Origin: Thecamonas trahens ATCC 50062
Lineage: Eukaryota; Protista; Apusomonadida
Assembly: GCF_000142905.1 (NCBI RefSeq)
Contig: NW_013657670.1
Span: forward strand, 211,498 to 275,497
Direction of reading: 5' to 3'
DNA: 64,000 nucleotides
The notes under the pieces were generated by a model. The model ran no database searches, was not told the origin of the DNA, and was given only the letters and a program-made list of their open reading frames with translations. A program made the position numbers and the translations under genes. This document shows positions 1 to 64,000 of this stretch, piece after piece. Numbering within the stretch: position 1 is the stretch's first letter; each line of letters begins with the position of its first letter.

Positions 1-148
1 CAGCTCGGCCGTGGATCATATGTCCATCACTCCGGCTAATGTCCGCGGCCTTTGCTTCGACCGGGACACCAAGACCATGCGACTCACCGGAGCATGGAGG
101 CAGGGCCAAGGCGAGTATGGCGAGAACTACCACGCCTGCAACCATCAT
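1..148 (-). CDS. 5' end of a putative secreted protein running off the window start
   Basis: Minus-strand ATG at 148 gives MMVAGVVVLAILALALPPCSG|ESH..., which looks like a signal peptide. The frame is open to base 1. A GTGAGT after the signal region could be an intron donor. Confidence 0.35.
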   Translation of the reverse strand, partial: MMVAGVVVLAILALALPPCSGESHGLGVPVEAKAADISRSDGHMIHGRA

Positions 149-1592
149 CCGACCTTCTGTCGAACGCAGAGTGACAGGGGGTAGAGAGAGGAGTGTACGA
201 ATGTGTCGACGTGGTCGCCTCTGACCCACCCATGCGGGGGAATGCGGGGGCGGGGGGCCATGCACGTGTGGCTGCGACATTTTTGGCGAGTATTGTCGCG
301 TCAGGGGCAAGGCACGAGGTCGGGGTGTTAGACAGGTAGACAGATGGTAGTGTGTGAGGGAAAGATGGTGTGCGTGACGGATAAGCTCATTCTCCGGGTA
401 GAGGGAGGCAAAGGGAAGTGCAATGAGTGTGTGCGGGGAAGGGGGGGAGAGGGAGGGGAGGGGGGAGGGAGGGATGAAGCGAGAGATCACTGTTCGGGAG
501 GACGAGTTGGGCACCACGACCACATACATCCCCCCACACACACACAGACTCCTCCCTCCGGAATTACCCCTCCCGCTCGCAGGCTCGCGGTCGGGAGTCC
601 CGGTGACAAACAGGGCTGTGGTGTGGATGACATAGTGCACACCCCGGGAGACCCCCTACATGAGGTGTCCTTGGACAGTGCGGGAGTCGTGGACAATGTA
701 ATTTTTGGGGTCGCGCGACCTTCGGCTTCATCCGCGCTCAGGGCACCGGGTGAAGGGTAGCAACCAGTCACGGGCTCTGCCCGTGGCCGGGGGTGCACCC
801 GGGGTCTTGAGCAGGCCGAGGAGCTTGACCACCAGGAAGGGGGGCCAGGGGAGGAGCCGGGCCCCTGGGCGCCAGGACGTAGTCCGTCTGGCGCCCTTGC
901 ACATCCTTCCTCGTGGTCAGAAATGACCCGCCAAACGTCATGCGACCGGAGTCCGCAAGGGGGTGCGGTCTCATTCGAAGGGGGTTGACCGGCGGTAGGT
1001 GCACCTACCGTTTGTCGCCCCCGATGGTTGCGGTCAGGGATCCGTCCCTAAACGGCGCTGCGAGGTGTGGACGGATCAGCGGGGCGAGGGCGCATGCGCC
1101 CTGCTCACGCTGATCCTCCTAACCCCCCGTGGGATGTGTGTCCATCCCGCCGTCGGTCCGCCGACGGCAACCAGTGTCGTCACATGTTGTCGGCATTATC
1201 ATCCATATTGCCAACCTCTCCCTGGTGGACCGCCGGATGCTCGGTGGTCCTGAGCTGCAACCAGGACAGAGGTCGGCCTCTTGGAGGGTGGGATCTGAAG
1301 GAATATCGGCCGTCGGCGCCCCAGTGAGGGATTCCAAGTGACTAGAGTATCCTGCAGTCGATGTTGAGCACCCAACAAGTTGTACGCTGCACCACTTACG
1401 GATGTCCTATGTGGCGGCCGTCTTCTCGCCGTAGTGAGATCAGTGGTTCGCGGTACTTAGGGCCGGCGTACAATCCCACGGCAGGTGGCACCCTGCAGTT
1501 CCTGTAGGTGCTTCTCTGCTTAACTCCATGCAACAACTCTCCAGCACGTGATCTGGAACACAGGAGCTCTCAACAGCGCTGCTGTGTCTCGT

Positions 1593-1628
1593 CCATTGTC
1601 AACGCCATCTTCAACGCCATCTCCAACG
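1593..1628 (+). repeat. 12-bp tandem repeat (ccatYYYcaacg-like, 3 copies) running into the assembly gap
   Basis: ccattgtcaacg ccatcttcaacg ccatctccaacg, followed directly by Ns. Confidence 0.7.
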
Positions 1629-2262
1629 NNNNNNNNNNNNNNNNNNNNNNNNNNNNNNNNNNNNNNNNNNNNNNNNNNNNNNNNNNNNNNNNNNNNNNNN
1701 NNNNNNNNNNNNNNNNNNNNNNNNNNNNNNNNNNNNNNNNNNNNNNNNNNNNNNNNNNNNNNNNNNNNNNNNNNNNNNNNNNNNNNNNNNNNNNNNNNNN
1801 NNNNNNNNNNNNNNNNNNNNNNNNNNNNNNNNNNNNNNNNNNNNNNNNNNNNNNNNNNNNNNNNNNNNNNNNNNNNNNNNNNNNNNNNNNNNNNNNNNNN
1901 NNNNNNNNNNNNNNNNNNNNNNNNNNNNNNNNNNNNNNNNNNNNNNNNNNNNNNNNNNNNNNNNNNNNNNNNNNNNNNNNNNNNNNNNNNNNNNNNNNNN
2001 NNNNNNNNNNNNNNNNNNNNNNNNNNNNNNNNNNNNNNNNNNNNNNNNNNNNNNNNNNNNNNNNNNNNNNNNNNNNNNNNNNNNNNNNNNNNNNNNNNNN
2101 NNNNNNNNNNNNNNNNNNNNNNNNNNNNNNNNNNNNNNNNNNNNNNNNNNNNNNNNNNNNNNNNNNNNNNNNNNNNNNNNNNNNNNNNNNNNNNNNNNNN
2201 NNNNNNNNNNNNNNNNNNNNNNNNNNNNNNNNNNNNNNNNNNNNNNNNNNNNNNNNNNNNNN
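1629..2262. other. Assembly gap (N run)
   Basis: Directly visible. Confidence 1.
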
Positions 2263-2330
2263 AAGGACGACCGCCACCACCACCACGCGACTCACCCCCA
2301 CCCCCCCACCCCACACACACACCACACACT

Positions 2331-4628
2331 ATGTCCTCCGCCTCCCCACCCTCCACCTCCCTCACCCCGCTGTGCAATCAACTCCTCGCCACCCTCGAGG
2401 CGGCCACCTCGTCCTCGTCCCTAACCGTCTCGCCGCCTCCCACTTCCTCGCCCGAGTCAAAGCCCAAGCCTGAGCCTGAGCCCAAGCCTGAGTCCAAGCA
2501 TGAGCCTGAGCCCAAGCATGAGCCTGAGCATGAATTGAGCTTGTCGGTTGTCCATCCATCGTCACACACTCGTGCCATGTCGCTTGTCTCGCGCTTGCTG
2601 GCTGCTGCTGGTCGCGGTGCCGGATCGAGTCTGACGCCCCCGTTGCTCGCTGCTCTCGATGTTGCTGATGCCGCTACGGGCGTCCTTGCTGCATTGGCTG
2701 CCTCGCCGCGGCACTCCAGGCCTGACACTCCTAATGGGTCACTTGACACTGCCATGACTGTCTTTCGTGCCGCAAGCGCTAGGCTTGTGGCCGCAGTTAA
2801 TGCCGACGCCGCCACTATGCCTGATGAGGCGCTGTCGCTGAGGGCAGGCCTTCAGGCGCTGCAGGCGCTGACCGAGGACGCGCTGGCGTTGCTGGCGCAC
2901 AGCCTACCATCGTGCCCGCAGTCGGTCCGAGCCGGCTTGGAGGACATTGCTACCGAGCTGGCGAGCGGCGCCTCGCGCGTACTGGCTCTCTGCCGCCAGT
3001 CAGCAGGTGGCGCGTCGCCTGCGGCCATGCACTCGGTCGCTGTGGAGGCGCAAGTCAACGATGTCATCGATGTCTTTGTCCGCATTGCCCACGCGCTTAA
3101 GGCATTTGTTGACCAGCCGGAGCTCTCTTCCACCCGCGCTGCAGTCCTTGGCGCTGCCAACGCGCTCCACGCCGCGGTTGACGCCTGCGAGCTCCTCAAT
3201 CCGGCTCCTATCGCGCCGCTTCTTGTCCTGCACCCTTCGCGCCCGGCGTCGCGCGCTGCTGCCGCCGCCTGCGCCCCGCTCCATGCCCGTCCTGCAAGCG
3301 TCCTCATCGACGCGCTCGACGAGCTGGCGGCAGCAGTCAAGGCGTCGGGCGAGTGGCAGGCCGTCAACATGGCGGCATCACACTTTCTCGCTACCTACGC
3401 CGCACTCTCGACCGCGCACGTGGCGCAATCCCACGATCTGGTCTCGCCGGCCGTCAACGACGCGGTTGTGGCTGTTGCTGGCGCCGCCACCAAAATCGCT
3501 ACTACCCGCGACTGCGAGTCGTCCGACGCCATTGTCGCCTTTCACTCTGCTTCTGCCCGCGTTCGCGGCCTCCTCCTCCCGCTGCCTGCACCGCAACCAA
3601 CTCCAGTCGTCGTCGCGCAGCCTGGCGTCGATGCTTTTGCCACGCCGCCTCCGCCTCCGTCCTCGCCTCCGTCCTCGCCTCCGTCCTCGCCTCCGTCCTC
3701 ACGCCCGGCCTCGCCTCCGCCGGACGTCGCGCTCTCGCTCCCGCCGCGCCCGCTGACCCGGACCGCAGGCTGCCTCCCGCTCGCCCTCGAGATCGAAGAC
3801 CAGTTGGGCAACCTGCACCAGGTCTCTCATCCCGAGCGGCGGAAAGAGACGCTCGCCCAAGCACTCCGCCTCCAGTATAGCGTGCTCGAGCTGGTGGCGC
3901 AAGTCGGAGCCGCCCACCACGTTGCACCTAGGTCGGTCATGGCACCAACACCGCAGCCGAGCTTGCAAGCCCACACCGCACGGACTGAACTCTACACTGC
4001 CGCCCTCGTCGCCGCCGACGCGGTCAAGAACGCCATCGCTGCCTGTGTCTCGGGCTCAGTCCACTTTCCGCGCTCGCGCAAGCTCGCCAACGCTGCGCTC
4101 GAGGAGCTCAAGGGCGCCATGGCCCAACCGGTGGCGGTCGAGCCCGAGCCGGTTCACCCAAGCGCTCTCGACCGTCTCGCAGTCTCGCCGTCGCTCGAGG
4201 CGTGCCAGATCACCTCGCGCGGCTCCAAAGCCGCCGATGCCCGCCAGCTCGCCACCACATGCAAGAACATGGTGGCTGCGCTCGCCGCCGGCGAAACGGA
4301 CGAGCTCTTCTCGGCGCTCACCCGCGACGTCAACGCCGCCATCTCGCAGCTTCTCTCGTCGATGAGCAATCCACTGGGCCTCAGCTCGGCGCCAGGGCCG
4401 CGCGTCCACGGCGTCAAGCGCGAGCGCAGGCTCTCCGCACTCTCCTCGGACGACATCCCAGGCTCGTTTCTAGTCATGGACGCCACCGACGCCGCTGGCC
4501 GCCTCGTCTCGCACGCCGAGGCCGCGCATCGCGCCGGCGTCGGCACCACCCCCGACGGCGACGCCCTCTTGGGGCCGGTTCTCGACGCCATCAGCGCTGT
4601 CGAGTCCCACTTCAACAGGCTACAATAG
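2331..4628 (+). CDS. Ala-rich helical-bundle protein, possibly talin-rod/vinculin-like, with KPEPE and PPSS repeats
   Basis: Long ORF with GC3-biased codons. ATG at 2331 follows a CA-rich leader. Amphipathic helices such as ELYTAALVAADAVKNAIAA and RQLATTCKNMVAALAA. The family call is weak. Confidence 0.55.
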   Translation: MSSASPPSTSLTPLCNQLLATLEAATSSSSLTVSPPPTSSPESKPKPEPEPKPESKHEPEPKHEPEHELSLSVVHPSSHTRAMSLVSRLLAAAGRGAGSSLTPPLLAALDVADAATGVLAALAASPRHSRPDTPNGSLDTAMTVFRAASARLVAAVNADAATMPDEALSLRAGLQALQALTEDALALLAHSLPSCPQSVRAGLEDIATELASGASRVLALCRQSAGGASPAAMHSVAVEAQVNDVIDVFVRIAHALKAFVDQPELSSTRAAVLGAANALHAAVDACELLNPAPIAPLLVLHPSRPASRAAAAACAPLHARPASVLIDALDELAAAVKASGEWQAVNMAASHFLATYAALSTAHVAQSHDLVSPAVNDAVVAVAGAATKIATTRDCESSDAIVAFHSASARVRGLLLPLPAPQPTPVVVAQPGVDAFATPPPPPSSPPSSPPSSPPSSRPASPPPDVALSLPPRPLTRTAGCLPLALEIEDQLGNLHQVSHPERRKETLAQALRLQYSVLELVAQVGAAHHVAPRSVMAPTPQPSLQAHTARTELYTAALVAADAVKNAIAACVSGSVHFPRSRKLANAALEELKGAMAQPVAVEPEPVHPSALDRLAVSPSLEACQITSRGSKAADARQLATTCKNMVAALAAGETDELFSALTRDVNAAISQLLSSMSNPLGLSSAPGPRVHGVKRERRLSALSSDDIPGSFLVMDATDAAGRLVSHAEAAHRAGVGTTPDGDALLGPVLDAISAVESHFNRLQ

Positions 4629-4699
4629 CAATAGGCAATACCATCATCTGCTGCACAATGTTCGTCTTTGATGGGAGAGGGAAAACAGTGTGGGAGTGC

Positions 4700-6197
4700 T
4701 TACTCCTCGAGCTTGCCGTACTTGAGGTTGACGTAGGCAGCCTTGAGCTCGTCGAAACCGACAAGGACAAGAGCACCGGCGAGGCCACGGAGGACGTTCG
4801 AGCCGGCACCCTTGAAGAGGGCGGCGACACCCTCCTCCTTGAGGATCATGTTGAAGGCGCCGATCGACGACTTGTACTTGTTGGCGTTCTCGCCACCCGA
4901 AACCATCATCATGCGGCGACGGATGGTGTCGATCGGGTACGCGGCGATACCGGCGACGGTGGTCACGGCGTAGCCGAGGCCGAACTTGGCGAGGAAGCCG
5001 AGGTCCTTCATCATCGGGGCGACAGTGTCGAAGATGCCGAAGTAGGCACCGCGGTAGATGATGATACCGACGCACGAGATGACAAAGCCGTTGTAGACGC
5101 CACCCTTGAACCAGCCAGACTTGGCCGCGGTCTTGCGGATGCAGTCAATGGTACCGGTGAACTCGCGCTTGCCGCCAGTGCCGACATCGACAGCAAGCCG
5201 CGTCCGGGCAAAGTCGAGCGGGTAGACAACGAGGAGCGAGGTGGCACCAGCGGCACCGCCAGACGCGACGTTCGAGTAGAGGCGCATGCCGAACGAGGCA
5301 TCCTTCTCCACCTTGAAGATCTGCTTGTAGCGCTCCTTGAACATGAAGTTGAGGGCCTGGGTCGGGAAGTACCGCATGACGTTGGCCATGTTGCCACGCC
5401 AGAAGGCGGCGACACCCTGCTCCTTGGGCACACGCACGAGGCAATCCATGATGCCCTTGTACTCACCCTGGGCCTTGGCAGCTGTCATTCCACCATACCG
5501 TCGCCATTGGGGTGAGTCATTCGTCCGCCTGCCCAGCCCTGCCATTCCCTCGCGAAAAACGGCCGCAGCATCCCTCCAAACGGGGGAAAGGTCCACGACT
5601 GCCCACGGGCAAGCTGCACGCAGCCTGGCAGACACGCTCTCACGCGCTGCAACACGCACCACCACCTTCCATGCAGTGCCCCTACCGCACTACATCCCTG
5701 CGGCAGGGAGTAGCAGTGCACCAAGGCGGCGGCTGGGGTGGAGGGGGGGGGGGGAGGGGGCGGTCCCAAGCGGCAGTGGAGGCAAAAAATAATCTCTCTC
5801 CCTCCATCCACAAACGCGTCAAGCGGGACAGGCCAGGGGGGGGGGGGTCTGTGGACAAGGGTGCCCAGGCGGGTGTATGACCAAGCGGGAGGAGAGAGGG
5901 AAGGGGGAAAGGGGGGGAGCGGGAGGGGAGGGGGGAACTGGCTGTGGACGTACCCGCGGACTCGCCCTGGTTCTGGAGGAGGAGCTTGATGCGCTCGATG
6001 GGGGCGGCGATGGTCTTGGAGATGGCAGCAGCGGTACCACCGAGGAGGAAGTCCTCGGCACCGTTCAGCTTGCGCGACTGCTTCTTCTTCTCAGCGCCGG
6101 CAGCAGCGACAACCTGGAACGAGGCCTTGGCCGACGGCATGGCCGTGGTCGCGAACGACGACGGCATGGCCGTGTACGACGAGATCGACGAGAACAT
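4700..6197 (-). CDS. AAC/ANT: Mitochondrial ADP/ATP carrier; exons 6197-5954 and 5481-4700
   Basis: [48 protein letters not shown] and the AAC signature RRRMMM. A phase-1 GTACGT...GACAG intron joins two ORFs in frame. Confidence 0.96.
5482..5953 (-). other. Spliceosomal intron of AAC (472 nt)
   Basis: Donor GTACGT, ACTCAC at 5517-5512, acceptor TGACAG. Restores [15 protein letters not shown]. Confidence 0.9.
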
Positions 6198-6350
6198 TGT
6201 TCAATAAACTCGAGAGGGGTGCCAAATCGCCGAATGCTGAACTCGTTCTCGCTCGCCCGACCGGCCGACTCCGGCCGACCGACTGCCCAACTCGCGCGAG
6301 TCGGGTCGACTCAAAGTCTCCATTTCCCGCCCCTATTTTTTGGCTTTCTG

Positions 6351-9300
6351 TCACAGATCGCTAGCAAGGATTGCCACGCCGGCCTGGTAGTACTCGGCGC
6401 TTGGCGTATCCACTGGCTTGGCCAGCTGAAGCTCAAGGAGGAGCTGCCGCCGCGACGCGTCAAGGTAGAGCGGGGCGATGATGACAGCCGCTGCCGCCGG
6501 GGCCTCCACCGACTCGCGGTGCTTCCAGCTGAAGATCATGGTCGGGAGCGCGTTGCGCGGCGAGGACGAGAGCTCCAGGCCCGAAGTCGCAACCGGCCAA
6601 TGCGCGTTGTCTGCTGCAAGGTCTAGCATGGCAAACGACTGGTCGTCAAGCCGCGCCGCCGATCCGGGCGCCACCGCAAGCACGAGCTCCTCCAGCGGCC
6701 ATCCGCGTGACTGCGCCGCGTACTGCCGCGACGCCGTGATGTACGCCTCGGGTGAAAAGAGCCGGCCAAGCCTGAGCCCCGTCTTGCCGCACTCGGCAGC
6801 CGGATCGTGCGCTACACGCCCGAGCTCGCTCAGTCGTTCGCCCAAGTTGGCCACAAACGCCGCCACAGACGTGTCTGGAGGAATCGGGTACGCCCGCCAC
6901 GAGCCCGGCACCACCCCTGTTGACAGGTCGTCCACCAGACCGCGGAGGTAGTTGGTCACCTTGACCTCGCCCACGCAGTAGCGTGCCACAGACTGCAGGT
7001 CACCCATGACTGTCGCCTTCAGCTCCAGCGCACGCGAGACCTCACGCTCCAGGCACCGGTACAGCGGGTTGAGCATCGCCTCCTGATCCAACGCCATCGG
7101 CTTGAGCGGCGGCGTTACGTCCGCCAAGCCTGTCCGCCACCGCTCAGCCGCGCTGCCAAGCTCGCGCATCCACGCTGGAGCACCAGCGCTTCCGCTATCG
7201 TCCTCAGCAGCTGTTAGCACAAGGTCGTCGTCCGCGACTGCCACCAGCTTGCGCGCCGCCGCCACCAACGCCTCGCCCTTGGCAGCAAGTACCACATTCT
7301 CGGCGTTGGCCGGCAGCCCCAGCCAGGCAGGTGTCTGCGAGTCAGGAAGCTCGCGGACAAACGCCGTGAAGTGCGCCTTGACACTGGCATTCGCCGGAAA
7401 CGCGAGCCCGGCCTCGAGCCCGGGCGAGCCCGGCGTGATGAGCCACCCGCCACCCAGAAGCTGCGGCGTGAGCAGCGTCTCCACAAACGCGCCCAGCAGC
7501 CGCCCGTCAAACTCGTTGTCGATCCGTCCGCCGTACACACACACCGCCAGCAGCGTCGAGAGCGCCGCCCAAGGAATCTCGCCCTCGCCGCGCTCGCCCA
7601 CCCAGTAGTCGACAGATGCCAGCGCAGACCGCATGTCGGCGTCGTTGAACTCGTACGACTGTGCAAAGCCAAGCGGGAGGTAGGCCAGCCGCTCCTGAAG
7701 GAGCGCGTGAAGCCATGCTACCAGAAAGTACAGCTTGGCCCGCGAAGGACTCGCCCCATCAAACCGCTCCACGTCGATCGACGCCAACGACCGCGTCAAA
7801 TTAGCCTTGATTCCGGGCGGTGGCTCAAAGACAAAGACCCGTGAGATCCGCAACAAGTTGGCCGGCAAATTATCCGACACCTCGCCGGTCATAAAGACAC
7901 GGAACGAGGCCTTGGCCTCCAGCGCATGAATCTTTTTCTCCAGCTGAACAAGCCAGTTGGGCGCAAGGTGCACGTTCTTAAGCAGGACCCATGTGCCCGA
8001 ACGTGCCGCTGCTGCCACGGCAGCCTCGGCTGCCGCAAAGCCCTCCGGTGACCCAATCGCAATCGACGCGCACGAGACGCCAGCAGCCGCCACAAGATCA
8101 TCCACCTTGCCCGACGCGTCGTGTCCGGGCCGCGAGACAAGAAGCAGCGGATTCGCCGGCCCCACCTGGCTCTCCACCACCTGACCGAGCTCAAGCGCAC
8201 CGGGCTCGAGAAAGGCCGCGCCAAACACCGCAGCCACAAACAGCCGCAGCGCCGCGAGCAGGCGGTCCGGTCGCGCCACCTTGATCGCCACAAGATGCAG
8301 AAACGCTGCCCGCGCACCGCCTAGTCCACTCCCGCTCGCGGTAAGCATCGAGCTCGGCAGCTGCCGCTCGGCAGGCACAGACAGGTCAGTCAGCGCCCCA
8401 CTTGACAGCAGCGCCGGCAGCGTCGGTGCATACCACTCGAGCGATGCAAGATCCGCTAGACTCGTCGCAGGACTCTCAAACGCCGCAAGCGCGTCCGCAG
8501 GCAGCGGCGTACCCGCGGCGTTGAGCCGGAGCTTGGCGAACTCAAACGCGAGGACCAACTTGTGGTCATTGAGCAAGCCGGCCTCAACCCGGCTGTACAG
8601 CGTGTCAAACAGAGCACCCAGTCGTGCGTCCAGCCGTGCCGTAGCCTCGCTCGCATCCAGCGGAACAGCAAGAACGTAGTCAAACGCGGTGAGGAAGAAC
8701 GCGAGCGAGTACTGGTACAGCGGCGCAAGGGCTGCCAACCGCTGCAAGCAGAAGAAAATGGCTGCAGACGCCGACGCCATCGGCGAGTACGTCTCTTCCA
8801 CAGCCGCAACCTCGGCCATGACCACGTCCGCGTCCGCTGCCTTGGACGCAATGTCCGCCGCATCGGCCTTGAGCGACTCGAGTGAGGTCACCACCGCGTC
8901 GTTGTCCAGAAGCGAGCCCTCGGCCGACGACAGAGTCTTCAGCAGTTGCGCCTCCATCGCCCGCAGCTTGACTCGGAACTCGCCTTGGACCTTGAGCAGC
9001 TCGGCACGCTTGGCGTCGATGTCTGGCCGCTCAGACTTGAGAAGCCGCGAGAGGCACTGCGACGAGAGTGACGCCGGCGTCACCGTAAAGTTGACAAACG
9101 TGACCCGCGAACAGAGGTCGGGCGCAAAGTTGAACGAAGGGTCGCGCGTCGCAAGGAAGAGCGAAAACGCCGGAGAGTAGTCAATGTCCTGGTCGCCAAG
9201 CTGGATAAGCACACGCCCGCCGACCCGACGCAGCTCGCGGTTGAGCACGGGATTGATGACCGGATCGTACGCCTCCACATCCTGCAGCAGCAGCGGCGTT

Positions 9301-12300
9301 CCAAACCGCAGCGCTGCCTCGAGGTGCTTGAGAAAGTTGGGATCGAGGAACGACGACTTGACCATCCGCGACGACGCGTTTGCCGCGCACACAAACTCAA
9401 TGCCCTGTCCAGCAGGATCGATAATGAGTGGGTACCGGTTGTACTTGTTGAGCATGATCGCGTTGAGCGTGCAGAGCGAGTCGACAGGTAGGCCGAGCTC
9501 TTGCCAGGCCAGCTCCTCCGCCGGCGTCGCCAGCAGCGCGTTGAGGTCGAGGCTGGCGTCAAACGGAATCCGTGCACTCTGCAGCGCCGACGACCACGCC
9601 GTCACCAGTGCCGCCCGGAACGAGGCGTCAAACACTCCGCCATACGCCAGCATCGACGCTGCCAGCAGAATGTCGCCCGTCACAGATGCCAGCTGTGCGT
9701 CAAACGCCGCTGCCTCCTCAGACCACCGCACCTTTTCGGTCGAGAGCGAGGCCAGCAGTCGCGTCGATCGCTCCACCTTGGTCGCTGTCTCCTCCAACTG
9801 TGCCGCAATCATCTGCGTCTCGGCAATGAGCGCCGAGTACTCGTCCTTGTACTGCGCAATCGACGCTTCCAGCGTCGAAATTGTCGCATCCAGCGTAGCC
9901 TGCTTGGCAAGCATCGCCTCGGCCTCGGCCTCGTACTTGGCCAGCTCCGCCCGAAGCGGCTCCACGCGGTGCAGAATATCCGAGTACTGCACAATGGCCC
10001 GGAACCACTTGCACAGCGGGCCGCACGCTTGCGACGCCTTGTTGATAACCTCCGGCACAAACTCGGGGTCCTCCAGGTACTTGCCCATCAGCTTGGCCCG
10101 CAGCGGCGGCGCAATCGTCTCGGCGTCAAACGAGATGATGTCCGGGATAAACGTCCGCCCGGCCATCAGCTTCTTGATCGCCTTCCACGACAGGTCCGTC
10201 GCGCCGAGGAGCGACGCCACGGCCTCCATTGTCTTCTTGATCTTTGATGGCGGGTTGGCCAGCGCGCGGACTTCGTCGAGATGCCGCTTCTTGATGCCCT
10301 TCACCGCGGCCTCGGCCGACCGCACCATCGGCTCTGCTGCGTTCAGGTCCGCGAGCGCCACCTTGCGCTGTGCTTCCACCTCGACAAGCTTCTCAGCAAC
10401 CTGCGCCGCAATTATCTCCGAGTCGGCCTTCTTCAGCTCCGCCTCCTGTTGGTCTACCACCATCTGCTTCAGCTTGGCCTCGGCAAGCTCATTCTTCTCC
10501 GCGAGCGTCAACTTGGTTGTCGCCAGCGTCGACTGCAACTCACGGATCGAAGACTCGGTCTGGATAAGCTTGTCAAGCCCGTTGGTGAGGTGCTCCTGCT
10601 GCTCGGTGAGGCTCGAGTGCCGCTCGCTGTGCAGGGCGGTGTAGTGCTGGATAGCGTCCAGAAAGTGCCGCGGCGTGATGTGGGTGTGCGTGGCATGCGG
10701 CGTGGCAGCAAGCGTGTTGGCCGCCACCGTCGCCGTCGCATGGACCGAAACAAGCGTCGAAGCAACAGCTGCCAGCGCGCCCTCACCACCCTCGTCGTCG
10801 TCGACCAGCGTCAGCACGCTCTCCAGCGGCGCAAGGAACTCCTCCGCCACCACCTGCAGCGCAGACCTCGACCAGTCGCCGAACCAGTCGAGAACGCACC
10901 GGTTGAACAGCGCCGGCGAGGTCGACGACCGGTTCTCAAACCCGCCGCCCGCAGGGTTCATCGTAAACACCACATGCAAGTTGTCGATGATCTGGTTGGT
11001 GAACCATTCGTAGGCCTCGTCGTCTGACTCGATGAGGTCACCGGCCGCCAGCGCCGCGTCCTTGGTCTGGGTCATCAGCGCGTTCCAGTCCTCGCCTTCA
11101 AACAGGCCTGGGATCTCGCCGTTGGCCAGCAGCGTGTTCATCCGCTCGAGGAAGCCCGTGTCCTTGATGTTCGACTCGTCAAAGATGAAGCAAATCTTCT
11201 CGCAGTTTGCACCCGCCCGGCTCAGCACCGTTCGCAAGTCCTCGTCAAAGTCGTCGCCCGAGTACGCGTTCGAGCCGCGAATGGTAAAGACAGAGAGACC
11301 GTTCATCCAGGCCACAAACCGTGACAGCACCGTCTTGCCGGCGCCAGACTGCCCGATCAGCAGCAAGTGACCTTGCTTCTGGTGGAAGACGCGATCAATG
11401 CGAAGAATGTGGTCCAGCACCTCGTCAAAGAGCACCAGCCGCACGTCGAGCTCCTCCTCGCAAAAGACCCGGAGCTTGGCATTGACAAACGCCCGAAGTT
11501 CGGCCCGCTCCACACTCTCGTAGTGCTTCGAGAGCCACGACGAGAACAGGATCGGCCGCGCAAGCGACAACGCCAGCGCCTCCTCGTCCATGATGCTGCC
11601 CATGTGCTTGGCCGCCACCGCGTCGAGCGTGGTGTCGGTCCACTGAGCCTCGTCCGGCGAGACGAGCCGGTCCTGGAACAGTCGCAGGCCTTCGTGTGCC
11701 CAGATGCGAAGAGCGTCGCCGAGCGTCGGCGACCTCGGCGCGGCAAGCAGAGCGTCGTGAAGGCCGCGGACCCAGCGCGTGAGCTCGCGCGGTGAGTAGA
11801 TGTAGTGTTGCTGTGCGTCAGGCGTAAACTTGGCCTGTGAGAGCGTGTAGAACTCGACCATACAGTGAGTGAGCGGCTCCCAGTGAGGAGCGAGCGCAGG
11901 GTGTGGCTTGAGCAGCGCCCGCGCAAAGGTGCCATAGATCTGGACCAGCGAGTCGTACGCCGGGTAGTCGCAGAGAACCAGCGGCGCGTGCCGCAGGAAC
12001 CGGTGGGTTAGCGGCGTCCGGCCCGGGTCTGTTGGCGGGTTGCACGCACCCACAAACTGAATCCGCGCCAGCGAAATCCACGCCATGTCCGACGTTCGCC
12101 AATACCCGTTGTGCTCCACAAGCTGACGCAAAAAGGTGATGACCGCCTGCGTCCCATACGCGTCTGGCGTCGGGAGGTTGATCTCGTCGCAAAAGACCAC
12201 AATCCACTTGTCTGGAGCCGTCGGCGCGAGCACAAGCCCTCCTGCGGTCCGCGTCACCGTGCACTTTTGGTGGAGCGTCGAGAGAACGAGCTCAGGTGAG

Positions 12301-15300
12301 GTCGCCGCCGAAAAGTTGATCGGACAAACCTCATAGTTGGACGCCTTACGGAGCGTCGAGAAGAGCGTCATCGTCTTACCCGAGCCCGGTGGCCCACACA
12401 GCAGCAACGGCTTGTGCTGCGCCATCCACGCAAACAGTACGTCGACGTGACGAGTCGTGTCGACCGTCTGAATGACGGTCTTGCCGATGGCCGACGGTGC
12501 GACGTCAACGCGTGGGACGTGCGAGGTCCACGGCGTCCATGCCTCGCCACCGCGCACAGAGAACGCTGCCTCGTAGTCGATGATTGGCGCCGCGTCGGGC
12601 GGAAAGACAAGATCGAGCTCGCGCTGCGCTGCGCAGTGCTTTGCGAGCCAGTGCGAGAATGCAACGCGGTCCGAAATCGGCGCCGAGCCCGACAGCGCCC
12701 ACACCAGCGCGTAGAGGAACTTGCACCGCAGGTAGCTCGCCACGCGTGCTGCAGGCAGCGCAAAGTCGGGTGACTTGGCCTGCGCCGCGACTACTGTCGC
12801 TACACCCGCGTCCAGGAGCGAAAAGAATGCCGAGAGCACACGGAACCGCGTGTAGTCCATGACATGGCTGTACTCCTCGGCGTGATCAAGGGCCGCAGGG
12901 AGCAAGTTCGCCAGCAGCGGCCCAAACACCTCGGCTGCTGCTGCCTGCAGCGCCATCGCTGCTGGCGTCGCCTTAAGGTCGTGGTGCGAGGTGACAAGCT
13001 GCGACCGGAGCGACGAGAGGTAGTGCGCAGAGACCATCGGGAGCGAGAGTGTTGATGCCGAGAACCAGACCATGCCTGTCCGCGAGACCGTGGCAAGTGT
13101 AGCGTGCTCGAGGTCCTGTACCTCAAACATGATACGGGTGTTCGACGGAAGTGCCAGCCGCTCGCCGTTGGGCAGCGTGAGCAGCTTGTTGTCGTCGAGC
13201 AGCGAGTTCATGTTCTCCACCCACTCCGGATCGACATCGCCGTCGAAAATGATCCAGTGCCGTGCCGACCGACCAAGGGTGCCACTCGCAGGCTCACCTT
13301 TGTCGTCGCCGCTTGCCACACTGTCATCATCGTTGCCAGCCGCAGCTTCGGCTGCCGCCTCCTTGGCCGCCGCCGCCGCCGACGCCGTTGAACTGATGAT
13401 TGCGCGCAGCGTGTGAGTGAGCAGGCCGTCGCGCCACTCACGGGTCGTCGGGTCCAGCGAGCCGTACAAATCGTCCTTGTGGATGGCTTTGGGGTCGATG
13501 ACGTACGCGTGGCATGAGGTTTCCGGCTCCAGAATCTCGTACGCGGCGAGCAGCGTCCGCCACGCCGACGACTTGCCCGAGCCGGCCGGACCGACAAGCA
13601 TCACGCCGTGATTGAGATTGAGGATCGAGTGGAGCTGAAGAATCTTGTCGAGCCACGTTCCGCCGCCGGAAGCGCTCACTTCTGGATTCAGAGCTGCGTC
13701 CGAGAGTACGTAGTGTGACGCGTCGGCGGCAGAGGTGATGGCAGCCACAAGGGCAGCACGGTCCGGTTCCGGCAGCGCAGCCGCTGGGAACACGTCCGAG
13801 AGCAGCGAGTGAAGGAGCGGAATGTCGGGTGCTACGAGCTTGGGGATAAGCGTCTCGCAAATAGATTGCAGCAACACGTCCTGCTCAAACTTGGTGGCGT
13901 CCAAGCCGGGCCCGTTGTCGCCGCCGGCAATGAGCCGCTGGCGCTTGATGTTGCCTGCCGAGACAAGGACAGACTTGAGTGAGCGAAGGCCAAAGTCGTA
14001 GTGCGACTGCTCCGAGAGTTGCTCGTGGCAGAGCTTGAAAAGCGGCACCACCTTGCCGGCGAGTCGCTCGGCAGTGGCAAAGCCCTGCGAGAAGAGCATG
14101 ACCTGCCCGATGAGCTCCTTGTCCGGCACGGTCATGGCCATAGGGCGGAAGAGCTGCTTGAGGTTGTCCGGCAGGTTGGACCGCCCAGCGTAGCCCGGAT
14201 TCATGGTGATGAAAATGCCAACGTCTTGCGAGAGCGGAACCGACGAGCCGAGGAGCTGCACCCGCTCTGCGCCGGCTTGCAGCGTCAGCTGGATGGTCTG
14301 GATCTGCTGCGAGACGGCCGAGAGCATGCGTTCGGCGAGCCGGTTAAATTCGTCAAAGCAACCCCAGGCGCCGACCTGGCAGAGGCCCACAAAGATTCGG
14401 CCCATGGCCTGGACATCAAAGTTCTCGTCGCAGCAAAAGACAAGCACAAAGCGGCCGAGCTGGGCGCCGAGCGCCTTGACAGACTCGGTCTTGCCGGTTC
14501 CGGCGGGGCCAAACGGCGCGCCGCCGAGTCGCTGGTCAAGCGCCTGAGTGAGCGTGAGGTAGCATCGGTCAGTGAGCGGAGTGGTGACGAGCTTGGACTG
14601 GACTCCGAGGTACTCAAAGCCGTACACAAACTCGGCGTTGGCCATGGCGACAGTGAAGCTGCTAGTCACCGGTGTGGCCTCGTCGCTTGAGAGGTAGAAG
14701 CGCATGGTGTTGAGCCAGGCAAACGGGAGGCTCTCGCGGTCGTAGCCAGATCCGCTGGTGAGCGCCGGCTCGGCGCCCAGCGTCCGCAGCATGTCGCGCT
14801 GGTGGACCAGCTCGGTAATGAGGTGCTCAAACTTCTTGCGGGTGTTGACCGGGTGTGGATCGAGGACTGATGCTGCCAGGTAGCCCAGTAGCTTCTGGAT
14901 GTCGTCGCCGATGCCTGTGTTCGGCGCCGCGCCGCTCATCAGGTTGGCCTCGACGGTGGTGGTAAAGTAGACTTGCGCCGCGAGGGTAAGGATCTGGTCC
15001 GGGTAGGCAGTCACCCAGGCAAAGTACAGGTTGTCGCTGTCAGCTTTTGTACCTTCCGCACCAACAGCTGCCATGGCGGCTGGCAGCTCGGCGACGGCGT
15101 CTTGCAGTGCAAGCGCCAGCGTTTCCTTCATCTCGGTCTCGAGCGCGCGGAGCCAGTCGTTGATGCGGGCGTGGGCGGTGGTCTCAAGCGGGTGTGCAAA
15201 GGGCACAACCTCGCCCGACGACGAGACCATGGCAGTGAGAAGGGTATCGGAACCGGGCTCTGTCTCCAGCGACGCGATGCCGGCAAACATTTTCTTGAGG

Positions 15301-18300
15301 TGCTTGACGATCTTGCTCAGGTCGTCCGAGTTGCCGATGATCTCGAGCAAGTCCTCGTCGCCCACAAAGTAGAAGCGCGGAAACGACGCACGCTGGCGCT
15401 CGAGGTACTCGCCAAGCGCCTTTTGGACGGCAGTAAGTAGCGAGCCGAGACGATCAAGAAGCGGCGCGAGCTCGTCGTTGCCGAGCACATCCAGGAAATC
15501 CGGGTTCTTGGCGGTCCGCTTCATGAGCGAGAGGAACTCACTGTTGATGGTCTTGAACTTGGCAGCCTCCTTGGGAAGGAGGACACGAATGTCGGCCGAG
15601 CCGGTAAAGATGCCTTCGAGGTAGACCCAGCGACGCTGGACGTCGAGCCAGGCATCAAGCGTCTCACGATGGGTGTAGAGTCGGTCCTCCCACAGCGAGG
15701 CCTCGTCGGCAAAGACCTTAAAGTACGGCGATGCACGCATAGACGAGAGCGAGCTCAGGTGCTCCATCATCTTGGCAAAGAGATCGTCCCACCCGCGGAT
15801 GAGCCGGGTCTTCCCGCCTTGGTAGGCCACCATGTCAAAGACGTACTCGGACCAGGTCTCCTTAACTTCGCGCAGAAACTCGGCGAGACCACGCTCGCCC
15901 TGAGCAATTGTGAGCAGCGCGCGGACGGTCTTTTCGTGGGCAAGCAAGTCGACGCCCCACACGTGGCCGAGAGTAAGCTTGCGGCTGGAGCGCGGCCACT
16001 TGGCCGCCGGCTCGCCGAGCTCGGCGGCGAGCTGCCGCCAGTGGCGGTCGAGAAGTGCGTCGGAGCAGAGCGCGTCGATGAGTGGCATGGCGGCCGTGTA
16101 GCGGAGGACGCCAGCGTGGGTAGCGCCCCACGGCTTGAATGCCTTGACCTTGGGCGGCATGGCGGTGAGCGCGGCGCCGAGTTCGTCGAGCGTCTTGCGG
16201 AGCTTGCGCGGCTGGACAGAAGCAAAGACCTGTTCGCGCGCCTCGTCAAGCGCAGCCCACACATCGCGGAGTGCGCCCCAGACTGAGCGCTGCTCGGCGA
16301 GCTCGGCGGCCATGGCGGCCAGGGCCGGCGGCTCGGTCGCCGGCGGCATGTCCAGTGCATCGCGCCCTGCATTGAGCGCGGCGTAGGCCTGAACAAGACT
16401 TCCCACCCGCTGGGCAAAAGTGTCCAGTGTGACAAGCGCGGCGGCAGGAGCGGCAGTCGGCAGTGGCGCCGACTCGGCCCATTCGGCCGTGAGCGCACCA
16501 AGCGCGGATGCATAGGTCGCAGTGAGGCTGTTGACCGCCCGGCGAAGCGTCGGCGTGGCGTCGGCGAGCGCCGTGGCGCGCCGGCTGAGAAGCTGCGAAA
16601 AGGCCGAGAACTCGCCCTCCAGCGCCTCGGTGGGAGAGGTGGTGGCAAGTGCAGCCTCGAGGCCCGGCAGCTCGGCGAGAGCAGTGCTGGTAGCGTTGAG
16701 TGAGGCAAGCGTCGCCGCCCGCACACGGACCGATCGCCGGAGGGTGTGAAGGGTGAGAACAAAGTCGAGGACGGCCTGGGTGTCGGAGGCCTCGAAATCG
16801 CCGGCCTCGAGTGTTGCCCGGTCGGCGGCAAGGCTCTCGACGAACGCGTTCTGGTCAGCAGAGAGGTTGGCGACGCAGTTGGCGCCGAGCTCGCGAAGCG
16901 TGTCGGTGTACTTGGCGGCAATCTTCGACTTGAGACCCGACGCGTCGAGGGTGATGACGCCAAACGAGGTTGTCGGCGGCAGCGCCTTCAGCGTAGCGGC
17001 ATCAGCCGCCACGTTTGCGAGCACCTTGCGCCACGCACCGTAGTTGGCGCCGAGCTTCTCGGTGAGTTCCGGAATGGAGACCTCCCAGAGCGCGGCGTAT
17101 GGGGCAAAGGCGTGGCGGGCGTCGCGGAGCAAGGCAAGCGCGTCGTTGATGACAGCGTAGGCCTGGCGGACTCGTGCAGGCGGAACCGCGGCGAGGACGC
17201 CTGAGAGGATATTGTCATCCGATGCGCCGTTGACAGCGAGCGCCGGCAACGAGTTAAAGTGGGTCAGGAACGTGTTGAGTGTGGTGGTGAGCGTGGTCCG
17301 GAGAGAGGTGAGCGACGGGACCGGATGCGGCTCGCGCGGATTCTGAAGCACAGCGTGGACGGAGCCAAAGGTAGCAGGTGCCTGGGTCGCGTCCGAGCTG
17401 GCAAACGCAGTGTCAAAGCTGACAACGCCATCAAAGCCAGCGCTGAGCGAAGCCGCATCGGAAAGGCCCGAGGCGACGGCGGCGACGTCAGCCAGTGAGA
17501 CGCCGGACGCCGCGGCGACAGCGGCAAACGAGTTGCTGCCGCGCACAGACGAGGCCGCCGCCGCCACTGTCCACACCGCCAGTGCGTCAGCGACCCGAGA
17601 AGCTACGCCGGCGACAATGCGGCTGTTGAGCCAGTCGACAAAGCCGTGGAGGTTGCGGAACCGAGCCTCCGAGGCGAGCAGGCTGTCCACGACAGATTGC
17701 ATGGTCTCGACGACTTGCAGCATGGCCGGCCACGTAAGTGGGACGACCGCAAGCGACTCCAGCGCCGGCAGAAGCTCCTGGCGGTAGGCTGTGGTGAGCT
17801 CGTTGGCCGCATCTTGAAAGTCTGTGACAGCAGCGCTGAGGTCGGCGGCAAAGACGGCAAGCCGCGTTGCGCCGGCCTCCCACTTGAGGTTGAGCGCGCC
17901 GGCGAGGACGGCGTGGACAGCGAGGCGCGGTAGAGCAACCAGCGGGGCAAGGTGCTCGTCGAGCGCGGCCGAGGCCGCGGCATAGTCGGCGAGGGTGGTA
18001 GCAAGCGAGGCTGCGTAGGTGTGGACCCGGCGGATAGCGCGCGCGCCCGATGCAAGCTCCTCAGGCAGCGCGAGACCAAGGACCGAGGTGAGAAAATCGT
18101 ACTCGGCGAGAAAGGTGGTGTGCGAAGCGTCAAAGGTGACACGCAGCGTTGGCGACGGCGAGAGCGAGACGTCGAGGACTCGGCCCGAGGTGGCAAAGCC
18201 GGCGCTAAGGGTGGCGGCGACCCACGCCGAGACAAGCGGCTCGGTGTCGAGCGCGGCGTCAAGCGCGTCGAGCGCAGCTCCCAGCTCGGCGCCCTGGTCC

Positions 18301-20281
18301 GACGCATCCGCCCATTCGGGGCCGAGCACTGTAGACAGCCGCGAACGGGCGGTAGTGGCGGCGGTAGCGGCCTGGCAAGCGTGAAGGACGGTTCCGGAGA
18401 GCGGCGGAATGTGGCAGAGGGTGGCGCAGGCGCGGGCATCGTCAATGGCCTCGTACGGCGAGGCGGTGGTAGCTGCGGCGAGGGTCGCAACATCGCGGGC
18501 TACCGCGGCCTGGAACGCGAGTGCGTGTGAGTTGAGGAGTTGCGCGATGCTTGGACGAAGGGCTGCGAGGCGCTCAAACTTGGCATAGTACCGAAACATC
18601 GCAGTCGACGACGAGGCCGCGGTGAGCGCGGCAGCGAGGTGCGAGAGGAGCGTGGCCTCAACCCGGGCAACGCCGGCCTCGTAGACGCCAAGCGCCTCCT
18701 CCAGCGAGACGTCGCCGTCGGGCGAGAGGTCAAGAGGGCGCATGAGAGCGCGGGCGTCGTCAAAGGCGTCTGTGAGTGACGACGCGAGGTCGACTGCAGT
18801 CTCGACCGGTGCCACGGCCGGGGTGACGGTGCGGACGGCGGTGCGAAGCTCGTTGTGCTCTGCGCGAAAAACAGAGAGCGCCGCGACGCGGGCCTCGAGC
18901 GCAGCATGCTCTTTGGTGACCCGGATGGGCAGCCGCTGCTCCTCAGGATTGCGGCGAATGCGCGCGACTTCGCGGATGAGATCCTTGTATTCGGTGACAA
19001 GGTCGTCCCACTCGGCAAAGACCGCCGTGGCGTCGCGCATAAGCGCCGCAAACTCGTCATATGGCAGGAGCATAAGCGAGCGAGCGTGAAGAATGTCAAG
19101 CATCTGCGCGTTGAGGTCGCGCGAGAGCGCCTCGGCGAGATGGAGGGCGCGGAGAAGCGGATACGCGGTGTTGCGCACCTTTTTGAGGTGGGCAAAGATG
19201 AGCTGCAGCGCGTCGGCAACGTTGGAGAGCGAGGTGGCGCCGAGGAGCGCGTTGAGCGGGAACTCTTTCATGAGCAAGTTGTTCGAGTTGACTTCAGAGA
19301 ACGCGGCCTGGAGCTTGGTTTCCGACTCGAACGAGACGGTGACCGAGTAGCGCTTGGCGTACTTGAGCGTCTCGAGCGTCATGACGATCGGCGGCGTGGC
19401 GAGCGTGTCGGCGAGAGCCAGGCATGCCGCCTCCTTGGCGAGCCAAAAGTTGATTTCCTGCAGTGTCGTCCCGCTCCACGAGTCGCGAGTGAGGAGCGTG
19501 ACCTTTTGGATCTCGGTGATCCAGCTCTGCGCCGTCTCCTGCAGCTCGTCCAGAAACTCGCCCGACTTTGCGAGCGATCCGAGGTCGGTCACTTCCATCC
19601 GCTTGCCTGTCGACATGCACTTGGCAAGTGTTGCCGCAATCTGAGGGTGAGGTGGGAGGTGCGGCTGTGGAATCTGGAGCTCCTGCGAGAGGTGCGAGAG
19701 CGAGAGCTTGAGCGTGGTGAGTGCTGTCGCCGCGCCCGAAGTATTGTCGCCAGCGCCTCGCCCACGCCCCGCCCGGTTTCCGCCACTTCCCGACGGCGAC
19801 CGCAGATACGATGTAAGGTGCGGGTCGAACGTCGCATCGAGGAACGACGCCAGCGTCGCCGCGGCTGCGCTTGGCCCGCTCGTTGCCGGCGCGGGGAGGA
19901 GACAGGTCAGCAGTTGCGTGCCCGGCGATGCGTCCTCGCGCAGCGGCGAGGTCTTGACCACAACAAGCGTGCCCGAGTCGGACGCCCGATCCGGCGCGAG
20001 TGCCGTCGCGGGCGTGAGGCCAAAGGCATACGAGCCGTCGCTCCCGAGCCACGCAAAGAGCGCCACCAGCGAGTCGTCGCAGCAGAACTCGGTGACGGCA
20101 GCCACAGCCGGTCCGGACATAGCCTCAGCAGTCGGTAGAGCCGGACCGCCGAGTGCGGTCGGCAGCATGACGCCTACAGTGAAGGGGAGGAAGGGGGGGA
20201 GGGGGGGGGGGGGGGGGGCGTACCGAGATAGTCCAGCAGGGGTGCCAAGCTTGGCGGGACAGGGCTGTTGGGTGCAGCCAT
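6351..20281 (-). CDS. DYNC1H1: Cytoplasmic dynein 1 heavy chain; exons 20281-20224 and 20173-6351
   Basis: Four P-loops (GPAGTGKT, GPAGSGKS, GPPGSGKT, GQSGAGKT), FPRFYFVGDEDLLEIIGNS, stalk/MTBD (ASQACGPLCKW) and the dynein-1 tail (GTTLQEINFW). A 50-nt GTACGC...TAG phase-1 intron gives MAAPNSPVPPSLAPLLDYLGVML. Confidence 0.97.
20174..20223 (-). other. Short poly-C intron of the dynein heavy chain (50 nt)
   Basis: GTACGC + C-run + cttcactgTAG. Phase-compatible with the upstream ATG at 20281. Confidence 0.7.
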
Positions 20282-20877
20282 TGCACAGGTTTTGTGGGGG
20301 GGGAGGTGTGGGTGGTATGGGTATGGGTATGGGGGGGTGGGATGAAGGGGGGGGGTGGAGTGCTTGGGCTGGTGCCACGACCTGGTGCTACGACGCAGGT
20401 GGTGGTGGCGGCGCGGGCGCGAGTTGTCAGCGAAAGGCGGCGGCCAAGGTGGGCGGCGGCGGGAGGGTGACGGCGATGGCTGGCCCAGTGCGAGTAAACC
20501 CATTTCGCGGAGGGGCAAATTTTCGCCCACCGGTAAGGTTATCCTGGCGGCACTGACTCGTTTAACTTACCTTGTGCCGTGTTCTCGGTGATCACGCAGG
20601 CCAGAGTACAGCATGTGCGGCCCCCCATTGCACCGCGGTGGGTGGCATGTTTGAGCTCATCAGCATACCACTGTTGAGCTCGGGCACGGAATTTGTTTAC
20701 ATCGGAGGAAGAGCGTCCGAGCTCACCTCCGCCCCTTCTTATCTTTTTGCCTCGGTGGCGACCCACCGTCGCTCGTCCCTTTGACGGCTGGCATCCTCCA
20801 TCCTCCAGGTAGTTGCAGTGCTCCTCACTCGCCCCCCTCCTCCTCCACGCACACACACCCAGTCCTCTCAAGTCACC

Positions 20878-21837
20878 ATGGCAGGACGGCGACTCCCGGG
20901 CCTGGCTTCAGTCTCGGACCTCATTCGGCTGTACAAGCTCTCGACCCGCAAGGCGCTCTCGCAGAACTTCATCCTCGACACCAACGTGACCGACAAGATC
21001 GCCCGGGCGGCGCTCGCTGGCCACAACCTCAACGCGACGCAGGTGGTGGAGGTCGGTCCAGGCCCTGGCTCGCTCACCCGATCGATGCTGGCACAGGCGC
21101 CGGCTCGAGTCACGGTGGTCGAGAAGGACGATCGGTTCCGCGGCTCACTAGTGGCTCTGGCAGAAGCCGTGGGCGGCGCGCCGGCGCTCGACGTCATCAT
21201 CGGCGACATGGCCCAGGTCGAGCCGGCCCGGATCCGTACCGATTCAGCTGCCGCGCCAGAGCTCGCCCTCGTCGGAAACCTCCCGTTCAACGTCGCCACA
21301 CCGCTGACGGTGGGCTGGCTGGGTGACATGGCTTCCTGCTCCGGCCTCTTTGCCAACGCGCCAACCGCACGCGCGTCGATGACCCTAATGTACCAGGCCG
21401 AAGTTGGCCAGCGGCTGACCGCTGCACCTGGTGAGCCCGGCTACTCGCGCCTCTCGGTCCTTGCCGCAGCTTGCGCCAACGCCAAGGTCTTGTACACCTT
21501 TGCGCCCACTATCTTTGTCCCGCCGCCCAAGGTCTCGGCCTCGGTCGTCCGCTTCGTCCCGCGGCCCGACGCCGTGCTCTCACCAGCCATCGTCGCCGCC
21601 CTACAGGACGTCACCCGCGTCGGCTTCTCGCTTCGTCGCAAGACGCTCCGCAACGCCATTAAGCGCGCGCCCGACGCATGGCGTGCCCCTGTCATCGCCG
21701 CTGTCGAGGATGCCGGCCTCGCATCTCTGCGCGCCGGCGACGTCCCGGTTGCTGCCTGGCTCGATCTTGCCCGCGTCGCCGCCGCCTTCACCACCACCGC
21801 CGGCACAGTCGCTCCTACAGCCTCTGCAGCCCAATAG
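20878..21837 (+). CDS. TFB1M: Mitochondrial rRNA dimethyladenosine transferase (KsgA/Dim1 family)
   Basis: LPGLASVSDLIRLYKL...KALSQNFILD, SAM motif VVEVGPGPGSLTR, VEKD, VGNLPFNVATPL, YSRLSV, FVPPPKV. Confidence 0.92.
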   Translation: MAGRRLPGLASVSDLIRLYKLSTRKALSQNFILDTNVTDKIARAALAGHNLNATQVVEVGPGPGSLTRSMLAQAPARVTVVEKDDRFRGSLVALAEAVGGAPALDVIIGDMAQVEPARIRTDSAAAPELALVGNLPFNVATPLTVGWLGDMASCSGLFANAPTARASMTLMYQAEVGQRLTAAPGEPGYSRLSVLAAACANAKVLYTFAPTIFVPPPKVSASVVRFVPRPDAVLSPAIVAALQDVTRVGFSLRRKTLRNAIKRAPDAWRAPVIAAVEDAGLASLRAGDVPVAAWLDLARVAAAFTTTAGTVAPTASAAQ

Positions 21838-22329
21838 ATCCACTGGTGGTCGCCCGATGCGCCAGTGCATCGCCGCGCGGTCCTGCTCTGTAAGCCTCGG
21901 CTGCGCAGTGCCGAACAACACGCACCGCCTCACTCTGTCCTCCACGCACGCACACACACTCGCGCCCACACACGCCGCAATGGAAACAAGGATGCCGCCG
22001 TAGCCTGGCGGTAGCGATGCTGCTACATGGTTGCTGCGCCCAGATGCCGCGCCAGCAGAAACTCGGTTGACGCCTTAGGCCTGCCACTGCTTGGTCTCGC
22101 CTCCTGGGCCGGCCAGCTGGCTCAGCTCCCGGCCGAACCAGATCCGACGCTCTCTTTGCTTGGTTTTCGGCGACGAGGCTTCGGGTAGGGGTCAATAGGT
22201 CCAACGTTAACGTAAGCAGATGATGCTACTCCAGATGAAACTCGGGCTCAGTCACCATCGCATATCACAGAGAAGCTGTCCTCCTTGTTCATCAAGCCGG
22301 TGCCCGCTCTTTCGCTCCGCCCCTGCACA

Positions 22330-22640
22330 TTGGCCTATCGCGGATCATTGCCCTCGACAACATGCTGTACGAGTTCTTGAGCCTTGTTCCCTACCTCGGC
22401 CTCATGATGATCCACGTGTTCTTTCTCGCCGAGTCGTCAAGCTCGCCTAGGCCCGCTGATGTCCACGAGAGAAGCCTTGACCTCCAGCGCCAGATCCGCA
22501 AGTCCTGGCCTCAATCGCCATCGGTTGCGCCACGCCCGTCATGGCCATCGAAGCCGTCCTCCGTCGCCAACGTTCCTCTCTCCTCGCTCCGGGCCCATCC
22601 AGTACAGCATGACGACAAAGGTTGTTCCTCAAACAGGTGA
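22330..22640 (+). pseudogene. Coding-like hydrophobic fragment, possibly a decayed membrane-protein gene
   Basis: LHIGLSRIIALDNMLYEFLSLVPYLGLMMIHVFFL has host-like codon usage, but coding-like sequence appears to switch frames nearby. No family recognised. Confidence 0.2.
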
Positions 22641-22738
22641 TGGGGGGGGGGGGGGGCGGTGTGGCGTGCCAGCCAGTCGCCACCGGCAGCGGAGCGACCG
22701 GCGAGCGAGCAACTAGCCCCAGGCACTCGACGTGGAAC

Positions 22739-24600
22739 ATGGCAAGCACTGCGACAAGTCCGGCTGCCGAGGCGGGAAGCAAGGCTGTGGCGGCCATGCG
22801 TGAGGCGCTGGTGGCTGCCGGTGCCGACGCGTACTACCTCCCGCACGGCGACGAGCATGCCAACGAGTACCTCTCGCCGCACCACGAGCGCATTGCCTTT
22901 GTCTCGGGTTTCACCGGCTCGGCCGGCACGGTGGTGGTCACCGCCACGCAGACGCTGCTGTGGACCGACGGTCGGTACTACCTCCAGGCTGAGAACCAGC
23001 TGTACCCCGGCTGGAAGCTGATGCGAAGCCATGCCGAGCTCGCGCCAGGCGCCTGGCTCAAGGCTGAGGGGCACACCCGCGTCGCCTCGCCGGCGTCCAC
23101 GCTCGGCCACGCCACCGCCGCCAGGCTCAAGGCCCACGGGTGCTCGCTGGCCTTGCTCGACGACAATCCGGTCGACAGCGTGTGGAACGCGTCTGGCTCG
23201 CGCCCCCTTCCCGCCCGCGCCCCGATCGTCCCGCTCGCCACCACGTACACCGGTGAAGACGCCGCCTCCAAGATCGCACGCATCTCTGCTGCTGTGCACT
23301 CTGCAGGCTACGCTGCTGTCCTTGTCACCGCTCTCGACGAGATCGCATGGCTCCTCAACTGCCGAGGCTCCGACATCCCGTACAACCCCGTGTTCCTCAG
23401 CGTTGCGCTCGTGCTCACGCCTGAAGCCAAGACCCAGCTCGACGCCTCGCACGCGGTCACGCTTTGGCTGGACGACCCGAACGGATGCCGGCTCGACGAG
23501 GAGGGACGCTCTTCGCTTGCTGCCGCCAACGTCAACATCGTCCCGGTCCTCAATCAAGCCCACATCGCGACCGCGCTCGAGGCTGCCGCCGCTGCCGGCA
23601 ACGTCTGGCTCGACGGCAGGACAGTGCCGATGGCGTACGCAAGCGTTGTGGAATGCAAGGCTCAGAGCGCCACATCACCAATCAACGACGCCAAGTCGAT
23701 CAAGAATGCGACCGAGCTCGAAGGCCTACGCGCGTGCCACCTCCGCGACGGCGCGGCCCTGACTCGGTTCATGTACGCGCTCGAGTCCCGCATCTCAGCC
23801 GGCGACACACTCTCCGAGTGCGAAGCGGCGGCCATGCTTGAGCATGAGCGCTCAATCGAAGCCGACTACGTCTCGCTCTCGTTTGAAACCATCTCGTCGT
23901 CGGGGCCAAACGGTGCGGTCATCCACTACGCGCCGCAAGCCGAGACCGCGCGGGTACTCGCGGCCGACGAGCCTTACCTGGTTGACTCGGGCGGACAGTA
24001 TCTCGACGGCACGACCGATGTGACACGGTGCCGCGTCTTTTCTTCTCCATCGGCACACATGAAGCGGTGCTACACCCGGGTCCTGCAGGGCCACATCGCG
24101 CTCGCCACAGCCGTCTTTCCCTCGGCACCACCGGCCTCACCCTCGACGCCTTTGCTCGCCAGTATCTTTGGCGCGATGGCCTCGACTACCGCCACGGCAC
24201 CGGCCATGGCGTCGGCGCGTACCTTAACGTCCACGAAGGCCCGCATCTCATTTCCTACCGCGCCGCCGCCAACAACCCGCCGCTCAAGGCTGGTATGACC
24301 GTCACCAACGAGCCCGGGTACTACGAGGACGGCGCGTTTGGCTTCCGCATCGAGAACGTCATGCTTGTGGTGCCCGCCGCTACGCCGCACAACTTTGACG
24401 CCACAGACTTTCTTGCTTTCGAAACCATCACCTTTGCGCCGCTTGCCCGCGATCTCATCGACGTGGCCCTCCTCTCGCAAGCCGAGCGCGACTGGGTCGA
24501 CGCCTACCATCAGCAGGTGCTCGACCACCTGACCCCGCGCATGGCCAGCGACGAGCAGCGGGCCTGGCTTGGCCAAGCTTGTGCCTCTCTCGGTGCCTAG
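22739..24600 (+). CDS. XPNPEP1: Xaa-Pro aminopeptidase (M24B), with a one-base frameshift at about 24119-24125
   Basis: DEHANEY, FVSGFTGSAG, LWTDGRYYLQA, LDEIAWLLNCRGSDIPYNPVF and DSGGQYLDGTTDVTR lie in one frame. HGTGHGVG..LNVHEGP and NEPGYYEDGAFGFRIEN lie in the -1 frame. Confidence 0.93.
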
Positions 24601-24720
24601 TAGCATTAAAGCGTGCGTTCTGTGCTCACGTCGCGCCGCCAAGCCTTGGGGATTGAAGGCGGCGGCCCACCACGTGTTCATTGTGGCTCCAAGCAAACGC
24701 CAGTCCGTCGACGGCAGCCC

Positions 24721-25407
24721 TCACAGCAGATTGTTGCCAGAAAAGTCGAGCCCTGGCGCCGAGACGAGCTCGGCAATGTCAGGGCGCGAAGCGAGGGCGG
24801 CGTCGGCCGCGTCCGACGAGTCGTCAGCAAAGACGCCCGCTGCCGCTGCCGCCGCCGCCGCCGACGCCGACGCGCCCGGAAGCGCGTAGCCGAGGACGGC
24901 GAGCGAGTCTGCGCCGTTGTCGCTCTCAGCATCAAGGACCGAGTGGCCTGTCCGTCGCCGCGAAGAGCTGCCGCCATGCGATCCGCCGCGGACAGACGCG
25001 ACGGCCGAAGCCGCCAGCGCCGCCTGCGCCTTGGGATAGATGACGGCAAGAGCAAAGAGGTAGTGCAAGCTCCCTGTGAGCAGATCAAGAAGAAGGAGGC
25101 CGAATCGCGACGGCGGATGGCCAGGCCCCACAAACGAGAGCAGCAACGAGTCCGCCGGCGTGCCCGGCGTGGTGAAGAGATGGAAGGCGACCGGGAGGAG
25201 GTTGAGGACGACGATGCGCGAGACAAGGGTCGATCGCGATGCCATGCGCGCCGAGTTGAGCGATGCCGCCACAACAGCTCGGTAGAAGAGGATCAGTAAG
25301 TTGCCCTCCAGCAAGTATCCGTACAGCGCCTGCAGCGCGAGTGCAATCGCCGTGCTGAGCCATAGCCTGTCCCGCGGTGTGCTTGCCGCCCTCAGCATTG
25401 CCTGCAT
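24721..25407 (-). CDS. DUF1746 / Dsc4-like multi-pass membrane protein
   Basis: YLLEGNLLILFYRAVV, AFHLFTTP and SFVGPGHPPSRFGLLLLDLL resemble the DUF1746 pattern (xF(I/V)GxxxPxSxxxLLxLDL) as recalled. Confidence 0.6.
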   Translation of the reverse strand: MQAMLRAASTPRDRLWLSTAIALALQALYGYLLEGNLLILFYRAVVAASLNSARMASRSTLVSRIVVLNLLPVAFHLFTTPGTPADSLLLSFVGPGHPPSRFGLLLLDLLTGSLHYLFALAVIYPKAQAALAASAVASVRGGSHGGSSSRRRTGHSVLDAESDNGADSLAVLGYALPGASASAAAAAAAAGVFADDSSDAADAALASRPDIAELVSAPGLDFSGNNLL

Positions 25408-25653
25408 GGCTGCCGACTGTGTCTTTAGAAAGGGAGGGGGGGAGGGGGAGGAGGAAGGGAGGAAGGGGGGGGGGGGGGGGGAGCGAGTGAGGTGTAGGGG
25501 TTGGGCCAGGGGGGGAGGCCTAGGAGAGGGGGGGAGACAAGGCAGACGACACAGGATTCGACCAAGCACGGGACTCGACCCGACACCAGCCAGTCACTCC
25601 CCCTCCTTCCCTCCCTAGCACACCACTTCGCCCTCTCACTGACCTTCTCGCTC

Positions 25654-27182
25654 ATGGCTCGGGCCGCGGTGGTTGGCGCGGTGGCGGTGGTGGTGGCGGT
25701 GGCGGCGGCGCTGGCGCTGGTTCTGTTGCTGGTGGTGAACGACGACGCGCCTGCGCCTGCTCCGCACATGCTCAACAGATCAGAGCGGAAGAGTGGGACG
25801 GTTGAGTTGGACACGACGCGTCCGCACCCGATGCGGCTGCCAGCTTACTACTCTACAATGGACGAGACTATGACCGAGGTCCGTAGGCTGGCCACAACCT
25901 GTCCACCGCTGGTCGTCGACTCGCTCCCGCTGACCGGCGACGACCCGCTGGTTGTGCTCCGGCTCCACGATGCGGATCTGGCAAGCTCGCTCCCACCACG
26001 AGCTGCACCAATGGACCGATCGTGCTACACTCAAGGCCGGGCAAACAAGGACGCTGGCCTGGACGCGCTGCCGACGGTGTTGATCACGGCTGGCCTCCAC
26101 CCGCGCGAGGTGTTTGCAACTGAGCTCGCGCTGGGCCTCGTCCGCTGGCTCTGCGCCGCATACGACCAGGCGAGCGCTATGGACGCCGCCGAAGCGTGGT
26201 CAGTCCAGTACATGTTGGCTCGGATGGAGCTTGTCGTAATCCCGCTCGCCAACCCGAGCGGCCGGCGGGTGGTTGAGGAGACCGACGCATGCGCACGGAC
26301 CTCTGCAGCGGGCATCGACCTCAACCGCAACTGGGTCTTCCGCCACGGCAAAGGCGAGCCCAACGAAGCGGCGGGCAACAAGCCGCTCTCGGCCGAGGAG
26401 ACCCGGGTCCTGTTTGACTACATGTCGGTGCTGACCAAAGACCCCGAGCGCAACGTGGGCCTCTTTGTCGACATCCATTCGGGCGTGACCGAGGTGTACA
26501 TCCCATACGACTCGGCGAGCGATGTGCTGCCGCGAAGTAAGCGGGCAATGTGCCTCTACGAGGTTGTAGATACATTTGCCACGCTCGGATGTGGGGCGTG
26601 CGCTCGCGGCTCGGCTGGCGTCATCGGCAACGAGCTGGTCTTTGGCACTGCTGCCGACACCATGTTTGTTACGCTGGGCGTCTCTGTCGTCCTCACAGTC
26701 GACGCCTTCGGCGCGCCGGACAAGAGCGACTGCTTTCTCCGGTTCAACCCGGACGATGAAGCCAAATATCACTCCATCGTCGCGCACTGGCTCGACGCTT
26801 TTGATTTTGCCTTCTGGGATGTGCTCGAGTCGAGCCAGGGTACCTCCAAGCGTGCCGCTGCCGCCTACTATTACGACTTTGTCGACAGCTCGCTCGCCTG
26901 GGGCTCCAACCTCCGGATGGCCGCGCTCTCTGCCGCCGCCACTCGCCGCCCATCGAACTGGTACCTCAGATCGCGCGAGCGCAGCGAGCACAGTAGCGGA
27001 GCCGCCGCCAAGGAGCCCTCCCCGCCCTCGCCGCCGCCCACAATCTCTAATGCTGCACACTTTGAGACTGTGGAATCGCAGCACACTTCGTGGCTGGCCT
27101 TTAGTGCCTTTGCCATCAACGCGCTCGTCGCCTACGCCCTCTGCCAAGCGCGCGCCGAGCATCGTCGTCGATCCAGACTTGA
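25654..27182 (+). CDS. M14 zinc carboxypeptidase-like protein with N-terminal signal/anchor and C-terminal hydrophobic segment (3' end uncertain)
   Basis: AGLHPRE (HxxE), IPLANPSGR, GIDLNRNW, PLSAEET, VDIHS. The assembled frame reads through into CIA1. Confidence 0.8.
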
Positions 27183-27393
27183 GCCTGAACCCACCACACA
27201 ACTGCACCCACCACACAACTGCACACAACTGCGCACAACTCCATGGGATATCACCATCCTCCTCATTTTCAAGTCCGTGCCCCCCCCCCCCGGCGCCCAT
27301 CGGCTGACTCACCAAGGCGACCGCCGACCGGCCGGCAGCACCCAAGCGGACGGGTTCCAAGACTCGAGTCCGCAGCAACAAGCAAGGCGAGAC

Positions 27394-28413
27394 ATGGCTG
27401 GGCTTGTGTGCAAGCACACGGCGGGTGCACCCGAGGGTGAGCGGGTGTGGGACGTGGCATTCTCGCCGCTAGGCAACGCGCTGGCGGTGACGGGCGGCTT
27501 CCATGCGGTGGCCCTTGTTGACGCAGCGGCGCCGGAGCGGCAGCTGGACATGCTGGATGAGGTCCACGAGCGGACGGTGCGGCGGATCGGGTGGGCACCG
27601 AGCGGACGGGCCCTGGCAGCGGCCTCGTTTGACGGTACCGTCTCTGTCTGGGCCCTGCCCGACGACGGCGCGCCCGGCGGCTTTGCCCTCGCCCATCTGC
27701 TGCAGGGCCACGAGAATGAGGTCAAGGCCGCGGCGTGGTCGGCGTCGGGCGCGCTGCTAGCCACCTGCTCGCGCGACAAGTCGGTGTGGATCTGGAACTT
27801 AGATCCCGATGGCGGCGCGCCGGCGTGCGTGGCTGTCCTGCAGGGCCACTCGCAGGACGTCAAGACTGTGGTCTGGCACCCGAGCCAGGATGTCCTCGTT
27901 TCGGCCTCGTACGACAACGAGCTACGGCTGTGGATCGATGACGACGGCGACTGGTTCTGCTGCACTGTGCTGGCCGGCCACTTGTCTACCGTCTGGGACG
28001 TCGCCTTCTCGCCCGACGGCTCGTCGCTGGTCTCGGCCTCATCCGACGGCACTCTCAAGATCTGGACCCTCTCCGATGTTGTTGCCGGCAAGCCGGCCGG
28101 CTCCATCATCACCGAAAACTCTGACTACATGTGCGTCGCCACCGTCTCCGACTACTTTACCCGCGACATCTACGCTGTCGACTGGAACAAGACTACCGGC
28201 CTCATTGCCGCTGCTGGCGGCGACAACGCCATTGTCGTCCTCGCCGTCGACAACGCAGTTGCAAGCGAGGTCTCCACCTCCCTCATCGCCTCGGCTCCCG
28301 CCGCTCACGACGACGATATCAACGCCGTTGCATGGCATCCACGCCAGCCCGATCTCCTGGCCTCTGGCGCGGACGACGGCATGATCAAGGTGTGGCAGGT
28401 GCCCGAGCCGTAG
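27394..28413 (+). CDS. CIAO1: Cytosolic Fe-S assembly WD40 protein CIA1
   Basis: HERTVRRIGWAPSG, LQGHENEVKAAAWS, LATCSRDKSVWIW, GHSQDVKTVVWHP, SASYDN, DDGDWFC. Confidence 0.93.
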   Translation: MAGLVCKHTAGAPEGERVWDVAFSPLGNALAVTGGFHAVALVDAAAPERQLDMLDEVHERTVRRIGWAPSGRALAAASFDGTVSVWALPDDGAPGGFALAHLLQGHENEVKAAAWSASGALLATCSRDKSVWIWNLDPDGGAPACVAVLQGHSQDVKTVVWHPSQDVLVSASYDNELRLWIDDDGDWFCCTVLAGHLSTVWDVAFSPDGSSLVSASSDGTLKIWTLSDVVAGKPAGSIITENSDYMCVATVSDYFTRDIYAVDWNKTTGLIAAAGGDNAIVVLAVDNAVASEVSTSLIASAPAAHDDDINAVAWHPRQPDLLASGADDGMIKVWQVPEP

Positions 28414-28570
28414 CACTTTTGGCCCCCCTTCGCCCGTTCCATCCATCCATCTCCATCCTTGACCGGATCGGCCAACCCGACCTCCCCTCATGCTCCACCC
28501 ACGCCCACAACCGAGTGCCATTGACGAACATCATCAGCAACAACTGCTCTTCCCCTACAAAACAACAGAC

Positions 28571-29653
28571 ATGGATCCCCAGAGCGAGGCTTCTTGGGGC
28601 GAGGACAGACAACGTGAGCGTGGCGGCGGACGCGGCGGTCGTGGCGGACGCGGCGGTCGTGGCGGTCGTGGTGGGCGTGGCGGGCGTGGTGAGCGAGGCG
28701 GACGACGGAGTGGTGGCCGAGGTGGTGGACGTAGCGGCGGACGCTACGGAGGGCGCGGCGGTAGGCGTAGCGGCGGGCGCGGTGGACGCGACGGGCGTGG
28801 CGGTGGCGGGTTTGGCGGCCGTGGGCGTGGCGGCCCTGGCGGAGCCCGGCCCAAGATGTGCTACCACTGCGGCGAGACCGGGCACTTTAAGCAGCAGTGC
28901 CCAGAGATCCGAGCGTACGACGTTTGCTTCCGGTGCCGCAAGTCAGGCCACAGTGTAGCCGACTGCCCCGAAGGCGGTGGCAGCGGCGGAAACGGTGGCG
29001 AGGGCGAGAAGGGGGGCAAGGGCAAGAAGAAGAAGCCCAAGTCGATCTGCTACAACTGTGGATCGAAGCGGCACACGCTCAAGCGGTGCAAGAAAGAGAA
29101 GATCGGGAGCGGGCTGGACTTTGCGTCGTGCTATGTGTGTGGCAAGCAGGGCCATTTGGCGTCCAAGTGTCCCGAGAACATGAACGGCATCTACCCCAAC
29201 GGCGGGTGCTGCAAGCGGTGCGGCTCGGTGTATCACCTGCTGCGCGATTGCGACGCCGTGGCGCTCAAGAAGCAGATGGCGACGGCTGAAGCGGACGGCG
29301 GCATGGGCTGGCACGATCCGGGCACACTCGAGTATGTGGTTCACCGCAAGACAACCGAGGCCAAGATTTCCGAGGCGAATGTCGACGCCGGCGCCACCGG
29401 CGCCAACCAACTGGAGCTCGGCACACGTGCTGGCGGCGCTGAGCCGGCGGCGGCGGCGCCGTCGGCCCCGCTCTCACTTGCCGAGCGGCTCGCGGCCAAG
29501 AAGCGCAAGGCGACCGAGCCAACAGTGGCGGCGGCCGAAGCGCCGTCGGGCCCGATCTCGCTCTCGGAGCGGTTGGCGGCCAAGAAGCGCAAGGCGAGCC
29601 AGCCCGCGGTTGTTTCGTTTGACGCCAAGCGGCAGCGCACACTGCTCAACTGA
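28571..29653 (+). CDS. ZCCHC9: RGG-box plus five CCHC zinc-knuckle protein, ZCCHC9-like
   Basis: Five CX2CX4HX4C knuckles. FASCYVCGKQGHLASKCPENMNGIYPNGGCCKRCGSVYH is typical of the family. Long N-terminal RGG tract. Confidence 0.82.
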   Translation: MDPQSEASWGEDRQRERGGGRGGRGGRGGRGGRGGRGGRGERGGRRSGGRGGGRSGGRYGGRGGRRSGGRGGRDGRGGGGFGGRGRGGPGGARPKMCYHCGETGHFKQQCPEIRAYDVCFRCRKSGHSVADCPEGGGSGGNGGEGEKGGKGKKKKPKSICYNCGSKRHTLKRCKKEKIGSGLDFASCYVCGKQGHLASKCPENMNGIYPNGGCCKRCGSVYHLLRDCDAVALKKQMATAEADGGMGWHDPGTLEYVVHRKTTEAKISEANVDAGATGANQLELGTRAGGAEPAAAAPSAPLSLAERLAAKKRKATEPTVAAAEAPSGPISLSERLAAKKRKASQPAVVSFDAKRQRTLLN

Positions 29654-29746
29654 GATGAAGGAACGGTACAGGAACAAAGAGGGGGAGGAGAGGAAAGACG
29701 GGTGTATTCACACAGGAACGGGGAGGGAGAGGGATGGTCGAGGTGT

Positions 29747-31495
29747 TCACGACGACGAGCCGGCAGCGTCCTTGAGCTCGGCCTCGAGCTGGCGAACCTT
29801 GGTCTCGAGGGCGGCGACCTTCTGCTTGAGCTTGGTGATGGTGGCCTCCTGGTTGCGGTGGGCCTCACGGATCTCGTCCTCGGACATGTCAGCCGGGTTG
29901 ACGGGGCCGGTGGCGGTGGCGGCAGCCTCCGCGGTGACATTGAACGAGGCCTCGGTGGCGACAAAGCCGTCACGGAGCGAGACAAGGATGGGGTCGGCGT
30001 CGGAGCCGCCAAACCACTCATCGGCGGTGAGGGCGGGGACACCACCGGCGGTGTCGGGGAAGATGTCCTCGGCAAAGATCTCGGCCTTACGCGGGACGCG
30101 GAAGGAGAGCGGCTCGAGGGTGGTGTTGGTGAGCTTGAGGAGGCGGACAATCTCGCACTTGTTGACCGAGACGGAGCGCTTGCCGACGGAGCACATGCCC
30201 TTCTGCGAGTCGGACGACTTGTACTCGGAGATGTAGCAGACGAAGGGGTCCTCGTCAACGAGCTCGTAGTAGCGGATGTTGCCGTCACCCTTGCCAGCAA
30301 GGAAGATCATGGACGTGTCCGCGTCGTAGAACGGCATGAGGATGCCGGACGAGTTGTCGACCGACTTCTTGGTCATGGGCTTCTCGAGGTTGCGAGTGTC
30401 CCAGAGGGCGTACTCGCGCGAGGCCATCTTGGAGTAGCCGGTGGTGAAGATCTGCTCGCGGTCGCCGAGGAAGACGCAGCGCGAGCCCTTGATGCCGGCG
30501 TGCGAGGCGGTGTCAGCGACAGCGTCGGTCGAGCTGCGCGGGTCCCAGAGCTTGAGCTTCTTGTCCTTGCCCACCGAGCAGAACGAGGAGCCGTTGCGGT
30601 TCCACGAAAAGTCGTTGATGTTGTTGGTGTGGCCCGCGAGCTGGATCTTCTCCTCGGCCTTCTCGATGTCCCAAAGACGGATGGTGAGGTCAGTCGACGA
30701 GGTGGCGAGCACGTTGGCGGCAACCGGGTGGAACTGGAGCTGGCCAACCTTGCGGCCGTGGCCGGAGAGGGTGAGCAGCGGCTCAGTCACGTTCTCGGTC
30801 GGGCCGCCCTCGGGAACCTGCCACACCTTGGCGGTGCAGTCCTCAGAGCCGGACGCGACAATAAAGTCGTTGAACGGGTTGAACTGGGTGTCGAGCACGG
30901 TGCCGGTATGGCCCGCAAACAGCGGCGCGGTGGTACCGATCTTGCCCACGTTCTCGTGCGAGTTGACCATGAACGCACCGCCACCGCCGGCGTTCCAGTT
31001 GACTGCGAAGAAGTACGGGTTGGCCGAGACCATGTTCGAGTCCCATGCGCTGTCCTCGTCGGTTCGCGCTTGCGGTGAGTTCGGCCGCTCGCCCTCCGCC
31101 ACCGCTCGATGCTGAAGAATCGTGGCCTGAAAAAATTGGGTTCCAAGGGGAAGGCGACCAAGCCCACAGCGACAGCGCCTGTACACCCACCAAGTGCATC
31201 AAGGTCGATGCTCTCGCCGCCGCCCATGCTCTCGCGGGGGGCGGTGCCCTGAGGGAGGACTGAGGGGGCAGAGGTTGGATAGAACGTCGCTTCTTAGTGC
31301 GCGTGCGGGAGGCCGAGCGCAGCAACGATTTCGGAGGAAAAATAAACTGAGGACGCCAGGCAGAGCAAGTCTGCGGGTACGGGGAAGGCGCAGGACGTAC
31401 GACTTGGAAATGCGGAGCTCCTGGTACGTGATCTCACGCTTGGGCGGATCAGCGAACACGTGGCGGAACTTGGAGGCACGGACAAAGCGCGACAT
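29747..31495 (-). CDS. CORO1: Coronin; exons 31495-31401 and 31049-29747
   Basis: MSRFVRASKFRHVF, GHTGTVLDTQFNPFND, AGKGDGNIRYYE, SFRVPRKAEIFAEDIFPDT and a C-terminal coiled coil. Phase-2 intron. Confidence 0.96.
31050..31400 (-). other. Spliceosomal intron of coronin (351 nt)
   Basis: GTACGT ... ACTCAC (31080-31075) ... GAGGACAG. Restores ISKSAWDSN. Confidence 0.92.
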
Positions 31496-31745
31496 GCTGG
31501 GTGTTGTCAGACGGGTGGTGACGAGTGGTTGACGCCCACACTCGCAACGAACACCAGCCGCCTGGGAACGAACGAAACCAGCCGCGGAACACGTTTGAGT
31601 GCCGAAGAATCTGAAGCAAGTTTGCTCCCTTTGGGCGGGGGGGGGGGGGGGGGGTTCACGGAATGCTGTTACACCCTGCTACATGGATGAGCGTTGTGTT
31701 TTGGTGAATAGGTTCGGCACAAAGGGGGGGGGGGCTTCAGCAAAC

Positions 31746-32630
31746 TCATATTGCTGCAATGATGATGGCGCAGACAATGAGAGCAAAGGCAAAGAGAATG
31801 AGCGAGAGACGGGCGAGGAAGCGGACTCTGCTGTTGGGCGAGCGAAGGAAGAGATAGCCGAGGAGCCAAGGGAGGATGCAGCAAAAGCCGGAAATAAAAA
31901 TAGCGAGGATGATGTAGACGTCGGACCTTGTCTTGGCGAGCATCAGTTGCTCTTCACGGAGACGGACGGCTTCGAGCTCGCGCTCGGTGGTCGAGGATCG
32001 GATCAGTGCTGCGGTGTTGCAGAGTGGCGAGCCCCCATCCTGGACGGCGGCAATGGCGTCCGAGTCAAGCGTCTCCGACACGTTGTCCAGCGGGACAACC
32101 GCGACAACAGAACGGGTCGGCGCAAAGCCGATGCCGCCTGACGAGGCGTGTGAGAGCGCGCTCACCACCGACTCGGTCCCGTCGGCGCTGCGGACAGCGA
32201 GCTGGGTAGGCTTGACACCGAGTCCATGCGATCCGGAGACCGTCGAGTACTGCGGCGGCATGCCCTTGCTCTTGTACCCGCCATCGATCGAGAGCGACGA
32301 TGACGATGACTCGCCAAGCCGGAGTACGGTGTTGTCGAGTCCAGGGAGGCATGCGTGCGACGAGTGCTCCGACTCGGAGAGCGAGAGCGTGGCGGTCGAC
32401 GACGACGCCACCACCGCCGTCGACGGCTGGCGTTCCAGGCCAATACTCATGAGAATCCACCGTGGATTCCGACGTGACGCGCTCTCGTCACTCTGTCTTT
32501 GCTCCTCGTTGTCTCCACCCACACTCCTTGTGTACGTGAGGTATGACACCTTCATAACTCCCGCCCTTCCGCCCCCCACGCGTCCTCTCCTCCGCGTTGC
32601 CGCCGTGCCCCGTCGCCGGCCCGTGGCCAT
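31746..32630 (-). CDS. Hypothetical protein with a Ser-rich disordered region and two C-terminal TM segments (start uncertain)
   Basis: C-terminus VYIILAIFISGFCCILPWLLGYLFLRSPNSRVRFLARLSLILFAFALIVCAIIIAAI. Several candidate ATGs: 32717, 32675, 32630, 32555. Confidence 0.6.
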   Translation of the reverse strand: MATGRRRGTAATRRRGRVGGGRAGVMKVSYLTYTRSVGGDNEEQRQSDESASRRNPRWILMSIGLERQPSTAVVASSSTATLSLSESEHSSHACLPGLDNTVLRLGESSSSSLSIDGGYKSKGMPPQYSTVSGSHGLGVKPTQLAVRSADGTESVVSALSHASSGGIGFAPTRSVVAVVPLDNVSETLDSDAIAAVQDGGSPLCNTAALIRSSTTERELEAVRLREEQLMLAKTRSDVYIILAIFISGFCCILPWLLGYLFLRSPNSRVRFLARLSLILFAFALIVCAIIIAAI

Positions 32631-32867
32631 GTCCAAGACTGGTCGAAAAAAGGCACGAACACCATTTTTCGCCATCTCGGCCACAGTCGCCAAAATGCGA
32701 TGCAGACTTTCATGCATTCGCGGCGGCGGCGGGAAGGACCGTGTGACTGGGCAGCCGACTGGCCGCCATCGGCGGCGAGCTCTGCGAGGGACCGGTCGGC
32801 GACGAGGCCAAGGAATGGGCGACAAGAGCGCAAGCGGCATCACTCGACACAAACAACTCACGAGACC

Positions 32868-34605
32868 ATGTCCGCAGCCAAGTGCCCTGTGTGCACCAAG
32901 ACGGTACGTGAGACGGAGGCTCTCCGCGGTGTTGTTCGCACCCCTCTTGCCTGTGTGTCGTCTGCCGCGCTGCCTGGGAGGGGGGTCATGGCGCTGCGCT
33001 GCGCATGGCAGGCGTCCAAAAAAACGTCTGCGTGTTCATTCAGTGGAACTCGGTCCGGAACAGAGGCCCAACGCGAGTAGGAGGCGCATGCAACGGGTGC
33101 CGGCCACAAGTGCAGAGCAAGAGTGGGCGAAGAGAGGGGAAGGGGAGAGAGAGAGAGAGACGCTATAGAGGTGGCAATCTTGGAGGCGTAGGCGTCTGTG
33201 GAGAAAGGGGCGGTTTCGAGGTGATGGTTCCTTCCTCCCCCTGGCCCGAAAGGGAACGACGCCAAACTTGGACAACCTAGTGGGGCTTTCTTCTTGGTAG
33301 CGACTCACGGATGTGCCGGTGGGCGAGCGAGGACAGGCATACCCGATGGAGTCAGTGCGCGCGCTGTCAAAGACATTCCACAAGGCGTGCCTCAAGTGCT
33401 CGACATGCGGCATGTCGCTCAACCTGAAGACGATCGAGAGTGAGGGCGGAGTGCTGTACTGCAAGGTGCACCTGCCCAAGGCGACGGCAACGTCTGTGGC
33501 TGACTCTGTGGATGTGCAGCGGGCGACGTCTGCGCCGAAGCGGCCGGTCAAGAGTGGGATGACGGCGCCGCCGCCATCGGGCCCGCGGCCTACGCGGACG
33601 GGTGGCTCGAGCGGAGGAGGCTCGTCGCGCTTTGCCTCGGCGGGCGACAAGTGCCCGGTCTGCACCAAGACAGTGTACCCGACCGAGGCTGTTGCGGCGC
33701 TCGGGCACAAGTACCACAAGGCATGCTTCCGGTGCTCCGAGTGCAACATGTCGCTCAACCTGAAGAACTTCCAGTCGCGCGACAAGATCCTGTTCTGCAA
33801 GCCGCACCTCCCTAAGGAGTCGCACACCGCTGTTGCCGACGACATCCACACCCAGCGTGCCATCAACGCGCCGAAGCGGACCATGGCCCAGGGCGTGCGG
33901 TCCGACCTCGAGGGCGGTAAGCTCGTCGATGCCTCCAACTTTTCCGAGAACGACTTCCAGCGCGAGTCGCACTTTGACCCGGTGAACCAGACGACCGAGT
34001 CGCTGCCCGGTGCGCGCCAGGAGGAGGAGCCCGAGATCAACACCGGCGGTTCGGGCGGCTGGGGCGCCCCTGCGCCTGCTGCCGCAGAGCCGGAGCCGGC
34101 CTCGGGAGGCTGGGGCACCCCTGCGCCTGCTGCCGCAGAGCCGGAGCCGGCCTCGGGAGGCTGGGGCGCTCCCGCGCCTGCTGCCGAGCCGGAGCCGGTC
34201 GCTGAGCCCGCCGCCGACGAGTGGGCCGCAGAGCCTGCCGCAGAGCCTGCCGCCGACGGGTGGGCCGCAGAGCCTGCCGCAGAGCCCGCCGCCGACGAGT
34301 GGGCCGCAGAGCCCGCCGCCGACGATTGGGGCGCAGAACCCGCCGCAGAGCCCGCCGCCGACGAGTGGGGCGCAGAGCCCGCCGCAGAGCCTGTTGCCGA
34401 TGAGTGGGCTGCCGAGGCCGACACTGGCTCCTACCTGTACCAAGTCCAGGCCATGTACGAGTACGTGGTGGAGGAGGATGGCGAGCTCGGGTTCCCCGAG
34501 GGTGCTGTGGTCAACGTGCTCGAGGAGCTGTCGGAGGACTGGTGGCACGGCGAGTACAACGGTGCTGTCGGCATGTTCCCCGCCAACTACGTCCAGCGGA
34601 TCTAA
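32868..34605 (+). CDS. LASP-like cytoskeletal protein with 2 LIM domains, acidic Trp repeats and a C-terminal SH3; exons 32868-32903 and 33337-34605
   Basis: CPVCTKT|AYPME..FHKACLKCSTC..LYCKVH, a second LIM CPVCTKTVYPTE..YHKACFRCSEC, and SH3 AMYEY..ELGF..WWHG..GMFPANYV. The intron completes LIM1. Confidence 0.9.
32904..33336 (+). other. Spliceosomal intron of the LIM-SH3 gene (433 nt)
   Basis: GTACGT ... GACTCAC (33302-33308) ... GAGGACAG. Phase 0. Confidence 0.92.
34054..34412 (+). repeat. Coding tandem repeats: 3x GGWG(A/T)PAPAA(A)EPEP and 6x AEP(A/V)AD(E/G/D)W
   Basis: Directly visible in the DNA and the translation. Confidence 0.9.
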
Positions 34606-34682
34606 TGTGATGAACCAAGATAAAGAATCGCTTGAGTGTATCACTTGTGTACGTGCCTCTGCACGTCCGTCCCATGACTCTT

Positions 34683-35369
34683 TCATTCCTGTGTCTCCGG
34701 CACAAGCGCGAGGTCGGAGATGGCCACGCGTGAGTTGCGTGGATTGGCTGCCCGCTCAACACACTGCGCAAAGAGCGCCACAAGCTTGGCACGGGCAAGC
34801 TGGTCCTCAACCGAGCCTGCGGTGTGGTCGGTGGCCTGGGTGGCGTAGGTGGCGGCAAGGTCGTGGACAACCTTGCCCTGGCTCCCACGCGACATCTTGC
34901 GGACGGCGCCGCGGCCGCGGCGGCTAGGTGCAGCCGGGCCCGGTCGGTACGACGCCACAAGCGCAGCCGCGTAGTTAAGCTGTTCACCAGCAGCGCGCGC
35001 CACGGCATCGCGGGCGATAGCCGGATTGATGGCGTCTTTGCCGAGCGCCCGGTACAGCGGGACAACGCCGGCGAGGTCGAGCGAAGCCGTGTACGAGGCA
35101 CGCATCGAGAGCGGGATGGGCCCCAGCGGGCCGTCGATGAGTGTCGTGCACGGCACAGGTGCGGCATCAATGAGCACAGCTTTCTCGCCCATGACAGGGA
35201 GGCAGTGATGGTAGCCTGGGCCGTACGCGTGCGGCTTGAGCACGCCATTGCGGACGACGAGGCCGTAGCTGTCGGGCGGGACGTGGAACCGCCCGCCAAA
35301 GTACTGGTACACGCAAAAGCCGACGCCTCCGGCCATGACCGAGAATACAGCCGTTCGCACGGCCTGCAT
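34683..35369 (-). CDS. SPFH/band-7 (prohibitin-like) membrane protein, divergent
   Basis: N-terminal hydrophobic anchor followed by FHVPPDSYGLVVRNGVLKPHAYGPGYHHCLPVM and LYRALG, resembling the start of an SPFH domain. Confidence 0.55.
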   Translation of the reverse strand: MQAVRTAVFSVMAGGVGFCVYQYFGGRFHVPPDSYGLVVRNGVLKPHAYGPGYHHCLPVMGEKAVLIDAAPVPCTTLIDGPLGPIPLSMRASYTASLDLAGVVPLYRALGKDAINPAIARDAVARAAGEQLNYAAALVASYRPGPAAPSRRGRGAVRKMSRGSQGKVVHDLAATYATQATDHTAGSVEDQLARAKLVALFAQCVERAANPRNSRVAISDLALVPETQE

Positions 35370-35594
35370 GATGGGATGGAGTGGCGTGTTCTGAGGTCCC
35401 TCAGCCCAGGGTAACAGCGACGGCAGTCGGTCCGTGTTCGCGACCGTGACCGACCGACCGCCGACGGGGTGAGTCGGGCGAGCCTGGCATCGGGCACAAC
35501 ACTCATCCGAATCGGTGCTAGAGAGGGGGAGGGGGGACGGGCTTTCGGGGAGACACGGCAGAGCAGAGCGCGGCGTAGTCCACAGTGGCACGGC

Positions 35595-37500
35595 ATGCCA
35601 CGAAGGAGAGCGGCGGGCAAGGCTAAGAAGCCCGCCAACCCGCACAACGCGGTCTACGTTCACATCATGCTCGGCCTCGTGGCCGCAGAGAGCAACGACA
35701 ACAGGGCACGCGGCCTGCGCAAGGCGCTGCGGTCTGTCCTGGTCTATCCTCTCCCACTCGCTGCGCCGCATGAGGTCATCCGACTCGAAGGCATCGGCCC
35801 TTACACCCGCGATGCCGTCGTCGATGCGTACAACGCCCTGCTGGCGGCGTACGGACCCGAAGGCCTCCTCGCCGGCGCATGGGACGAGGCTCCTCCGCCT
35901 CCGTCCACGTCTGCGACTCCGGCAGTCGCTCGCAAGCGCAAGCGTGGACCCGGCGCCGGTCCCGAGTCGGCCGGTCCCGAGTCGGCCGGCGGCGCGCCGG
36001 CCAAGCGCAGCAAGCGCGCGTACCGACCGCGCAAAGGCTCGGGCGCGTGGGCGCTTGTCACCGCCCTGCATCGCTGGCAAGTCGACCAGTCGCCGCAGCC
36101 GTGGCGCGGTCCGGTGACCAAGGAGGAGGTCATCAACGTGGCCCAGCCGCTGACCACGTCGCAGTTTGCACCGCCCCAGGGCGACGACGCCAAGGCCGGG
36201 GCCCGCCGTGGTGCATCCATGGGCGGACCGGCGTACTCGTTCACGGCGTGGTCAAACATGGGTAAGCTTGTTGAAAAGGGCCTCGTGACCCGGGCTGGCC
36301 GCCCAGCGCGCTACTCGCTCACCGACGCCGGCATTGAGCTCGGCACACTGCTTGCGTCGGGCCAGCCTGCCCCGCGGCCATCCCAGCCATCGCGAGGCAA
36401 GGAAGAGGAGGTGCGGAAGAGAGTCCGTGCAGCTTCCGCTGCCTCGACCGCGCAGCTGCTCGCGCGTCCGGAATCGGTAGCCTCGAGTGCCCCGAGCTCG
36501 CACGCTGTGCTCTCGCCGCTGACGGCGCGGGCGCGCCGAGCCTCGCGCGCTCGCGCTCCGACTACTACACGTCACATGCGGTAAGCTCGCCAACGTGGGT
36601 GGCTGCGCGAACCTCACCCAGCGCATCTGCTGTCCAGCCGGTTGGCTCCCGCCCAACGAGCGGGGCGGCGAGCGATGGTCGGTACTCTATCAAGCTCATT
36701 GTCGACCGCCGAGAAGTGGTCCAATCCAGGCTTGCGGCGCGCAAGCTGGCCATGCACATGGCCAAAAAGACATTGCGTACGAAGAGCGGACATGTAATGT
36801 CGGAGACTTTGTCTTTATCATTACCGACCGAACGCAGCCCGGGTGCGAGTTTGTGGCCGACTTTATTGTCGAGCGCAAGGTCCTCGCTGATCTCGTCGGC
36901 TCGATCCGCAGCGGGCGGTACCGGGCGCAGCTAGCGCGGCTCGTGCAGAGCGGTGTCTCCAAGATATTCTTCCTCGTCGAGGGCAATTTCCTGGCCAAGA
37001 CTCCAATTGCTCACGGACCCGAGGCATCAACGCTGGCGTCGATGGCTACAGCCGTCCACCACATCAAGGCCAATGGCGGCAACGTCCACACCTCGACGTC
37101 AACGGCCGACTCGGCAAGCTGGCTTGAGGCTGTTTATATGTCGCTGACCAAGGCGGTCATCGACGGCGGCCTCGATGCCGTCGCAGCCCGCCATCCCAAT
37201 GGCAGTGGCGCCCTGCTTACCTTTGACGAGCTGCAGATCATCGGCGCCGTCGGCTACTCAGAGTCGGTCCGCTCCAACTTTGGCAAGATGCTCATGACTG
37301 TCTCGGGCATGTCGGCCGACAAGGCCGCTGTCGTGCTTGTCAAGTACCGCACATTGGGCGGACTTCGTGCTGCGTATCGCGCCGCCGGTCCCGATGCGGG
37401 TAAGACGCTCCTAGCCGGCGAAAAGGTGCCTGGTGCCCGCAACTCGTTTGGCCGTTCCTTGTCGAACGCGGTCTGGAGGGCGTTCTGGGCCGATGAGTGA
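35595..37500 (+). CDS. MUS81: Crossover junction endonuclease MUS81, split over three frames (possible 41-nt intron 36581-36621; one-base deficit at A5 36764-36768)
   Basis: N-terminal HhH (KALRSVLVYPLPL..LEGIGP), winged helix (YRPRKGSGAWALV..TAWSNM..LVEKGLV), ERCC4 nuclease (LIVDRRE..VGDFVFI..IVERKVLADLVGSIRSGRY) and C-terminal HhH2 (MLMTVSGMSADKA). Confidence 0.9.
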
Positions 37501-37531
37501 GTGTCAGCTTTAGCCAAATGCCAAACATCAC

Positions 37532-40086
37532 TCAGTCGCTGGTAAACACGCGACGCCACAGATCATCAAAGTCGAGATCGGCCGAGTCGGGCGCAGCCGA
37601 CGGCGGCACCAAGCCCGACCAGGCAGAGGGAGCCAGCAACCGCCACGCGTGGGCTTCGTCCCAGCCGGCATCCGGCTTGCTCCACCTCGCTTCAAAGCTG
37701 CTCGCCAGGAAGGGGAGTGGGGTGGAGGTCATCAAGTGTGGGACGACAAAGCGGAGGCGCTGGGCGCTCACGTTGTCATCGTCGCTCTCTTTGCCGGCGC
37801 TGGCACTTGCTAGAGCATTGATCCATGCGCAGCACGTAGTTGAGGTGCCCGAGCGCGCAAGCAAAACAATAGCATAGCCAAGCCGGTCTGCAGTAGAGTT
37901 ACAAACGGGCCGCGTGCTGGCATCAGCGGCCGTCAGCGCCCTCGCTTCGGAAAAGAGTCCGCCAGCGTGACAAGCGTCGCGTCGACGCCGCGGGCAACGA
38001 GCTCTGCTGCCAGGACCGGTGCGGAGATCCAGGCCTTGAGCGCAGCCCAGAGCTCGCCATGAATCTGAGGTCCGTCAGAGCTGCTGCCGCCAGCTGGAGA
38101 AAAGCTGGGGGTGGCAAGCGTTGCAGCGGCGATTTGACGAGTAAACGCGGCGGTGGTGGTGGCAGCAGCAGCATCGGCCACAAGCGAGCGGGCCGAGCGA
38201 GCCGACTCGGTGGCAAGCGCGGCGCAGAGCGAGGCAGAGAGTCCAGACGCCACCCAGACGCGATCGATCCAAATCGAGTTGAGCTCGGCAGTGGCGAGCC
38301 AGTGCGAGACGCGCGCGACATGGGCCTCGCCACCCTCAGCAGAGAGCAGCGCGTGGGTAAGCGGCTCCACAGCTGGTACAGCCCACAAGGAATCCATCAC
38401 GCGTTCGGGCAGCTTCGAATGTGCACGCACGGCAGCCGCTAGCGGTAGTGCAATGACGTTGCGAGCACTGGGTCGCGAGCATGTCTCTAGGGCAGCAAGA
38501 AGCGGTACAATCCACGAACTCTCGTCCTGTACGACATCACTGGGCGGCAGTGCACAAACGACGTTGCCGAGGGCTTGCGAGACAACCTGAGCGGCAAAAG
38601 ATGTCGGGGCCGAAATGGCGTGGGCGAGTGAGCGCGCGAGAACTGTGAGGGCCTCAGGTCCGGAGCCGCAGAGGCACCTGGTCCGGACCGAGGTGGCGAG
38701 CTCGGAGAGGACCGAGGCATCGTAAGCGAGGCGCAGTTCTGCGAGCGAGACCAGGCCGTGGCGCGGCAGGCCGTCGAGCCTACTCGAGTCGCCGAGCCGG
38801 CCAACAAGTGTGTCGAGCCATGGCTGAAGAGAAGCAGCTGATTGGGCCAGGGCGTCCGCGGTTGGCAGGACGGAGCGCCAGGCGCGCAGCCAGGAGGCTT
38901 TGGGGTCGAGCAGCGCGAGGAGGTCATCGCCACGGACGTCTGCGTCGGGGTTCGACGAGCGCAAGAGGAACACAAAGCTCGCCAGAACTTGCTCCAGCTC
39001 GGAAGCCAGTGGCATGTGGCCCGGCAGCGCGTCCGGCATTGTGACCGCAAGCTGGAGGACGAGGTGGACGCAAGCGAGGAGAAAGAGCAGCGGCAGTGAG
39101 GGGGCTTGCTGCGGCGAGTCGAGGCCACGGCGGGCATGGCGGACGAGGGTGGCGGCAAGATCGGAGAGCAAAATGGGCTCATGATGCGAGCGCAGAACCC
39201 GAGCGGCGGCCTTGGCCACGCCTTCAAACAGCGAGCTCCGCTGGCTCCGCTCGGCGCCGGGCCACAACCGAGCCACGAGGCCGAGGCCGCGATGTGCGTA
39301 GGCGAGATCGGCTGAAGCGAGGACAGCGTCGAGCGCGCTGATCAGATTGGGCCAGCACGGGGCCGCAAGCAAGTCATTGGGTGCAAACGACTCGAGCTTG
39401 GAGAGGGCGGCGAGATGGCGCTCGCCAGGGAGCGATCCGGGGTGATCAGCAAGCGCGGCAAGGAGCGCAGTGAGCGGCTCGAGCTCGTCGTAGGGCATGA
39501 GCGGACCGAGCGAGAAGCACGAGGCCATAGAGCGAGCTGAGGTAAAGTCGGACGAGGCATCCGACTCGGAGGCGAGCGAGGGAGAGGCCGACGAGCCGCG
39601 GCGAGCCGGGAGGACCAGACCGGTGCCCGGCGGGTGAGGCGAGGCGCGACCACCGGCCGCAGCCAGCTCGAAGCGGACGCGGGCAACGGCAGCGGCAGTG
39701 TCTGCGGCAGCGGCAGCGGCGAGGGCGGCGACGGTCTCTGACTCGGCAAAGCGGCGGGCTAGTATGGCTGTGGCGTCAGCGTCGACCGACGGATCGCCGC
39801 CCGGCTCGCCAGCAGCTGCGAGGTGCGGCAGCGCATCGAGGAGCGCAGCCTCGACAAGCGGACCAAGCGATGCATCCAGACGGGCGCGAAGGACTCTGGT
39901 GATCGAGAGGGCGTGGAACTGGGGATCTGTAGTCGGGAGCGCAGCGACGGCGGAGTCGAGGTCGATTGGCGCCGAGCTGCCAGCAGGCATATGCGCCTGC
40001 GCGGCCCACACCGCCGCCTCGGCAGCCGAGCGGACATGGTGGCGGGTGATAGCCATGCCACGGGCCTCGCGGCCGTGGTCGTTCAT
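37532..40086 (-). CDS. TBC1D32: Broad-minded (BROMI domain) ciliary protein, with a one-base frameshift at about 37951-37954
   Basis: LPTTDPQFHALSITRVLRARLDASLGPLVE, ALSKLESFAPNDLLAAPCWPNL, LALLDPKASWLRAW and, after the shift, DRLGYAIVL all match BROMI blocks as recalled from the human protein. Confidence 0.7.
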
Positions 40087-40430
40087 GGCGTAGCAGTGAG
40101 AAGCAACGAGCCTGAAGAGACTGGAGGAGTGGAGTGTTGCACTAGCACAAGCATTTGCTGGTTTGGGAGGGGGGGGAGGGGGGGCGGTGAGTGACATGTA
40201 GTGCACCATTCGCACTGAACACCACCGCACCGTGGATTCCGGGCCTTGTCAGCTCAGGGTGGGCGCCGCAAGGGTCACGGCAGGCGGCTGCATGTATTAC
40301 ACATTTAGGAGGAGAAGCAACATGGTTTTGCAGGGCGCGAGGAAACAGGGGGCTCAGCGAGCATGCACGCTGCTGGGCATGCACGTGAAAATCAGTCTGG
40401 GTAGCCTCGAGCCAAGGTCGGAGGACGAGG

Positions 40431-41503
40431 TCACTGCGATGGGCCAGCAGCAGCCGGGGCAGACAACGAGGCTGTGGTGCAGTCAAGGCCAGGGAGCGGG
40501 GAGGAGTCTTTGAGCTCTGCGCGTGGAACTCGCGAGTTGGGATGGAGAAGGCTGCTAGCGGCGGCGTAGACCCAAAGGGCCTGCGAAACGGCATTGGCCG
40601 TCCAAAACGTCTTTCCCCGTCTGCAGCCTTGGCGCCTGCAGCGACGCGGGCGGCCTCCAACACGCGGGCCTTGGTGCGAACTCGTTTGACAAAAGCGAGA
40701 TAGTACTTGGTGGTGAACTTGATCGGGCCGAGCGGCGGTGATGTGATGGCCTTGGCCATGGGCGAGTCCAAAAACGGGACCAGGTCCGGAGCGTAGACGG
40801 AGAGCACAGCCGAGGCTGATGCTGGGCCGATGCCAGACAAGGCCGCCACCGAGTTGATGGCTTGCTTGATGGCAGCAAGCGTCGAGTCGTCATCGGCACA
40901 AGAGTATTCGTACTCGTAGAGGACTTTCTTGGACGAGTCGGCGACGCGCTTAAGGGCAAAGCAGCCCTTAACGGTGGCATCCAGGACAGCGAGCTCATCG
41001 TTGGAGAGGGTGAGAGCCTTGTTGCGCGGGCGCCACGTCCCGCGCATCATCTTCCATGTCACAATGTGGCCAAGCTCTTCGCGAGAAAACCACGGCTGCG
41101 GCTCGCGCATGGCGATCCTGCGTGGAAGAACGTTGGCCATCCAGGCGTCGAGTTCGACAAGTCGCGGCGAGTCGACACGTGCCGCCAGGTGCAACGGGTA
41201 CGCCGCAAGGTATGCGGCCCAGACTGACTCGTCGTCGCAGGTCCACAAATCGATGTCTGTGGGTAGGCAGCCTGCCGCCAAGGCCACGCCGAGCTCGCCA
41301 GCATCCTTGATTGGGGCAGGGCCGCTGGTGCTACCTCCAGAAAGCTGTCCGCGTGGAGAGCCTCCACTGACGTCCAGAGGCGCGCGCAATCCGCGCAGTA
41401 TCTTTGATGGGCGGCTCTGTGGAGAGCCCGAGTGCGAGTCTGCGCTAGAGGGTGAGCTTGCAACCTCGCCCTTGCCTTCTCCGTCGACCGGTCTCTTGCG
41501 CAT
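40431..41503 (-). CDS. Conserved uncharacterised HhH/DNA-glycosylase-fold-like protein, with a one-base frameshift at about 40612-40618
   Basis: LVELDAW..LP, EELGHIVTWKMMRGTWRPRN, LSGIGPASASAVL, VPF. The family-like terminal motif WTANAVSQALW lies in the -1 frame, which ends at TGA 40433-40431. Confidence 0.75.
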
Positions 41504-41952
41504 GGCCGTAGTGAGTACCGCGGGGGGGGGAGTACCCGAGAGAAGTGAGTCAGACTTTTGCCTATCACAGCCAATCAAAACCAATCAGTGTCCACTGTCC
41601 AGGAATCACCTGGGAATCACGCCCCGGTCACCCACCTAGCACGCATGCTCTGGCAGAGGTCATGCCCAAGGCCCGAGCCAGGCATTGGCTCCGGCTAGGG
41701 TCAGTCGCCGCCATACCCGCTGCAAACAACCGGAGAGCACGCATGCAGCCGAGCCGCTTGCATCCTGGGTGGAGGTGTCAAGACACTGGGGCAGACTTGG
41801 TTGTCGGAGGAGGGGGAGCGGGGGGGGCGGCTGCCGCACAATTTGCGCCGCCGCCGGGCTTTCCCGTCAGCGCGGCCGCCAGCGCCCCTGCTCACGCACA
41901 CGCGACTCGTCCCTGCACAGCGGGCTCCCCCTCGGCCAAGCGTTCTGCAGAG

Positions 41953-44319
41953 ATGAAGCGCTTGGTAGTGAGAGGCGCAGACGTGGCGTTCGTTGTGGCA
42001 CTGCTGATGGCAGCGGGTGCGGTATGGCCTTGTGCACACGGAGTGCGCGCCCGGCTCCACGAGCGCCGCGGTGTGGCGCGGTGCCCAGAGGCGGGCGAAG
42101 GCGGGTACGAAGCGCTGATGGCAGCCGGACTGAGGCACGCACAGAGCAATGCAGCGCTGGCCAAAGCGTTGGCCTGCTTTGACGCGGCAGCCGCAAGCTC
42201 ACCTCGGTCGCCCGAGCCGCTACGCGAGGCTGGGCTAGTTGCGGCACGGGCGGGTCGACGAGTCGAGGCACTCACGGCGCTACGCAAGGCGGCCGCGCTA
42301 GCCGACGGCAGCGGGTATGCGCATCGGGTGTACGCCGCACTCTATGACGTGCATGCAGGTTCCAATGCGTGGGATAAGGCAGCGGCAGCGATCTCCAAGG
42401 CTGTTGACCTGGCGCCGTCGTGCGTGTACTATCAGGCGCTAGCGCAGGCGCGGCTCTCGAGCGGGGACGTGCTTGGGGCGTGGAGAGCACTGGTGAATGC
42501 ACGGGCGGCGCCCGATGTAGAGAGGCTTGATGCTGCGCAGTTGGTTGCGCTCGAAACCAACATCGGACGATTGTCGTCGCCGGCAGCAGTAGCAGCAGCT
42601 GCAGGCGACGAGCCGGACTCGGAGGCCATCCGCAGCCGCGGGCTCGACGCGTTTGCAGCGGCCGTGGCCGGCTCGGCCAAGGCCGGCCTCTCTTCGTCGG
42701 CCGAGCTCCACTACCGGTACGGGACGGCACTGACCGAGGCCATGGCCCGGCGACGGTGGTCGACGCTTGCCGGCAGCGCCGACGACCAGTTTGACTATGT
42801 GGACGAGGCGCTGGCGCAGTTTGACAGAGCGGCGGAAATCGAACCGAACCACCATCACGCCCGGGTCTCGGCCTTTCACTCGGCCAACTACAACTGCGTG
42901 TTTGACAAGCGTGCCGAGAGCCACCGGTATGTGGAGGCGCTGATGGAGTCGCAGCTCGCGGCAGGCGCCGATCTAACTATTACGCCCGAAATGGCGCTCC
43001 TCGCCTTTGACGGGCCGCTCCTTGCCTCGGTCAACGCACGACTTGCGACCGAGGCCGAGCGAGACCACGTGAATGCGGCGGTCAAAGCCGAACTCATGGC
43101 AGGCTGGCCGAAGGAGCCGGCCAGCGATGGGAGGATTGTGCTCGGCATCCTCAACACTTGGGGCCCGAACGCAATCATGTCCAAGGTCATGGACTGTATG
43201 GTGAGCGTGCTTGACCGAACCAAGTACCGCATTGTGCTTTTTGATCTCGGCGCAGTTCGCGGCTATCTCGAGTCATGGCCTGTCGACGAGGTGGTGTACA
43301 TGGGCGCGGCAGATGGTGTGACCGGGGCGCGGGCAATCGCGTCGCGCAACGTCCACATTCTGCTAGACTGCTCGAGCATGAAAGAGCTGCGCGGTTTTTA
43401 CTACACGCTCCACCGGCCGGCGCCGATTGCCATCAGCTGGCTCGGCTGGCCGACCACCTCCGGCACTTCCGCCGTCGACTACATTGCCGGCGACCCGGTG
43501 GTGCTCCCCAAGTCACCAGGCGACGCCTCGCGCGGCGCGTTTGCCGAATCGTTCCTTGTCCTTCCCTCGTACTTTGTCTCGTGCCATCGGGCCAAGTCTG
43601 CGGCGCTCCTTCCGCATCTTTCCCTCGCCAAAAGCGAGCGCAGCGGCGAGCGCAGCGCGCTCCGTGCCGAAATCGGGCTGCCGCCAGCAGGCAGCGGCTT
43701 TGTCTTTGCCAACTTTAACCAGCTGTACAAAGTTACGCCGGCGCTTCTCGATGCATGGATTGACGTCCTAGACGCTGTGCCAAGTGCCGTCCTCTGGCTA
43801 CTGCGGCATCCGTTACCGGGCGAGCGGCGGATACGAAAGTACCTCGAGTCGCGCGGCATCAGCCGCGAGCGGGTAGTCTTTACCCACACCACCCAGCCAG
43901 AGGTCTTTATCCGGCGCGCTTCCGCCGCAGACCTCTTTCTCGACAACTTTATCTACACCGGCGGCGCAACAACACTCGACACGCTCTTTGCTGGCGTTCC
44001 AGTCCTCACCCTTCCGGGAAACCGGATTGTGGCGCGGATGTCGGCCTCAATTCTGACTGCCATGGAACTCGATGACGAGCTGGTTGCTTCGTCGGTGGAC
44101 GAGTATGTGGCGCGAGCAGTTCACCTTGCCACCAACGTCGACGAGTACGTGAGAGTGCGCACAAAGGTCGAAGCCGCGCGCGACGCAGACAACTCGCGCG
44201 TCTTTGATGTCTCGACATGGGTGTCCGGCCTTGAGGCCGGCCTCGATGCAGTGTGGAGGGCATGGGAAGGTGAGCAGGCCAAGCCGCAGGTCGTGGATGT
44301 GAGCCAAAGACAAGCGTAG
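41953..44319 (+). CDS. TPR plus glycosyltransferase family 41 (OGT-like) protein with a predicted signal peptide
   Basis: RPAPIAISWLGWPTTSG..VDYIAGD, FVFANFNQLYKVTP, VPSAVLWLLR, DLFLD..YTGGATTLDTLFAGVPVLTLPG..ARMSAS. TPR-like helices upstream. Confidence 0.88.
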   Translation: MKRLVVRGADVAFVVALLMAAGAVWPCAHGVRARLHERRGVARCPEAGEGGYEALMAAGLRHAQSNAALAKALACFDAAAASSPRSPEPLREAGLVAARAGRRVEALTALRKAAALADGSGYAHRVYAALYDVHAGSNAWDKAAAAISKAVDLAPSCVYYQALAQARLSSGDVLGAWRALVNARAAPDVERLDAAQLVALETNIGRLSSPAAVAAAAGDEPDSEAIRSRGLDAFAAAVAGSAKAGLSSSAELHYRYGTALTEAMARRRWSTLAGSADDQFDYVDEALAQFDRAAEIEPNHHHARVSAFHSANYNCVFDKRAESHRYVEALMESQLAAGADLTITPEMALLAFDGPLLASVNARLATEAERDHVNAAVKAELMAGWPKEPASDGRIVLGILNTWGPNAIMSKVMDCMVSVLDRTKYRIVLFDLGAVRGYLESWPVDEVVYMGAADGVTGARAIASRNVHILLDCSSMKELRGFYYTLHRPAPIAISWLGWPTTSGTSAVDYIAGDPVVLPKSPGDASRGAFAESFLVLPSYFVSCHRAKSAALLPHLSLAKSERSGERSALRAEIGLPPAGSGFVFANFNQLYKVTPALLDAWIDVLDAVPSAVLWLLRHPLPGERRIRKYLESRGISRERVVFTHTTQPEVFIRRASAADLFLDNFIYTGGATTLDTLFAGVPVLTLPGNRIVARMSASILTAMELDDELVASSVDEYVARAVHLATNVDEYVRVRTKVEAARDADNSRVFDVSTWVSGLEAGLDAVWRAWEGEQAKPQVVDVSQRQA

Positions 44320-44383
44320 CATACTCCTCTCGCTGCGGAGCTTGCTTGCTAAACACCTTGCACCCGCTCTCGAGCGACGCGTT

Positions 44384-45036
44384 CTACGGTGCCGGTGGCG
44401 CAACCATTGATGGCATGACAGGTGTCTCCTTACGGCCGCGGAGCTTCTTCTTGCGCTTCTTGAACTTGCGCCACGACGAGACGCGGGACTCGCGGTCCTT
44501 CTCCCACTCTTCCTTAAACGCAGCCTCGGCCTTGCGCTTGCGCTTCTTGGCCTCTTCGCGCTCCTTGCGCGCCGCCAGCTCGGCCTCGTGCATCTGCTTG
44601 GCGACGACAGCCTCGGCCTGGGCGTCGGCGATGCGGTTGCAGATCTCAATCTGGAGCGCAGTGTCTACGTCAAACGGCGATGGAGCGCGCCGCTCACGCT
44701 TGGCAGCCTTGAGCTTCTTACGCTGTGTCCGGGTGACGACGGCTGTCGCCTCGGCAACCATCCGCTGGAACTCGGCGTACGCGCCAGACGTCGAGGTGAG
44801 CGTGTCGTACGCTGCCTTGACCGCCTCGAACGCCTCTTGAGCGCGCGCATCGTTTGGGTTTCGGTCTGGATGCACTACCAGCGACAGCCGGCGGTAGCCG
44901 ACTTGAGCTCGTCCTTGGCTGTCGTCGGCGCAATGCCGAGGACCCAGAACGGGTTGAGGTTGCGGAACTTGTGTCCCGGCTGCAGGATCCGGTCTATCGT
45001 CGCCGAGTTGCCCTCCTCGGCTGCTGGGGCTGCCAT
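44384..45036 (-). CDS. DNAJC8: DnaJ subfamily C member 8 (Spf31), with a one-base frameshift at about 44897-44900
   Basis: IDRILQPGHKFRNLNPFWVLGI lies in one frame. YRRLSLVVHPDRN..AQEAFEAVKAAY and EWEKDRESRVSSWRKF lie in the -1 frame. Confidence 0.9.
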
Positions 45037-45284
45037 TCTCGAACCGAGAGGTAGAGTTTGAAAGAGAGAGAGTGTATGGTGCCCTGTAGAGCACGACAAG
45101 CGTGAGGAGAGAGAGTGTGTGCGCGAGACGCGTGTAAGAAGTCCAAGGTCGGAGTCAGAGGGCGGTCTAGAGAGTCTGGCGTTGTTGTGCGATCGCGCGA
45201 CTCATAGGTTTTGTACTGTTCAGTCTTACTGGACAGGAGGCGAGCCAGCGACTCGTTCGGATCGCGAGCCGAACCGCAGACATG

Positions 45285-45445
45285 GAAACTTGTTAAAATT
45301 CAAACAAAAAGTCGTAAATATATTCATTCTATATATTCCATACCGTACTAATACAACAGTTTTGTACATTGTGTTATATATACAAAAAATTATATTATTA
45401 CGCACATAAAAATATAACTGTATAGTTGAGACAGCATTAGTCTAA
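45285..45445. other. AT-rich island
   Basis: Strongly A/T-dominated stretch (for example atatatacaaaaaattatattatta) in an otherwise GC-rich window. Confidence 0.85.
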
Positions 45446-45687
45446 TCAGATGCCGATTTGGGCCTTTTCGCATGTTCCCTCTTGCCGCGCGTGATACATG
45501 TTACTTGCAGGCACATACTACACTAAACTACATAGCGCATAGCCTTGGCTATGGGATGGAGCTATGTACAGTTTGGTGGCTTCTATGTATCGCGAAAAAT
45601 CGTTGAAAATGCAGTCTCTATCCAAACTCCACCACGGCTCTCCTCTGACTTTATCAATGCCGGCAGCCGAGCTTGTGACACCGAGGC

Positions 45688-46656
45688 CTAGCTCCGGCTC
45701 TCGGCCGAGTCCGAGCCATTCTCATAGTCAGGCAATATCGGAAACATGCCGACGCCGTCCGAGTCATCGCTCCTGGTCTCGGAGCCGTCGTCGAGGGCGG
45801 TAGTGTAGCGATCAACATCACGGCCTGGCCCAGTGCGGTAGGGCAGTGGCTCGCGAACAACGCCAGCAATGTCCATGTCATCAAACGGCGAGATGGACGG
45901 CCACTCGGCAGCAAGAGGGAGCTCAGGGTCAAAGGCTTGGAAGAGCAAGCCGCGGATCCAAACCGGCGGCTGGTTCTTGGCAACAACGATCGCAGCAAGT
46001 GTCGGGACAGGCGCCGGCGTGAGCTCGTACTGCGCAGAGAGAACAATGTTCGAGGTGCGCAGCGCCGAGATGCCTTGCGGATGCAGCTCCCACGCGCCGC
46101 CATGCGTCGCCAGCGCCCGCCGGGTGAGGCTCGCAGGCGGATCGATGGGCGGAAAGACCGCCCGCGACGATGCGTACTGCGCATAGCCCGGCGCCACATA
46201 TCGGCGGATGCGAACAGCGTCTGAGATCAGCTCGAGTGTCTGCCCGCGGCCCGCCGTCCACCGGCCGGTCACCACCAGCTGGTCATCGGCCAGCGTCGCC
46301 CCGTCACCGTCCTTGGTCGCGCTCCAGAGCTTGAGCACAAACACGCCAGGCGGGCGGAAGAAGAGCAGGCGGAGCCCAAACCGGGTCCACGCCCTGTCGC
46401 CCGACACAGACTCGCTGTAGTCGCCAAAACACAGCCTCTGCCCGCCAAACACGCTCACAGCGTCGGCGGCAGGCACCGACTTGGTGAGGGCTCGTGCGAG
46501 GCTGTCGACGACACCACCGCCGCCAACTGCGTCCGCCCGCCGCCGGCGGTCACCACCGGCAAAGTCGTTGTTGTCAAAGTGCACCGTCTCGCCCACACCT
46601 TCCTCCGGGGGTGGCTGGTCCTCGGTCCCAAACATGACCGAGAGGAACGAGCCCAT
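45688..46656 (-). CDS. Hypothetical protein with a likely N-myristoylation motif
   Basis: 322-aa ORF starting MGSFLS (G2/S6), with host-like codon usage. No family recognised. Confidence 0.6.
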   Translation of the reverse strand: MGSFLSVMFGTEDQPPPEEGVGETVHFDNNDFAGGDRRRRADAVGGGGVVDSLARALTKSVPAADAVSVFGGQRLCFGDYSESVSGDRAWTRFGLRLLFFRPPGVFVLKLWSATKDGDGATLADDQLVVTGRWTAGRGQTLELISDAVRIRRYVAPGYAQYASSRAVFPPIDPPASLTRRALATHGGAWELHPQGISALRTSNIVLSAQYELTPAPVPTLAAIVVAKNQPPVWIRGLLFQAFDPELPLAAEWPSISPFDDMDIAGVVREPLPYRTGPGRDVDRYTTALDDGSETRSDDSDGVGMFPILPDYENGSDSAESRS

Positions 46657-46764
46657 GCCAGGTGAGTAAGGAAGACGTGTCTGCTCGCCCTCGCGTCAGG
46701 CGGTCAGGTCTGGAGGTTGATTCCGATCCAAGGCTCTCGATCCGACCACTTGGTTGGCTTTACT

Positions 46765-48958
46765 TCACCTCCGCTTCTTCTTGTTCTTCTTGTTCCGCTT
46801 CTTGTTGTTTTTCAGCTTACCACCGCCGTTTCCGCCGTTGTACGTGTCGTCGGAGGCAGCAGCGCCCTGGGTCGAGGTGTTGATGTTGCGGCCGCCGCGG
46901 TTGCGGCGCCCACGCGAGCGCGAGTTGCGGAAGTTGGGCCGGTCGCGCATGGGGGTCCACCGGTGCGGGTTGGGCGCGCGCGATGGGTCAAAGTTCTTTG
47001 CCGGCGGGTTCTTCTTCTTCTTGCGCTTGCGAACGAGCTTGGCCGGGCGGGCAGTCGATGCGCTGGCAGCGCCGGCGGCAGCCGACGAGTCGGCGGCGTC
47101 GCCCGACGTCGCTGCGCCAGCCTCCGACTGCTTGCCCTTGCGAGCTCCGCTCGTCCGCTTCGGGGCGCCGAGGACAGAGGCGATGAGCGCGTCGGCATTG
47201 CCTGCAGCCGGTGTCGGCTGCGGGAGGGCGGTGGCGGCGAGCTCGGCCTTGTCGGGGTCGGCAAAGGCGAGAGCCTTGACAAGCTTGGCCCGGAGGAGCT
47301 GCGAGTTCGGCGCAAGATCCAGGAGCTTGGAGAGCAGAACCGTGGCCTGCGCGGCCTTCCCGCGCCCGAGCAGAAACTCGGCGGCGCCCTCAAGGAGCTC
47401 GGGGCAATCACCATTGGCCTCGACCGCGGTCTCGATGACCTCGAGCGCGCCGGCGGCATCGCCGACTGCCTCCAACAGCGCCGCGTGCGTGCCGACAAAC
47501 GCGGGTGTGTACCGAATCTCGTCAAGTCCCTCGGCGGCAAGCATCTCAAGCACCTCGTCCCACTTCTTGTTGTTGTACGCGTTCTGCGCCGCCACCAGGA
47601 GGCTCGCGGTCTCGTCGACATCGCGCGCTGCCGCCAGCGTCGCCTCGACCTTGCTCATCTTGTTTTCGCGCGCATACAGCGTCGCAAGGATAAAGAGCGG
47701 CGTCACAAGCGTCGGCTCGCCCTTGCGCATCTCGTCGATGAGCGCCCGGCACTGCTCAAACTTGCCCATGTACATAAACAGCAGCGCCCGGTTGAGCGCA
47801 ATTGCCTGCTGCTGCGCCTTGGTCAGCCGCCGCCGCAGCACCTCGGCCGACGCCTTGGACGACTTCTTCATCGAGTCAAACAGGTCAGCCGTCTGCCGCA
47901 GGCACGTGATGTTGTTGTTTGCCACCGCGAGTACCGTGTCGTCGTTCAGCGACGCCTCCACTAGCTGCGCGTACACCGACGCCGCCTCCTCGCTCCGCCC
48001 GCTCAGCTGGTACACGTAACCCAGCTGTGCACGGATGACTGCAACCTCTTCCTCGATCTCGTCCTCGGTAAACCCATCCCCTGCAAGCACCTCGGTCGCC
48101 ACGGAAATCGCCTCGTGCAGACCGGCCTCTGCGCCCGCAAGGTCGCCCGCCGCAATCGCACGTGTCGCTTCGTTGTAGAGCAGCTCAAACCCTTCGCGCG
48201 CCTCCTTCTTGCTCAGCTGCAGATCCATGCTCGAGCCCACAGTCGACGCCGCGTAGTTGGCCTTGAGCTCAATCGGCACCGCTCCGTAGTTGGGATCAAG
48301 CAGCAGCGACCGGTACAGCATCAGCGCCTCGTCGTACTCCTCCAGTTTGTACAGCACCTGCGCACGGAGCTCCTTGAACGGAATAGCCTCACCCTCGGAC
48401 GCCTCCAGCGACGAGAGCAGCTCGCGTGCCTCCTCAAACGCAGACTGCCGGTACAGGCAGTACGCATGCTCAAACGCAAGCTCCTTCGAGAGCTCCGGTG
48501 TGAACAGGTCCGCAGCCTTATCTGCCTGCCGCTCCAGGAGCAGCAGCGAGATGTACGCCCATCGCGTCTCCTTGCACGGGTCGGCCTCAAACACTGAACG
48601 GTCGCCCACCGCCTCGCTCACCCGTGAGTGGACCTCGCACGCTCGTCCTCTCGCCCTCTTCTTTCTCCCTCCAGCCACAACTTGGCTCTCCTCTGTACCC
48701 ACCCCACCCCGCCTGCCCTTCCTTGCCTTGCACCTCCCCACCGCCTCGGCCACGACGGTCAACGCCGCCACCCGGCCCGGTTCCCTGCCCCTGACCTCGA
48801 AAATCAAACAAGAGGAACACGGACCGCTTGCCCCCTCCCCTCCTCCTTCCTCTCCCCTCTCCAAACATACGCTGCTTGCACACAGAGAGCGCAGCCTTGT
48901 ACGCGTGGTTCTCGATGTGGTGTTGGAGCTTCTGGTACTTGGCTGCCGTTCCCGACAT
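46765..48958 (-). CDS. SRP72: Signal recognition particle subunit SRP72; exons 48958-48871 and 48593-46765
   Basis: LAFEHAYCLYR, ELRAQVLYKLEEY, FELLYN, EIEEEVAVIRAQLGYVYQL, AVANNN, and the RNA-binding tail KKKK.P.KNFDP...PNPHRWTPMRDR. Confidence 0.92.
48594..48870 (-). other. Spliceosomal intron of SRP72 (277 nt)
   Basis: GTATGT ... ACTCAC (48629-48624) ... TTCAG. Phase 1, compatible on both sides. Confidence 0.8.
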
Positions 48959-49090
48959 CCTGCTCCACCTCGTCGAGTCGTGTGGCCACTCCCGCCGCGA
49001 CTACCCTCCCCACCCCACCAGCCGCCCTCGCCCACCCAATTCGCAGCCGACTCCCGGTCTCCGGCCACCGCTCTCCCGTCTTGCCCAGCC

Positions 49091-49646
49091 ATGTCGTTCT
49101 CGTTCTCTGGCCCAGACTACAAGGGCACCGAAGAGTCGACCTTCCCGCAGGCACGCGTCCGCAACATCATGAAGGCCGACCCCAACGTCAAGTCGGTCTC
49201 CTCTTCGGCCCTCTTCCTCGTCTCTCGTGCCACCGTAGGTGTTACCCTCCCCCCCTTCGCTTGTCCCACGTAGATTCATTCTCATTCACTCTCTCTTCCC
49301 CCCACCCCGCCACCACCACTCACCCCGGGCCACCCACGTCCCTCGCCGGCACCTGTGTGGACTGCAGGAGATGTTCCTTGAGCACCTCACCATTGCCTCT
49401 CTCCAAAACGTTGCACTGCGCAAGGAGGGTGGCAAGAAGACCATCATGTATCAGGACGTCGCCGCGGCTGTCCGCGAGCGCGACGAGCTCGAGTTCCTGG
49501 ACGACATTGTTCCCGATCCCATCACGGTCGAGCAGCTGGAGGCCACCCGTGCAGAGTATCCTCTTCTGCCTACCTCGACCGCTACCGAGGCGGCTGGCGC
49601 ACAGCCTGCTGCTGCATCCACGGCAGGCGCGGCAGCCTCCACATAA
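49091..49646 (+). CDS. H2A-like histone-fold protein (CHRAC1/POLE4/Dpb3 type); exons 49091-49234 and 49368-49646
   Basis: FPQARVRNIMKADPNV..ALFLVSRAT|EMFLEHL..KKTIMYQDVAAAV..LEFLDDIVP. Confidence 0.88.
49235..49367 (+). other. Spliceosomal intron of the histone-fold gene (133 nt)
   Basis: GTAGGT ... ACTCAC (49318-49323) ... TGCAG. Phase 0, restores ATEMF. Confidence 0.88.
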
Positions 49647-49665
49647 ACCACGCGTTTACCAACAG

Positions 49666-52600
49666 CTACGGGTACAGGATGCGCGCAAAGAGCTCGTCAT
49701 GAGCGCGATGGGCCGCCATACGCGCAATCCACGCCGGCATCGGGTGGGAGCGTCCTGGCATGCTCGCAAAGAGCGCGGGCTTGGCGGCAAGGACGCGCTC
49801 AAACGCCGCGCGGCCGAGGGCGGAGACCTCGTCGTCGCTGATCGGCACAAAGCCGCCGAGCCGCGCCACAGCCGGCGCCTCTTCACCGCGCCGGCGCACG
49901 AGCCGGACCGAAAACTCGATAGTCCGCTCCATCACTTGCGCCACAAACTGCGGCTTGAAAACTGCTAGCGCCCGCACGTGGCAATAGAGCTTCATCGCCG
50001 CGAGTACAAAGGCTTGGAAGACGTTGAGAGCCACCGTCTCGCGCGAATTGATTCCTCCGTCCAGCAGCAGCGCCACCAGCCGCGGCTTCATGTACTGATA
50101 CATCTTGTCCTGCAATGAGAGTGCACTCGGCCCGCTCGCACCGAGACTCAGCGACTCGGAGACGTGAGTTCCGAGGTACCGCCCGTAGTCGGCGCGGACC
50201 TCGCCACTCGCCATCGAGAGGAACAGCCCACACCACGGGAGGAACTGCTCGTCAGCAGACTCGTCGACAGCGCCTGGCAGGACCACAAGACTCTTGCTCT
50301 CTACAGCCGTGCATGGAAAGCTCGCCGTCGTCTTACCGCCATGAACCTCAACGCCGTACACCTTGACCCGCTCCGAGTGCATCCGCGCCACAAACGCGCG
50401 CGCTGCGTCGGCGTTTGGCGTGAGAAACAGAAAGTCGTCGATGAGGTGCAGAAGGAGGGCAGGCCCGCCTGCAGCCTCGAGGCCGGCAAGGACTTTGGCG
50501 TGCAGATCCGCGTAGACTCGCGAGCAGAGAAAGGCCGAGAGAACCGAGCCCTGCGGAATGCCCTTGATCTGCCGGTACATCCGTGAGTTGAGCGAGACGT
50601 AGTTGGCCGTGACGTGCTCGCGGATGCGCTCTTCCAGCTCGCGCGCCTCCTCGGTCGAGTACACCACGCCGTCGGTAAAGACCGTGTTCCGCCCGCGCGG
50701 CGCCAGTGACTCGCTTGCCAGTTGGCCAAATGGCGTAAACTCGTCGCTCGGCCGTGCCCGCCGGTGCCACCGCGTCCGGATCGCCCCGCCACCCACGTAC
50801 GTTGACGAGTACCGGAGCACTGTGTACGCCTCTTCGCGGAGAAGCTCGCCGGTTGCACGCACCACAACCTCGTGCGGGAGCGAGTCAAACGCGCCCGACA
50901 CATCCAGCGCAACCGCAAAAAGCTTGCTACCCTCGGCTCGCTCGCCTAGCACTCCAGAGAGCCTTGCGTCGGCCACAAACGGCTTGTACTTGGCGTACAC
51001 GTCCGAGTAGCCAAAGACCGATCCGCAGAGCAGCGACTCGTCGTCAGCCCGCGCCCGCTCAAAATTGAGAACCTGAAGGACCGGGAGCAGCGCCTCGTTG
51101 ACACTCTTCACACGTCCAAACTTGCTCCCACTCGCGCTCGTCCGCACAAGAGCAGCCTCGGCGCCGCTCGGTTGCCGTGACAGGTTCATGATCGGCCGCA
51201 TCGCCTTGGCCTTGGGCAGGAACCGCAGCGAAGCAAAGCCAAAGCCACGACGCGCCACCGCCGCACCAGCCTCAGCCGGCGACGCTGGGGCAAGAACGCT
51301 CGTCTCCAGTTCGCGAGTCGCCAGCTTGACAAGTCGAGCCCACACTGCGTTGCGGTAGTAGAAGATCCGCGCCTTGTGCGCGGCAGACTCGGTGACGTAA
51401 AAGTGGTCCGCAAGCAGTGGCACCACAAGGCCGTCAAACACAAACCGCACCACCCGCCGGAGGGCGTCTCGCCCGAGCCCGACGACCTGAGCCAACCAAG
51501 AGCCCTTCACCTTGGTCGCCATTCCTTCCATCGCCCATCCGAGGCCAAACGTCTCGTGCCGGTTGCCGCATACAAACTGTGCCACCTTGCCCATCAGCAC
51601 TCGCCAGTTGGCCTGGCCGCCCACCAGTTCGCGCGGCAAAATGATGCCGAGCACGCACTGCACAAACGACACTACTGAACTGTGTGGCGAGAACTGACCA
51701 AGCAGCTCGCGCATGCTCGCATCCTCGCCGTCTGCACTCCGCCGCTCGGGGTTCGCGCAATGCTTCTCGAGGCACGCTTGCCAGCACACCCGGCGGGCCC
51801 GCTGCAGCATCTCGCCTACCAGTTGGCGGAGCAATGGCGACTTGGTCACGCGCCGTGGCGCTCGCCCGGTCTCGGACTGGCTGCTGGTTCCGCTCCGCAC
51901 AAGCCAGCCAGTGTGTGGACCGTCATTGCCGAAAATCATGTCGATAGCCACAAGTTCCTTGCCTTTGCCAACAAGCACGCAGTGCTGCGGGTGGAGCCCC
52001 GGGCGCGGGCGAAACTGCTGTCGGTAGAAGATCCGTATGCGCTCGAGGAGGACCCGCGGCTGCACCCGGCGAGGCCGCGCCCCGCTCTCCTCGACTTGCG
52101 TGTCACTGCCGAGTAGCTTGGCTCGCTTCCGCCGCTTGCGCCGTGCAGCGGCCCGAGTCAAGCTAGGCCTCGCACTCGCGCCAGTTTGCAGCTGCTCTTC
52201 GCTGCCTCGTCGCACCCGCTTCCGCGTTCGCGCTCGCTTGCCACTGGCAGGTGGAGCCAGTTCACCACCGACAGACGGTCTGGTCCGCGCTGCCCAGATC
52301 CGCCGCGTCAGTGGCTCGCCTGCAACCTGCAGGTAACACTTGTTCTCGAGCGCGGTAAAGAGCGAGGTGAAGAGCAGGAGGAAGACCATGGCGTCGTCGC
52401 CAATCCGTGCCAGCAAGGCACGCCACGGCTTGGCGCACAGCGTCATGTGCAGCGTGTTGGGGTAGTGGCACTCGACGCCGTACACACCAACAATGCCGCG
52501 CCCGGCAGAGTTCCCGCTCAGCCGCCGGTGCCCGAGCGCAAGCACATGGTGCGTGCCCCAGAACGAGTCACTGCTTTCGCGCTGTCGGAACAGCTCCGTC

Positions 52601-52920
52601 AGCACCACCTTGAGAACTTGCAGCATGTGCCACGCCGGTGCCACACTCTCGCTGCACGATCCGCGCTCCGAGAGCACCGGCGCAGCAGGCGTCTTGTCGT
52701 CCCAACACACCAGCGTCGTATCCAGCAGCTGACCTACTCCGCCGTCGTCGGCCACTCCGTCGTCCACCTCCCGCCAGCCCATGACCTCGACGAGGTACCT
52801 CCCCAGTCTTGCCCTGTGTTGGTACGTTTTGCGCAGCACCTGGATCGTTGTCCCCTCCTCGGTCCCAGCTCGTGGCATCGCCACGAGTCGAGCACCAGCC
52901 GCGCCGCCGCCATCGCCCAT
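49666..52920 (-). CDS. TERT: Telomerase reverse transcriptase (apparently intronless)
   Basis: TEN/GQ (WRALLARIGDD..YLQVAGEPL), T motif FYVTE..RIFYYR..VW, motifs 1/2 LRFLPK..MRPIMN, A DVSGAFDSL, B' GIPQGSVLS, C LIDDFL, E PWCGL. Confidence 0.95.
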   Translation of the reverse strand: MGDGGGAAGARLVAMPRAGTEEGTTIQVLRKTYQHRARLGRYLVEVMGWREVDDGVADDGGVGQLLDTTLVCWDDKTPAAPVLSERGSCSESVAPAWHMLQVLKVVLTELFRQRESSDSFWGTHHVLALGHRRLSGNSAGRGIVGVYGVECHYPNTLHMTLCAKPWRALLARIGDDAMVFLLLFTSLFTALENKCYLQVAGEPLTRRIWAARTRPSVGGELAPPASGKRARTRKRVRRGSEEQLQTGASARPSLTRAAARRKRRKRAKLLGSDTQVEESGARPRRVQPRVLLERIRIFYRQQFRPRPGLHPQHCVLVGKGKELVAIDMIFGNDGPHTGWLVRSGTSSQSETGRAPRRVTKSPLLRQLVGEMLQRARRVCWQACLEKHCANPERRSADGEDASMRELLGQFSPHSSVVSFVQCVLGIILPRELVGGQANWRVLMGKVAQFVCGNRHETFGLGWAMEGMATKVKGSWLAQVVGLGRDALRRVVRFVFDGLVVPLLADHFYVTESAAHKARIFYYRNAVWARLVKLATRELETSVLAPASPAEAGAAVARRGFGFASLRFLPKAKAMRPIMNLSRQPSGAEAALVRTSASGSKFGRVKSVNEALLPVLQVLNFERARADDESLLCGSVFGYSDVYAKYKPFVADARLSGVLGERAEGSKLFAVALDVSGAFDSLPHEVVVRATGELLREEAYTVLRYSSTYVGGGAIRTRWHRRARPSDEFTPFGQLASESLAPRGRNTVFTDGVVYSTEEARELEERIREHVTANYVSLNSRMYRQIKGIPQGSVLSAFLCSRVYADLHAKVLAGLEAAGGPALLLHLIDDFLFLTPNADAARAFVARMHSERVKVYGVEVHGGKTTASFPCTAVESKSLVVLPGAVDESADEQFLPWCGLFLSMASGEVRADYGRYLGTHVSESLSLGASGPSALSLQDKMYQYMKPRLVALLLDGGINSRETVALNVFQAFVLAAMKLYCHVRALAVFKPQFVAQVMERTIEFSVRLVRRRGEEAPAVARLGGFVPISDDEVSALGRAAFERVLAAKPALFASMPGRSHPMPAWIARMAAHRAHDELFARILYP

Positions 52921-53198
52921 GCGCCGCCGAGCACTACGCCAAGCACCACAGTCGCAGTCAGCCTCGCCACCCGGACCAGCCTCGCCACTCGAGTCCGCCT
53001 CGCGCACTCCCCCCGCGCCCACCTCGCTGCTTTCAGCGAGAGGTGTAGGTGTAAGGTTGGCGGCGCAGGGTGTGGTGTGGGTGTGGTGGCGTATTGCTGG
53101 TGTTGGGGACACAGGGTGGGCCCAGCCCCAGCCACCACCTCTCTCCCCCCCCCCCCCCCCTTCCTCCTCCCCCTCCTCCTCTTTGTTCTTGTCCGGCT

Positions 53199-56100
53199 AT
53201 GGCCAGCGCTGGTGACGCCACGGGTGCCCCACTCATCGTGTCGGACACGTTCCAGGTGGTGCCGCCGGCCGCCGGCTGCCGCTGCGCCAAACTGCCGTCC
53301 GGCCGGTGCTCTGCCTGTGCCGTCCCGCATGCCATGTACCTGGAGAACCTGCCGTCCGAGCGCGGTTGGTTTGCCGGCTATCTTCTTGCCGGGCACGCCT
53401 CCTCGCCGGTCGACGTCTTCTACCTTGCCGACTCGCTGCCTGACGCCGAGTCTGCTGCCGACTGGCACCCATCGACCCATGCCGCAGCCACACCGTACGC
53501 CTTTATGCTCGCCTTTGAGGGCGATGTTGCTGGCACCAAGGGCGGATCGCCAGCTGTCGTCCGAGTTGTTCGATGGGCCGCCTCGGGATGCTCGTACTTT
53601 CGCCTCGCGCTCGCCAAACGCAAGAAGAAGGCCCGCGCCAATCTCAAGGCTATCCTTGCTGCGCTGGACCCACCACTTGCTACCCGCGCCTCCGCCTTTC
53701 ACCATGCCTTGCTCCCAATAAGCAACGACGAGACTGGTGAGGAGGACACAGATTTGGCCAAGCTGCTAGCCTCGGCTAAGCGCGACTTTGCCGCTGTCGA
53801 GGTCGAGACGGTTCCGCACCTGCTCAAGATCGGCGTGCTCCTTGCTTTGCCTGGCCAGGTGGACCAGAGCGAGATCTTGGGCAACAGCCAGGCGACGCCG
53901 GCCTTTGCCGAGTTTCTGGATTGCATCGCCGAGCGGGTTGCGCTCGCCGGCCTCGAGCGCTGGCACGGCCGCCTCGACGCCTCGGGCCTCGACCGCACCG
54001 GGACGCATACGTATGTGACAACATGGAAGCCGCACAACGTCGAGGTCTTGCTCCATGTCGGGACCGAGCTGCCAGACGAACCAAGCTCCACCCAGCACAT
54101 CGCCAAGAAGCGCCACATCGGCAATGACCGTGTCATTCTCGTCTTTGTTGACGACGAGTCGTCGGCGTCGTCGTTTGATCCTAGCACAGTGACGACAGCC
54201 TTTGGCGCCGTCTTTATTGTTGTCCAGCCACTGCCGCGCAGCCCGACAGCACCGCGCCGGTACCGGGTCTGGGCCGCGACCAAGTCAGGCATCCCTCCTT
54301 TCCTGCCGCTCCTCCCACCGTCGCGGGTTGTTGCTGCCGCGCACCTCCGCGCCGTCATTCTCTCGCTTGCTTACAACGGGCGCGCCGCATCATGGACGGC
54401 GCAAAGAACAGCCGACACCACCCGGTTTCTCCTTACCATGGCCTTTTGCAAGCTTCGGGCCATCTCCCACCCAGCCGAGCGCGCCGCGCTGCTTGCGCCC
54501 CGGTCGGCAGCCATGTCGTCAGCGTACACGCCGGCGCCACCGTCAGACTGGCCTGTCCAGCGGCGGCCGGTTGCCACCGTCGCTCTTGCACCTCCGCTTG
54601 CGGTCAACCCTGCGTTCTCGATTCGCCCGCTCAAGGGCCGACTTGCCTCCTCGGGACTCAAGACTGGCCTCGAGGTTACCCCGCTCTGTGACCTCGTCGA
54701 TGGCTACGCCGCCGTGACCGGCCTCGGCCTCGTCTCGTCGGTCTCGGGCGAGCCCGTTTTTCGCGCCGAGCTGGTGAGTCATCTGCGGACGTGGCGCTCG
54801 TCTGCGTCGGCCACCTTTGTTCTCGCCTTTCTCGCCGGCAAGTCGGTGGCCAAGGCCGAGCTCCACATTCTCTGGCTTGCATCCGGCTCGAACCCGACAC
54901 CTGTGGTCAGCAGCGTGCCAGAGACACGCGGCGCGCATGCGCTCGCACTGGTGAGCAATCCTGACCGCCGCAAGGACGGCTTTGTCCTTGCCATCGGCCT
55001 ACCCAAGCATCAGCTGGCGCTCTTTGCTTCGGACCCGGCCTCCAAGTCTGTCCGTCGCTTTCACGTCGAGGACGTGCCCGGCGCCGTCACCTCCCTCGCC
55101 TTTCACCGCACACTCCTCTTTGTGGGCCTCGACAACGGAGTCATCCTCCGCGCAAATCTGGCGACCGGCCTTGAGTTTGTTCCGCTCGCGCTCAGCAATC
55201 CGCCGTCAGCCGCAGTCTCGTTTCTCGGCGTGGCACCTACAGCTGCCGTCCTGGTCGCCGGCTACGACGGCGGCATGAGCCTCGGCATCCCACTTGCGGC
55301 CGATCCTCGTCAGCGGGTGGCCTCACTCTGGCGCAATCGGCCCTCCACTCCCGAGCCGCACTATGCCGTGTTTGGCCAGTCCGACCTCGTGCTCGTTGCC
55401 GGCGACTTGGCCCTCGATGTCTACGCGGCGCTTTCGGGCGCCCATCTAGCGTCGCTCATCGAGCCTGCCACTGACGCGAGCATTCCGTCGCCGACTCGTC
55501 TCGCCGCCTACCGTCTAAGCTCGCAGCCTGCGCCCACGGCCACCGTCTTTGCCTGGGATGCGGAGGCCAAGGCCACACGCATCTGGCATGTCACCACGGT
55601 TGACTCGGGCATCACCGACGAGCGCCCCGGCCGTGGCAAGATCACGCGGTTTGCCGAGGCCGAGCCTCAATTTGAGCCTCAGCCTGCGGCCGAGGCCGAG
55701 TCTGAGGCAGAGGCAGAGGCGAAGACTGAGGCCGAGGCCGAGACTGAGGTCGAGTTCGAGCCTGGCAGTGGAAACCATGGTGTGCTTGTTGTCGACGCGG
55801 ACCAACCGCTGGTCATGAGCTCCAACTCAATCTCGCCGCCATTATCGCCGCCACTCTCCCCATCGTCGGCATCGCTTCCTAGCCCTGAACCTCGTCAAGT
55901 GCTGTCGCCTTCATCGCTGCCTGCGCCTGCGCTCGTGGAGCAGAGCGAGACCAGAGCTGAGCGGCGGTCGCGATCGAAACGTGCCAAGCGTGGATACGAG
56001 GTTGTGGAGCTTTTGGCTGCGCCGCTGGCGACCAGTCATGGCGACGCTGTCGCAGCAGCTGCAGATGCCGACGCTGACGAGACTGAATCGTCTTCGTCGG

Positions 56101-56798
56101 CAAGCATGCCCGAGTGTGGACTGTCGTCGATTAGCGGTTTGTCGTCTGGAGGACGAGGCCCGAACTCGCAGAGCCCGGACGAGTCTGATGCCAGCGACAT
56201 TGTCGTTGACGTCCCTCTCACGCCCCCGCCTGCCGAGCTCCACACTCTTGCCTCGCGCTACTTTATCCCTCCGACGACTCGGTTTGAGGAGGGCTCGCCA
56301 CTGCACGACCGCGAAATGGAGATCCTCAAAGTGGCGCGGCAGCGCGAGCTGGCCGACCAGATGCGGGCACGCATCATGCCCGCGGCCGAAATTGCGTCGT
56401 CGCCCCTGAGCCTGCGGCAGCCCGACGACTCACCGCCACAAGCTCAAGCTGCGCCCAAGCTACTCGCACGCGAGGCCGAGACGGCACAACCCACGCCAGA
56501 AGGACGGCGGCGGATCCGGCGGCGGCGCGCTTTGCCGGCTACGGCCTCGGCCTCGGCCTCGGCATCACCGTCGGCGGCAGCGGCAGGGGCGGTAGCTCCA
56601 AAGCCGGCTCGCCGGCGTCCCCCTCTGCTCCCAGCTCGCCGGTCGCCAGTGTGCGGTATGACACTCGTGGCGCAGGCATTGCCAACAAGTACCGGCTGGA
56701 CACTTCTCGGGCGCTTGGCATTCTGGCGTCGATCCGCCGGGCGGTGGCGGATGCCGATCTTTAACTCTTTCACCGCACCTTGGCGAGTTACAGTGTAA
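53199..56798 (+). CDS. Rap-GAP domain protein with a downstream CNH-like region (GARNL3-like); C-terminus uncertain
   Basis: KIGVL..GQ..EILGN..AFAEFL, GRLD..TGTHT, HVGTELP and the catalytic KKRHIGND. A beta-propeller-like middle region and a low-complexity tail follow. Confidence 0.82.
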   Translation: MASAGDATGAPLIVSDTFQVVPPAAGCRCAKLPSGRCSACAVPHAMYLENLPSERGWFAGYLLAGHASSPVDVFYLADSLPDAESAADWHPSTHAAATPYAFMLAFEGDVAGTKGGSPAVVRVVRWAASGCSYFRLALAKRKKKARANLKAILAALDPPLATRASAFHHALLPISNDETGEEDTDLAKLLASAKRDFAAVEVETVPHLLKIGVLLALPGQVDQSEILGNSQATPAFAEFLDCIAERVALAGLERWHGRLDASGLDRTGTHTYVTTWKPHNVEVLLHVGTELPDEPSSTQHIAKKRHIGNDRVILVFVDDESSASSFDPSTVTTAFGAVFIVVQPLPRSPTAPRRYRVWAATKSGIPPFLPLLPPSRVVAAAHLRAVILSLAYNGRAASWTAQRTADTTRFLLTMAFCKLRAISHPAERAALLAPRSAAMSSAYTPAPPSDWPVQRRPVATVALAPPLAVNPAFSIRPLKGRLASSGLKTGLEVTPLCDLVDGYAAVTGLGLVSSVSGEPVFRAELVSHLRTWRSSASATFVLAFLAGKSVAKAELHILWLASGSNPTPVVSSVPETRGAHALALVSNPDRRKDGFVLAIGLPKHQLALFASDPASKSVRRFHVEDVPGAVTSLAFHRTLLFVGLDNGVILRANLATGLEFVPLALSNPPSAAVSFLGVAPTAAVLVAGYDGGMSLGIPLAADPRQRVASLWRNRPSTPEPHYAVFGQSDLVLVAGDLALDVYAALSGAHLASLIEPATDASIPSPTRLAAYRLSSQPAPTATVFAWDAEAKATRIWHVTTVDSGITDERPGRGKITRFAEAEPQFEPQPAAEAESEAEAEAKTEAEAETEVEFEPGSGNHGVLVVDADQPLVMSSNSISPPLSPPLSPSSASLPSPEPRQVLSPSSLPAPALVEQSETRAERRSRSKRAKRGYEVVELLAAPLATSHGDAVAAAADADADETESSSSASMPECGLSSISGLSSGGRGPNSQSPDESDASDIVVDVPLTPPPAELHTLASRYFIPPTTRFEEGSPLHDREMEILKVARQRELADQMRARIMPAAEIASSPLSLRQPDDSPPQAQAAPKLLAREAETAQPTPEGRRRIRRRRALPATASASASASPSAAAAGAVAPKPARRRPPLLPARRSPVCGMTLVAQALPTSTGWTLLGRLAFWRRSAGRWRMPIFNSFTAPWRVTV

Positions 56799-59379
56799 AA
56801 GTGTCCGTAACCACACCTTCCAAGTCGGGCGAGGTGTCGATGATGTGGAGGTTGCGGTAAGGCCGTGAATTTTGCAGCGGCGGCGCCCAAGCCGCAAGAG
56901 ACTTCAGAATTGCGTCGAGCTGCGGACGGAGAGCCGTGGCGGTGTCGGTGAGGACGACCAGAGCGACGCCACCACCCATGGCGCCAGTGAACATGCCTCC
57001 ATGCGAGAGGCCAGCAGTCTTGAGCTGGGAAAACAGCTCGAGGAGAACCTTGCCCGAGGCATCGGTGTCATAGATCGACGACACCGCGCCGGGGTCGATG
57101 ATGGCGCGGAGGCCCATGTACGCTGTGAAACACTCACCGAGCTCACGGATGCGGCCAAAGCGAAATGCCTGCACAATGTGGGCATGGATGCCGAGCGAGG
57201 CCACGATGGCGGCGTACGGCTTGCCTTTCCGCCGCAGATACGACATGTGTCGGGAGTTGAGCCCGCGCCGATAGTCGAGCACAGCCGTTCGCTGGATGCC
57301 TGTGTCGACAACTAGCAGACTCTGGGTGGTGGCCCGCTCGGCGGCCTCAGAGACCCAGCCAACGGTGCACGGCAGGCTGGGTACAAGGACCGTTTCTGTC
57401 GGTGCGTAGTGGAGGAGCTTGAGGCCAGGCAGAACGCCGTCAACGTCCTGGCGACCAGACTTGAGGCCAAGGACGTTCTCAAAGAGCAGGACATGCGAGC
57501 CGAGGAGGATCGGATCGTCGGCGACGGCGCTGCCGCACGCGGCATAGAGTGCGCCGAGAAGGTTGACGGCGACGGCCGACGACGAGGCAAAGCCGGAGCG
57601 CGACGGGCCGGAGTTGATGATATCAACACAGAGCGCGTAGGCGCCGCCAGCATTGGGTGCTCCCGTAAATGCAGCGAGCTGTTCGAGGATGGGTGCGGTT
57701 CTGCGGCGAATGACGATGCCCGTAAACTCAAGGGCAAAGCGGAGGAACCTCAGCGGGTCGTTGGGATCGGAGGACATAAACGCATCGCTCTCGCAAGTCA
57801 CGCTCGGCTCGACGTCGGTGACGGCGGCGACGGCACGGGTCATGGCGGCGGCAACGCTAGGATTCTCGAGTGCCGATTCGGGCACCAAAAGCGCGCTCAC
57901 ACGTTCGCCGGAGCCGTTCCAGTGGGTGGTGGTCAGGCAGAGGCCTGGGAGTGGGGCCTGGACCCTGGAGACTTTGGCGCATAGCGGGCGGGTACCATTG
58001 ATGTTGACAGCCATGTTGAGGACCGAGCCGCCGCCGAGCTTGGCGGACGTCCAGTTGTCAGATGCGTTGGCGGATGAGATGCCAATCCGCATACCCGACA
58101 TGGAGACAACACCAGACTTGGTGTCGTCGAACCAGCGCGGGCCGCTGGAGCTCTCATCGGGAGCGGCGGCGGCGGCCATGAGCGACTCGTGGACGTCGTC
58201 GACCTCAACACCGTTGGCCGCCATGAGGAACGGGTTGAGGAAGCGGAAGAAGGCCTCCTCGTTTGGCTGCTCGGTCTCGGGCTCGCGGGAGGCGTCATCC
58301 ACGTCTGCGCTACCAGCGCGCTCAGCCTCAGCGACAGCCTCAAAGGAAGCGACCAGCTCGGCCGAGAGCGCCGGGTTACTGCGGCCGCATGCCTCGAGCG
58401 CGGCGCGCAGAAGCGCACTGACCCGGGCATACTCGGCAAGCGAGACACTGAGCTCCTCGAGCGCCAGAAACTTGCGCAGCGCCCAGGTGACGTCAGCGAC
58501 AGCCATGATCAGGCGCTGCTGGAGGAGACGGCCGCGCCCCGAACTCAGCTCTGCGCGAAGTAGTGCAGTGAGGCTCTCATAGATGGTGCTGGCAAAGGTG
58601 CCAACGGCACCATCGACATTGGCAAAGGAGGCGACGAGGTCGGCGACGCTCGCCTCGACCGCCAGCTCGCCGTCGGCGGCGACAGCGTCGGCGATGGCGG
58701 TGGCAGCGGTGGCGGCGTGGGTGCCGGGTTGCTCGCCCAGCCAGCGCTCGACCATGCCAAACCGCATGACCTCGACCGCGATCGGCCAGTAGACGTCGAG
58801 CGGCGGGGCGTGGGGATCAGAGGCCGGGACCGAGAGCTGCAGCACCCGCAACTGGGCCATCGAGACCCAGTCGGCGAGCGAGACGCCACGGTTGAGCGTC
58901 CGCAGCGTGTCTTTGGCGAGGATACGCAGCGCAGCGTCTGTCGCCGACGAGACAATGTCAAACAGGCCGCCAGCCACGCCGCCGACCACTGACTCGCCTG
59001 CATGGACCGAGACATCGACGAGGTGCGAGGGCGAGGTGCCAGCGCCAGCGCTGGTCGGCCTGACAGCAGCGGGAGGGGCGATGCCGAGGGCGGTGAACCG
59101 CGGAGCAGACGTGCTATGCTCTGCACCATCTTCTGCGGCATGTTCTGCCGAAGCGCCGCAATGGCTATCGGCCACGGCGCGAGCAACAGCAGCTTCAAAG
59201 GCAGCCAGGTCGAGCGAGAGAGCGGCCTCGACGCGTGCAAGGGCATGTCCAGGCATGCCCCACGCCGCCTCGCTGAAAAACTCGGTGCCGGTGGCAAACG
59301 GCAGGACTTGGTACCGCAGTACATCCTGCAAGGCTGTGCCGTCAAGGCGCTGGGGCACGGAGCGTGCCGTGTCTGCCAT
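56788..59379 (-). CDS. Divergent GHMP-family sugar kinase (fucokinase/HddA-like C-terminal half)
   Basis: GPSRSGFASSSAV (PxGxGLxSS-like ATP loop), ENVLGLKSGRQD, GGMFTGAMGGG, and motif-1 variant MRIGISSANASD..GGSVLNMAVNING. Confidence 0.75.
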   Translation of the reverse strand: MADTARSVPQRLDGTALQDVLRYQVLPFATGTEFFSEAAWGMPGHALARVEAALSLDLAAFEAAVARAVADSHCGASAEHAAEDGAEHSTSAPRFTALGIAPPAAVRPTSAGAGTSPSHLVDVSVHAGESVVGGVAGGLFDIVSSATDAALRILAKDTLRTLNRGVSLADWVSMAQLRVLQLSVPASDPHAPPLDVYWPIAVEVMRFGMVERWLGEQPGTHAATAATAIADAVAADGELAVEASVADLVASFANVDGAVGTFASTIYESLTALLRAELSSGRGRLLQQRLIMAVADVTWALRKFLALEELSVSLAEYARVSALLRAALEACGRSNPALSAELVASFEAVAEAERAGSADVDDASREPETEQPNEEAFFRFLNPFLMAANGVEVDDVHESLMAAAAAPDESSSGPRWFDDTKSGVVSMSGMRIGISSANASDNWTSAKLGGGSVLNMAVNINGTRPLCAKVSRVQAPLPGLCLTTTHWNGSGERVSALLVPESALENPSVAAAMTRAVAAVTDVEPSVTCESDAFMSSDPNDPLRFLRFALEFTGIVIRRRTAPILEQLAAFTGAPNAGGAYALCVDIINSGPSRSGFASSSAVAVNLLGALYAACGSAVADDPILLGSHVLLFENVLGLKSGRQDVDGVLPGLKLLHYAPTETVLVPSLPCTVGWVSEAAERATTQSLLVVDTGIQRTAVLDYRRGLNSRHMSYLRRKGKPYAAIVASLGIHAHIVQAFRFGRIRELGECFTAYMGLRAIIDPGAVSSIYDTDASGKVLLELFSQLKTAGLSHGGMFTGAMGGGVALVVLTDTATALRPQLDAILKSLAAWAPPLQNSRPYRNLHIIDTSPDLEGVVTDTFTL

Positions 59380-60787
59380 GGGGAGAGTGGGTGCAGTGGT
59401 GGAGGCTGGGAGGCGACGTTTCCTGCTCGGCGTGAGGCTGGCGGCGTGCAAAAGGCGCACCGACGTGGCATGGCTTGTGCGTGTGCCGGTGTGTGTGTGT
59501 GTTACGCCACTACGGCTGGGAGGGGGTGGTGTCGCTCACGTACCCACGACATCGTCGTGACAACGACAATGCAAAGGGATCGAGAGCAGGTAGGCTTCGG
59601 GCCGCTGAGCGGCACCGGCCGCCGCCAGGCACGGCCTGCCCCGATGCATCTGCATCCGTTGCTGCGCACAGAGCGCTAGCGCGGGACGAGAGCGGTAAGG
59701 AGGAGCGTGGTGGCAGGACCGGAACGCGCAAACAGCAGGTCTGATCAAGGTTGAGCGATGGAGGGGACGGTGTGGGCTTGCGCAAGTCGGTGGTCTCTCC
59801 AAATTGAAGGCCAGCCCGGGACGGGCCGCCAAGAGTGAGCCCCGTTGAGGTACCGGGAGGGAGGGATCGGGGCTTGTGCGATGTGCAGAGTGCGTCAGAC
59901 AGGCGAGCCGCTGGCGATCTGTCCGCAGTCTGCCGTGCGCTCGGCGGACGCGTCGCAAGCCCACACCTTGAGCTTTTGACGACGCCGCGCCCGCGAGCGG
60001 ACAGACAGACGATACAGAGCAGGACCAGAGGCAAGCCCTCGGCAGCAGAGCGCGAGTCGCAGCCCGAGCCCGAGCCGCTGCCCGCAGAGGAGCAGCGCCC
60101 GGCAGGCGCAATGACTTTGCTACGACAAAGCGAAAACGGCGGCAGCAGGACCCCACACGAGCTCAGCCACAAGGGCGTCGTTGCTCTGGGAGGTGTCGCC
60201 ACCTGTTCTGAGGGTACCGTTTTGAGGGCTGCAAGAGGCGGCGGTGGCAGCAATGGCGACAGGGGGGGGGGGGGGTGAGGGGTGAGGCGGGGGTGAGGCG
60301 GGGGGGGGGGAGGGTGCGTGTGTATGGGAGGCGCGGCTATATTTCATACAATCTCGCACCATCCGCAGACAGACGAGAGGGCGGGGAGGGAGGGGGAGGG
60401 GGAGGGGCGAGGGGAGGGGGGGGACGTACTGAGACTTTCTCTCGTATGTCCGGGGACTTTCCCCGAAGGGAGGGGGGAGAGGCCCGCCCGAAGGCGTCCT
60501 CTCGTGTGTGTGCCTTCGAATGCGCCTCTTCGGCGCCCGTGTGGCCGACCCAATTGTGTAGAGGAGACGCCAAAAGTGACAATTTTTGTTCGCCAACCAG
60601 ACCACCATCGACGGTGCTGGCTCGAACGGATTGGCGCTGGGCAAGGGGGGGGGGGCAGGGGGGGGCATTGCCGAACAAAGTGCGACCTGCCGCCGGCAGT
60701 CGGCCCCACAGCTGGCCAAGCCAAGGCTGGACAACAACGGACGCACACACTCGAGAATCCGCTCACCTCACTACATACATCTACACT

Positions 60788-61600
60788 ATGTTCCGCTCGC
60801 TCGCTCGTTCGCTTGTTGCCGCTCGCCCGGCTGCTGCCTCTGCCGCTCGTACGCTTCCACTGCCGTCCCCTCTCCTGCTCCCCTACCCTCCCGCTGCGGA
60901 TCGGTAGTGCGGCCATCCACCGTCCCTCTCTGCAGACCCGAGACTCACGACATACATGGCGACAGGCACCATGGCCACGACCACGGCTGCTGCCGAGTCT
61001 GGTGCGTCGTTCAACTGGGGCTTTGCTGCCGGTGCCGCGTTTGCCGGCGCTGCCGCGCTCGCCATCTCACAGTACTCGGGCGAGTCGTTCTCCACCATGT
61101 CCGCGGCGGCCGACGTCCCTGTGGCTGGCCTCCCCGGCACTAACCAGGAGCGCTCGTTCTTCATGGTCAAGCCCGATGCTGTCCAGCGCGGCCTTGTGTC
61201 CGAGATCATCGGCCGGTTCGAGAAGCGTGGCTACAAGATCGTGGCCATGAAGATGGTCACGCCGTCGCGCGAGCTCATCGAGGCTCACTACGACGACCTC
61301 CGCTCGCGCCCGTTCTTTGAGGGTCTCTGCAAGTACATGTCGTCGGGCGAGGCTCCTGTTGTCGCCTTTGTCGTCGAGGGCAAGGGCATCATTAAGGTCG
61401 GCCGCGACATGATCGGCGTCACCGACCCGCTCAAGTCTGCCCCGGGCACCATCCGCGGCGACACTGGCGTGAGCATTGGCATGAACTCGATCCACGGCTC
61501 CGATGGCGTCGAGGGCGCTGCCTCCGAGATCCCGCTCTGGTTCTCGCAGGACGAGATCGCCAACTGGAACAAGACCGCCGACAAGTGGATCTACGAGTAG
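60788..61600 (+). CDS. NDK: Nucleoside diphosphate kinase with a mitochondrial presequence; exons 60788-60848 and 60966-61600
   Basis: ERSFFMVKPDAVQRGLV, HYDDLRSRPFF, PGTIRGD, NSIHGSD, terminal WIYE. The N-terminus MFRSLARSLVAAR is Arg/Ala/Ser-rich. Confidence 0.95.
60849..60965 (+). other. Spliceosomal intron of NDPK (117 nt; an alternative in-frame AG lies at 60935)
   Basis: GTACGC ... GACTCAC (60942-60948) ... CGACAG. Phase 1. Confidence 0.78.
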
Positions 61601-61926
61601 ACGTGCGTACGCGCTCTCCGCCGACCCGTGGCCGCGGCCGCTTTCTGCAGCCTCTGCCATTGGAATACACACATCCGGTTTCTGACCAGCGTCCGACCTC
61701 TTTCTCCCCTCTCCGCCATCCCCTTTCGTGGGTTTTGTCCTCGGTGCCAGTCCCATCACGCCTTTTGCTTCAAGCCGTTCCGGTTCGCCAGGCCGAGTGC
61801 GGTCAACATGCCGCCAGGACACCGCCGCTGCTTGCAGATGCAGCACTCTGCCTGACTCTGTCTCGCCCCACGCACGACTCCTCCTCCACTCCCCCTCTCC
61901 CCCACCCCACCCCGCCACCCGCCACC

Positions 61927-64000
61927 ATGAACCTTGACGCTGTCCGCGTCCTCGTCGTCCCGCTGGGCGGCCTCTCGCGGACCAAGTTCAAGCGCTACCT
62001 GGAGCTGCTCCGGGCTCACTCGGAAGTCGAGCTCGACGCGCTGGCCTCAACACCGACGCCGCGGAGTCAGGGCGAGGCACCGAGGCTACTAACGGCGTCG
62101 CCGAGGCCCAAGTCGGTGAGTCGGACAAGCAAGAGCAAGCGGCCGTCACTCAAGTCATTCAAATCGTCGACCAAGGCGTCGACCAAGGCGTCGGCCAAAT
62201 CGTCGGCCAAGTCGTCGACAAAGTCGCACCGCCGCTCCGACTCGCGCGCCTCGGCCGCAGGTGACTCGTCCGACTCGGACTCGGGCGCGCCGGACATTGT
62301 TGTGGCGCCAGAGGTCAGCGATACTGGACCTATCTTTGCGTACCGCGCCGTCTCGGTTACGCCGCGCATCCGTTTCGAGTTTGTGGCCGATGCCGGGCCC
62401 GAGTCGCCTGTTGCCGAGCTCCACATGCACAAGCGGGTGCTTGGTGTGGTCGGCGTTGGGGCGTGCTCCGAATTGCTTGGAGACGCCGCGTATACCCGCC
62501 TAACTGCCGAGGCTGCCGCCTACCCGTTTGCGCTGCAGACCCGGGCGTATGCCTTTGACCCGCCGCTCGACTATCGCGACGACGACGACCGCTTTGTCGT
62601 CATTCCGTCCAACAGAGTCGACTTTTACGTCGATCGCCTGCTTGCTGACTTTGGTGAGGCGCTGGTCACCTCGTTTGAGGTCTCACTTGCTCACCTGCGT
62701 GACTCGCCAGCGCCAATTGTCGCACCAGCCCTCGGCCGCGACCCCGAGTCAGCCAGCAAGCTCCGCAAGCTCAAGCCCGGCCGCCTCGCGAAGATCATTG
62801 GCGACTGTGCCCTGCTCGCCGGCTCGCCGCTCGATGGCGCCGCTTACCACAAGAGAGCTATCGACCTCACTGCCGCCGCCTCTGACGAGCTCTGGCTCGC
62901 TGGTGCCCAGGAGGGCTACGCTGCCGCTCTGGTCCTCGCCTCGCAGCACGGCCTCGCATCCGACACTGACGTCGACTGTGACATTGCTGCCACCTACCGC
63001 GAGGCTATTGACCACTACGCTGCTGCCAAGCTTCGCAGCCTCGAAGTCGAGGCCCGCCTCAAGCTCGGCCTCTTTTACGCCTCCACCGGTGACACTCTTG
63101 CAGCGGGCGCCTGCATGATGGACGCCCATGCCCGGTTTCAGGACGCCAAGGCCTCTGCCGAGGTCCACGACCGCATCCTTCTCTTCAACACCATGGCTCA
63201 AGTGTTTCTTTCCATCGGCTACGCGCGCAAGGCCGCGTTCTTTCTCCGCCAGGCCGCGCTCGAGCAGGCCGACCAGGGCGCGCCCGGCACCGGCACCGCC
63301 CTCCTCGCCCTTGCAGCACCGGTCTTTGGCCTCTCGCTCTCGCAAATCAACTCGGACGCGCTCCTGCCGGGCTGGTCGCTCGCGACCCAGCAGAGCGACC
63401 CGAGCCTACCGGCGGCTGCCCCAAACGCCGTGGTGGTTCCGTTTGCAGCTTCGGCCCGCCTCTCTTGGCCATACCTGCAGGTTCTTGTCATCAAGGACCT
63501 CATCGAGCTTGGCGCGCGCCTCCCGGACCAGACTGCCACCCTCAAGTACATGGCGTATCTTCTCGCTCGCATGCATCCCTTTCTCGATGAGCGCTCGCAG
63601 CGCGAGTTCTGCAAACGCCTGGCATTGCTCGCCTCGTCGCTCGGCTCTGTGCCTTTGATCTCCACCCCAGGTCTTCCGTACGTCAACCTCATTACCCCGC
63701 TGCAGCTCTCGTCCGAGTTCCAAGTCCACACCGTCAAGGCCGCCGGCTCGGCCGCGTCACCGTTCATCTTTTCGTCGTTTGGCGCCTCGTCGTCGTCGTC
63801 GTCGCGGCCGGGCGCCCGATTTGCCCACGGTGACGAGCCACCGGTCTTTGAGCTTGGATGTCCGGTCCATTTTGCGCTCCTTGTCTCTAACCCGCTTCTC
63901 GTGCCTCTCCACCTCGAGCACATTACCGTCCTTGTCGACGGCATCGAGTTTGTCACCGAGGCCGCTTCCACCGTCCTCCCGCCAGAGACCACCGACTACT
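61927..64000 (+). CDS. TRAPPC9: TRAPP II subunit Trs120/TRAPPC9, 5' part (runs off the window and is absent from the ORF track)
   Basis: Own translation: MNLDAVRVLVVPLGGLSRTKFKRYL..IRFEF..LHMHKRVLGVVGV..GRLAKIIGDCALLAGSPLD..DELWLAGAQEG..IGYARKAAFF..VSNP. Confidence 0.88.
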   Translation, partial: MNLDAVRVLVVPLGGLSRTKFKRYLELLRAHSEVELDALASTPTPRSQGEAPRLLTASPRPKSVSRTSKSKRPSLKSFKSSTKASTKASAKSSAKSSTKSHRRSDSRASAAGDSSDSDSGAPDIVVAPEVSDTGPIFAYRAVSVTPRIRFEFVADAGPESPVAELHMHKRVLGVVGVGACSELLGDAAYTRLTAEAAAYPFALQTRAYAFDPPLDYRDDDDRFVVIPSNRVDFYVDRLLADFGEALVTSFEVSLAHLRDSPAPIVAPALGRDPESASKLRKLKPGRLAKIIGDCALLAGSPLDGAAYHKRAIDLTAAASDELWLAGAQEGYAAALVLASQHGLASDTDVDCDIAATYREAIDHYAAAKLRSLEVEARLKLGLFYASTGDTLAAGACMMDAHARFQDAKASAEVHDRILLFNTMAQVFLSIGYARKAAFFLRQAALEQADQGAPGTGTALLALAAPVFGLSLSQINSDALLPGWSLATQQSDPSLPAAAPNAVVVPFAASARLSWPYLQVLVIKDLIELGARLPDQTATLKYMAYLLARMHPFLDERSQREFCKRLALLASSLGSVPLISTPGLPYVNLITPLQLSSEFQVHTVKAAGSAASPFIFSSFGASSSSSSRPGARFAHGDEPPVFELGCPVHFALLVSNPLLVPLHLEHITVLVDGIEFVTEAASTVLPPETTDY

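Follow-up and report, generated by a model that had tools for sequence, protein, structure and literature searches.

A 64-kb stretch of the Thecamonas trahens genome, which we call the window, poses a simple question: does the hexamer ACTCAC, which recurs near the 3' ends of its introns, mark the branch site, one of the three core splicing signals, and how might a motif with C in place of the usual purine just before the branch adenosine be read? The introns of the window and their hexamers, together with one further candidate, are:

5953..5482, minus strand: intron of the AAC (mitochondrial carrier) gene, 472 nt, donor GTACGT, 3' end GACAG
5512..5517, minus strand: ACTCAC of the AAC intron, with 31 nt between its branch-like A and the G of the AG
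31400..31050, minus strand: coronin intron, 351 nt, donor GTACGT; an AAG and a GAG skipped, CAG used
31075..31080, minus strand: ACTCAC of the coronin intron, 26 nt to the AG
32904..33336, plus strand: intron of the LIM-SH3 gene, 433 nt, donor GTACGT; two GAGs skipped
33303..33308, plus strand: ACTCAC of the LIM-SH3 intron, 29 nt to the AG
48870..48594, minus strand: SRP72 intron, 277 nt, donor GTATGT, purine-rich; two GAGs skipped
48624..48629, minus strand: ACTCAC of the SRP72 intron, 31 nt to the AG
49235..49367, plus strand: intron of the histone-fold gene, 133 nt, donor GTAGGT
49318..49323, plus strand: ACTCAC of the histone-fold intron, 45 nt to the AG
60849..60965, plus strand: NDPK intron, 117 nt, donor GTACGC
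60943..60948, plus strand: ACTCAC of the NDPK intron, 18 nt to the AG
36581..36637, plus strand: candidate intron of the MUS81 gene, 57 nt, GTAAGC ... CCTCAC ... CAG

The six introns are present with the donors given in the initial annotation (GTACGT in three, GTACGC, GTATGT and GTAGGT in one each), and four of the six end in GACAG, as it had claimed. The reading frame is continuous across all six junctions, two of which are pinned by Pfam profile coordinates. In the histone-fold gene, positions 2-33 of PF00808 match exon 1 and positions 34-65 match exon 2, and in the coronin gene the two exons take up positions 1-29 and 31-66 of the DUF1899 profile; both junctions are codon-exact, with the profile searches of the spliced models run on single exons rather than on joined exon sequence. 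Elsewhere the domain matches fall in exon 2: Mito_carr in the AAC gene (E=7e-52), both the LIM and the SH3 domain in the LIM-SH3 gene, and the SRP72 and TPR domains in the SRP72 gene, which starts with an ATG at 48958. Support is weakest for the NDPK intron, whose exon 1 amounts to a short presequence; read-through is closed there (coding score -11), and exon 2 matches NDK with E=7e-50. The MUS81 candidate is unproven because it is in frame and contains no stop, and the window tally is six or seven introns per ~25 coding segments. A U12-type identity was rejected for these introns: their donors (GTACGT, GTATGT, GTACGC and GTAGGT) differ from RTATCCTT, and the branch site TCCTTAAC is absent.

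Each of the six introns contains exactly one copy of ACTCAC, 18-45 nt before its 3' AG, which bears out the branch-like placement originally claimed for all of them. Across the window the hexamer shows no overall enrichment (35 copies against 29.2 expected), and its excess is accounted for by the six intronic copies. Compositional coincidence in CA- or C-rich non-coding DNA is a competing account, and it finds some footing upstream of coding segments, where C-rich hexamers in general are enriched, several permutations are as common as ACTCAC, and ACTCAC itself shows a modest enrichment by plain count (35 against 19.7 under a local Markov background). Measured against the genome background, this upstream-hexamer test is inflated by C-rich low complexity, and we dropped it for intron-level and donor-anchored tests. 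Under a first-order Markov model with the composition of each intron itself, the chance of finding ACTCAC in the last ~55 nt ranges from 0.0004 to 0.068 among the six introns, and the product over all six is 1.8e-13. Purine-rich introns carry the motif as well, as in SRP72, where the pyrimidine fraction is 0.29. Genome-wide, ACTCAC follows the donor GTACGT at about 200 sites, against 92 for the permutation ACACTC, a 2.2-fold excess; the two hexamers are similarly abundant overall (167 and 159 copies, respectively, in 354 kb), and several of the 92 ACACTC matches are ACACTCAC overlaps. Coincidence is already contradicted by these results, and we give it practically no weight.

The donor-anchored excess also shows that the signal is no quirk of the window, in keeping with the earlier suggestion that it is typical of the lineage. 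On contig C1, six further introns contain ACTCAC, five of them backed by Pfam matches of their exons (UCH, cofilin, a calmodulin-like protein, biotin carboxylase and a PX protein), with the profile matches starting at position 24 for the biotin carboxylase N-domain and at position 35 for PX. The pattern GTACGT N40-70 ACTNAC has 261 matches genome-wide, and among the first 100 of these listed the position before the putative branch adenosine (-1) is C in 77, G in 13, A in 5 and T in 5. The null share of C is 0.544, so that 77 of the 100 matches listed corresponds to a binomial P of 2.4e-6. The initial annotation had named CTAAC and CTGAC as the motifs against which enrichment should be judged; ACTAAC and ACTGAC show none, and ACTCAC is in excess. 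Its description of the C at -1 as fixed did not survive: the preference is strong, but an ACTAAC with a pyrimidine tract precedes the alpha-tubulin exon, and ACTCAT, CCTCAC and TCTCAC were also seen. In a curated set of 17 introns, which is small and was partly collected via the motif itself, 12 have exact ACTCAC, 16 have C at -1, and in all 17 both the T at -2 and the branch-position A are kept. Among the ~9-11 introns found independently of the motif, about half have the exact hexamer and ~90% have C at -1. Intron calling by codon log-odds with GT..AG pairing, and a ranking of 'coding-onset acceptor' hexamers, were too noisy to yield an unbiased genome-wide fraction, since the 65% GC genome has long spurious open reading frames; the output served to nominate candidates that were then vetted by eye or by Pfam. 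A search of metagenomes for relatives, with coronin exon 2 as the query, gave a best match 48% identical, too distant for intron comparison.

A motif recurring in this way might also be common by descent, if a single mobile introner-like element had given rise to all of the introns, and such elements do occur in other GC-rich, intron-poor protists. Copies of one element should resemble one another beyond the motif. The six window introns have in common just scattered low-complexity 8-mers, and the ~77 ACTCAC-bearing sequences among the matches listed are unrelated upstream of the motif, apart from one local duplicate pair. The idea is contradicted because extended similarity is lacking, and we regard it as having almost no chance of being correct.

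The behavior of the 3' splice site offers a further view of what the hexamer does. Saccharomyces cerevisiae chooses its 3' site from the branch site, taking the first YAG downstream, and a pyrimidine tract is not obligatory. The T. trahens introns follow the same pattern: the acceptor is YAG in all 17 curated introns, and between motif and acceptor there is one YAG where 10.3 are expected (P=4e-4), alongside nine RAGs. Like yeast, then, T. trahens uses the first YAG, skips GAG and AAG, depletes intervening YAG and leaves pyrimidine content unconstrained; unlike yeast, it does so from a different branch hexamer. Branchpoint-driven definition of the 3' site, as the initial annotation had proposed, is supported by this use of the first downstream YAG, and the 3' site behaves as though defined from the branch site. 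The accompanying description of the segment before the AG as mostly purine-rich fits five of the six window introns (pyrimidine fraction 0.28-0.37) and fails genome-wide, where many introns are pyrimidine-rich. No polypyrimidine tract is required: from motif to AG the pyrimidine fraction runs from 0.22 to 0.88 and lies near the intron-body value in most introns. The distance from motif to AG is 18-63 nt, with a median of 28, in the 17 curated introns, a variability that sets T. trahens apart from Yarrowia, Trichomonas and Entamoeba invadens.

Together, we consider it likely that ordinary GT-AG introns in T. trahens have ACTCAC, or more loosely ACTCAY and some NCTCAC, as their branch-site consensus, and that the 3' splice site is set from it. 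Judging from the motif's position and its resemblance to ACTAAC, the branch nucleotide would be the second A of ACTCAC, the counterpart of the branch adenosine in yeast ACTAAC; the T at -2 and the A at 0 would be retained, with C in place of the usual purine at -1. The acceptor would then be whichever CAG or TAG comes first beyond a minimum of ~11-18 nt from the branch, with GAG and AAG passed over and a pyrimidine tract dispensable. The hexamer might instead be the site of some other intronic factor, or its C at -1 might itself be the bulged branch nucleotide, and base-pairing reasoning shows that ACU-(C)-AC would pair perfectly with the GUAGU of a standard U2 box. Against both stand the conserved T (-2) and A (0), which occupy the two defining positions of every known branch site, the appearance of ACTAAC in the same place in the alpha-tubulin intron, the single copy in each intron, and distances of 18-63 nt that, with the first-YAG rule, match what a branch site predicts. 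We therefore view a role other than that of a branch site as quite improbable.

As a branch site, ACTCAC can be compared with the strong consensus WCTRAYN of intron-poor eukaryotes, which takes the form TACTAAC in hemiascomycetes, ACTAACC in Cyanidioschyzon, WCTAACA in Trichomonas and ACTGAC in Ostreococcus (Irimia and Roy 2008, PMC2483917). T. trahens resembles these strict-branch-site lineages in having a strong donor consensus and one well-conserved hexamer near the 3' end, and it displays the extended donor consensus and single dominant branch hexamer of their 'strong signals' syndrome (Irimia and Roy 2008). It may share their poverty in introns, but the intron density of the window (6-7/~25 coding segments) far exceeds the cutoff of ~0.1 introns per gene that defines intron-poor species (PMC2483917). 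Measured against WCTRAY, its motif is unchanged at every position (-4 A, -3 C, -2 T, 0 A, +1 Y) but one: at -1 it has C where these sites have A or G, breaking with the R common to all listed lineages. Metazoans use the looser consensus yUnAy, and CTCAC is one of many branch sites used by human introns (Gao et al. 2008, PMC2367711). CTCAC and CTCAT of T. trahens both fit yUnAy; unlike that degenerate family, a single hexamer dominates, with a strong preference at 'n'. We found no published description of an ACTCAC branch signal in T. trahens. An earlier study of 5' splice sites names 'canonical branchpoint motifs' for this species and does not give their sequence (bioRxiv 10.1101/2022.06.08.495308).

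How the signal is read bears on the snRNAs and on SF1. In lineages with a strictly conserved branch site, the purine at -1 forms a base pair with the pseudouridine in the GUAGUA box of U2 and helps the branch adenosine to bulge out. Recognition of ACTCAC would presumably run through SF1 and then U2, and the state of U1, whose gene lies in the window, provides a point of reference:

20563..20731, plus strand: U1 snRNA gene, RF00003, 52.2 bits, full length

The 5' end of this U1 is standard, ACUUACCU, and shows no adjustment to the C that donors carry at +4, in agreement with an earlier report of a standard U1 5' end in T. trahens (bioRxiv 10.1101/2022.06.08.495308). A standard U1 beside +4 C donors implies that the organism tolerates one uncompensated consensus mismatch. 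The donor +4 and branch -1 shifts are alike, each putting C in a position at which the pairing snRNA would call for A. Because U1 is unadjusted, we take conventional recognition as the default also at the branch site, with C tolerated where the branch sequence faces the second base of the GUAGUA box in U2. What is hard to explain with unchanged U2 and SF1 is the preference for C, as against the G of other GC-rich strict-branch-site lineages, such as the ACTGAC of Ostreococcus (PMC2483917).

That difficulty could be met if a trans-acting factor had co-evolved with the cis signal, either through a U2 box changed to GGAGUA, whose G would pair with the C at -1, or through a retuned KH-QUA2 pocket of SF1. 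C leads at -1 (77 of the first 100 matches listed) while G and A, which would pair with the standard U, stay at background, and a purine is kept at -1 in all published strong branch sites (WCTRAYN, PMC2483917). There is also precedent in Entamoeba, where a GUUUGU donor is accompanied by a changed U1; T. trahens has its donor +4 C with a standard U1 (bioRxiv 10.1101/2022.06.08.495308). The assembly itself is equivocal. The RF00004 profile finds no U2 match in it at E<=10, although an RF00003 search by the same tool finds U1, and five sequence patterns run across the assembly returned nothing credible; the absence of a canonical U2 5' region fits a divergent U2 and equally a gene missing from the assembly. 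A 14-nt U2-like stretch in locus L031 belongs to an H/ACA-like RNA and was set aside. Three 16-mer matches containing GGAGTA are no more than chance expectation. Moreover, the U1 of the same organism is uncompensated for +4 C, ACTAAC is still in use, for example before the alpha-tubulin exon, and to our knowledge the U2 GUAGUA box is nearly invariant across eukaryotes. On the protein side, SF1-HH (PF16275) has a single match in the genome, in a 435-aa open frame (G000:C44:219418-219681, 98.8 bits), and the accessible text of PMC3064769 gives no value for the affinity of SF1 for UACUCAC. On balance we hold co-evolution of U2 or SF1 to be possible but doubtful.

With either mode of recognition, the ACTCAC signal is genuine and recurs across the genome, as a likely variant of a core element of splicing. 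A purine at -1 (WCTRAY) has been reported for every lineage with a strictly conserved branch site (PMC2483917). The strong preference for C in a free-living relative of animals and fungi therefore constitutes a natural experiment on how far the choice of branch site depends on the -1 base pair and on SF1. If the U2 box proves to be changed, it would be, as far as is known, the first U2 to have co-evolved with an altered branch-site consensus, in parallel with the U1 of Entamoeba. There is a practical side as well: the gene models of T. trahens have been reported to include 'non-canonical' introns in unusual proportion (PMC11347168), and the rule GTAYGY ... ACTCAY ... first YAG would make the annotation of introns and 3' sites far more reliable. 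At the 5' end of that rule, the 16 curated introns with an assigned donor all begin with GTAYGY, GTAAGT or GTAGGT.

On sequence evidence, ACTCAC is a genuine intron signal across the T. trahens genome and probably a variant branch-site consensus, coupled to choice of the first downstream YAG (CAG or TAG) as acceptor. Re-reading the sequence reproduced all six introns of the initial annotation, with their coordinates, donors and ACTCAC-to-AG distances (from the presumed branch A, the second A of the hexamer, to the G of the AG):

5953..5482, minus strand: AAC intron, 472 nt, donor GTACGT, distance 31
31400..31050, minus strand: coronin intron, 351 nt, donor GTACGT, distance 26
32904..33336, plus strand: LIM-SH3 intron, 433 nt, donor GTACGT, distance 29
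48870..48594, minus strand: SRP72 intron, 277 nt, donor GTATGT, distance 31
49235..49367, plus strand: histone-fold intron, 133 nt, donor GTAGGT, distance 45
60849..60965, plus strand: NDPK intron, 117 nt, donor GTACGC, distance 18

Domain searches run separately on each exon uphold the gene identities (Mito_carr; coronin-type WD40 and DUF1899; LIM and SH3; SRP72; NDK). The histone-fold and coronin junctions are codon-exact: in the former, exon 1 closes with PF00808 positions 2-33 and exon 2 opens with 34-65; in the latter, DUF1899 is divided into positions 1-29 (exon 1) and 31-66 (exon 2). Of the six, the NDPK intron has the weakest support, as its exon 1 comprises a short presequence only, but read-through is closed and non-coding. 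The window as a whole is not enriched in ACTCAC (35 copies vs 29.2 expected), and each of the six introns contains exactly one, within its last 50 nt. With the 3'-terminal 60 nt simulated for each intron from its own first-order composition, the chance of an ACTCAC ranges from 0.0004 to 0.068 per intron, with a product of 1.8e-13. We found no extended similarity among the six introns, which are thus not copies of one element. Further ACTCAC copies at 40192-40187 and 46667-46662 (both minus strand) sit in non-coding DNA immediately before coding segments, and a C-rich tract and CAG come after one of them; these could mark 5'-UTR introns, and no convincing donor was found for either. The window also has an assembly gap at about 2260, and 634 N across its length.

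Beyond the window, which is G000:C10:211498-275497, the motif recurs in the assembly (28.7 Mb, 131 contigs, about 65% G+C), from which we sampled 200 kb of a second contig, C1, and 30 loci of 3 kb. The C1 sample yields 6 more introns with ACTCAC, 21-63 nt before the acceptor, and Pfam profile matches in the exons support 5 of these. Those five are:

UCH gene intron: exon 2 matches Peptidase_C12 from profile position 15
cofilin intron: an in-frame stop lies 3 nt upstream of the acceptor
calmodulin-like gene intron: directly after the ATG
biotin carboxylase intron: N-domain begins at profile position 24
PX protein intron: PX domain begins at position 35

Introns identified independently of the motif show the variants ACTCAT (2 introns), CCTCAC, TCTCAC and ACTAAC. 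The last is the one clear case with A at -1, the base before the branch A; there, a canonical ACTAAC, a pyrimidine tract and CAG lead into the alpha-tubulin exon that begins QPDGQMPSDK:

C1 sample about 75300-75353 (minus-strand index), within L013: alpha-tubulin ACTAAC site

Genome-wide, GTACGT followed after 40-70 nt by ACTNAC gives 261 matches, and the first 100 listed comprise 77 with C at -1, 13 with G, 5 with A and 5 with T. Against a null share of C of 0.544, taken from the abundance of the four ACTNAC hexamers in 354 kb sampled, 77/100 among the matches listed has a binomial P of 2.4e-6. Among these listed matches, low-complexity, intron-like sequence precedes most ACTCAC copies, and the ACTGAC matches inspected resemble coding sequence. 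The control permutation ACACTC has a similar overall abundance (159 copies vs 167 for ACTCAC) and occurs at the same position after GTACGT in 92 matches, vs about 200 for ACTCAC; ACACTCAC overlaps account for at least 11 of the 92 listed. Neither ACTAAC nor ACTGAC is in excess upstream of coding segments. Tested against CTAAC/CTGAC, the comparison proposed for refuting the motif, ACTCAC proved enriched genome-wide over ACTAAC/ACTGAC, so the finding stands. The intron sequence after GTACGT in the matches listed tends to be of low complexity, either strongly C/T-rich or strongly G/A-rich, with runs of CCCCTCCC or GGGGAGGG; these matches include an exact local duplicate pair, G000:C12:243767 and 244142.

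Acceptors in the 17 curated introns (window and C1) are CAG in 15 and TAG in 2, and 6 GAG, 3 AAG and 1 CAG are skipped on the way from motif to acceptor. The one CAG skipped follows an ACTCAT by only 10 nt, and its intron has an AGTCAC further down. YAG is depleted in this interval (1 vs 10.3 expected from intron bodies, P = 4e-4), and RAG (GAG or AAG) mildly so (9 vs 15.9); in the cofilin intron, 63 nt after the motif are free of AG. This pattern fits a choice of the first downstream YAG, anchored on the branch site. Budding yeast makes a branch-site-anchored choice of this kind, and the apparent mechanism in T. trahens would be alike by analogy. Polypyrimidine tracts had been described as usually absent, which is true of this window but does not extend beyond it: the pyrimidine fraction from motif to acceptor runs from 0.22 to 0.88 across the curated introns. 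Since it is variable and in most introns near the intron-body value, a pyrimidine tract is not needed as a signal. GACAG does end four window acceptors, as claimed, and 5 of the 17 in all; ACAG ends 8, and A at -4 may be mildly preferred in this small sample (n=17).

Lineages with strong branch sites all conform to WCTRAYN, and GC-rich Ostreococcus uses ACTGAC (Irimia and Roy, PMC2483917). ACTCAC keeps every position of this consensus but the purine at -1, and fits the loose human yUnAy (PMC2367711). In the literature searched, we found no report of a lineage whose consensus is ACTCAC or CUCAC, and no description of the T. trahens branch site; an Entamoeba preprint merely credits the species with 'canonical branchpoint motifs' (bioRxiv 10.1101/2022.06.08.495308), and a survey flags it for many non-canonical introns (PMC11347168).

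The window encodes a U1 snRNA whose score is below the gathering score, and which a default Rfam scan hence misses:

20563-20731, plus strand: U1 snRNA gene (RF00003, 52.2 bits, full length)

It has the standard 5' end, UAACUUACCU / ACUUACCU, so the donor consensus GUACGU is mismatched at +4, uncompensated. The same preprint describes C at donor position +4 in T. trahens, along with one U1 that carries the standard pairing sequence (bioRxiv 10.1101/2022.06.08.495308); both the +4 C and the standard U1 5' end are seen here. For U2, the assembly gave no match to RF00004 even at E<=10, none to two gapped patterns and no exact match to GCTNAGATCAAGT; those 1-mismatch matches to GCTNAGATCAAGT that we inspected are coding sequence or an H/ACA-like RNA. 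When up to 3 mismatches were allowed, a 25-mer from the conserved 5' region still matched nothing, and a 16-mer spanning the branch-binding box found chance-level matches only. Either the assembly lacks the U2 gene or the gene is highly divergent. SF1 is single-copy in the genome (PF16275, 98.8 bits). That U2 or SF1 changed together with the ACTCAC consensus strikes us as rather unlikely: with a standard U2, high GC content should favour G at -1, and the selection of C instead speaks for such a change; that U1 is uncompensated for its donor mismatch and that ACTAAC is still in use speak against it.

We rejected one U2 candidate, in sampled locus L031, as a two-hairpin H/ACA-like RNA:

L031 1443-1590 (G000:C4:124459-127471), plus strand: H/ACA-like RNA, weak Rfam H/ACA matches

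A 14-nt identity to U2, AGATCAAGTGTAGT, spans its hinge. The RNA is probably intronic, given an ACTCAC ... CAG 3' end downstream at about 1669-1703. Separately, the window's MUS81 gene (plus strand) shifts frame between the start of its ERCC4 domain and the GDF motif, at 36740-36800, with too little space for an intron; a single-base error in the assembly is the probable cause. The gene also contains a separate 57-nt in-frame candidate intron at 36581-36637.
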